Positions 1 through 64,000 of a stretch of 64,000 nt of DNA are shown here, piece after piece; position 1 is the stretch's first letter; every line of letters begins with the position of its first letter. Source of the stretch: the human T2T-CHM13v2.0 reference genome, Homo sapiens; assembly GCF_009914755.1 (NCBI RefSeq), contig NC_060935.1, one strand, 5' to 3'. The position numbers and the translations under genes are program-made. The notes beneath the pieces were generated by a model. That model worked only from the letters and a program-made list of their open reading frames with translations. It did no database searches and was not told where the DNA came from.

Positions 1-3000
1 ACTTGGGTGTGCATTGAGGCCTGTGGTGAAAAAGCAAATATCTTCAGGAAAAAAGTGAGAAAGAAGCTTTCTAAGAGACTGCTTTGTGATATGTTTGTGT
101 TCATCAAACAGAGTTAAAACTTTCACTGGATTAACCAGTTGGGAAACACTGTTTTTGTAGAATCTGTGAAGGAATATTTGATAGCTCATTGAGTCCATAG
201 GGGTAATACCAAAAATCCCAGGATAAAAACTAGCAGGAAGCTATCTGAGAAACCCCCTTATGATGTTTGCATTCATCTCTGAAAGTTAAAACTTCCATTT
301 CATGCAGCAGTTTGGAAACACTATTTTGGTAGTACCTACAAACAGACATTTGGGAACACATGGAATCCTAAGGTGAAAAAGGAAATAACGTCAGATGAAA
401 ACTAGAAAGAAGCTTTCTTAGAACTGCATTGCGTTGTGTGCATTCCTCTCACAATGTCAAAACTTTCTTTGGATTCAGTAGTATGGAAGCACTGTTTTTG
501 TAGAATGTGTGAAGGGATATTTGGGAGCCCATTGAGGCCAAAGTCAAAAAAGTGAATATTCCAGCATAAAAACTAAAAGGAAGCTATGGGAGAAACTGCT
601 TTGCAATGTGAGCATTCATCTCTTAAAGTTAAACCTTTCTTTTCATTCAGCAGTTTGGAAACACTGTTTTGGTAGAATCAGCAAAGGCATATTTGTCAGC
701 AAAGGCATATTTGTGACCTCATTGAGGCCTATGGTGAATAAGGAAATATCTTCAGATGAAAACTAGAAAGAAGCTTTCTGAGAAACAGCTTTGTGATGTG
801 TTCAGTAATCTCACAGAGTTAAATATTTCTTTTGATTCCGCTAACTGGTAACACTGTCTTTTTCCATTCTGCAAATGGACATTTGGGAGCTCATTGAGCA
901 CAATGGTGAAAAAGTGGATATTCCAGGATAAAAACTAGAAGAAAGTTATCTGAGAAACCAATTTTTGACAGGTGCATTCATCTTGCAGAGTTAAAACTTT
1001 CTTTTCATTCAGCAGTGCGGAAACTCTGATTTTGTACAATCTGCAAAGGGATATATGAGAGGGAATTGTGGCCTATTGTGAAAAAAAAATCTTCAGACAA
1101 AAATTCGAAAAAACTTTTCTGAGAAACTGCTTTGTGAGGTGTGCATTCACCTCACAGAGGTAAACCTTTCTTTGGATTCAGCAGTTTGGAAATACTGATT
1201 TTGTAGAATCTCAGAAGAGATATTAGATAGCTGCATTCTTCTCACAGAGTTAAAACTTTCTTTTCAATGAGCAGTTTGGAAACACTGTTTTTGTGGAATC
1301 TGTGAAGGGATATTTGGGAGCACATTTAGGCCTATGGTAGAAAAGGAAAAATCTTCAGATAAAAACTAGAAAGAAGCTTTCTGAGAAACTGCTTTGTGAT
1401 GTATGCTTTCATCTCACAGAGTGAAAACTTTCTTTGGATTCAGCAGTTTGGAAACAGTTTTTGTCCATTCTGTGAATGGACATTTGAGAGATCATTAAGG
1501 CTGAAGGTGAAAAAGCAAATATCCCAGGATAAAAACTAGATGGAAGCTAACTGAGAAACCTGTTTTTGGTGTGTGCATTCATCTCACAGAGTTAAAGCTT
1601 TCTTTTCATTGAGCAGTGTGGAAAAACTATATTGGCAGAATCTGAAAGTGGATATTTTGGAGAGCATTGAGGCCTAGGTGAAAAAGGAAATATCTTCAGA
1701 TAAAAAACAGAAAGAAGCTTTCTAAGAAACTGCTTTGTGATGTGGACATTCATCTCACAAGGTCAAATATTTATTTGGATTCATCAGTTTGGAAACACTG
1801 TTTTTGTCCATTCTGTGAATGGACATTCAAGAGTTCATTGAAACCAATGGTGAAAAAGTGAATATCCCAATATACAATATAGAAGAAACCTATCTGACAT
1901 GCTGATGTGTGCGCTCATCTCACAGAGGTAAACCTTTCTTTGGATTCAGCCATTTGGAAACACTGTATTTTTAGAATTTGTGAAGAGACATTTGGGAGTG
2001 TATTGACGGCTATGGTGAAAAAAGAAACATCTTCACATAAATAATAGAAAGAAAAATTCCGACAAACTGCTTTGTGATGTGTGCATTCATCTCACAGAGT
2101 TAAACCTTTCTTTGGATTTAGTAATTTGGAAAAACTGTTTTTGTTCATTCTGTGAACGGACATTTAAGGGTTCATTGAGGCCGATGGCAAAAAAGTGAAT
2201 ATCTGAGGATAAAAACTATAACGAAGCTCTCTGAGGAACTGCTTTCAAATGTGTGCATTCATCTCACAGAGTTAAACCTTTCTTTACATTCAGCAGTTTA
2301 GAAACACAGTTTTTGTAGAATCTGCAAAGGGATGTTTGGGAACACATTTACAAGCATGGTGAAAAAGGAAATATCTTCAGATAAACACAAGACAGAAGCT
2401 TTCTGAGAACATGCTTTGTGATGTGTGCATTGTTGTCCCAAGGTTAGAACTTTGTTTTGATTCGGTAGTTGGGAAACACTGTTTTTGTAGTATCTGCAAA
2501 GGGATATTAAGGAGGGAATCAAGGCCGATGGTGAAAAAGGAAATATCTTCAGATTAAAAATTATAAAGAAGCTTTCTGAGACACTGCTTTGTGAAGAGTG
2601 CATTAATCTCACAGAGATAAAACTTTCTTTGGATTCACTAGTTTGCAAAACCTGTATTTGTAGAATCTGCTAAGGAATATTTGATAGCTCATTCAGGCCA
2701 AAGGCCAAAAAACAACTCTCAGAGGATGAAAACTAGATGGAAGCTATCTGAGAAACTGCTTTGTGATGTGTGAATTCATCTCAGGGATAAAAACCATTCT
2801 TTTCATTCAGCAGTTTGGAAACACTGTTTTGGTAGAATCTGCAAATGGATATTTGGGAGTGCATTGAAGCCTATGGTTAAAAAGTAAATATCTTCAGATA
2901 AAAACTGGAAAGCAGCTTTCTGAGAAACTGGTTTGTGATGTATCCATTCATCTCACAGAGTTAAACCTTTCTTTTCATTCAGAAGTTTGGAAACACTGTT

Positions 3001-6000
3001 ATGGCAGAATTTGTGAAGGGAAATTTGGGAGCGCATTGAGGATTATGATGAAAAAGGAAATATCTTCAGAGAAAAACTAGAAAAAAGATTTCTGAGAAAC
3101 TGCTTTGTGATGTGCACATTCATCTCACATAGTTAAAAGTTTCTTTGTATTCAGCAGTATGGAAATACTGTTTTTTTTTTAGAATCTGCAAAGGCATATT
3201 TGATAGCTCATAGAGGCCACAGGAGAAAAAGCTAATATCCCAAGATAAAAACTAGAAGGAAGTTACCTGAAAAACTGCCTTGTGATGTGTGCATTAATCT
3301 CGCAGTGTTAAACCTTTCTTTTCATTCAGCATTTGGAAACATTGTTTTGGTAGAATCTTTTAAGGGATATTTCTTAAAGCATTGACTCCTATAGTAAAAA
3401 AGGAAATATCTTTAGATGAAAAATAGAAAGAAGCTTTATGAGAAACTGCTTTGTGATGTTTGCATTCATCTCACAAAGTTCAAACTTTCTTTGGATTCAA
3501 AAGTCTGCAAACACTGCATTTGTAGAATCTGCAAAGGGATATTTGATAGCTCTTTCAGACCATAGGCTAAAAAGCAAATATCCCAGGATAAAAATGAGAT
3601 GGAAGATATCTGAGAAAGTGCTTGGTGACATGTGCATTCATCTCGCAGAGTTAAACCTTTCCTTTCATTCCACAGTTTGAAAACACTGTTTTTGTAGAGT
3701 CTGTGAAGGGATATTTGGGAGCGCTTTGAGGCCTATGGTGAAAATGGAAATATCTTCAGATAAAAACTAGACAGAAGATTTCTGAGAATCTGCTTTGTGA
3801 TGCGTGCATTCATTTCACAGAGTTAAATCTTTCTTTAGATTCAGCAGTTTGGAAACACTGTTTTTGTCAATTCTGTGAAAGGACATTTTGGAGCTCATTG
3901 AGGTCAGTGGTGAAAAAGCGAATATCCCAAGATAAAAACTAGAAGGAAGCTATTTGTGAAACGGTTTTGTGATGTGTGGATTCATCTCAGAAGTTAAACT
4001 GTTCCTTTCATTCAGCAGTTTGGAAACATTGTTTTTGTAGAATTTATGAAGACATATTTGAGAGCACATTAAGGCCTATTTTGAAAAAGGAAACATATTC
4101 AGATAAAAACTAGAAAGAAGCATTCTGAGAAACTGCATCATGATGTGTTCATTCATCTTTCAGAGTTAAACCATTCTTTGTATTCAGCACTTTTTTTTAA
4201 CACTGTTTCTGTCCATTCAGTGAAAGGATATTTGGGAGCTCATCGAGGCCAATGGCAAAAAAGTGAATATCCCAGGATAAAAACCTGAAGACAGCTATCT
4301 GAGAAACTGCTTTACGATGTGTGCATTCATCTTGCAGGGTTACACGTTTCTTTTCATTCAGCAGCTTGGAAACCCTGCTTTGGTAGAATCTGCAAAGGGA
4401 CATTTGGGATCACAATGAGGCTTATCATGAGAAAGGAAACATCTTTTGATGAAATCAAGAAAGAAGTTTTCTTAGAAACTGCTTTGTGATGTGTGCATTC
4501 ATGTCATAGGGTTAAAACATTTCTTGCATTCAGTAGGTTGGAAACACTGTTTCTGTCGAACCTGTGAAGGTATATTTGACAGCTCATAGATGTTAAAGAC
4601 AAAAAAAAAAAAGAATATCCCTGGATAAAAGCTAAAAGAAAGCTATCTGAGAAACTGCTATGTGATGTGTGCATTCGTCTTGAAGAGTTAAACGTTTCTT
4701 TTCATTAAGCAATTTGGAAACACTGTTTTTATAGAATCTACAAAAAGATATTTGAGACCGCATTGAGTCCTTTTATGAAAAAGGATATATCTTCAGATAA
4801 AAACTAGAAAGACGTTTTCTGAGAAACTGATTTGTGATGTGTGCACTCATCTCACAGAGTTAAATCTTTCTTTGGAATCAGCAGTGTGGAACCACTGTTT
4901 TTGTCCATTATATGAGTGGACATTTGGGAGCTCATTTAAGCCAATGGCAAAAAACCTAATATTCCAAGCTAATAACTAGAAAGAAGCTTTCTGAGAAACT
5001 GTTTTGTGATGTGTGCATTCATCTCACTGAATTTTAAATTCAGCAGTTTGGCAACACTGTTTTTGTAGAATCTGTGAAGGGATATTTGGGAGCGCATTGA
5101 GGCCTATGGTGCAAAAGGAAATATCTTCAGATAAAAACTAGAAAGAAGCTTTCTGAGAAAGTGCTTTATGATGTGTGTGTTCATCTCACAGAGTTAAAAC
5201 TTTCTTTGAATTCAGCTGTTTTAAAACACTCTTTTTGTTCATTCTGCAAATGGACATTTGGGAGCTCATTGAGGCCAATGGTGAAAATGAGAATATACTG
5301 GGATAAAAACCAGAAGGAAGCTATCTGAGAAACTGCTTTGTGATGTCTGCATTCATCTCCCAGAGTTTAATGTTTCTTTTCATTCAGCATTTGGAAACAC
5401 TATTTTTGTAGAATCTGTGAAGGGATATTTTGGAGCACATTGAGGCCTAGGGTGAAGATAGAAATACATTCAGATAAAAACTAGAAAGAAACTTTCTGAG
5501 TAACTGCATTGTGATGTGAGAATTCACCACAGAGAGTAAAACCTTTATTTGGATTCGTCTGTTTGAAACATTGTTTTTGTCCATTCTGTAAATGGACATT
5601 TGGGATCTCTTTGAGGCCAATGGCCAAAAGGTGAATATCCCAGGATAAAAACTAAAAGGAAGCTATCTTAGAAACTGCTTAGTGATGTGTGTGTTCATCT
5701 TGCAGAGTTAAACCCTTCTTTTCATTCAGCAGTTTGGAAACAATGTATTGATAGAATCCATGAAGGGGCTTTTGGGAATGCATGGAGGCCTATGGTGAAA
5801 AAAGAAACATTTTCAGATAAAAAGAAAAAATAAGCTTTCTGAGGAACTGCTTTAAGATGTTTGCATTCATCTCAGAGAGTTAATCTTTTCTTTGTATTCA
5901 GCAGTTTGGAAATACTGTTTTTGTAGTTTGAAGTTTAGAAAAACTTTTTGTAGCATATCCGAAGTGACGTTTGGGTGCTCATTGAGGCCCAAGGTGAAAA

Positions 6001-6952
6001 AGAAAATATCCCAGGATAAAAAATATTAGCATGCTATCTGAGAAACAGCTTTGTTATTTGTGCATTCAGCTTACAGAGTTAAACTTTCTTTTCATTCAGC
6101 ATTTTGAAACTATTTTTTGGTAGAATCTGTGAAGGGATATTTGGGAGGGCATTAAAGCCTATGGTGAAAAAGAAAGTATCTTCAGACAAAAACTAGAAAG
6201 AATCTTTCTGAGAAACTACTTTGTGATGTGTGAGTTCATCTCACAAAGTTAAACCTTTGTTTGGATTCAGCAGCTTGGAAACAATGTTTTGTAGAATCCG
6301 CAAAAGGATACTATTTAGCTCATTGAGGCCAAATGCAAAAAGAGAATATCCCAGGATAAAAACTAGAAGAAAGCTATCTGAGAAAATGCTTTGTGATGTT
6401 TGCATTCATCTCATAGTGTCAGACCTTTCTGTTCATTCAGCACTTTGGAAACACTGTTTTCCTAGAAACTGCGAAGGGATATTTCTGAGCTCATTGTGGT
6501 CTACATTGAAAGAGGAAATATCTTCAGGTAAAAACTAGAAATAAGCTTTCTGAGAAACTTCTTTGTGATGTGTGTATTCATCTCACAGAGTTAAACTATT
6601 CTTTGGATTCAGCAGTTTGGAAACGCTGTTTTTGTCCTTTCTGTGAAAGGACATCTTGGAGCTCATTGAAGCCAATGGTGAAAAAGGGAATATTCCAGGT
6701 TAAAAAGTGGAAGGATGCTATCAGAGAAACTGCTTTGTGATGTGCAAATTCAATTCACAGAAGTAAACCTTTATTTTCATTAGACAGTTTGGAAACACTG
6801 TTTTGGTAGATTCTGCAAAAGGATATTGGGAAGTGAACTGAGACCTATGGTAAAAAATTAAATATATTCAGATGAAAACCAGAAAGAAGCTTTTAGAGAA
6901 ACTGCTTTTTGATGTGTGCATTCATCTCACAGAATTAAAGTCGTCTTTTCAT
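1..6952 (+). repeat. Diverged alpha satellite, block 1 (forward orientation)
   Basis: ~171-bp periodic motif ...gaagctttctgagaaactgctttgtgatgtgtgcattcatctcacagagttaaac...; two alternating monomer types (aaggaaatatcttcagata vs aagtgaatatcccaggata); many substitutions and indels between neighbours. Confidence 0.97.
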
Positions 6953-9900
6953 ATAGATAGCTTCCTTCTAGTTTTTATAGTGGGATATTTGCTTTTTCAT
7001 GATTGGCCTCAATGAGCTCCCAAATGTCCATTCACAGAATGGACAAAAACAGTGTTTACAAACTTTTGAATCCAAAGAAAGCTTTAAATCTGTGACATGA
7101 ATGCATATATCACAAAGCAGTTTCTCAGAAAGCTTCTTTTGAGTTTTTATCTGAAGATGTTACCTTTTTCACCTTAGGCCTTAATGTGCTCCCAAATATA
7201 CTTTCACAGATTTTACAAAAACATGGTTTCCAAACTGCTGAATGAAAAGAAAGTATTAACTCCACGAGATGAATGCACACATCACAAAGCGGTTTTTCAG
7301 ATAGCATCCTTCTACTTTTTAACCTGGGATATTCTCTTTTTTGCCTATCACTTCAATGAGCTAATATCCATTTGCAGATTCTACAAAAACATTGTTTCCA
7401 AGCTGATGAATCCATAGAAACTTTTAACTCTGTAAGGTGAATGCACACATCTCAAAGCAGTTTCTCAGAAAGCTTCTTTCTAGTTTTTATCTGAAGATAT
7501 TACCTATTTTTCTATAGGCCCCAATGCACTCCCCAATATCCCTTCAGAGATTCTACCAAAACAGTGCTTCCAAATGGCTGAATGAAAAGAAAAATTTATC
7601 GGTATGAGATAAATGCACACATAACAAAGTGGTTTCTCAGATAGCTTTCTTCTAGTTTTTATCCTTGGATATTCACTTTTTCACCTATGGACTCAATGAG
7701 CTAGCTATTGTCCCTTCACAGTGTCTCTGAAAGCTTCTTTCCAGTTTTCATCTGGAAATATTACATTTTTTCCATAGGTCTCAAGGCACTCCCAAATATC
7801 CCTTTGAAGATTCTACCAAAACAGTGTTTCCAAACTGCTAAATGTAAAGAAATGTTTAACTGTGTGAGATGAATGCACACATCACAAAGCAGTATCTCAG
7901 ATGGCTTTCTTCTAGTTTTTATCCTTGGATAGAGGATTTTTCACCTTTGACCTCAATGAGCTAAAAGATGTACATTCATAGACTGTACAAAAACAGTGTT
8001 TCCCAACTGCTGAATCCAAGGAAAATTTTAACTCTGTGAGACAAATGCACACATCACAAAGCAGTTTCTCATAAAATTTCTTTCTAGTTATTATCTTAAT
8101 ATATTTCCTTTTTCACCATAGCCCTCAATGCACTGAAAAATATCCCTTCAAAGATTCTACAAAAACAGTGTTTCCAAACAGTTGTATGAAAAGAAAGGTT
8201 TAACTCTGTGAGGTGAATACACAAATCACAAAGCGGTTTCTCACATAGGTTCCTTCTAGTTTTTATCCAGGGATATTCTCTTTTTCAAATTTGGCCACAA
8301 AGAGCTCCAAATATCCCTTTGCAGATACAGCAAAAACAGTGTTTCCAAACTGCTGAATAGAAAAAAAATGTTTAACTCTATCAGATGAATGCACACATCA
8401 CAAACCAGTGTCTCAGATATCTTCTTTCTAGTTTTCATCTGAAGATACTTCCTTTTTCACAGTATACCTCTATACGCACCAAAATATCCCTTTGCAGATT
8501 CTACCAAAACAGCATATGCAAAGAGCTGAATCCAAAGAAAGGTTTAGCTCAGTGAGTTGAATGCACACATCACAAAGCATTTTCTCAGAAAACTTCTTTC
8601 TAGTTTTTATCTGAAGTTATTTAATTTATAACCGTAGGACTCAATGCGCTCCCAAATATCCCTTCTCAGATTCTGCCAAAACAGTGTTTCTAAACCGTTG
8701 AATTAAAAGAAAATTTCAACTCTGGAAGATGAACGCACAGATCACAAAGCAGTTTCTCAGATAGCTTCCTTCTAGCTTGTATTCTTGTATATTCACTTTT
8801 TAGCCATTGGACTCAATGAGCTCCCAAATGTCCATTTGCAGAATGAACAAAACAGTGTTTCCAAACTGCTCAATTCAATGAAAGGTTTAATGCTGTGAGA
8901 TGAATGCCCACATCATTTAGCAGTTTCACAGAAAGCTTCTTTCTAGTTTTTATCTGAAGATTTTTCCTTTTTCACTGTAGGCCTAAATGGGCTCCCAAAT
9001 ATCCCTTTGCAGTATCTACAAAACAAGTGTTTCCAAACTGCTGAATGAAAAGGAAGGTTTAACTCTGCCACGTGAATGCAAACATCAAAAATTGTTTTCT
9101 CAGAAAGCTTCCTTCTAGTTTTTATCTTTGGATATTCACTTTTTGCATTTGGCCTCAATGAGCTCCCAACTATCCCTTCACTGATCCTACAACAACAGTG
9201 TTTCCAAACTGCTGAATCCAAGGAAAAGTTTAACTCTGTGAGATTAATGTACACACAATAAAGCAGTGTCTCAGAAAGTTTCTTTCTAGTTTTAAAATGA
9301 AGATATTTCTTTTTTCACCATAGGCCTCAATGCACTCCCAAATATCCCTTTGCACATGCTACATTAATAGTGTTCCCAAACTGTTCAATGAAAAGAACAT
9401 TTTAACTCTGTTAGAAGAATGCAAACATCACAAAGGGGATTCTCAGATAGCTCCCTTCTTGTTTTTATCCTAGGATATTAGCTTTTTGCCTTTGGCCTCA
9501 ATGAGTTACCAAATATCCCTTCACAGATTTTACAAAGCAGTGTTTCCAAACTGCTGAATGGAAAAAAAAATTTAACTCTATGAGATGAACGCACACATCA
9601 CAAAGTGGTTCTCAGATAGCTTCTTTATAGTTTTCATCTGAAGATATTTCCTTTTTTACAGTACACTTCTATGCACTCCCAAATATCCATTTGCAGATTC
9701 TAACAAAAGAGTGTTTCCAAACTGCTGAATGAAAAGAAAGGTTTAATTCTGTAAAATGAATGCACACATCACAAAGTGGTTTCTCAGATAACTTCCTTGT
9801 AGTTTTTGTCATGGGATATATGCTTTTCCACCTTTAGCCTCAATGAGCTCCCAAAAGTCCCTTCACAGAATGGAGAAAAACAGTGTTTCTAAACTTCTGA

Positions 9901-12900
9901 ATCCAAAGAAAGGTTTAACTCTTTCAGACGTATGCACACATCAAAAAGCAATTTCTCAGAAAGCTTCTTCCAAGTTTTTATCTGTAGATATTTACTTTTT
10001 CATCATAGGCTTCAGTGTGCTCCCAAATATCCATTCACAGATTCTACCAAAACATGGTTTCTAACGTGCTGAATCAAAAGAAGTGTTTATCTCTGCCAGA
10101 GGAATGCATACATCACTAAGTGGTTTCTCAGAGAGTTCCTTTTAGTTTTTATCCTGGAACCTTTGCTTTTTCACCAATGGCCTCAATTAGCTATCTAATA
10201 TCCCTTTTCAGATTCTATGAAAACAGTGTTCCAAACTGCTGTTTCCAAAGAATGGTTTAACTCTATGACGTGAATGCACACATCACAAAGCAGTTTCTCA
10301 GAAAGATTCTTTCTAGTTTTTATCTGGAGATATTTCCTTTTTCACCATAGGCCTCAATGCACTGCCAAACATAACTTCGCAAATTGTACCAAAACCGTGT
10401 TTCCAAACTGATGAATGGAAAGAAAGGTTGAACTCTGTGAGATGAATGCACACACCACAAAGCAGTTTCTCAGATACCTTCCTTCTAGTTTTTGTCCTGG
10501 GATATTTGCTTTTTAGACTTTGGCCTCAATGAGCAATACAATATTCTTTTGCAGATTGTACAAAAACAGTTTTTCCAATCTGCAGAATCCCAAGAAAATT
10601 TTAACTCTGTGAGTTGAATGTACACATCAGAAAACAGATTCTCAGATTGTTTCTTTGTAGTATTTATCTGAAGATATTTCCTTTTTCACCATTGACCTCC
10701 ATGGGCTCCCAAATATCGCCTCGCAGATTCTACCAAAACAGTGTTTCCAAACTGCTGAATTGAAAACAAAGTTTTAATTCTGTAAAATGATTGCACACAC
10801 CAAGAAATGGTTTCTCAGATAGTTTCCTGCGAGTATTTATGCTGCAACATTTGCTTTTTTACCTTTGGCATCCATAAACTATCAAATATCCCTTTGCAGA
10901 TTCTACATAAACAGTGTTGCCAAACTGCTGAATTTAAAGAAAGGTTTAACTCTGTGAAATGAATGTAGACATCACAAAGCAGTTTCTCAGAAAGCTTCTT
11001 TCTATTTTTATCTGAAGATATTTCCTTTCTCACCATTGGCCTCAGTGCACTCCCTATAATACCTTCACAGGTTCTACTAAAATAGTGTTTCCAACAGCTG
11101 AATGAAAAGACAGGTTTTACTCTGTGGGATGAATGCACACATCACAAAGCGGTTTCTGAAATAGCTTCCTTCTAGTTTCTATTCTGGGATATTCTCTCTT
11201 TTGCGATAGGCCTCAAAGAGCTCCAAAATATTCCTCCACAGATTCTACAAAAACAGTGTTTCCAAATTGCTGAATCCCAAGAAAATTTCAACTCATTGAG
11301 GTGAATGCATGCATCACAAACCTGTTTCTCAGATAGCTTCCTTCTAGATTTTATCTTGAGATATTAGCTGTTTCATCTTCTTGCTCAATGAGCTCCCAAA
11401 TATCCCTTTGCAGATTCTACAAAAACAGTGTTTCCAAACTGCTGAATCCAAAAAAAGGTTTAACTCTGTGAGATGAATGCAAACATCCCAAAGCAGTTTC
11501 TCCGAATGATTTTTTTAGTTTTCATCTGAAAATATTTCATTCTTCACCATAAGCCTCAATGTACTACCAAATATCCCTTCACATATTCTACAAAAACAGT
11601 GTTTCAAAACTGATGAATGAAAAGACATTTTTAAATCTGTGAGATTAATGCACACATCAAAAAGTGGTTTCTCAGATGGCTTCCTTCTAGTTTTTATCCT
11701 GGGATATTCGCTCTTTCACAATTTGCCTCAATGAGCTCCCAAATGTCCATTTGCAGATTGACAAAGACAGTGTTTCCAAACAGCTGAAAGCATAGAAAAT
11801 TTGAACTCTGTGAGATGAATGCACACATGAAAGGCAGTTTCTCAGAGAGCTTCTTTCAAGTTTTTATCTGAAGATATTTCCTTTTTCACCATAGGCCTCA
11901 AAGTTCTCCCAAATATCGCTTTACCATTTTTACATAAATAGTGTTTCCACGGTGCTGAATAAAAAGAAAGTTTTAACTTGGTGAGAAGAATGCACACATC
12001 ACAAAGCAGTTTATCAGAAAGCTTTTTTTCTGGTTTTCATATAAAGATGTTTCCTATTCACCATAGACATCAAAGAACTCCCAGAAATCTCTTAAAATAT
12101 TCTACCAAACCAGGGCTTCCAAACTGATGAATGAAAAGATATGTTTATCTCTGTGAGATGAATGCACACAATACAAAGCGATTTCTCAGATAGGTTCCTT
12201 CTAGTTTTTATCCTGGGATAGTCACTTTTTCAACTATGGCCTTAATTATCTCCCAAATGTCCATTCACAGAATGGACAAAATCAGTGCTTCCAAACTGCT
12301 GAATGAAAGAAAGTTTTAACTCTGTGTGATGAATACATGCATCACAAAGCGGTTTCTCAGATGGCTTCCTTCTAGTTTTTATCTTGAGATATTCATTTTT
12401 TCACCTTGGACTCAATGAGCTTCCAATTATCCGTTTGCTGAATGGACAAAAACAGTTTTTGCAAACTACTGAGTCCAAAGAAAGGTTTAATTCTATGATA
12501 TGAATGCACGCATCACAAAGAACTTTCTCATAAAGCTTCTTTCTAGTTTTTATCTGAAGATATCTCCTTTTTCACCATATGTCTCAATGTGCTCCCAAAT
12601 ATTCCCTCACAGATTCTACAAAAACAGTGTTTCCAAACTGCTGAATGAAAAGAAATGTTTAGCTCTTTGAAATGAATGCACACATCACAAAGAGGTTTCT
12701 CAGTTAACTTCCTTCTAATTTTTATCCTGGGCTATTTTATTTTTCACCTTTGGCCTCAGTAAGCTCCCAAATGTCCATTCAGAGAATGGACAAAAACAGT
12801 GTTTCCTATCTGCTTAGTGAAAAGAAAGGTTTAACTCTGCCAGCTGAAGGCCCACATCAAAAAGCAATTTCTCTTATAGCTTCCTTCTACTTTTTATTCT

Positions 12901-15900
12901 GGGATATTCATTTTTTTCACGTTTGTCCTCAATGAGCTCCCAAATATTCCTTCACAGATTTTACAAAAACAGTGTTTCCATCTTGCTGTATCCAAGGCAA
13001 GGTTCAACTCTGTGAGATGAATGCACATGTCACAAAGCGATTTCCCAGAAATGTTCTCTCTAGTTTTATCTGAAGATATTTTGTTTTTCACCATAAGCCT
13101 CAATGCGCTCCCAAATATCCCTTCACAGATTCTACCAAAACAGTGCTTCCAATTTGCTGAAAGAAAAGAAAGTTTTAACTCTGGGAGTTGACTTCAGACA
13201 TAAAAATGCTGTTTCTTAGATAGCTTCCCTCTAGTTTTTACCTTGGGATATTCACTTTTTCACAATTGGCCTCAAAGAGCTCCCAAATGTCCATTCACAG
13301 AATGGACAAAAACAGTGTTTCCAAACTGCTGAATACAAAGAAAGGTTAACTCTGTGAGACGAATGCACACATCAGAAAGCAGTTTCTCTGAAAGCTTCTT
13401 TGTAGTTTTTAATCTGAAGATATTTCCCTTTTCACCATAGACCTCAATGCACTCCTAAATATCCCTTCACAGATTCTACCAAAACCGTGCTTCCAAACTG
13501 CTGAATGAAAAGAAAGTTTTAACTCCATGAGTTGAATTCACACATCAGACAGGGCTTTATCAGATAGCTTCCTTCTAGTTCTCATCCTGGATTGTTCACT
13601 TTTTTGCCATTGGCCTCAATGAGCTCACAGATACCTTTCATATAGTGCACAAAAACAGTATTTCCAAACTGCTGGATCCAAAAGAAAGGTTTAACTCAGT
13701 GAGATGAATGCACACATCACAAAGCAGTTTCTCAGAATGCTTCCTTCTGGTTTTTATCTGAAGATATCTCCTTTTTCACCTTAGGCCTCAAAGCACTCCC
13801 ATATATCCCTTTGCACATTCTACAAAAGCATTGTTTCCAAACCATTGAATTAAAAGGAAGGTTTCTCAGATAGATTCCTCCTTGTTTTTCTCCTGGTATA
13901 TTCACCTTTTCACCTTTGGCCTCAATGAACTATCAAATAACTGTTTGCATATTTTACAAAAACAGTGTTTCCAAACTATTCAAAGAACTGTTTATCTCTG
14001 TCAGATGAATGCACACATCACAAAGCAGTTTCTCAGGTAGCTTCTTTCTAGGTTTTATTTGAAAATAATTCTCTTTTCACCATAGTCCTCAATGCACTCC
14101 TTGTTATCCCTTCACAGATTCTACAGAAGCATTGATTCCTCATTGCAGAATAAAAAGAAAGGTTTAACTTTTTCTCCAAAGGCCTCAATGTGCTCCCAAG
14201 TATCCCTTCGTGGATTCTGCCTTAATGGTGTTTCTAGATTATTGAATGGAAAGAGAGTTTTAACTCTGTGAGATGCATGCACACATCACAAAATGGTTTC
14301 TCAGATAGCTTCCTTCTAGTTTTTATCCTGGGATATTCCCTTTATTGCTATTGGCCTCAATGAGTCCCAAATGTTCATTCACAGAATGGACAAAAACAGT
14401 GTTTGCAAACTGCTGAATCCACAGAAAGTTTTAACTCCGTGAAGTGAATGCACACATATCAAATCCGTTTCTCAGAAAGCTTCTTTCAAGTTTTATCTGA
14501 AGATAATTCCTTTTAACCACAGGCCTCAATGTTCTCCCTTTGTGTATTCTACCAAAACAGTGTTTCCAAAATGCTGAATGAAAATAAAGATTTTAATCTG
14601 CGAGATGAATGCACACATCCCAAAGCAGTTTGTCGGATAGCTTCCTTCTACTTTTTATCCTGGGATATTCACTTTTTCACATTTGGCATCAATGACGTCC
14701 CAAATATTCCTACGCAGATTCTACAAAAACAGTGTTTCCAAACTGCAGAATGGAAAGAATGAATTAACTCTGTGAGTTGAACGCACATATTACAAAGCAG
14801 TTTCTCAGAAAGCTTCTCCCAGTTTTTATCTGAAGATAATTCCTTTTTCACCATAGGCCTCAATGGGTTCCCAAATATCCCTTCACCAATTCTATGAAAA
14901 CAATGTTTCAAAACTGCTGAATGAAAAGAAAGGTTGAACTCTCTGAGATGAATGCACACAACCTCAAGGCAGTTTTTCAGGTAGCTTCCTTCTAGTTTTT
15001 ATCCTGGGATGTTTGCTTTTTCACCTTTGGCATCTACAAAAACAGTGTTTCCAAACTGCAGAATGGAAAGAATGATTTAACCCTGTGAGATGAATGCACA
15101 CATCACAAAGCAGTTTCTCAGAAAGCTTCTTCTGGTTTTCATCTTAAGATATTTCCTTTTTCACCATAGGCCTGAGTGGGGTCCATAATATCCATTGGCA
15201 GATTCTATGAAAACAGTGTTTTGAAACTGCTGAATGAAAAGAAAGCTTTAACTCTGTGAGATCAATGCACACATCACAAAGTGGTTTCTCAGAAATCTTC
15301 CTTCTAGTTTTTACACTGGGATATTTGATTTTTTGCCTTTGGTCTCAATGAACCCCCAAATATCTCTTTGCAAATTCTACAGGAACAGTGTTTCATAACT
15401 GCTGAATCCAAAGAAAGGTGTAACTCTTTGAGATGAATGAACACATCACAAAGTTGTTTCTCAGAAAGCTTCTTTCAAATTTTATCTAAAGATATTTTCT
15501 TTTTCACCATAGGCCATATTGCCTTCCAAATATGCCTTTGCATATACTTCAAAAACAGTGTTTCCAATCTGTTGAATGAAAAGAAATTTTAACTCTGCCA
15601 GATGAATGCACACATCACAACGTGGTTTCTCAGATATCATTTTTCTAGTTTTTATCCTGAGATGTTCCCTTTCTCACCATTGGCCTCAATGAGCTCCCAA
15701 ATGTCCATTCCCATAATGGACTAAAACAGTGTTTCCAAACTGCTGGATCCAAAGAAATGTATAACTCTGAGATAAAAGCAAACATCATTAAGCAATTCTT
15801 CCGAAAGTGTCTTTCTAGTTTTTATCTGTAGATATTTCCTTTTACACCAAAGGCCTCAACGTGCTCCCAAATATCCCTTTGCTGATACAACAAAAAGAGT

Positions 15901-18900
15901 GTTTCCAAACTGCTGAATGAAAAGAAAAGTTTAACTGTGAGATGAAGGCACACATCACAAAGCGGTTTCCCAGATAGCTTCCTTCTAGTTTTTATCCTGG
16001 GATATTCACTTTTTCACCATTGGCCTCAATGAGATCCCAGATATCCATTAGCAGAATGGGCAAAAAAAGTGTTACCCAACTGCTGAATCCAAACAAAGTT
16101 TTACCTGTATGAGAAGAATGCACATACCCAAACCAGTTTCACATTAAGCTTATTTCTTGTTTTTATTTGAAAATAATGCCTTTTTCACCATAGGCCTCAA
16201 TGTGCTACGAAATATATCTTCACAGATTCTAAGAAAACACTGTTTCCAAACTGCTGAATGAAAAGGAAAGTTAAACTCTGTGACATGAATGCACACATCA
16301 CAAATCATTTTCTCAGATAACTTCCTTCTAGTTTTTATCCTGGGGTATTTGCTTTTTTGCCATTGGCCTCAGTAAGCTCCAAAATGTCCATTCACAGAAT
16401 GGACAAAAACGGTGTTACCAAACTGCTGAATCCAAAGGAAAGTTTAACTCTGTGAGATCAATGAACACATCACAAAACAGTTTCTCAGAAATCTTCTTTC
16501 TAGTTTTTATCTTAAGATACTTCCTTTTCCACCATAGGCACCAATGTGCTGCCAAATATCCTTTCACATTTCCTACAAAAACAGTGTTTCCAAAATGCTA
16601 AATGAAAAGAAAGGTTTAACTCTGCTAGATGAATGCACACATCACAAAGAGTTTTCTCAGATAGCTTCCTTCTAGTTTTAATCCTTGGATATTTTCTTTT
16701 TTCCAATGGCCTCAATGAGCTCCCAAATGTCCATTCATAGAATGGACAAAACAGTGTTTCCAAACTGCTGAATCCAAAGAAAGGTTTAACTCTCTGAGAT
16801 GAATGCACACATCCCAAACCAGTTTGTCATTAAACTTCTTTCTAGTTTTTATTTGATGATATTTCCTTTTTCACCATAGGCCTTTATACACTGCTAAATA
16901 TCCTTTTACAGTTTCTACAAAAACAGTGTTTCCAAACTGCTGAATTAAAAGAAGGGTTTAACTCTGTTAGATGAATGTGCACATCACAAAGTGGTCTCTC
17001 AGATAGCTTCCTTCTAGTTTTAATCCTGAGATATTCTCTTTTTCACCAGTGGCCTCAATGAGCACCAAAACCTTCTTTCGCAGAATGGACAAAAGCAGTG
17101 TTACTGAACTCCTGAATCCAAAGAAAGGCTTAATTCTGTTAGAAGAATGAACACAGCACAAAGCAGTTTCTCAGAAACTTTCTTGCCAGTTTTTATCTGA
17201 ATATATTTCCTTTTTCACCATGGGCCTAAATGTGCTGGCACATATTCTTTCTCAGTTTCCACAAAAGCAGTGTTTCCAAACTGTTGAATGAAAAGAAAGG
17301 TTTAACTGCAATATGAATGCACACATCATAAAGTGGATCCTCAGATAAAATCCTTGTAGTTTTCATCCTGGGATATTCACTTTTTCACCATTGGCCTCAA
17401 AGATCTCCCAAATGTCCTTTTGCAGAATGGACAAAAAGAGTTTTTGCAAACTACTGAATACACAGAATGGTTGAACTCTGTGAGATGAATTCACACAACA
17501 CAAAGCAGTTTCTCAGAAAATTTCTTTCTAGTTTTTATCTGAAGATATTGCCTTTTTCACCACAGGCCTCAAATTGCTCCCAGATATCCCTTCACAGATT
17601 CTACGAAAACACTGTTCCCAAAGGGCTGAATGAAAATAAAGGTTTTACTCTGTGAGATGAATGCACACATCACAAAGGGATTTCTCAGATAGCTTCCTTC
17701 TAGTTTTCATTCTGGGATATTTGCTTTGTTGCCATTGGCCTCAATAAGCTCCAAAACATCAATTCACAGATTTTTTAACAACAATGTTTTCATACTGCTG
17801 AATCCAAAGGAAGATTTAACTCTGTAAGAAGAATACACGCATCACCAAGTGGTTTCTCAGATAGCTTCTTTCTAATTTTTATCTGAAGTTATTTCTTTTT
17901 TCACCATAGGCCTCTAGGCACTCCCAAGTATAACTTCATAGATTTTACAAAACAGTTTCCAAACTGCTGAATGAAAAGAATGTTTTAACTCTGAGAGATG
18001 AATGCACACATCACAAAGTGGTTTCTCACATAGCTTCCTTCTAGTTTTTACCCTGTTATATTCTGTTTTTTCTCTTTGGCTTCATTAAGCCCCCAAATAT
18101 TCCTTAGCATATTCTACAACAGTGTTCTGAACTGCTGAATGCAGTGAGAGATTTAATTCTGTTGGATGAATGCACACTTCACAAAGCAGTTTCATAGAAA
18201 AGTTCTTTCTACTTTTTACTTGAAGTTATTTCCTTTTTCACCTGAAGTTATTTCCTTTTTCACCATAAGCCTCAGTGAGCTCCCAAATACCTTCACAGAT
18301 TCTGTGAAAACAGTGTTTCCATACTGCTGAATGAAACAAAAGCTTTAAGGCTGCAAGATGAATGTTCACATCACAAAGCGGTTCCTCAAGTAGCTTCCTT
18401 CTAGTTTTTATCCTGGGATGTTTGCTTTTTCACCATTGGCCTGTATGAGTGCTCAAATATCTCTTCACAGATGCTACAAGAGCAGTATTTCCAAACTGCC
18501 AAATCCAAAGACAGGTTTAAGTCTGTGAGATGAATGGACCCATCACAAAGCAGTTTCTCCGAAAGCTTCTTTCTAGTTTTTATCTAAAGATATTTCCTTT
18601 TTCACCATAGGCCACAAAGCACTACGAGATATCCCTTTGTGGATTTTCCAAAACAGTGTTTCCAAACTGCTGAATGAAAAGAAAGGTTTAACACTATGAG
18701 ATAAATGCACACATCACAAACCAGCTTCTCAAAGAGCTTTCTTCTAGTTTTTACCCTGGGATATTCACTTCTTCACCGTTGACCTCAATGATCCCTTCAC
18801 AGATTCTACAACAACAGTATTTCCAAAATGCTGAATCAAAAGAAAGTTTTAATTCTTTGTGATATGTGCATCTTTGTGATGGATGCACATATCATAAAGC

Positions 18901-21900
18901 CATTTCTCAGAAATATTCTTTATAGTTTTTTTCTGAAGATATTTCCTTTTTCAACATAGGCCTCAATGTACTCCAAAATATCCCTATGGGGATTCTGCCA
19001 GAGCAGTGTTTCCAGATTGCTGAATGAAAAGCAAGTTTTACTTCTGTGAAGTGAATGCATACATCACAAAACTGTTTCTCAGATAGCTTCCTTCTAGTTT
19101 TTGTCCTGGAATATTTGCTTTTTCACCATTGGCCTAAATGAGCTCTCAAATATCCCCTCACCAATTCAACGACAACAGGATTTCCAAACTGCTGAATCAA
19201 AAGAAAGGTTTAACTCTGGGAGATGAATGCACATATCAAAAAGCAGTTTCCCAGAATGCTTCTTTCTAGTTTTTATCTGAAGATATTTCCTTTTTCACCA
19301 CCAGCCTCAATGTGCTCCCAAATATCTCTTCGTGGATTCTGCCAAAACAGTGTTTACAGACAGGTGTGTCAAAAGAAAGTTTTAACTCTGCGATGTGAAT
19401 GTGCGCATCACAAAGCAGTTTCTCAGATAGCTTCTTTCTAGTTTTTATCTTGGGATATTTTCTTTTTCGCCATTGGCTTCAATGAGCTCCCAAATGTCCA
19501 TTTGCAGAATGGACAATTTGTTGTTTCCAAACTGCTGATTCCACAGAAAGTGTTAACTCTGTGAGATGAATGCACACTTCAGAAATCTGTTCCTCAAGTA
19601 GCTTTCTTCTAGTTTTCATCCTGAAACATTCCCTTTTTTGCCATTGACGTCAAAGAGCTCCAAAATGTCCATCTGCAGTAAGTTTAAAACAGTGTTTGCA
19701 AACTGCTGAATCCACAGAAAGATTTAACTCTGTGAGTTCAACCCACACATCACAAAGCACTTTCTCAGAAAGCTTCTTTCTAGTTTTTATCTGAAGTTAT
19801 TTCCCTTTTCACCACAGGCCTCCGTGCACTCCCAAATATCCCTTCAGAGATTTGGCCATAACAGTGTTTCCATATTGCTGAATGAAAAGTAAGTTTTACT
19901 CTGTGAGGGGAATGCACACATCAGAAAGCTGTTTCTCAGATGGCTTCCTTCTAGTTTTTATCCTTGGATACTCACTTTTTGGCTACTGGTCTCAAAGAGC
20001 TCCCAAAATATTCCTTCACAGATTCTACAAGAACAATGTTTTCAAATCGCTGAATCCACAGAGTGGTTTAACTCTGTGTGGTGAATGCACACATCACAAA
20101 GCAGTTTCTCAGAAAAGTTCTTTCTAGTTTCTATCTGAAGATATTTCCTTTTTCACCGTAAGCTTCAATATACTCCCAGATATCCTTTTGCAGTTTCTAT
20201 GAATACAGTGTTTCCAAACTGCTGAATGAAAAGAAAGGTTTAACTCTGTGAGGTGAATGCATACATCACAAAGCAGTTTCTCAGACATCTTCTTTTTAGT
20301 TTTTATCTGGATATTCTTTTTTTTGCCATTGGCCTCAGTGAGCTCCCAAATGTCCATTTGCAGAATGAACAAAAACTGTGTTTCTAAACTGCTGAATCAA
20401 AAGAAAACTTTGATTCTGTTAGGAGAATGTACACTTCTCAAAGCCGGTTCTTAGAAAGCTTATTTCTAGTTTTTAACTTCACATGTTTTCTTCTTCATAT
20501 TAGGCCTTAATGTGCTCTGAAATATCACTTCACATATTCCACAAAAACAGTGTTTCCAAACTGCTGAATGAAAAGATAGGTTTAACTCTGTGAGATCAAT
20601 GCACACATCACAAAGCACTTTCTCGGATAGCTTCCTTCTAGTTTTTACCCTGGAATATTCACTTCATCGCCATGGGCCTAAATGGGCTCCCACAAGTGCA
20701 TTCACAAAATGGACAAAAACAGTGGTTCCATAGTGCTGAATAAAAGAAAGGTTGAACTCTGTGACATGAATACACACATCACAAAGCAGATTCTCAGAAA
20801 TACTCTTTCCTTTTTTTATCTAAAATATTTTTTCACCATAGGCATGATTGTGCCGCCAAATATTGCTTCACAGATTCTACAAAAACAGCTTTTATAAACT
20901 GCTGAAGGAAAAAGTGAGGTTTAACTCTGTGGGATGAATGTGCACATCACAGAGCAGTTTCTCAGATAGCTTCCTTCTAGTTTTTATTCTGGGATATTCG
21001 CTTTTTCATCATTGTCCTCAATGAGCTCCAAAATGTACATTTGCAGATTGGACAAAAGCAGTGTTTCCAAAATGCTGAGTCAAAAGAAAGTTTTAACTCT
21101 GTGAGATGAATGCACACATCACAAAGCAGTTTCTCCAAAAGCTTTTTCTACTTTTTATCTGAAGATATTTCCTTTTTCAACATAGGCCTCTAAGTACTCC
21201 CAAATATCCCTTTACAGATTTTACAAAAATAGTGTTTTCAAACTGCTAAAAGAAAATAAAGGTTTAACTCTGTGAGATAAATGCACACATCACAAAGCAG
21301 TTACTCAGGTAGCTTCCTTGTGGTTTTTTTTCCTGGGATATTCACTTTTTCACCATAGTCCTCAATGAGCTGCCAAATGTCCATTCACAGAATGGACAAT
21401 AAGAGTGTTTCCAAACTGCTGAATCCAAGAAAGGCTTAAATCTGCGAATTGAATGCACACTTCCAAAGCAGTTTCTCAGAAAGCTTCTTAATTATTTTTA
21501 TCTGAAGATATTTTCCCTTTCACCATAAGCCTCAATGCACTCCCACATATACCTTCACAGATACTACAAAAACAGTGTTGCCAAACTCCTGAATGAAAAC
21601 AAAGCTTTATCTCTGTGAGATGAATGCTTACATCACAAAGTGGTTTATCAGATAGCTTCCTTCCAGTTTTTATCCTGAGATATTTGCTTTTTTGCCATTG
21701 GCCTCAATGATCTCCCAAATGTCCATTCTGGGAATGGACAAAAACAGTGTTTCCAAACTGCTGAATCATAAGACAGTTGTAACTCTGAGATGGCTGCACA
21801 CATCACAAGGTCATTACTCAGATAGCTTTCTTCTAGTTTTTATCCTGGGACTCAATGAGCTCCGAAATGTCCATTCACAGAATGGAAAAAAAAAACAGTG

Positions 21901-22865
21901 TTTCCAAACTGCTGAATCATAAGAAAAGTTTAACTCTGTGAGATGAATGCACACATCACAAAGAAGTTTCTGAGAAAGCTTATTTTCACTTTTTATTGGA
22001 AGATATTTTCTTTTTCACCATACTCCTCATTGCACTCCCAAACATCCCTTTGCAAACCCTTCAAAAACAGTGTTTCCAAACTACTGAATGAAAAGAAAGG
22101 TTTAACTCAGTGAGATGAAGGCACATATTGCAAAGTGGTTTCTCAGATTTCTTCCTTACAGTTTTTATCCTGGAATATTTGCTTTTTCACCCTTGGCATT
22201 GATGAATTCCCAAATGTCTATTCGCAGAATGGACAAGAACAGTGTTTCAAAACTGCTGAATTAGAAGAAAGGATTTGCTCTGCGAGATGAAGACACATAT
22301 AACAAAGCTTTTACTCAGATAGCTTCCTTCTTTTTTATCTTGGTATATTCACTTTTTGTATTAAACCTCAATGGGCTCCCAAATGTTCATGCACAGAATG
22401 GACAAATACAGTCTTTCAAACTGCTGAATAAAAAGGAAGGTTTAACTATGTGAGATGAATGCACATATCACAAAACGTTTTCTCAGATGGATTCCTTCTT
22501 GGTTTTATCCTGGTTTATTCAATTTTTCGACATTGCCCTCAATGAGTTGCCAAATGTCTTCTCACAGAATGAACAAAAACAATGTTTCCAAATTGCTGAA
22601 TCAAAAGAAACTTGTAACTCTTTGAGATGAATGCACACATCATAAAGCAGTTTCTCAGAAAAACTCTTTCTAGTTTTTATATGAAGATACTTTCTTTTTC
22701 ACCTTATGCCTCAATGTGCTTCCAAATATCCCTTCACAGTTTCTACAAAAGGAGTGTTTCCAAACTGCTGAATGAAAAGAAATTTTAACTTTGCAAGGTG
22801 AATACTCACATCAGAAAGTGGTTTCACAGATAACTTTTTTCTAGCTTTTATCCTGGGATAGTCAC
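6953..22865 (-). repeat. Diverged alpha satellite, block 2 (reverse orientation)
   Basis: Same monomers as reverse complement (gtttaactctgtgagatgaatgcacacatcacaaagcagtttctcag). Confidence 0.97.
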
Positions 22866-25800
22866 AGTTTCTGAGAAACTGCTTTGTGTTGTGTGCATTC
22901 ATCTCAAAGAAATAAAACTTTCTTTAGATTCAGAAGTTTGGAAACACTGTTTTTGTCCATTCTGTGAATGAACATTTAGGAGTTTATTGAGGCCAATAGT
23001 GAAAAATCGAATATCCCAGGATAAAAACCAGAAGAAAGCCATAGAAGAAACTACTTTCTGATATGTGTATTCATCTGCAAATTTTACCTTTCTCTTCTTT
23101 CAGCAGTGCAGAAAAACTTTTTTTGTATAATCTGCAAAGTGGTATATGAGAGCTCATTGAGGCTTAGGATGAAAAGAAATTATCCTCAAATAAGAACTAG
23201 AAAGAAGCTTTCTGAGAAACTGCTTCATGATGTGTGCATTCATCTCACAGAGTTAAACATTTCTTTGGATTCAGCAGTTTGGAATCACGGGTTTCATTCA
23301 CTCTATGAAATGATATTTGGGAGCTCACAGAGGACAATGGTAAAAAACTGAATACCCCAAATAAAACTGGAAGGAAGCTGAGAAACCTCTTTGTCATGTG
23401 TGCATTCAAGTCACAAAGTTAAACCTTTCTTTTCACTCAGCAGTTTGGAAAAACTTTTTTTCTAGAATCTGTGAAGGCATATTTTGGAGTGCATTGAGGA
23501 CTATGGTCAAAAAGAAAGTATCTTCTGACAAAAAATAGAAAGAAACTCTCTGATAAACTTATTTGTGATGTGTGCATTCATCTCACCTAGGTAAAACTTT
23601 CTTCTCATTCAGCAGATTGGAAATACTTTTTGTAGAATCTGCAAAGGGATATTTGTGGTGCATTGAGGTCAATGGTTAAAAAGGAAATTTCTACAGATGA
23701 AAACAAGAAAGAAGCTTTCTTAGAAATGGCTTTGTGATGTGTGCATTCATCTCTGAGTTCATCTTTTCTTTTGATATGGCAGTTTGGAAATGCTGTTTAT
23801 TTCCATGGGGAAATAGAAAATGTCTTCAGAGAAAAACTACAAAGAAGATTTCTGAGAAACTGTTTTATGATATGTGCATATATCTCACAGAGTTAAATTT
23901 TTCTTTTAATTCATCCGTTTGTAAATCCTTTGTTTGTTCATTATGCAAATTTACATTTGGGAGCTCATTGAGGCCAATGGTGAAAATGCGAATGTTCCAG
24001 GATAAAAACAAGAATTAAGCTATCTGAGGAACTGCTTTGTCATATGTGCATTCATCTCACAGAGCTAAACTTTTCTTTTGACTCAACATTTTGGAAACAC
24101 TGTATTTGAAGCATCTGCGAAGGGATATTTGGTAGTGCATTGAGGCCAAATGGTGAAAGAGAAAATATCTTCAGATAAAAACTAGAAAGAAACATTCTGA
24201 GAAACTGCTTGTGATATGTGTATTCATCTCACAAAGTTAAAACTTTCTTCGGATTCAGCGGCTGTTTGGAAATACTGTTTTTGTCCATTTTGTGAATGGA
24301 CTTTTGGGAGCTCATTGAGGCCAAAGGCAAAAAAGCAAATATCCCAGTATAAAAACTAGAAGGAAGCTATCTGAGAAATGACTTTATAATGCATACATTC
24401 ATCTTGCAGAGCTAAACCTTTTCTTTCATTTAACAGTTTGGAAACATTGTTTTTTGTAGAATCTGTGAAGGGATATTTCAGAGTGCTTTGAGGCCTATGG
24501 TGAAAAAGGAAACGTCTTCAGATAAAAACTAGAAAGAAGCTTTCTGAGAAACTGCTTTGTGATGTGTGCATTCATCTCACAGAGTTAAAACTTTTTTTTG
24601 ATTCAGCAGTTTGAAAACACTATTTTTGTCCATTCTGCAAATGGATCTTTGGGAGCTGATTGAGGCCAATTGCAAAAAAGTGAATATCCCAGAATAAAAA
24701 CTAGAAGGAAGCTGTCTGAGAAACCGCTTCATGATGTGCACATTCATCTCACAGAGTTAAACATTTCCTTCCATTCAGCACTTTGGAAACACTATTTTTG
24801 CAGTTTCTGTGAAGGGATATTTGGGAATACATTGAGGCCTTTGGTGAAAAGGAAATATCTTCAAATAAAAAATAGAAGTAAGGTTTCTGTGAAACGTCTT
24901 TATGGTGTGTGCATTCCTCTCACAGATTTAAAACTTTCTTTCAGTTTATCAGTTTGGAAACTGGTTTTGTACATTCTGTGAGTGGACATTTGGGAGCTCA
25001 TTGAGGTGAATGGTGAAAAAGCAAATATCCCAGGATAAAAAGAGAAGGAAGCTACCTAAGAAGCCCCTTTGTGATGTGTGCATTCATCTCACAGCATTAA
25101 AACTTTCTTTTCATTAACTAGTTTGGAAACACTGTTTTCGTATATTCTGTGAAGGAATATTTAAGAGTGTACTGGGGCCTACAGTGAAAAATTAAACATC
25201 TTCAGATAAAAACTAGAAAGAGGCTTCCTGACAAATTCCTTTCTGATGTGTGCATTCATCTCACGAAGTTAAACTTTTCTTTGGATTCATCTGTTTGGAA
25301 ACACTGTTTCTGTCCATACTGCAAATCAACAATTCAGAACTGATTGAGGTCAATGGCAAAAAAGAGAATATACCGGGATAAAAACTAGAAGAAATGTACC
25401 TGAGAAACCGTTTTGTGATGTGTGCACTCATCTCACAGATTTAAACCTTTCTTTTCATTCAGCAGTTTGGAAAAAATGATTTTGTAGAGTCTGCAAAGGG
25501 ATATTTGGGAGTGCCTTGAGGCCTATGGTTAAAAAGGAAACATCTTCAGACAAAAACTGGAAAGAAGTTATCTGAGAAACTGCTTTTTGCTGTGTACATT
25601 CGTCTTAGAGATTTAAACACTTCTTTGAATTCTGCAGTGTGGAAAGACTGTTTATGTCCCTTCTCTGAATAGACATGTGGGAGCTCATTGATGCCAATGG
25701 CAAAAAAAGGGAATATCCCAGGATAAAATCTAATGGGAACCTATCTGAGGAACTGCTTTGAGATGTGTACATTCATCTCACTGCAATAAAATTTTCTTTT

Positions 25801-28454
25801 AATTCAGCCTTTTGGAAACACTCTTTTTGTCCATTCTGTGAGTGGACATTTGGGAGCTCACTGAGGGTAATAGTGAAAAAGCAATTATCCCAGCATAAAA
25901 ACTAGAAGGAAGCTATCTGAGAAACTGCTTTGTGATGTATGTGTTCAATGCAGAGAGAGAAAATTTTCTTTTCATTCAGCAGCTTGGAAACACTGTTTTT
26001 GTAGAAACTGGGAGTACATTGAGGTGTATGGTGAAAGAGGAATCATCTTCATATAAAAACTAGAAAGAAACTTTCCAAGAAACTGTTTTGTGATGTGTGC
26101 ATTCATCTCATAAAGTTAAAATTTTCTTCGAATTCAGCAGTTTGGAAACAGTGTTTTTGTCCATCCTGTGAATGAACTCTTTGGAACTCATTGAAGCCAA
26201 TGGCAAAAAAGTGAATATCCCAGGATAAAAACTAGGAGTAAGGAATCAGAGAAACGGTTTTGTGATGTGTGCATTCATCTCACAGAGGTAAACTTTTCTT
26301 TTCATTCAACAGTTTGGAAACACTGTTTTTCTAGAATCTGTGAAGGAATATTTGGGAATGCATTGATGCTTATAGTGAAAAAGGAAACATCTGCAGAAGA
26401 AAACTAGAAAGAAGTTTTCTGGGAAACTGCTTTTTGATGTGTGCATTCATCTCAGAGATTTAAACCTTTCTTTGGATTCTGCAGTGTGGAAAATCCGTTT
26501 ATGTCCATTCTGCGAATGGATATGTGGGAGCTCATTGATACCAATGGCAAAAAAGTGAATATCCCAGGAAAAAATCAAGCAGGATCCTATCTGAGGAACC
26601 GCTTTCTGATGTGTGCATTCATCACAGAGAGTTAAGACTTTCCTTTCATTCAGCAGTTTGGAAACACTACTTTTGTGCAATGTGCAAAGGGATATTAAGG
26701 AGCTCATTGAGGTCTACTGTGAAAAAGGAATCATCTTCAGATAAAAAATAGAACGAAGCTTTATGAGGAACTGCTTTGTGATGTGTGCATTCATCTCATA
26801 GAGTTGAAACATTCTTTGGATTCAGCAGTTTGGAAACAATGTTTTTGTCCATTCTGTCAATGGACATTTGGTATCTCATTGAGGCCAATGGTGAAAAAGC
26901 AAATATCTCAGGATAAAAACTAGAAAGAAGCTATCTGAGGAACCACTTTGGATATGTGCATTCATCTCATGGAGTTAAACCTTTCTATTCATTCAGCAGT
27001 TTGGAAAAGCTGTTTTTGACATCTTCTGCAAAGAGATATTTTGGAGTTCATTGTGGCCTATGGTGAAAAAGGAAACATCATCAGATAAAAACTAGAAGGA
27101 AGCTTTCTGAGAAACTGCTTGGGATGTGTGCATTCCTCTCACAGAATCAAACATTTCTTTGGATTCAGTAGTTTGAAAACACCTTTTTTATCCATTCTGT
27201 GAATGGAGAATTTGGAGATCATTGAGGTTAATGGGGAAAAAGTGAGTATCCCAGCATTAAAGCTAGAAGGAAGGTATCTGAGAAACTGCTTTGTGAGCTG
27301 TGCATTCACCTCACAGAGTTAAACCTTTCTTTTCATGCAGCAGTTTGGAAGCACTATTTTTGTAGAATCTGCAATGGGATATTTGGGAGACATTGAGGTC
27401 TATGGTGAAAAAGGAAACATCTTCAGATAAAAACTAGAAAGAAGCTTTTTGAGAAACTGCTTTGTGATGTGTGCATTCTTCTCACAGAGTTAAACTTTTT
27501 CTTTAATCAACAGTTTGTAAAGTCTCTTTTTGTCCATTCTGCAAATGGACTTTTCGGAACTCATTGAGGCCAAATGTGAAAAAGCCAGTATCTCTGGATA
27601 AAAACTAGAAGTTAGCTTTCTGAGAAATTGCTTTGTGATGTGTACATTCATCTCACAGAGTTAAACCTTTCTATTCAGTCAGCAATTTATAAACAATGTT
27701 TTGGAATCTTATGTGAAGGGATATTTGGGTGCACATTTAGGCCTATGGTGAAAAAGGAAATATCTTCAGAAAAAAACTATAAAGAAGTTTTCAAAGAAAC
27801 TGCTTTGCTTTGGCATGTGTGCATTCATCTTGCAGAGTTAAATCTTTTTATTTAACAATTTGGAAACACTGTTTTTGTATTATCTGTGAAGGGATATTTT
27901 GGTACACATTGAGGCCTGTGGTGAAAAATTAAACATCTTCAGATAAAAACTAAAAATATGATTTGTGAGAAACTCTTTTGTGATGCGTGCATTCATATCA
28001 CAGAGTTAAACCTTTCTGTTTATTCACCAGTTTGAAAACACTGTTTTTGTCCATTCTGGGAATGAACATTTTGGATCTCCTTGTGGCCAGTGGTGAAAAG
28101 CCAAATATCCCAGGATAAAAACCAGAAGAAAGCTATCTGAGAAACAATTCTGTATGTGTGTGCCTTCATTTCTCTGAGATAAACCTTTCTTTTCATTCAG
28201 CAGTATGGATACACTGTTTTTGTGGAAACTGCGAAGGGATATTTAGGAGCATATTGAGGCCTACAGCGAAAAAAGAAATTTCTTCAGATAAAAACAAGAA
28301 AGAAGTTTCTGAGAAACAGCTTTGTGATGTGTGCATTCCTCTCACAAAGTTAAACTTTTCTTTGGGTTCAGCAGTTTGCATACACTATTTTTCCCATTAT
28401 GCAAATGGACATTTTTGTGTTCATTGAGGCCAATGGCAAAACAGCAAATATCCC
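22866..28454 (+). repeat. Diverged alpha satellite, block 3a (forward)
   Basis: Forward monomers resume at tttctgagaaactgctttgtg (~22868) and run to the proviral TSD. Confidence 0.97.
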
Positions 28455-29525
28455 TATTGGGGAACCTGTCCTGATATTCATGTAAGTTCTTTTCTATATT
28501 CCTTAACCATTGGCCAGCTTGAGAAATAAAGGGACAGAGTACAAAAGAGAGAAATTTTAAAGCTGGGCATCTGGGGGAGACATCACATATCAGTAGGTTC
28601 CCTGATGTCCCAGAAGCAGCAAAAACCAGCAAGATTTTTTAGGGATTTTCAAAAGGGGAGGGAGTGTGCGAATAGGTGTGGGTCACAGACATCAAGTACT
28701 TTACAAGGTAATAGAATATATCACAAAGCAAGTGGAGGCAGGGCAAGATCACAGGACCACAGGACCGAGGGGAAATTAAAATTGCTAATGAAGTTTCAGG
28801 CACCATTGCCATTGATAACATCTTATCAGGAGACAGGGTTTTAAAATCAACCGGTCTGACCAAAATTTAATAGGTGGGAATTTCCTCCTCCTAATAAGCC
28901 TGGGAGTGCTATGGGAGACTGAAGTCTATTTCATCTCTGCAGTCTCGACCATAAGAGGCAGGCATGCCTTGGGGGCTGTTTATAACCCTATACCTCCAGG
29001 CACGTATTCTGCTTCTCAGGGATGTTCCTTGCTGGGAAAAAGAATTCAGCGATATTTCTCCCATTTGCTTTTGGAAGAAGAGAGATATGGCTCTGTTCCA
29101 CCTGGCTCACTGGCAGTCAGAATTTAAGGTTATCTCTCTTATTCCCTGAACAATTGCTGTTATCCTGTACTTTTTTTAAGGTGCCCAGACTTCATATTGC
29201 TCAAACACACATGCTGTACAATTTGTGCAGTTAACGCGATTATCACATGGTCCCGAAGTGACGGACATCCTCCTCAGCTGACAGGATTAAGAGATTAATA
29301 CAAAGACAGGCATAGGAAATTGCAAGGTTATTGATTGGGGAAGTGATAAGTGTCCAGGAAATCTTTACAATTTATGTTTAGATATTGCAGTAAAGACAGG
29401 CCTAAGAAATTATAAAAGTATTAATTTGGGGAACTGATAAATGTCCATGAAATCTTCAAAATCCACGTTCTTCTGCCATGGCTTCAGCTGGTCCCTCTGT
29501 TTGGGGTCCCTGACTTCCCACAACA
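28455..29525 (-). mobile_element. 3' LTR (MER11-type, 1071 bp)
   Basis: Direct repeat of 35454-36521; adjacent to the polypurine tract; contains an internal duplicated aaagacaggc...tgtcca.gaaatctt unit. Confidence 0.93.
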
Positions 29526-31600
29526 TCTCTCCCTTTCTTTTTATATAAATGTGCCATGGCGATGAAGGCTTGTTCATTCTCCTGATTTTGATGCAGGATT
29601 CTTTGACTAGTCCAGCACACTAAAAGCAAGCTGATTAAACAGAGAAACATATTTCCAAAATTTACTACAGTGGAGCACCCAATAGACTTAATCCAAGTCG
29701 TGGGGTTTAATCCATAAAGATTTTCTGCCACCTGATCTAAAGCCTCAGATCCAGGCACAATGGGTAAGTGAGCTTGAGAGGTTTCAAAAATTTGTTACTT
29801 TAATTTAGTTACATCCAATGATAAATTATCTTCTCTACCTAGAAGGTGTCTTTTGACCATTGCCCATGAATGATCAGTCTCATTATAGGAATATGGGGTG
29901 ATGCAGAAATCCAAAGTTTTCCAATCACACTACATTTGCATGTGATACTCGAGACTCACTACCCAATCTCCAAGCCAACTAACAGACTGTCTTAAATCAT
30001 TAATTTGATTTGCCTATTTTTGATTGGTGCCTTGTTGAGAATTCCACATTTGGGTGGAATTGGCTTGCCAATCATTAACAAAATGAGTGGTTTGAATGGA
30101 TTGGTGTAATGCCATTCCGGGATTGGTTGCCATTGCAGTGACTGTAATTAGGTCCATGATAACAGCAACTAAAGTGAAGACAAATCTCTTAGATCTTTTA
30201 AGAATTCGCTGTAACACTTCATTAATTAAATGTATTGACAGGGAGGATTCTCAAGATCTAGGTAAAGTTACCAGAATCCAGATTCCTTCTAGAGCTTGAA
30301 CCAACATTACACTTTTCCTGGAGTCAAAATGGGAGTTAATGCAAGTGTATAGATGATACCTGATGCATTGGACAGTTTGATTATTCAACCAAATTTTGAT
30401 ACTTCCTACTAACAGCAAGTAAGGGGGCTTAACACAACTCTGTATGGGAACACTCAGGTTGGAGGTAAGTAAAGCAGAATGTCTGGGTCTACATTGATAC
30501 TGAGAGAGTGGGATGGTAGTGGGAACAACAGTCAGAATAGTTTTCCCTTCCCATACTCGCAGTCTAGACATGGCAATAGCCAATTTCTAAAGTTCTGGGT
30601 GTTCTGGGCTCAGAATGGGGAGTTTCATATGAAGCCTGGTGGGTAATGCCTTTATCTTCCTATTTTAAGGGAAAGAATGAGCTGAACCTCCTATGCAAAG
30701 TAGAATGATGATTCGCGTTCTCCTGATAAGAAATAAAATAATTAGCCTCCAGACATTCCCTTCTGCCAGAGGAACAATGGTTTTTTAAATAGCCCTTTGG
30801 TGCCCAGTTTATTACTAAACCATACGAGTCATTTTTTAATATTACTGCACGTGAGTTAACACAATCTTCCCAAATTAAAATTTTAGATGGGCCCTCAAAA
30901 TTTTTAGGGCATGGTTTTTCTGCAGGTTTATATTGAAAGTGTGGGGCACCTCCCATTACTCCTCCTTACATTTGTTTTAAAGGAGAAAGAGAGAGGCCAG
31001 ATACCAAATGTCCCATTTTATCTGTAGCTCAACTTTCTGGAAGTTAAGCAGCCCAGACTTGAGTTTCTAGATGGTTGCAACCAGCTGCATGTCTGAGGCA
31101 CAGAGGGGGGTATTTATAACCCATGGTAACATTAAATGCAATGCCTTGTTCTCCTGGTTGAGCAGGGCAACGTTTATCTGTAGCTCCAGGTATCCACACA
31201 CTATTGTTAGTGTAGATTTCTGCTGCAGCCTCTATCCAGGTGAGAGGTCGAATAAGTGGAGGAAAAGGCACATAAGCCCAATAAGAATAATTATGTGTAG
31301 CAGGTAAATCAGTGTGAGAGGACACTGGTGAGACAGAAAATATAAGGAGGAGAATCATTAAATTAAACCTAGTGTAAGTGAGATTTAGTGCTGAAGGAGG
31401 AAGAGAAGAACAGAGAGACGTTATTTTCAGGCTAATAGAAATGATGAGATTTTTAGGTTTTTAAGGAGAAAAAGAAAGGTAATCAGGAGAAGTGTGATTA
31501 GTTAGATGGGTCTCCATTGCCATCAGGGAGGACTGATTTACACCCATTGTGATTTGGTGTGCCTGTCTCTGAGGAGTTGGCACAGATCTCACCACGTCTG
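29456..31600 (-). pseudogene. env: Disrupted betaretroviral env (SU+TM); 5' limit approximate
   Basis: ORF pieces: 31044-31358 (hydrophobic leader and YWAYVPFPPLIRPLTW), 30660-30956, 30251-30583, 30014-30217 (furin site RSKR followed by fusion peptide [17 protein letters not shown]), 29456-29758 (TM helix, tail running through the PPT into the LTR); broken by stops and frameshifts. Confidence 0.9.
29526..29544 (-). promoter_or_regulatory. Polypurine tract (PPT)
   Basis: Minus strand ATAAAAAGAAAGGGAGAGA immediately upstream of the 3' LTR start TGTTG. Confidence 0.9.
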
Positions 31601-31619
31601 AAGGCAGTCTCTGACACAG

Positions 31620-34147
31620 ACGTTTTTTATTGTGGTGTTCATTGTCAATATTCACCCAAAGCTTGAGTCTTCTGGTGGGTACCCAGACAGGGGATTGATG
31701 ACGTCCTGGTGAAACACAAGCATTTCCTCTTCCCCACGTTATAATTGTGCCAGGTTCCCAGGTATTGTTTGGGAGTTTTTCCATAATACTGGCTTGCCTT
31801 CATTTTAGGTGAATTTTTTGCCTGTAATATGGCGTGTGGCTGCAGTTAATTATCTTTAGGAACATTTTTTAAAAAAATTAAGGTAAACAATGCCAAATGT
31901 AATTGGGAGTGTGGAGTAGTTAAATCATGTTTTGGTTGTTCTGACTGTTTGGACAATTGGGTTTTTAAACTGTGATTGTCCTGTTCCACCACAGCCTGTC
32001 CCTGAGGATTGTAAGGGATTCCAGTGATATGGGAAAGTCCCCACTGTTGCACAAATGAATCAAAAACCTTACTAACATATCCAGGGGCATTGTCTGTCTT
32101 TATTTGATATGGAAGCCCCATAACTTCAAAGCAAGAATACACGTAGTTTTTAACATGAGCTATGCCTTCCCCTGTTTGGCAAGTAGCCCAGATAAAACCT
32201 GAGAAAGTATCTAAAGAGTCATGCAAATATGAAAGTCTGCCAAAAGAGCTAACATGAGTCACATCCATTTGCCATAAAGCATTAAGAGTTAGGCCTCTAG
32301 GATTAACACCAGGTTCCTGATTTGGAAGTACAAAGAACTGGCACTGAGGACAGCTGTGAACAATAAACTTACCTGTTTCCAGGTAAGAGCAAATTTATCT
32401 TTTAATCCAGTCGCATTGACCTGAGTAAGATGATGGAACTCTTGAGCTTCTTGGGTTGTAAAAGAGACCAAACAGTCGACTTTATGGTTACTGGCAGACA
32501 TGGGTCCTGGTAAAGTGGTATGAGACCTAATATGTGTACTATAGAAAGTTTGTCTACGTTGGTGAACCACCTGTTGTAACCTTGAAAATAAAGAAGCCAA
32601 TTCAGAATTATCAATATGTTTGATAGTAGCAGTTTCTATACTTTTAGTAGCATGTACTACATAAGTGGAATCTGAGACAATATTTAAAGGTTTTGGAAAA
32701 TCCTGTAAAGCAGTAATCACAGCAATTTACTCCACCTTTTGAGCAGAAGTATAAGAGGTAGAAATAAGCTTGTCTGTAGGACCTATATAGCCAGAATTGC
32801 CATTACTGGACCCATCAGTGAACACTGTAATGGCCTCAGGAATGGGTTGATTTTGGGTTAATTGAGGAACCACCCAAGACGTTATTTTTATAAAATTAAA
32901 TAATTTGATTTTTGGATAATGATTGTCAATAACTCCAATAAAATCAGCCAAGTGAATTTGCAACAGTACAGAATGTTGAAAGGCAGCTTGAACTTCAAGC
33001 CAATTTAAAGGAACTACAATTATATTTGGATCAAGTCCAGAAATATGAAGTACTCTGCACCGAGCCTGTCCAATTAACATGGCTATTTGGCATAGATAAA
33101 CAGACAAAGTTTTTTGACACAGAATGAGGAAGAAAACACCACTCCACTAAATCATTATGTTGAACAATTAGTCCAATAGGGGAGTGTAATGAAGCAAAAA
33201 CCAGAAGCTGAAGGGGCTGAAATGGCCGTACTCTAGATAACTGGGTGGTCTGGAATCTTTCCTCTACAAATTCCTTTTCTCATAAAGCCACAGGGGTCAA
33301 AGTCCTGGGGCTGTGGAGATCAGAATCTCCCCGCAGCATAGAGAACAAGTTAGATAGTGTATAGGTCGGAATGCCTAAAGTAGGTTTTAATAATTAATGT
33401 TATCCAAAAGTTTTTGGAAGTCACTTAAAGTTTTTAAAGAATCTCTGCTAATTTGAACTTTTTGAGGTTGAATACATTGTTTATTGACCACCATTCCTAA
33501 AGGTTGAATACATTGTTTATCGACCACCGTTCCTAAATATTGAACAGGAGTGGTCTGTTGAATTTTATCCTGAGTGATGTGTACTCCAGCCTCTGTAACA
33601 CAGCAGCTCAAAATTTGGTAACATTCATTTAATTGTTTATCAGTGGGGGCAGCTATTAAAATGTCATTGATATAATGAAGAATATAGGCCTCGGGAAATT
33701 GGGCTCGAACTGGTGAAAGCACTTGTCCAACATAAAGCTGGCAGATTGTAGGGCTATTTAGCATTCCCTGAGGAAATACTTTCCATTGATAATGAGCTGC
33801 AGGCTCCTGATTATTGATAGATGGCACAGTAAAAGCAAATTTTTCACAATCCAATTTATGTAAAGCAATATAAAAAAATCTTTAAGATCAATAACTATGA
33901 AAGGCCAATCTTTAGGTATTAAAGCAGGGGCAGGCATGCCAGCTTGGACGTCCCCCATAGGTTTAATTACAGCATTAATGGCCCTTAAATTGGTTACCGT
34001 GTGCCATTTGCCTGATTTCGTTTTTACTAGGAACACAGGAGAATTCCAAGGGGAAAGAGAAGTTTCCACATTTCCTAGTTGCAACTGCTCAGAAACCAAA
34101 TGATTTAAAGCCTCTAGTTTTTCTTTAGAGAGCAGCCACTGCTGAAT
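31620..34147 (-). pseudogene. pol: Disrupted pol (RT-RNase H-integrase)
   Basis: RT: [31 protein letters not shown] (decayed YxDD); RNase H: VFTDGSS, NIVSDS, HIRSH; IN: MDVTH...TDNAPGY...QGQAVVE (D,D35E), C-terminal [11 protein letters not shown]...VWVP; several frameshifts. Confidence 0.95.
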
Positions 34148-34210
34148 CCCAAGGCCACGTGTCTTATCTCCTTTGTTTAAAATGATATTAGGTAGTAAAA
34201 GAAATTGAGC
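34148..34210 (-). pseudogene. 63-bp remnant of the dUTPase/pro ORF
   Basis: [21 protein letters not shown] resembles the betaretroviral dUTPase C-terminus (IAQLLLLP...RG.GFGS); flanked by gag CA and RT sequence. Confidence 0.7.
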
Positions 34211-35297
34211 TTGTTTAACAGTAGTAAAAGAAACAGGAGCTTGGCCTGGGGAGTGTAATTTATCCCAAGGTCTCATACACAGCTTTGTTACTTGTTTTCT
34301 GGTAAGAGTATGAAAGTTTAATTGGGCATAAGCATGAGAGAAACTATCAGAGCTTGTGAGCTGAGCTTGAATAACTAGAATGCCATTACTCTGATTTAGC
34401 TGAGCCTGCAAACACGCCTGCTGTGACCACCAGGTATGGAATTGTAAATGCTGAGATGGGGTTAGAACAACTTTTGCCAAAATGTCACAATCTAAAGGGA
34501 GCAAAACGACCTCGCTACAAAAAGGTTGCAAAACCATTTGAACATAAGGAAAAGTAGGACCTTAGCATCCTTAAATTGTTTTTAAAAAGGTAAGATTGAG
34601 CAGCGCATATCAATGCAGACCAGTTGAGGAACCAAAAAGACAGGAGGGTGAAGGGCTGTAGTGGATGGGGGACAGCATGGAGAATGATAGGTAAATTGTA
34701 GTTTGGTCCTGGAGCCATTAGCTGATGCCGTAGGTTTGAAGAGAGAAGAATTAGCATATCTATGGTACCGAGTTGTGTGAATCGTGGCTGCAGGAGTTTC
34801 AAGTACTGGCTCTTCATGAAAAGAAGTAAGAAAATAGGGGGTAATTTTAAGCCAGAGTTACCAGAGTTTGACATTGAATTTTCAGCATCATTAGGTGGGG
34901 GAGGAGTATCCAAAGGGAGAGGCTGATCAGATAATGAAGGCCATGCAGGAAAGGAAGGTTGAGGAAAAGGTGGAAGATCATCAGATTCAGAAAACTGTGG
35001 TAACTGTAGGGGGTCATGGAATTGTTATGTCATCAGAACAGCATATACCAAAGCCCAGCAACTCCAAACAGTTACAGGAACATAATTCCCTTCTGAGACC
35101 AGTTTCTGGGATGCTTTACCAACACAATTACACAATTTTATATACACAGTTCCTTTTTCAGGAAACCAAGAGCAATATTTCAACACTGTCCTAAATAGAG
35201 CAATCATATTTTCTATGGTTACTCAGACAGTAACCTGTTTTAAGAGGAGTTTAATACAGGAGAGCTAAGCATGATGCTTAGACTCCACATGACCCAT
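34211..35297 (-). pseudogene. gag: Disrupted, 3'-truncated gag (MA to CA)
   Basis: ATG at 35297 (MGHVESKHHA*); MA motif YCSWFPEKGT; CA motifs [18 protein letters not shown] and PWDKL...SFTTVKQ; no NC zinc knuckles seen. Confidence 0.85.
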
Positions 35298-35433
35298 AGT
35301 TAACCCAGAGCTTACACAGACTACTCACCACTCATCAGGGAGTTGAACATGCATATCTGTGGACCAAGCTGATTGACGTTTCACCGCACCTACCAAAGGG
35401 AATTGGGTTCCCTCATGCACTTTGGGAAAAAGA

Positions 35434-35451
35434 AAGACAACGTGGGTTCCA
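35434..35451 (-). promoter_or_regulatory. Decayed primer-binding site (tRNA-Lys-like)
   Basis: Minus strand TGGAACCCACGTTGTCTT, 2 nt after the 5' LTR end; partial match to the Lys PBS TGGCGCCCAACGTGG. Confidence 0.65.
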
Positions 35452-35453
35452 GA

Positions 35454-36521
35454 TATTGGGGAACCTGCCTTGATATTCACATAGGTTCTTTTCTATTTAC
35501 TTAAGCATTGGCCAGCTTGAGAAATAAAGGGACAGAGTACAAAAGAGAGAAATTTTAAAGCTGGGTGTCCGGGGGAGACATCACATATCGGTAGGTTCTG
35601 TGATGCCTCACAAGCCATAAAAACCAGCCAGCTTTTATTAGGGATTTTCAAAAGGGGAAGGAGTGTGTGAATAGGTGTGGGTCACAGACATCAAGAACTT
35701 TACAAGGTAATAGAATATCACAAGGCAAGTGGAGGCAGGGCAAGATCACAGGACCACAGGACTGAGGCAAAATTAAAATTGCTAATGAAGTTTCGGGCAC
35801 CATTGTCATTGATAACATCTTATCAAGAGACAGGGTTTTGAGATCAACCAGTCTTAAAAAATTTGTTGGGTGGGAATTTCCTCCTCTTAATAAGCCTGGG
35901 AGCGCTATGGGAGACTGGAGTCTATTTCAACTCTGCAGTCTTGACCATAAGAGGCAAGCACGCCACTGGGCCTGTTTATAAGCCTATACCTCCAGGCATA
36001 TATTCTCCTTCTCAGGTGTATTCCTTGCTGAGAAAAAGAATTCAGCAATATTTCTCCGATTTGCTTTTGAAAGAAGAGAAATATGCCTCTGTTCTGCCCA
36101 GCTCACTGGCAGTCAGAATTTAAGGTTATCTCTCTTATTCCCTGAACAACTGCTGTTATCCTGTTCTTTTTTTAAAGTGCCCAGATTTCATATTGCTCAA
36201 ACACACATGCTGTACAATTTGTGCAGTTAACGCGATTATCACATGGTCCCGAAGTGACACACATCCTCCTCAGCTGACAGGATTAAGAGATTAAAATAAA
36301 GACAGGCATAGGAAATCACAAGGTTATTGATTGGGGAAGTGATAAGTGTCCAGGAAATCTTTACAATTTATGTTTAGAGATTGCAGTAAAGACAGGCCTA
36401 AGAAATTATAAAAGTATTAATTTGGGGAACTAATACATGTCCATGAAATCTTCACAATCCATGTTCTTCTGCCATGGTTTCAGCCGGTCCCTCTGTTTGG
36501 GGTCCCTGACTTCCCGTAACA
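35454..36521 (-). mobile_element. 5' LTR (MER11-type, 1068 bp)
   Basis: Direct repeat of 28455-29525; followed by the PBS; AATAAA on the minus strand at 35634-35639. Confidence 0.93.
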
Positions 36522-49046
<12,525 letters not shown>

Positions 49047-52000
49047 AAACTGCTTTGTGATGTGTGCATTCATCTCATAGAATTAAACCTTTCTTTGGAT
49101 TCAGCAGTTTGGAATCACTGTTTTTGTAGAATCTGCGAAGGAATATTTGGGAGCTCATTGAGGTCAAAGGCAAAAAAGCAAACATCCCAGGATAAGAAAT
49201 GGAAGGTAGCTATCTGACAATCTGTTTTCTCATGTTTCCATTCAACTCGCAGTTCTAAACTTTCTTTTCATTCAGCAGTTTGGAAACACTTTTTGTAGAA
49301 TCTGTGAGGGGGTATTTGGGAAAGCATTAAGGCCAAAGGTGAAAAAGCAAATATCCCAGGATAAAAACTAGAAAGAAGCTATCAGAGAAACCACTTTGGG
49401 ATAAGTGAATTCATCTCACGGAATTAAGCCTTTCTTTATTCAGCAGTTTGGAAACACTGTTTTAATATAATATGTGAAGGGATATTTGGAAGTGCAGTGA
49501 GGCCTATAGTGTAAAAGGAAATGTCTTCAAATAAAAACTAGAAAGAATCTTTCTCAGAAATTGTTTTGTGATGTGTGCATTCATCTCACAGAGTTAATCT
49601 TTTCTTTGGTTTTAGCAGTTTGGAAACACTGCTTTTGTCCATTCTGCAAATGGACGTTTGGGAACTCCTTGAGGCCTGTGGTGAAAAAATGCATATCTTA
49701 GGATAAAAACTAGAAGGAGGCTATCTGAGAAACTGCTTTGTGATGTGTGCTTTCAACTCGCAGAGTTAAACATTTCTTTTCTTTAAGCAGTTTGGAAACA
49801 CTTTTTTTGTATAATCTGTGAAGCGATATTTGGGAGTGCAATAGGGCAATGGTAAAAAAGGAAATATTGTCAGATAAGAACTGGAAAGAAGCTTTCTGAA
49901 AAACTGTTTTGTGATGTGTATATTTCTCTCCCAAATTTAAACCATTCTTTTTATTCAGCATTTTGGAAATACTGTTTTTTGTCCATTCTGCAAATGCTTA
50001 TTTGGGAGCTCATTGAGGCCAATCCAAAAAAACGAATATCCCAGGATAAAAACTATAAGAAAGCTATCTCTGCAAATGCTTTGTGATGTGTGCATTCATC
50101 TCACAGGTAAACCTTTCTTTTCATTCATTGGTTTGGCAATACTGTTTTTGTAGCATCTGTGAAAGGATATATGGGAGCGCATTGAGGCCTATGGTGAAAA
50201 CGGAAATGTCTTCAGAAAAAATCTAGAAATAATCTTTCTGATAAACTGCTTTGCAATGTGTGCATTTATCTCACTGAGTAAAACTTTTATTTGGATTCAG
50301 CAGTGTGGGAACAATGTGTTTGTAGAATCTGCGAAGGGATATTAGATAGCTCATTGAGGCCAATGGCGACAAAGCGAATATCCCAGGATAAAAACTGTAA
50401 GGAATCTATCTGAGAGAACGCTTTGTGATGTGTGCATTCACCGTGCATACTTACACCTTTATTTTCACTCAGCAGTTTGGAAACACTGTTCGATAGAATC
50501 TGTGAAGGGATAGTTTGGAGCACATTGAGGCTTATGGTGTAAAAGTAAATATCTTCAGATAAAAACTAGAAAGAAGCTTTCTGAGAAACTGCTTTGTGAT
50601 GTGTGCATTCATCTCACAGAGTTAAACATTCCTGTAGATTCAGCAGTTTGGAAACACTGTTTATGTCCATTCTGCGAATGGACATCTGGGAGCGCATTGA
50701 GGCCAAAGGCAAAAAAGTGAAAATCCCAGGATAAAAACTAGAAGGAAGCTATCTGAGAAACCACTTTCTGATGTGTGCATTCATCACACAGTGTTAAACC
50801 TCTTTTTAATTCATCAGTTTGGCAACATTGGTTTTGTAGAATCTGTGAAAGTATATTTGGGAGTGCATTGTGGCCCATGGTGAAAATGGAAATCTCTTCA
50901 GATAAAATCCAGAAAGAAGCTTTCTGTGAGACTCCTTTGTGATATGTACATTCATCTCACAGAGTTAAACCATTCTTTGGATTCAGCATTTTGGAAACAC
51001 TGTGTTTGTAGAATCTGTGAAGGGATATTTGAAAGTTCATGGAGGCCCCAGGCAAAAAAGGGAATATCTCAGGAAAGAAACTAGAAGGAAGTTATCTGAG
51101 AAACTGCTGTGATGTGTGCATTCATGTCGGAGAGTTAAACCTTTCTTTTCATTCAACTGATTGGAAACACTGTTTTGTAGAATCTGTGAAGGGATACTTG
51201 GGAACTCATTTAGCTCTGTGAGATAAATGCATATAGAGAAATATATTCAGTTAAAATTACAAAGAAGCTTCCTGAGGAACTGCTTTGTGATGTGTGCATT
51301 CATCTCATGGTGTTAATCATGTCTTCAGATTCAGTAGGTTGGAAACACTGTTATTGTCCATTCTGTGAATAGACATTTGGGAATTCCTTGAAGCCTATGG
51401 TAAAAAAACGAATATCCTAGGATAAAACCTAGAGGGAAACTATCTGAGAAACCACTGTGTGATGTGTGCATTCATCTCACACAGTTAAACCTTTCTTTTC
51501 ATTCAGCAGTTTAGAACCACTGTTTTGGTAGAATGTGTGAAGGCATATTTGGGAGCACATTGAGGCTTATGGTGCAAAAGGAAATAACTTCAGATGAAAA
51601 CTAGAAAGAAGGTTTCCTAGAAACTGCGTTGAGATGTGTGCATTCATCTCACAGAGATAAAGCTTTTGCTTGATTCAGCAGTTTGGAAACACTGTTTTTC
51701 TAGAATATGTGAAGGGATATTTGACAGCTCATTGAGGCCATAGGCAAAAAAGTGAATATCCCAGGATAAAAACTAGAAGGAAGCTATCTGAGAAACAGCT
51801 TTGTGATGTGTGCATTCATCTCACAGAGTCAAATCTTCCTCTTGATTCAGCATTTGGAAACATTGGTTTGGTAGAATCTGCAAAGGGATATTTGGGAGTG
51901 AATTGACACCTGTGGTGAAAAAGGAAATGACTTCTGATAAAAACTACAGAGAAGCATTTGGGAAACTGCTTTGTGACGGTGCATTCGTCTTTGAGAGTTA

Positions 52001-52977
52001 AAACTTTTTTTGTTTTCAGCAGTTGGGACACACTGTTTTTGTAGAATCTGTGAAGGGATACTGGGGAGTTGATTGAGGCCAAGGGTGAAAAAGCAAATAT
52101 CCCCGGACAAAAACTTGATGAAAACTGTCAGAGAAACTGCTTTGGGATGTGTGCATTCATCTCAAAGAGTTACACATTTGTTGTTTTTCAGCACATCAGA
52201 AACACAGTTTTGGTAGAATCTGCAAAGGGATATTTGGGAGCACTTTGAGGTCTATGTTGAAAAAGGAAACATCTTCAGATAAAAACTAGGAAGAAGCTTT
52301 TGAAAAACTGCTTTGTGATGTCTGCATTCATCTCACAGAGGTAAAACTCTCTTTGGATTCAGCAGTTTGGAAACACTGCTGTTGTCCTTTTGTGAATGAA
52401 CATTTTGGAGCTCATTGAGTCAAATGACAAAAAAGCAAATAGCCCATGATAAAAACTGGTAGAAAGCTATTTAAGAAACTACTTTGTGATGTGTGCATTC
52501 ATCTCATAGAGATAATAATTTCTTTTCATTTGTCAGTTTGGAGACTTTTTTTGTAGAATCTCAAGTGGATATTTGGGAGCACATTGACTTCTATGGTAGT
52601 AAAGGAAATATATTCAGATAAAAGCTAGAAAGAAGCTTTCAGAGAAACTGCTTTGTGATTTGTGCATTCATCTCCCAGAGCTAAACATTTCTTTGGATTC
52701 AGCATTTTGAAAACACTGTTTTTATCCATTCTTTGAATGGACAATTTGGAGCTCATTGAGGCCAATGATGAAGAAGCAAATATCCCAGGATAAAAACTAA
52801 AAGGAAGATATATGAGAAACTGCTTTGTGATAACTGCATTCATCTTGCAGAGTTAAAGTTTTCTTTTCATTCGGCAGTTTGGAAACACTGTTTTTATGAA
52901 ATCTGCAAAGGGATATTTGAGAGCTCTTTGAGGCCTATTATGAAAAAGGAAATATCTTCAGATAAAAACTAAAAAGA
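49047..52977 (+). repeat. Diverged alpha satellite, block 3c (forward)
   Basis: ~171-bp monomers. Confidence 0.97.
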
Positions 52978-53608
52978 AAGTCAGTGTGGCGATTCCTCAG
53001 GGATCTAGAACTGGAAATACCATTTGACCCAGCCATCCCATTATTGGGTATATACCCAAAGGATGATAAATCTTGCTGCTATAAAGACACATGCACATGT
53101 ATGTTTATAGTGGCACTATTCACAATAGCAAAGACTTGGAACCAACCCGAATGTCCAACAATGATAGACTGGATTAACAAAACGATAGACTGGCACATAC
53201 ACAGCATGGAATACTATGCAGACATAAAAAATGATGAGTTCATGTCCTTTGCAGGGACATGGATGAAGCTGGAAACCACCATTCTCAGCAAACTATTGCA
53301 AGGACAAAAAAATCAAACACTGCGTGTTCTCACTCATAGGTGGGAATGGAACAATGAGAACACGTGGACACAGGAAGGTGAACATCACACACCAGTTACC
53401 GTTGTGGGATTGGGGGAGGGGGGAGGGATAGCATTAGGAGATATACCAAATGCTAAATGACTAGTTAATGGGTGCAGCACACCAACATGGCACATGTATA
53501 CATATGTAACAAACCTGTATGTGGTGCACATGTACACTAAAACTTAAAGTATAATAATAATAAAATTTAAAAAATAAATAAATAAATAAATAATAAAAAA
53601 TAAAAGAA
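52978..53608 (+). mobile_element. L1PA-type LINE-1 3' end, 5'-truncated (~630 bp)
   Basis: 14-bp TSD aaaaactaaaaaga (52964-52977 / 53609-53622); ORF2 C-terminus WRFLRDLELEIPFDPAIPLLGIYPK; 3'UTR; tail with (aaat)n. Confidence 0.95.
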
Positions 53609-55439
53609 AAAAACTAAAAAGATTTCTGACAAACTGCTTTGTGATGTGCTCATTCATCTAACAGAATTAAACCCTGTTTTTTGATTCAGCAGTTTGGAAA
53701 AACTTTTTCTCCTCCTGCTAATGGACATTTTGGAACTTATTGATTCCAACGGCAAAAGAGCTGTCTGAGAAAATGCTTTGTGTAGCATTTGTAACTCTCA
53801 CAGAGTTCAAACTTACTTTTCATTCAGCAGTTTCGAAACATTGTTTAGTAGAAACTGCAAAGGGACATTCGGGAACACCTTGAGGCCTATGGTGAAAAAG
53901 GAAATAACTTCAGATAATAACTAGAAAGAAGCTTCCTGAGAAACTGCTTTGTGATGTGTGCATTCATCTGACAGAGTTAAACATTTCTTTAGATTCAGCA
54001 GTTTGGATGCACTGTTTTTGTCCATTCAGCAAATGGACATTTGGGACCACATTGAGGCCAAAAGTGAAAAAGTGACTATCCCATGATAAAAACTAGAAGA
54101 AAGCTATCTCAGAAACCGATTTGTGATGAGTGCATTCATCTCACCGAGATAAACCTATCTTTTCTTTCAGCAGTTTGGAAAAACTGTTAGATAGAATCTG
54201 TGAAGGGATATTTGGGAGTACATTGAGGCCTATGGTGAATAAGGAAATAGGTTCAGATAAAAAGTATAAAGAAGCTTTCTGAGAACTTTCTTCATGATGT
54301 GTATTGAGGCCAATGGTGAAAAAGTAATTATCTTCAGAAAAAACATAGTAAGAAGCTTTCTGAGAACTGTTTTGTAATGTGTGCATTAATCTCAGAGAGA
54401 TAAACGTTTCTGTGGAATCAGCAGTTTGCATATACTGTTTTTGCACATTCTACAAATGGACTTTTGGGTACTCGTTGGGGCCAATGTTGAAAAAGTGAAT
54501 ATGCCAGGATAAAAACTAGGAGGAATTGTCTGATAAACCACTTTGTGATGTATGCATTCATCTAGCAGAGGTAAACCTCTTTTTTCATTTAGCAATTTGG
54601 AAACACTGTTTTTGTAGAATATTGAAGGGATACTTGGCAGTGCTTTAAGGCCCATGGTGAAAAAGGAAGTATCATCAGATAAAAACTAGAAAGAAGCTTT
54701 CTGAGCAACTGGTTTGGGATTTGTGCATTCATCTCAGAGAGTAAACCTTTCTTTGGATTTAACAGCTTGGAAACACTGTTTTTGTCCATTCTGTGAACGG
54801 ACATTTGGGAGCTCATTTAGGCCAATTGTGAAAAAGTGAATATTCCAGGATTAAAACTAGAAGGAACCTACCTGAGAAACGGCTTTGTGATGTGTGCATT
54901 CAGCTTGCAGAGGTAAACCTTTCTTTTCATTCAGCAGTTTGGAAACACCGTATTTGTAGAATCTGTGAATGGATATTTGGCATCACTTTGAGGCCTATGA
55001 TGAAATAGAAAATATCATTAGCTATAAACTATAAAGAAGTGTTCTGAGAAATTGCTTTGTGATGTGCTCATTCATCTCACAGAGTTAAACCTTTCCTTAG
55101 ATTCAGCATTTTGGAAATCCTGTTTTTGTACATTCTGCGAATGGACTTTTGGGAACTCACGGATGCCAATGTCGCAAAAGTGAGTATCCCAGGATAAAAA
55201 CTGGAAGGAAGTTATCTGAGAAACGGATTTCTGATGTGTGCATTCAACTCACAGTGTTAAAACTTTGTTTTCATTTAGCAATTTGGAAACACTCTTTTCT
55301 CAAAGTCTGGGAAGAGACATTTCAAAGACTGTGGAGGCCTATGGTGAAAATGGAAATATCTTTAGATAAAAACTAGAAAGAAACATAATGAGAAACTGGC
55401 TTGGGATGTATGCATTCATCCCAGGGATTTAAACTTTTC
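53609..55439 (+). repeat. Diverged alpha satellite, block 3d (forward)
   Basis: ~171-bp monomers with partial deletions. Confidence 0.95.
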
Positions 55440-55761
55440 TTTTTTTTCTTTATTGTATTTTAAGTTTTGGGGTCCATGTGCACAACGCGCAGGTTAGTTG
55501 CAACTGTATAACTGTGCCATGTTGGTGTGCTGCACCCATTAACTCGTCATTTAACATTAGGTATATCTCCTAATGCTATCCCTCCCCCATCCCCCCACCA
55601 CACAACAGGCCCCGGTGAGTGATGTTCCCCTTCCTGTGTCCATGTGTTCTCATTGTTCCATTCCCACCTATGAGTGAGAACATGCGGTGTTTGTTTTTTT
55701 CTCCTTGTGATAGTTTGCTGAGAATGATGGTTTCCAGATTCATCCATGTCCCTACAAAGGA
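55440..55761 (-). mobile_element. L1PA-type LINE-1 3'UTR fragment (~320 bp), antisense, no TSD
   Basis: Poly-T then tattgtattttaagtttt...gcacccattaactcgtcattt...ttcccacctatgagtgagaacatgcgg...catccatgtccctacaaagga. Confidence 0.93.
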
Positions 55762-58710
55762 TGAAAACTAGAAAGAAGCTATCTGAGACACCGGTTTCTG
55801 ATGTGTGCATTCATCTCAGAGAGTTAAACTTTTTTTTTTTTTTTCTATTCAGCAGTTTGGAAACACTGTTTTTGTAGAATCTGTGAAGGGATATTCTGTA
55901 GCTAATTGAGGCCAAAGGCAAAAAAAGCTAATATCCAATGATTATAAACTAGAGGGAAGCTATCTGAGAAACTACTTTGTGATGTGTGCATTCTACTCAC
56001 AGAGTTAAAACTTTCTCTTCATTCAGTGGTTTGGAAACACTCTTTTTGTAGAATCTGCAAAGGGTTATTTGGGAGTGCATTGAGGCCTATGGTGAAAAAG
56101 GAAATATCTTCATTTGAAAACTAGAAAGAAACTTTCTGAGACGCTGCTTTATGATGTATGCATTCATCTCACAGAGTTAAACCATTCTTTGGATTCAGCA
56201 GTTTGGAAACACTGCTGTTGTAAATCAGCGAAGGGATATTTGGGAGCTCATTGATGACAAATGCAAAAAGCGAATATCCCCGGATGAAAATTAGAAGAAA
56301 GCTAATTGAGAAACTGCTTTTTGAAGTTTGCATTCACCTTGCAGTGTTAAAGCTTCCTTTTTATTGAGCGGTTTGGAAACAATTGTTTTGTAGAATCTGC
56401 GAAGGGATATTTGGCAGCCCGTTGAGGCCTATGGTGAAAAAGGAAATATCCTCAGATAAAAACTATAAAGAAGCTTTCTGCAAAACTGTTATGTGATATG
56501 TGCATTCATCTCACAGCGTTAAACTTCTCATTGCATTGAGCAGTTTGGAAACAATGTTTTGTCCATTCCATGAATGGACATTTGGGAGCTCATTGAGGCC
56601 AATGGTGAAAAAGTGAATATCCAAGAATAAAAACTAGAAGGAACCTATCTGAGAAACCACTTTGTGATGTGTGCATTCCTCTTGCAGAGTTCAAACTTTC
56701 TTTTCATTCCAAAATTTGGAAATGCTCTTTTGGCAGAATCTGCAAAAGCATATTTGGGAGGGCATTGAGTCCTATGGATAAAAATTAAATAACTTCAGAT
56801 GAAAATTAGAAAGAAGCTTTATGAGAAACTGCTTTGTGATGGGTGCATCCATCCCACAGAGGTAAACCTTTCTTTGGATTCAGCTGTTTGGAAACTGTTT
56901 TCATGCATTCTGTGAATAGATATTTGGGAGCTAGTTGAGACCAATGGTGAAAATGTGAATATCCCAGGATAAAAACTAGAAGGAAGCTATCTGAGAAACA
57001 GCTTTGTGATATGTGCATTCATCTCACAGAATGAAAACTTTCTTTCCATTCAGCAGTTTGGAAATGCTGTTTTGGTATTATCTGCGAAGGCATATTTGGG
57101 AGTGCGTTGAGGCCTATGATGAAAAAGGAAATATCTTCAGATGAAAACTACAAAGAATCTTTCTGACAAACTGCTTTGTGGTGTGTGCATTCATGTCACA
57201 GAGATAAATCTTTTTTGTGTGTTCGGTTGTTTGGAAACATTGTTTTTGTAGAATCTGCAAAGGGATATTTGGGAGCCCTTTGAGGCCAAAGGTGCAAAAG
57301 GGATTATCCCTGGATAGAAACTAGAAGGATGCTATCTGAGAAACCGCTTTGCATTGTGTGTATTCATGTCACAGATTTAAACCTTTCTTTTCAGTCAGCA
57401 GTTAGGAAGCACTGTTTTTGTAGAATCTGTGAAGGGATATTTTGGATCGCATTGAGGCCAGTGGTGAAAATGTAAATATCTTCAGATAATAACTAGAAAG
57501 AAATTTTCTGAGAAACTGCTTTGTGATGCGTGCATTAGTCAAACAGAGTTAAAACTTTCTTTGGATTCAGCAGTTGGGAAACACTGTTTTTATACATTCT
57601 GTGAATGAACATTTTGGAGGTCATCTAGGCCAATGGCTAAAAAGGGAATATCCCAGGATAAAAACTAGAAGAAACATATGAGATAAACGGCTTTGTGATG
57701 TGTGCATTCACCTCACAGATTCAAACCTTTCTTTTCTTTCAGCAATTTGGAAACACTATTTTGGTAGAATCTGTGAAGGGATGTTTTGGAGTGCATTGAG
57801 GCCTAGGGACAAAAAGTTAATATCTCCAGATAAAAAGTAAAAAGAAGCTTTCTGAGAAACTTCTTTTTGATGTGTGCATTCATCTCACAGAGTTAAACAT
57901 TTCCTTGGATTCAGCAGTTTGGAATCAATGTTTTTCTCCCTTCTACGAATGTATATTTTGGAGCTCATTGAGATCAAAGGTGAAAAAGCAAATATCCAAG
58001 GATTAAAACTAGAAGAAAACTATCTGAGAAACCACTTTGTGATGAGTGCATTCATCTCACACAGAAAAACTTTTCTTTTCCTTCAGCCATTTGGAAAATC
58101 TGTTTTTTTTAGAATCTGTGAAGGGATATTGGGGAGCACATTGAGGCTTATAGAAAAATAGATAATATCTTCAGATAAAAACAAGAAAGAAGCTTTCTGA
58201 GAAACTGCTTTGTGATGTGTGCATTCATCTCAGAGAGGTAAACCTTCCTTTGGATTCAGCAGCTTGGAATCAATGTTTTTGTAGAATCTGCAAATGGATA
58301 TTAGATCATTGAGGTGTTAGGCAAAAATACGAATATCCCAGGATAAAAACTAGAAGGAAGCTATCTGAAAAACTGCTTTGTGATGTGTGCATTCATCTCG
58401 TGGAGTTAAAAGTTTCTTTTCATTCAACAGTTTGGAAACTCTTTTTTTGTAGAATATGCAAAGGGATATTTGGGAGCTCATGGAGGCCTAAGAGAAAAAT
58501 GTAATATCTTCAGATAAAAACTCAAAAGAAGCTTTCTGAGAGACTGCTTTGTCGTGTGTACATTCATGTCACAGATTTAAAACTTTCTTTGGATTCAGCA
58601 GTTTCTAAACACTGGTTTTGTCTATTCTGTGAGTGGACATTTGGGAACTGATTGAGGCCAATCACGAAAAAGCAAATATCCCAGGATAAAAACTAGAAAG
58701 AAGCTATCTG
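55762..58710 (+). repeat. Diverged alpha satellite, block 3e (forward)
   Basis: ~171-bp monomers ending at gaagctatctg. Confidence 0.97.
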
Positions 58711-61700
58711 TATGAAAAAGACGACTTTAATTCTTTGAGGTGAATGCATACATCCCAAAGCAGTTTCTCAGATACCTTCCTCCTTTTTTTAACCTGGGAT
58801 ATTCACTTTTTCACCTTTGGCCTCAATGATCTCCCAAATATCCCTTTGCAGTTTATTCCAAAACAGTGTTTACAAACTACTGAATCCAAAGAGAGGATTA
58901 ACTCTGTGAGAAGAATGCACACATCACAGAGGAATTTCTCAGACAAATTCTGTCTAATTTTTACCGTGAGATATTTGCTTTTTTGCCATTGGACTCAATG
59001 AGCTCCAAAATATCCCTTCTCATACTCTACCAAAACAGTGTTTTCAAACTGCTGAATCCAGAAAAGTGGTTAAGACTGTGAGATGAATGCACACATCACA
59101 AAGCAGTTTCTCATACAGCTTCCTTCTAGCTTTTATAGTGGGATATTCACTTTTTCCCCTTTGGCCTCAGTGAGCTCCGAAATATCCCTTCACAGATTAT
59201 ACAAAAACAGTGTTTCCAAAGTGCTAAATGAAAAGAACAGTTTAACTCTGTGAGGTGAATGCACACACCACAAAGCTTTTTCTCAGATAGTTTCCTTGTA
59301 GTTTTTATCCTGTGATATTCCTTTTTTTGACTATGGCCCCAATGAGCTATCAAATATCCCTTCATAGGTTCTCAAAAAACAGTGTTTCCAAATTGCTGAA
59401 TGAAAAGAAAGGTTTAATTCTGTGAGATGAATGCACAGATCTCAATGCAGATTCTCAGAAAGGTTCTTTCTAGTTCTTATCCGAAGGTATTTCCTTTTTC
59501 ACCATAGGCCTCAATGGGCTCCCAAATATCCTTTCGTGAATTATACCAAAACTGTGTTTACAAAATGCTGAATGAATAAAAAGTTTTTACTCTGAAAGAT
59601 GAATGCATACATCACAAAGTGGTTTTTCAGATATCTTTCTTATAGTTTTTATCCCGGATATTAACATTTTCCTTACTGGCCTCAAAGACCTCCCAAATGT
59701 CCATTCATAGAAAGACAAAAACAGTGTTTTCAAATTGCTCTATCCAAAGAAAAGTTTACCTCAGTGAGGTGAGTGCTTTCATCACAAACATTTCCTCAGA
59801 AAGCTTCTTTCTATTTGTTATCTGAAGATATTTTCTTTTTCACCATATGCTTTAAAGCCTTCCCAAATATCCCATAGCAGATATTACAAAAACAGTGTTT
59901 CCAAACTGCTGAATCCAAAAAAAGGTTTACTGTGAGAGATGAATGCACACATCACAAAGCAGTTTCTCAGAAAGCTTCTTTCTAGTTTTTATCTGAAGAT
60001 ATTTATTTTTTCACCGTAGGCCTCAATTCACTCCCAAATATCCCTTCACAGATTATACCAAAAGAGTGTTTCCAAACTGCTTAATGAAAAGAAAGTTTTA
60101 ACTCTGTTATATGAATGCACACATCACAAGCACTTTATCAGAAAGCTTCTTTCCAGTTTTTATCTGAAGACGTTTTGTTTTTCACTGCAGTCCTCAAAGC
60201 ACTCCCAAATATCCCATAGCAGATACTACAAAAACAGTGTTTCCAAACTGTTGAATGAAAAAGGTTTAACTCGTGATTTGAATGAACCATCGCAAAGTAG
60301 TTTATCAGATAAATTCCTTCTAATTTTCATCCTGGGATATTCACAGTTTCACAACTGGCCTCAATGACTTCCAAAATTTTCCATTTGCAGAGTGGAAAAA
60401 ACAGTGTTTCCACACTGCTGAATCCAATAATGGTTTAAATCTGTGAGATGAATGCTCACATCACAAAGCAGTTTTTCAGAAAGTTTCTTTCTAATTTTTA
60501 TTTTAAGATATTTCCTTTTTCACTGTAGGCCTCTATGAGCTCTGAAATATCCCTTTGCAGATTCTACAATAACAGTGTTTAAAACTGCTGAATGAAAAGA
60601 AAGGTTAGACTTTGTGAGATGAATGCACACATCACAGAGTGGTTTCTGAGATAACTTTCTTCTAGTTTTTATCTTGGATATTTGTTTTTTCACCTATGGC
60701 CTCAATGAGCTGTCTAATATCCCTTTGCAGATTCTACCAAAACAGCCTTCCCAAACTGATTAATCCTAAGAAGCATTTAACTCTGTGAGACAAATGCACA
60801 CGTCACAAAGCAGTTTCTGAGAAAACTTCTTTCCAGTTTTTATCTGAAGATATTTCCTTTTTCATCATAGGCCTCAATGCATCACCAATATCCCTTTGCA
60901 GAATCTACCAAAGCTGGTTTTCCAAAATTCTGAATGAAAATAAATTTTTATATCTGCAAGATGAATGCACACATCACAAAGCAGTTTCTCAGATAGCATC
61001 CTTCGGGTTTTTATCAAGGGATATTCCCTTTTTCACCTTTGGCCTCAATGAGCTCTCAAATATCCCTTCACAGATTCTGTAAAAACAGTGTTACAAAATT
61101 ACTGAATCCAAAGACAGTTTTAACTCTGTGAGATGAGTGCACACATCACAAAGCAGTTTCTCAGAAAGCTTTTTTTCTAGTTTTGATCTAATGATATTTC
61201 CTTTTTCACCATACCCCTTCAATGCACTCCCAAATGTCCCTTCATAGATTCTACCAAAACAGTGTTTCCAAACTGCTGATTGAAAAGGAAGGTTTACCTC
61301 TGCCAGATAAATTCGCACATCATAAAGCATTTTCTCAGATAGCTTGCTTCATATTTTTATCCTGGAATATATGCTTTTTTGCCATTGACCTCAATGAGGT
61401 CCCAAATATCCATTTGCAGAATGGACAGAAACAGTGTTTCTAAACTGCTGAAGTCAAAGCAAGCTTTAACTCAGTGAGATGAATGCACACATCACAAACA
61501 GGTTTCTCAGATAGCTTCCTTCTAGTTTTTATCCTGGGATATTCACAATTTCACAATTGGTGTCAATGAGCGCAAAATTGTCCTTTCACAAAATGGAAAA
61601 AAAATTGTGTTTCCAAACTGCCAAACCCAAAAAAAGGTTTAACTGTGAGATGAATGCACACATCACAAAGTAGTTTCTCAGTGAAATTCTTTCTACTTTT

Positions 61701-64000
61701 TATGTGAATATATTTAGTTTTTCAGCATAGCCCCAACATGCTCCCAAATATCCCTTCCCAGATTCCACTAAATCAGTGTTTTCAAATTGCTGAATGAAAA
61801 GAAAGTTTAACTCTGCAAATGAATAAACATGTCACAAAGCAGTTTTTCATATAGCTTCCTTCTAGTTTTTATCCTGGGATATTAGGTTTTTCACCATTGA
61901 CCTAAACAAGCTCCCAAACATCCATTTGCAGAATGGACAGAAACAGTGGTCCCAAACTGCTGAATCTAAAGAAAGGTTTAAGTCTGTGAGATGAATGCAC
62001 ACATCACAAATCAGTTTCTCAGAAAGCTTCTTTTTAGTTTTATGTGAAGATATATCCTTTTTCATAAAAGGCCTCAATGCGCTTCCATATATCTTTTTGC
62101 AGATTCTACAAAAATTGTGTTTCCAAACTGCTTAAGTAAAAAGAAAGGTTTAACTCTCTGAGATGAATGAAACACACCACAGAGAGTTTTCTCTGATAGT
62201 TTCTTTCTAGTTTTAATCCTGGGATATTAGCTTTTTCACCTATGGCCTCAATGAACTATTCAATATCCTTTGGCAGATTCTACGAAAACAGCATTTCTAA
62301 CTGGTGAATCCAAGGAAAGTTTAACTCTGTGAGATGAATGCACACATCGCAAAACAGTGTCTCTCAAAGATTCTTTCTAGTTTTTAGCTGAAAATGTTTC
62401 CTTTTTCAGCATAGGCCTCAATGCATTCCCAAATATCACTTCACAGATACTACAAAAACAGTGTTTCCAAATAGCTGAAAGAAAAGAAAAGTTTATGTCG
62501 AGATGAGTGCACCCATCACAAATGCAGTTTCTCAGATAACTTCCTTCTAGTTTGTAATTCAATTATATTCACTTTTTTGCCTTTCACCTCAATTAGCTCC
62601 CAAATATCCCTTTGCAGATTCTACAAAACCAGTGTTTCCAAATGGATGAATCCAAAGAAAGTTTTAACTCTCTGATATGTATGCACACATCACAAAGCAG
62701 TTTCTCAGAAAGCTTTTTTCTACTTTTCATCTGAAGATATTTCCTTTTCCACCATAGGACTCAATGCCCTCCCAAATATCCCTTCACAGATTGTACCAAA
62801 ACAGTGTTTCCAATCTGCTGAATGAAAAAAAAAGGTTTAACTCTGTGAGATGAATGCACTGAACACAATGCGCTTTCTCTGATCATTTTCTTCTTGTTTT
62901 TATCCTAGGATATTCCCATTTTTGCCTCTGGCTTCAATGAGCTCCCAAATTTCCATTTGCAGAATGGACAAAAACAGTATTTCCAAACTGTTGAATCCAA
63001 AGAAAGTTTTAACTCTGTGAGATGAATGCACACATCACTAAGCAGTTTCTCAGAATGCTTTTTTCTAGTATTTATCTGAAGATATTTCCTTTTTCACCAC
63101 ATGCCTCAATGCACTCCCAAATATCCCTTCACACATTCTACTAAAACGTGTTTCCAAACTGCTGAATGAAGAGCAAGGTTTAACTCAGTGAGATGAATGC
63201 ACACAACACAGAGTGGTTTCTCAGATAGCTTCTTCTGGTTTTTATCCTTGGATATTTACTTTCTCACCTATGGCCTCAATGAGCTATCTAATATCCCTTC
63301 GTAGATTCTACAAAAACATTGTTCCCAAACTGGTGAATCCTAAGAAACATTTACCTCTCTGAGACAAATGCACCCATTTCAAAGCAATTTCTCAGAAATC
63401 TTCTTTCAAGTTTTTATCTGAAGTTATTTCCTTTTTCACTATAGGCCTCAGTGCATTCCAAATATCCCTTCGCAGGTTCTACAAAAACAGTTTTTTCCAA
63501 AATGCTTAATGAAAATAAAGGTTTATATCTGCCCGATGAATGAACACATCACAAAGCAGTTTCTCAGATAGCACCCTTCAAGTTTTTATCCAGAGATACT
63601 GGCTTTTTCACCTTTGGCCTCAATGAGTTCCAAATATCCCCTTGCAGATTCTACAAAAACAGTTAAAAAATTACTAAATCCAAAGAAATGTTTATCTCTG
63701 TGAGATGAATGCACACATGACAAAGCAGTTTCTCAGAAAGCTTTATTTTTTAGTTTTAATTTGAAGATATTTCCTTTTTCACCCTAACCCTCAATGCACT
63801 CCAAAATATCCCTTTGCAGATTCTACCAAAACAGTGTTTCAAAACTGATGAATGAAAAGAAAGGTTTAACTCTGTGAAATGAGTTCACAAATCACAAAGC
63901 ATTTTCTCAGATAGCTTGCTTCTTGTTTCTATCCTTAGATATACACTTTTTCACCATTGACCTCAAATAGGTCCCAAATGTTCATTCGCAGAATGGACAA
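58711..64000 (-). repeat. Diverged alpha satellite, block 4 (reverse)
   Basis: Reverse-complement monomers to the window end. Confidence 0.97.

What the first reader, a model, noticed from the sequence alone, without database searches (positions are those of the whole stretch)
6300..59350. Two satellite inversion junctions 52 kb apart are the same junction: a hidden ancient inverted duplication
Seen: the switch at ~6953 reads cagaattaaagtcgtcttttcat|atagatagcttcc, and the switch at ~58711 reverse-complements to aagaattaaagtcgtctttttcat|acagatagcttct. The breakpoint is the same, and so is the private variant gaattaaagtcgtc. Private variants stay collinear inward: aactccacgagatg (~7258 vs ~58394), a shared ~4-bp deletion aatga.ctaatatccatttgc (~7355 vs ~58300), tttctagttattatc (8081 vs 57485), ctgaagttatttaattt (8611 vs 56782), ctcaat.caatg (~8870 vs ~56530), tttttgcatttg (~9130 vs ~56260) and probably catcatagg (~10000 vs ~54995). 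A hand count gave ~21 differences in ~208 bp (~10%) next to the junction. Outward homology (6300-6950 vs 58711-59350) is weaker. Inference: an inversion happened first; a segment of at least ~3 kb spanning it was then duplicated and now lies inverted. The L1 at 55440 came later, as it is absent from the left copy. Repeat masking would normally hide this.
Basis: partly seen in the sequence, partly recalled or inferred. Interest (0 to 1): 0.8.

Follow-up and report, generated by a model that had tools for sequence, protein, structure and literature searches.

The report
Old inverted duplication inside centromere-flank satellite

Summary
The strand switches at about 6953 (J1) and 58711 (J3) share the same breakpoint and a private 20-mer found nowhere else in the window. 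Inward of them, 16 monomers (L 6896-9640, R 55760-58769) are collinear in inverted orientation at 82-88% identity, against about 80% for the next-best placements.

The duplication is far larger than 3 kb.
- **Beyond the L1:** the right arm picks up again at 54413-55423, matching 17120-16110. The right copy lacks 6.46 kb exactly at the L1 and out of monomer register. Contig C7 keeps at least 3.07 kb of that stretch.
- **Outward flank:** there is no outward homology from 57 bp past the junction for about 2.5 kb. It then resumes at 1261-4414, matching 65854-69009, which lies just outside the window.
- **Other copies:** a third copy of the junction lies at C7:63,955,540. It shares the inner arm with both chr11 copies, over 5 kb of outward flank with the right copy only, and a second strand switch (K) with the left copy. 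A fourth, mosaic copy on the other side of the chr11 centromere lacks J but carries paralogs of the 22870 switch (J2) and of K.

So the junction predates all the copies. It was carried along by ancient duplications (K2P 0.12-0.20) of divergent monomeric alpha satellite. This is a new example of a known kind and of modest interest.

The parts
6944..6955 (.). J1, the left +/- strand switch. The breakpoint can only be placed within about 8-11 bp (TTTCATATAGA), because that stretch fits both monomer orientations.
   Evidence: Sequence. nhmmer hits on the two strands overlap at 6911-6939. Ordinary minus-strand monomers elsewhere read TCTCAGATAGATAGCTTCC.
58709..58720 (.). J3, the right +/- strand switch, a reverse-complement paralog of J1.
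   Evidence: (91% over 84 bp spanning the switch).
6896..9640 (-). Left inner arm (blocks A-C, 16 monomers) plus 57 bp of the + side of the junction.
55760..58769 (+). Right inner arm, the partner of 6896-9640. It has about 84 bp extra at 57863-57961 (the left copy has two partial monomers at 7595-7849) and one extra monomer at 56891-57063.
55437..55759 (-). Antisense, 5'-truncated retroelement 3' end with a T-run at its left edge. It is read as L1 from recall. It is absent from the left and C7 copies and marks the 6.46-kb gap.
   Evidence: Sequence. 87.5% identical to 53245-53557. Monomer 270 is cut to 73 bp while monomer 269 is complete.
9641..16109 (-). Stretch present in the left copy and missing from the right copy at the L1. 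9640-12710 also has a collinear partner on C7.
   Evidence: three 1026-bp segments all place best on the same C7 diagonal, at 81.9, 87.6 and 82.2%.
16110..17120 (-). Left inner block X3, where homology with the right copy resumes.
   Evidence: 81.9%, best of 250, next 78.8%; core 84.6%, best of 267, next 81.1%; 4 of 4 consecutive windows place best on one diagonal.
54413..55423 (+). Right inner block X3, the partner of 16110-17120. It lies just inside the L1.
4415..6895 (+). Left outward flank with no mirror partner. It stands where the right and C7 copies carry block O1. At its inner end (6895/6896) both copies stay in monomer register with each other.
   Evidence: best placement is R 65226-63784 at 81.2% for 4000-5450, only 1.9 points clear.
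1261..4414 (+). Left outward block O1b, where inverted homology resumes. Its partner is at 65854-69009, outside the window.
   Evidence: 84.5% over 3173 bp, the top-scoring of 12,324 HSPs; 11 monomers, mean identity 0.879, above the maximum of 261,485 null runs.
59079..64000 (-). Right outward block O1. It is shared with C7 (87.2% over 5174 bp, running on to 64231) and absent from the left copy.
   Evidence: 23 monomers, 0.881; genome-wide only self and C7 exceed 81%.
22867..22871 (.). J2, the -/+ switch between the two arms. It is an independent old junction with paralogs on the q side of the chr11 centromere.
   Evidence: 90.1% over 497 bp at chr11:55,008,768, plus an inverted copy at 81-84%.

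Best explanation
J1 and J3 are two surviving copies of one older +/- strand-switch junction (J). J lay inside a block of divergent, monomeric alpha satellite at least about 37 kb long. That block, with its embedded strand switches, was copied several times as an ancient segmental duplication.

**Copies found:**
- Two copies in opposite orientation on the p side of the chr11 centromere. These give J1 and J3.
- One copy on contig C7 at 63.95 Mb.
- One mosaic copy on the q side of the chr11 centromere at about 55.01 Mb, which has lost J.

**Later events broke the collinearity:**
1. From 57 bp outward of J, left 4415-6895 and right 58770-65853 have no mirror match, and the left copy lacks block O1. 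Both copies stay in monomer register with each other across the inner edge of this break (6895/6896). I infer unequal exchange between monomers, or else expansion of O1 in the other lineage. This is why the outward flank looked unrelated.
2. The right copy lost 6.46 kb at the point where a 323-bp antisense L1 3' end sits. This edge is out of monomer register. I infer an L1 insertion-associated deletion.
3. There are small indels of about 84 bp and about 170 bp.
4. A provirus and other retroelements inserted between the arms.

**Shown:** the paralogy, the block map, and the absence of the L1 from the other copies.
**Inferred:** the mechanisms of the two large gaps, the direction of the duplication, and the age.
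For: - **Same breakpoint and private variant:**
- **Collinear inverted arms:** they rank first among 246-261 placements. They are the 2nd and 4th best of 9,813 self-HSPs in the window; the 1st is an LTR pair.
- **Monomer ranks:**. **Mutual nearest neighbours on the anti-diagonal:**
- **Resumption beyond the L1:**. **Outward resumption:**
- **C7 copy:**
  - It spans J (86% over query 4-201).
  - It shares the near-junction arm with both chr11 copies.
  - It shares O1 with the right copy only.
  - It shares X2 (L 9026-12703, 83.2% over 3691 bp) with the left copy only.
  - It shares the far flank with the left copy (-5553 to -19991, 83.5-87.6%), including switch K at 88.6% over 492 bp.
- **Genome-wide 445-451-bp probes** (each scored 40 of about 4,900-5,700 candidates):
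  - Arm probe: self, R 89%, C7 87%, next 83%.
  - O1 probe: self, C7 89%, next 81%.
  - X2 probe: self, C7 89%, chr11 q side 88%, next 83%.
- **Register:** monomer 269 is complete and monomer 270 is cut to 73 bp at the L1. Monomers 41 and 288 are full length across the left outward edge.
Against: - **Branching order is weak.** Three-way informative sites are LR|C 174, LC|R 116, RC|L 114 (p = 1.8e-4). The excess comes from one 605-column block where C7 is only about 80% identical. The 1243 columns next to J give 99/86/80, which is close to a star.
- **A conflict over O1.** O1 is shared by R and C7 but is missing from both L and the q-side copy. That fits an insertion or expansion in an R+C7 lineage as well as it fits two deletions, and it conflicts with L and R being sisters.
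- **Block B is barely distinct:** 82.5% against 80.8% for the next placement.
- **The L1 name rests on recall.** It also rests on similarity to other inserts, one of which gives only a sub-threshold RVT_1 match (E 2.2e-4, 21.4 bits against a cut-off of 29.6). No repeat library was on hand.
- **The inner limit is open.** L 17120-22860 has no distinct partner on the p side.
- **Genome searches scored only 40 candidates each**, so further copies cannot be excluded.
Confidence: 0.85

Rival explanations
1. A small duplication. A segment of only about 3 kb that happened to include J and 57 bp beyond it was copied in inverted orientation. The 57-bp edge is the true end of the duplicated piece.
For: Homology stops sharply 28-57 bp outward of J1, and the next 2.5 kb has no mirror partner. 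Inward, it seems to stop at the L1 (segment D).
Against: Homology resumes on both sides: 16110-17120 with 55423-54413, and 1261-4414 with 65854-69009. The left copy's far outward flank, to at least 26.9 kb from J1 (window -19991, the end of the fetched stretch), matches the flank of the C7 copy and includes the second switch K. Both copies stay in monomer register with each other across the 57-bp edge, as expected from exchange between monomers and not from a random insertion end.
Confidence: 0.07
2. A fold-back palindrome centred on J2. One inverted-duplication event at 22870 produced both arms, so J2 is the palindrome centre and the region from about -19 kb to +76 kb is one decayed palindrome.
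For: The strand pattern is mirror-like: -|+|-|+|-|+ with switches at -18996, 6953, 22870, 58711 and 75795. Two of 8 segments next to J2 place best on a diagonal centred at about 22840.
Against: Those two placements beat the next best by only 0.4 and 0.8 points. L 17120-22860 has no distinct partner on the p side. J2 with 3 kb on one side and 4.7 kb on the other has a direct paralog on the q side at 85-90%, so J2 is itself an inherited junction. K3 (75795) is homologous neither to K1 and the C7 copy of K nor to J2.
Confidence: 0.1
3. Two independent inversions at a recurrent breakpoint, with arm similarity due to shared monomer types or to gene conversion.
For: Monomer types recur. Many unrelated monomer pairs reach 88-91% identity, and single monomers of the arm find 90-94% matches on other chromosomes.
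Against: The breakpoint is identical on both sides of the switch, with a private 20-mer. 16 monomers are collinear. Indel-type private variants are shared. Divergence is an even 12-18% rather than patchy near-identity. A third copy exists on C7.
Confidence: 0.02
4. An assembly artefact that created a false inverted copy.
For: None from these tools.
Against: The copies differ by 12-18% and by several indels, a retroelement and 6.46 kb. A mis-join or collapse would give near-identical copies.
Confidence: 0.01

Closest known systems
Strand switches (inversion breakpoints) in divergent and monomeric alpha satellite, as counted genome-wide in T2T-CHM13 (Altemose et al., bioRxiv 10.1101/2021.07.12.452052; passages read)
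   Same: The window is divergent monomeric alpha satellite with several strand switches, L1s and other insertions. [quoted passage not shown]
   Different: The passages I read count breakpoints per megabase. They do not say that separate breakpoints can be paralogous copies of one event. Here J occurs 3 times, J2 3 times and K 3 times, so breakpoint counts overstate the number of inversion events. I did not see the supplementary tables (S6, S7, S13, S14), which may list these sites.
Pericentromeric intra- and interchromosomal segmental duplications that include monomeric alpha satellite (recalled from the pericentromere-duplication literature, not read here)
   Same: Large blocks are copied within a pericentromere and between pericentromeres of different chromosomes, and then decay.
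   Different: Identity here is 82-88%, below the usual 90% threshold for calling a segmental duplication. The sequence is also entirely satellite, so standard duplication maps and repeat masking would not show it.
Palindromic segmental duplications with a spacer, such as sex-chromosome palindromes (recalled)
   Same: Two arms lie in inverted orientation on one chromosome, separated by a spacer.
   Different: Those arms are kept above 99% identical by arm-to-arm gene conversion. These arms have drifted to K2P 0.12-0.20, with no sign of ongoing conversion.
L1 insertion-associated target-site deletion (recalled from cell-culture and human-chimpanzee comparison studies, not read here)
   Same: A 5'-truncated L1 3' end with its A-tail at one edge sits exactly where one copy lacks 6.46 kb that two paralogs retain. 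The gap is out of satellite register, and no target-site duplication is apparent.
   Different: The evidence comes from paralogs, not from an orthologous empty site. The element's family and age were not checked against a repeat library.

Membership tests
Divergent (monomeric) alpha satellite | Tandem monomers of about 171 bp | tested here: met
   319 nhmmer monomer hits cover 51.6 kb of the 64 kb. The median is 166 model columns.
Divergent (monomeric) alpha satellite | No higher-order repeat: neighbouring and distant monomers are about equally diverged, with no long near-identical multi-monomer units | tested here: met
   45,821 monomer pairs have mean identity 0.757, and the 99.9th percentile is 0.890. 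The best multi-monomer direct repeats reach only 82-83%.
Divergent (monomeric) alpha satellite | Assignment to a named suprachromosomal family or monomer class | not testable with these tools
   No alpha-satellite monomer library is on hand. I saw only a two-monomer register (in-register placements about 80% against a mean of 75%).
Inverted segmental duplication | Two copies in opposite orientation, collinear over many kb, each the other's best match | tested here: met
Inverted segmental duplication | Conventional threshold of at least 1 kb at 90% identity or more | tested here: not met
   Blocks are 82.3-88.7% identical. It works like an old segmental duplication but would not be listed as one.
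Same junction (paralogous breakpoint) | Identical breakpoint position in both flanking monomers | tested here: met
   Three-way alignment. A 26-mer across the switch finds only J1, J3 and C7 as +/- junctions among 7 genome hits.
Same junction (paralogous breakpoint) | Shared derived variants on both sides of the breakpoint | tested here: met
   Plus side: a 20-mer with 0 and 1 mismatches, against 4 or more elsewhere. Minus side: motifs unique to the pair.
L1 insertion-associated deletion | The insert is an L1 3' end with a poly(A) tail | tested here: inconclusive
   A T-run and a sequence I recognise from recall as an L1 3' end. It is 87.5% identical to another insert in the window. A related 2.1-kb insert gives only a sub-threshold RVT_1 match.
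L1 insertion-associated deletion | Sequence present at the empty site is missing exactly at the insertion, with no target-site duplication | tested here: met
   L 9641-16109 is absent from R at 55436/55760. C7 retains 9640-12710. This rests on paralogs, not an ortholog.
Single conservative inversion with J and K as its two ends | Monomer phases at the two breakpoints are reciprocal | tested here: not met
   By my reading of the sequence and HMM coordinates, J joins + phase about 8-10 to - phase about 130. K joins - phase 46-50 to + phase 25. A shared origin would need about 36 bp and 64 bp (modulo one monomer) lost at the ends.

The most novel reading that the evidence does not exclude
J, J2 and K form a set of strand-switch landmarks that travelled together. 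Their copies on both flanks of the chr11 centromere and beside the C7 centromere would record a series of very old duplications of a centromere flank, possibly including a fold-back or isodicentric-like event. All of this sits below the 90% identity cut-off and inside masked satellite. Paralogous junctions could then serve as rare, nearly homoplasy-free markers for reconstructing how ancestral primate centromere flanks were copied and split. Published counts of inversion breakpoints in divergent alpha satellite would overstate the number of independent inversions.
Probability: 0.2. Interest if true: 0.5.

Novelty: new member of a known kind. Interest (0 to 1): 0.3.

Why it matters
Divergent alpha satellite next to centromeres is usually masked, and its internal history is described only as layers, inversions and TE insertions. 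This case shows three things.
- Separate strand switches can be copies of one event.
- Duplications at 82-88% identity can still be traced through satellite by private variants and shared breakpoints.
- Paralogs can serve as stand-ins for an empty site, here dating an L1 and exposing a 6.46-kb loss.

It does not change the accepted picture of centromere flanks. It adds a worked example and a possible marker class for dating old pericentromeric duplications in ape and monkey T2T assemblies.

Tried and rejected
- **Long blastn ranking by bit score:** this hid the signal, because 4-kb in-register alignments at about 76% outscore the indel-broken arms. I replaced it with placement ranking.
- **Single-monomer best hits:** these are noisy because monomer types recur. 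Rank and run tests were needed.
- **Outward flank at any offset inside the window:** nothing rose above the in-register 80%.
- **Homology just past the L1 on the same diagonal (L 9700-10640):** not supported. Mirror ranks were 25-136.
- **A third inner block (19729-20240 with 51976-51487):** not confirmed at 684-bp scale.
- **A local palindrome around J2:** not significant.
- **K3 as the partner of K1, or of J2:** the breakpoints differ.
- **J and K as reciprocal ends of one inversion:** the phases do not fit.
- **Branching order of the three copies:** misaligned C7 in the far part and was redone. The result stays weak.
- **A 3.1-kb genome query:** not scored because there were too many candidates.
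- **Literature (passages of one preprint):** two full-text searches listed no paper on this locus or on paralogous satellite inversion junctions. That covers only the held library, those search terms, and the 15 titles and abstract openings listed per search.
Full report
**What the window is.** nhmmer with a monomer profile built from the window finds 319 alpha-satellite monomer hits covering 51.6 kb.
- Orientation runs + (1-6939), - (6911-22870), + (22867-58760), - (58726-64000).
- Non-satellite inserts lie at 28455-36520, 46961-49046, 52981-53605 and 55436-55757.
- Over 45,821 monomer pairs the mean identity is 0.757 (sd 0.045), and the 99.9th percentile is 0.890.
- This is divergent, monomeric satellite. 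It has a two-monomer register: in-register placements reach about 80%, against an overall mean of about 75%.

**The observation.**
- All 8 quoted motifs were searched. Six occur only at the two predicted mirror positions. Two hit the pair plus 1-2 other sites. The 9-mer CATCATAGG occurs 4 times and is uninformative.
- Placement ranking asks where each left segment aligns best over at least 85% of its length:
  - 6896-7702 matches 58769-57962 at 88.4%, best of 249 (next 82.3%).
  - 7720-8515 matches 57861-57064 at 82.5%, best of 261 (next 80.8%).
  - 8519-9638 matches 56890-55760 at 85.5%, best of 246 (next 80.1%). The reciprocal test from the right gives the same result.
- Among 9,813 self-HSPs in the window, the two arm HSPs rank 2nd and 4th by score. 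The 1st is an LTR pair.
- At monomer level, 12 of 16 left monomers (42-57) rank the collinear right monomer in the top 5 of about 307, and 7 of 16 rank it first. The worst ranks are 14, 21 and 24.
- Ten of the window's 82 mutual-top-3 monomer pairs lie on this anti-diagonal.
- In a 5-monomer run scan, the junction-proximal run is the strongest of 69,271 runs (z 5.5), and the distal arm run is third (z 4.4).
- The right arm has about 84 bp extra at 57863-57961 and one extra monomer at 56891-57063.

**The junction itself.**
- The 20-mer CTCACAGAATTAAAGTCGTC on the + side has 0 mismatches at 6926 and 1 at 58739-58720(-). The next best sites have 4 mismatches (20 sites).
- A 26-mer spanning the switch finds 7 sites in the whole genome at 3 or fewer mismatches, against 0 for the reversed control. 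Only J1, J3 and C7:63955540 have + satellite upstream. The other 4 are ordinary minus-strand monomers reading TCTCAGATAGATAGCTTCC.
- That comparison also shows that about 8-11 bp at the switch fit both orientations. The breakpoint is therefore localised only to 6944-6955 and may involve microhomology. That last point is an inference.

**Outward of the junction.** Homology ends 28-57 bp outward.
- The next 50-mer (6846-6895) does not find its mirror partner among the best hits.
- 0 of 13 scoreable outward monomers rank their mirror partner better than 42nd.
- No offset inside the window rescues it.
- After fetching 20 kb on each side, the top-scoring of 12,324 self-HSPs is 1261-4414 with 69009-65854 (inverted, 84.5% over 3173 bp). 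Its core of 11 monomers has mean identity 0.879, above the maximum of 261,485 orientation-scrambled null runs.
- So the outward flank is homologous, but only after a break: 2.5 kb on the left (4415-6895) stands opposite 7.1 kb on the right (58770-65853).
- Both copies stay in monomer register with each other across the inner edge of this break, at 6895/6896. Monomers 41 and 288 are full length and align without a gap.

**Inward of the L1.**
- The insert at 55437-55759 has a T-run at its left edge and reads, from my recall of the consensus, as the antisense 3' end of an L1.
- It is 87.5% identical to part of the 52981-53605 insert.
- On the original diagonal, homology does not continue.
- The right segment just inside the L1 has a clear partner elsewhere. 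54582-55261 matches 16950-16271 at 84.6%, best of 267 (next 81.1%). 54413-55423 matches 17120-16110 at 81.9%, best of 250 (next 78.8%).
- 4 of 4 consecutive 342-bp windows place best on that one diagonal, among 275-282 placements each.
- The right copy therefore lacks the equivalent of L 9641-16109 (6.46 kb) exactly at the L1.
- The gap is out of register: monomer 269 is complete, and monomer 270 is cut to its last 73 bp.
- Beyond 17120 / 54413 no distinct partner was found on the p side.

**A third copy on contig C7 (160.57 Mb, taken to be chromosome 7).** A 201-bp probe across J1 finds three junction-spanning matches: self, J3 (90%) and C7:63955432-63955629 (86%) (40 of 3,405 candidates were scored). 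With 50 kb of C7 fetched, the map is as follows.
- C7 shares the near-junction arm with both chr11 copies.
- It shares more than 5 kb of outward flank (O1: R 59079-64231, 87.2% over 5174 bp) with the right copy only.
- It shares L 9026-12703 (83.2% over 3691 bp) with the left copy only.
- It shares its far outward flank with the left copy's far flank (window -5553 to -19991, 83.5-87.6%).
- That far flank includes a second strand switch K: C7 41427 on my 50-kb scale matches window -18996 at 88.6% over 492 bp.
- Three consecutive 1026-bp left segments from 9640 to 12717 all place best on one C7 diagonal, at 81.9, 87.6 and 82.2%.

Two conclusions follow. J predates all three copies. And at least 3.07 kb (9640-12710) of the 6.46 kb missing from the right copy is ancestral, with no L1 at that point in C7 or in the left copy.

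**A fourth, mosaic copy on the q side of the chr11 centromere.** A probe from L 10700-11150 finds C7 (89%) and chr11:55013802-55014251 (88%), with the next best at 83%. Forty kb fetched there contain the following:
- A direct paralog of J2 with its flanks. Window 19688-27584 matches in three blocks at 84.6-85.8%, and 90.1% over 497 bp across the switch.
- A second, inverted J2 copy at 81-84%.
- X2 at 85%.
- Part of the near-junction arm (R 57355-58032, 91.4%). It ends at a new +/- switch and is followed by R 64826-65719 (85.2%).
- K at 86.2%.

This copy has lost J and O1. So J2 and K, like J, each exist in three paralogous copies.

**Order and age.**
- Three-way informative sites total LR|C 174, LC|R 116 and RC|L 114 (chi-square p = 1.8e-4). 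The 1243 columns next to J give 99/86/80, and the excess comes from a block where C7 is only about 80% identical.
- I read this as weak support for the two chr11 p-side copies being sisters. O1 being shared by R and C7 only pulls the other way.
- K2P distances are L-R 0.12-0.20, R-C7 0.13-0.17 and L-C7 0.13-0.19. The two LTRs of the provirus between the arms give 0.084.
- The duplications are therefore about 1.5-2.4 times older than that insertion.
- At 1-2 x 10^-9 substitutions per site per year, K2P 0.15 corresponds to roughly 35-75 Myr. This is a rough inference. Satellite may mutate or convert faster.

**Mechanism (inferred).** The block was copied as ordinary, if very old, pericentromeric segmental duplications, one of them inverted within the p-side flank.
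- The break in the outward flank starts in monomer register. That fits unequal exchange between monomers. Expansion of O1 in the other lineage is the alternative.
- The right copy's gap is out of register and sits exactly at an L1. That fits an L1 insertion-associated deletion, or an L1 patching a break.
- J and K do not have reciprocal monomer phases, so a single clean inversion does not explain both.
- K3 at 75795 is a different junction.
- A fold-back palindrome centred on J2 is not supported, but it is not excluded.

**Comparison with what is known.**
- The T2T centromere preprint states that diverged alpha satellites are known to contain many inversions. [quoted passage not shown]
- Two full-text searches listed no paper on this locus or on paralogous satellite junctions (listings only). 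The supplementary tables of the preprint were not seen.
- The finding is a real, nicely resolved instance of a known kind. At 82-88% identity it falls below the usual segmental-duplication threshold, and it lies inside masked satellite, which is why it is 'hidden'.

**Limits.**
- No repeat library, primate assemblies or reads were available.
- Genome searches scored only 40 candidates per query.
- The chromosome identity of C7 is taken from its number and length.

Noticed in passing
window 28455-36520 (- strand): An 8.07-kb provirus between the two arms. It has 1066-bp direct LTRs (28455-29519 and 35454-36515) that are 91.7-92.1% identical (K2P 0.084). Broken minus-strand frames match Pfam Gag_p24, RVT_1, RVT_thumb, RNase_H, Integrase_Zn, rve and HERV-K_env_2. 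I only described it.
   Followed up: partly
window 46961-49046; C7:63932700-63934789; chr11:55025999-55028101: A 2.1-kb retroelement insert made of two halves in opposite orientation that meet at about 48108. The same two halves, meeting at the same internal point, occur on C7 (89.2-89.5%) and on the chr11 q side (88.2-89.7%). The insert may therefore predate the duplications and belong to the copied block. RVT_1 is only sub-threshold.
   Followed up: partly
window 22867-22871; chr11:55,008,768 and chr11:54,996,991: The -/+ switch J2 has a direct paralog on the q side of the chr11 centromere (90.1% over 497 bp, with 3-5 kb of flanks at about 85%) and a second, inverted copy there (81-84%). Paired paralogous strand switches are therefore not unique to J.
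   Followed up: partly
window 40630-42019 / 43341-44744; 59800-61427 / 62366-63999; 24939-25790 / 25796-26635: Old tandem duplications of multi-monomer blocks, with offsets of 2711, 2566 and about 850 bp and 82-83% identity. These are local amplification inside the monomeric array. Just right of the window (70.7-75.8 kb on the window scale) a 1.2-1.5-kb unit is amplified at 85-88%.
   Followed up: no
window 52981-53605 and 55437-55759: Two short inserts related to each other (53245-53557 with 55761-55450, 87.5%, inverted) and to 48502-49040 (86.6%). They look like 3' ends of the same retroelement family, named L1 from recall only.
   Followed up: no
whole window: A small set of monomers scattered over the window are 89-91% identical to each other, well above the 76% mean. 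Examples start at 1260, 2799, 3662, 5033, 24424, 44085, 45278 and 50462. A conserved monomer subtype recurs throughout the array.
   Followed up: no
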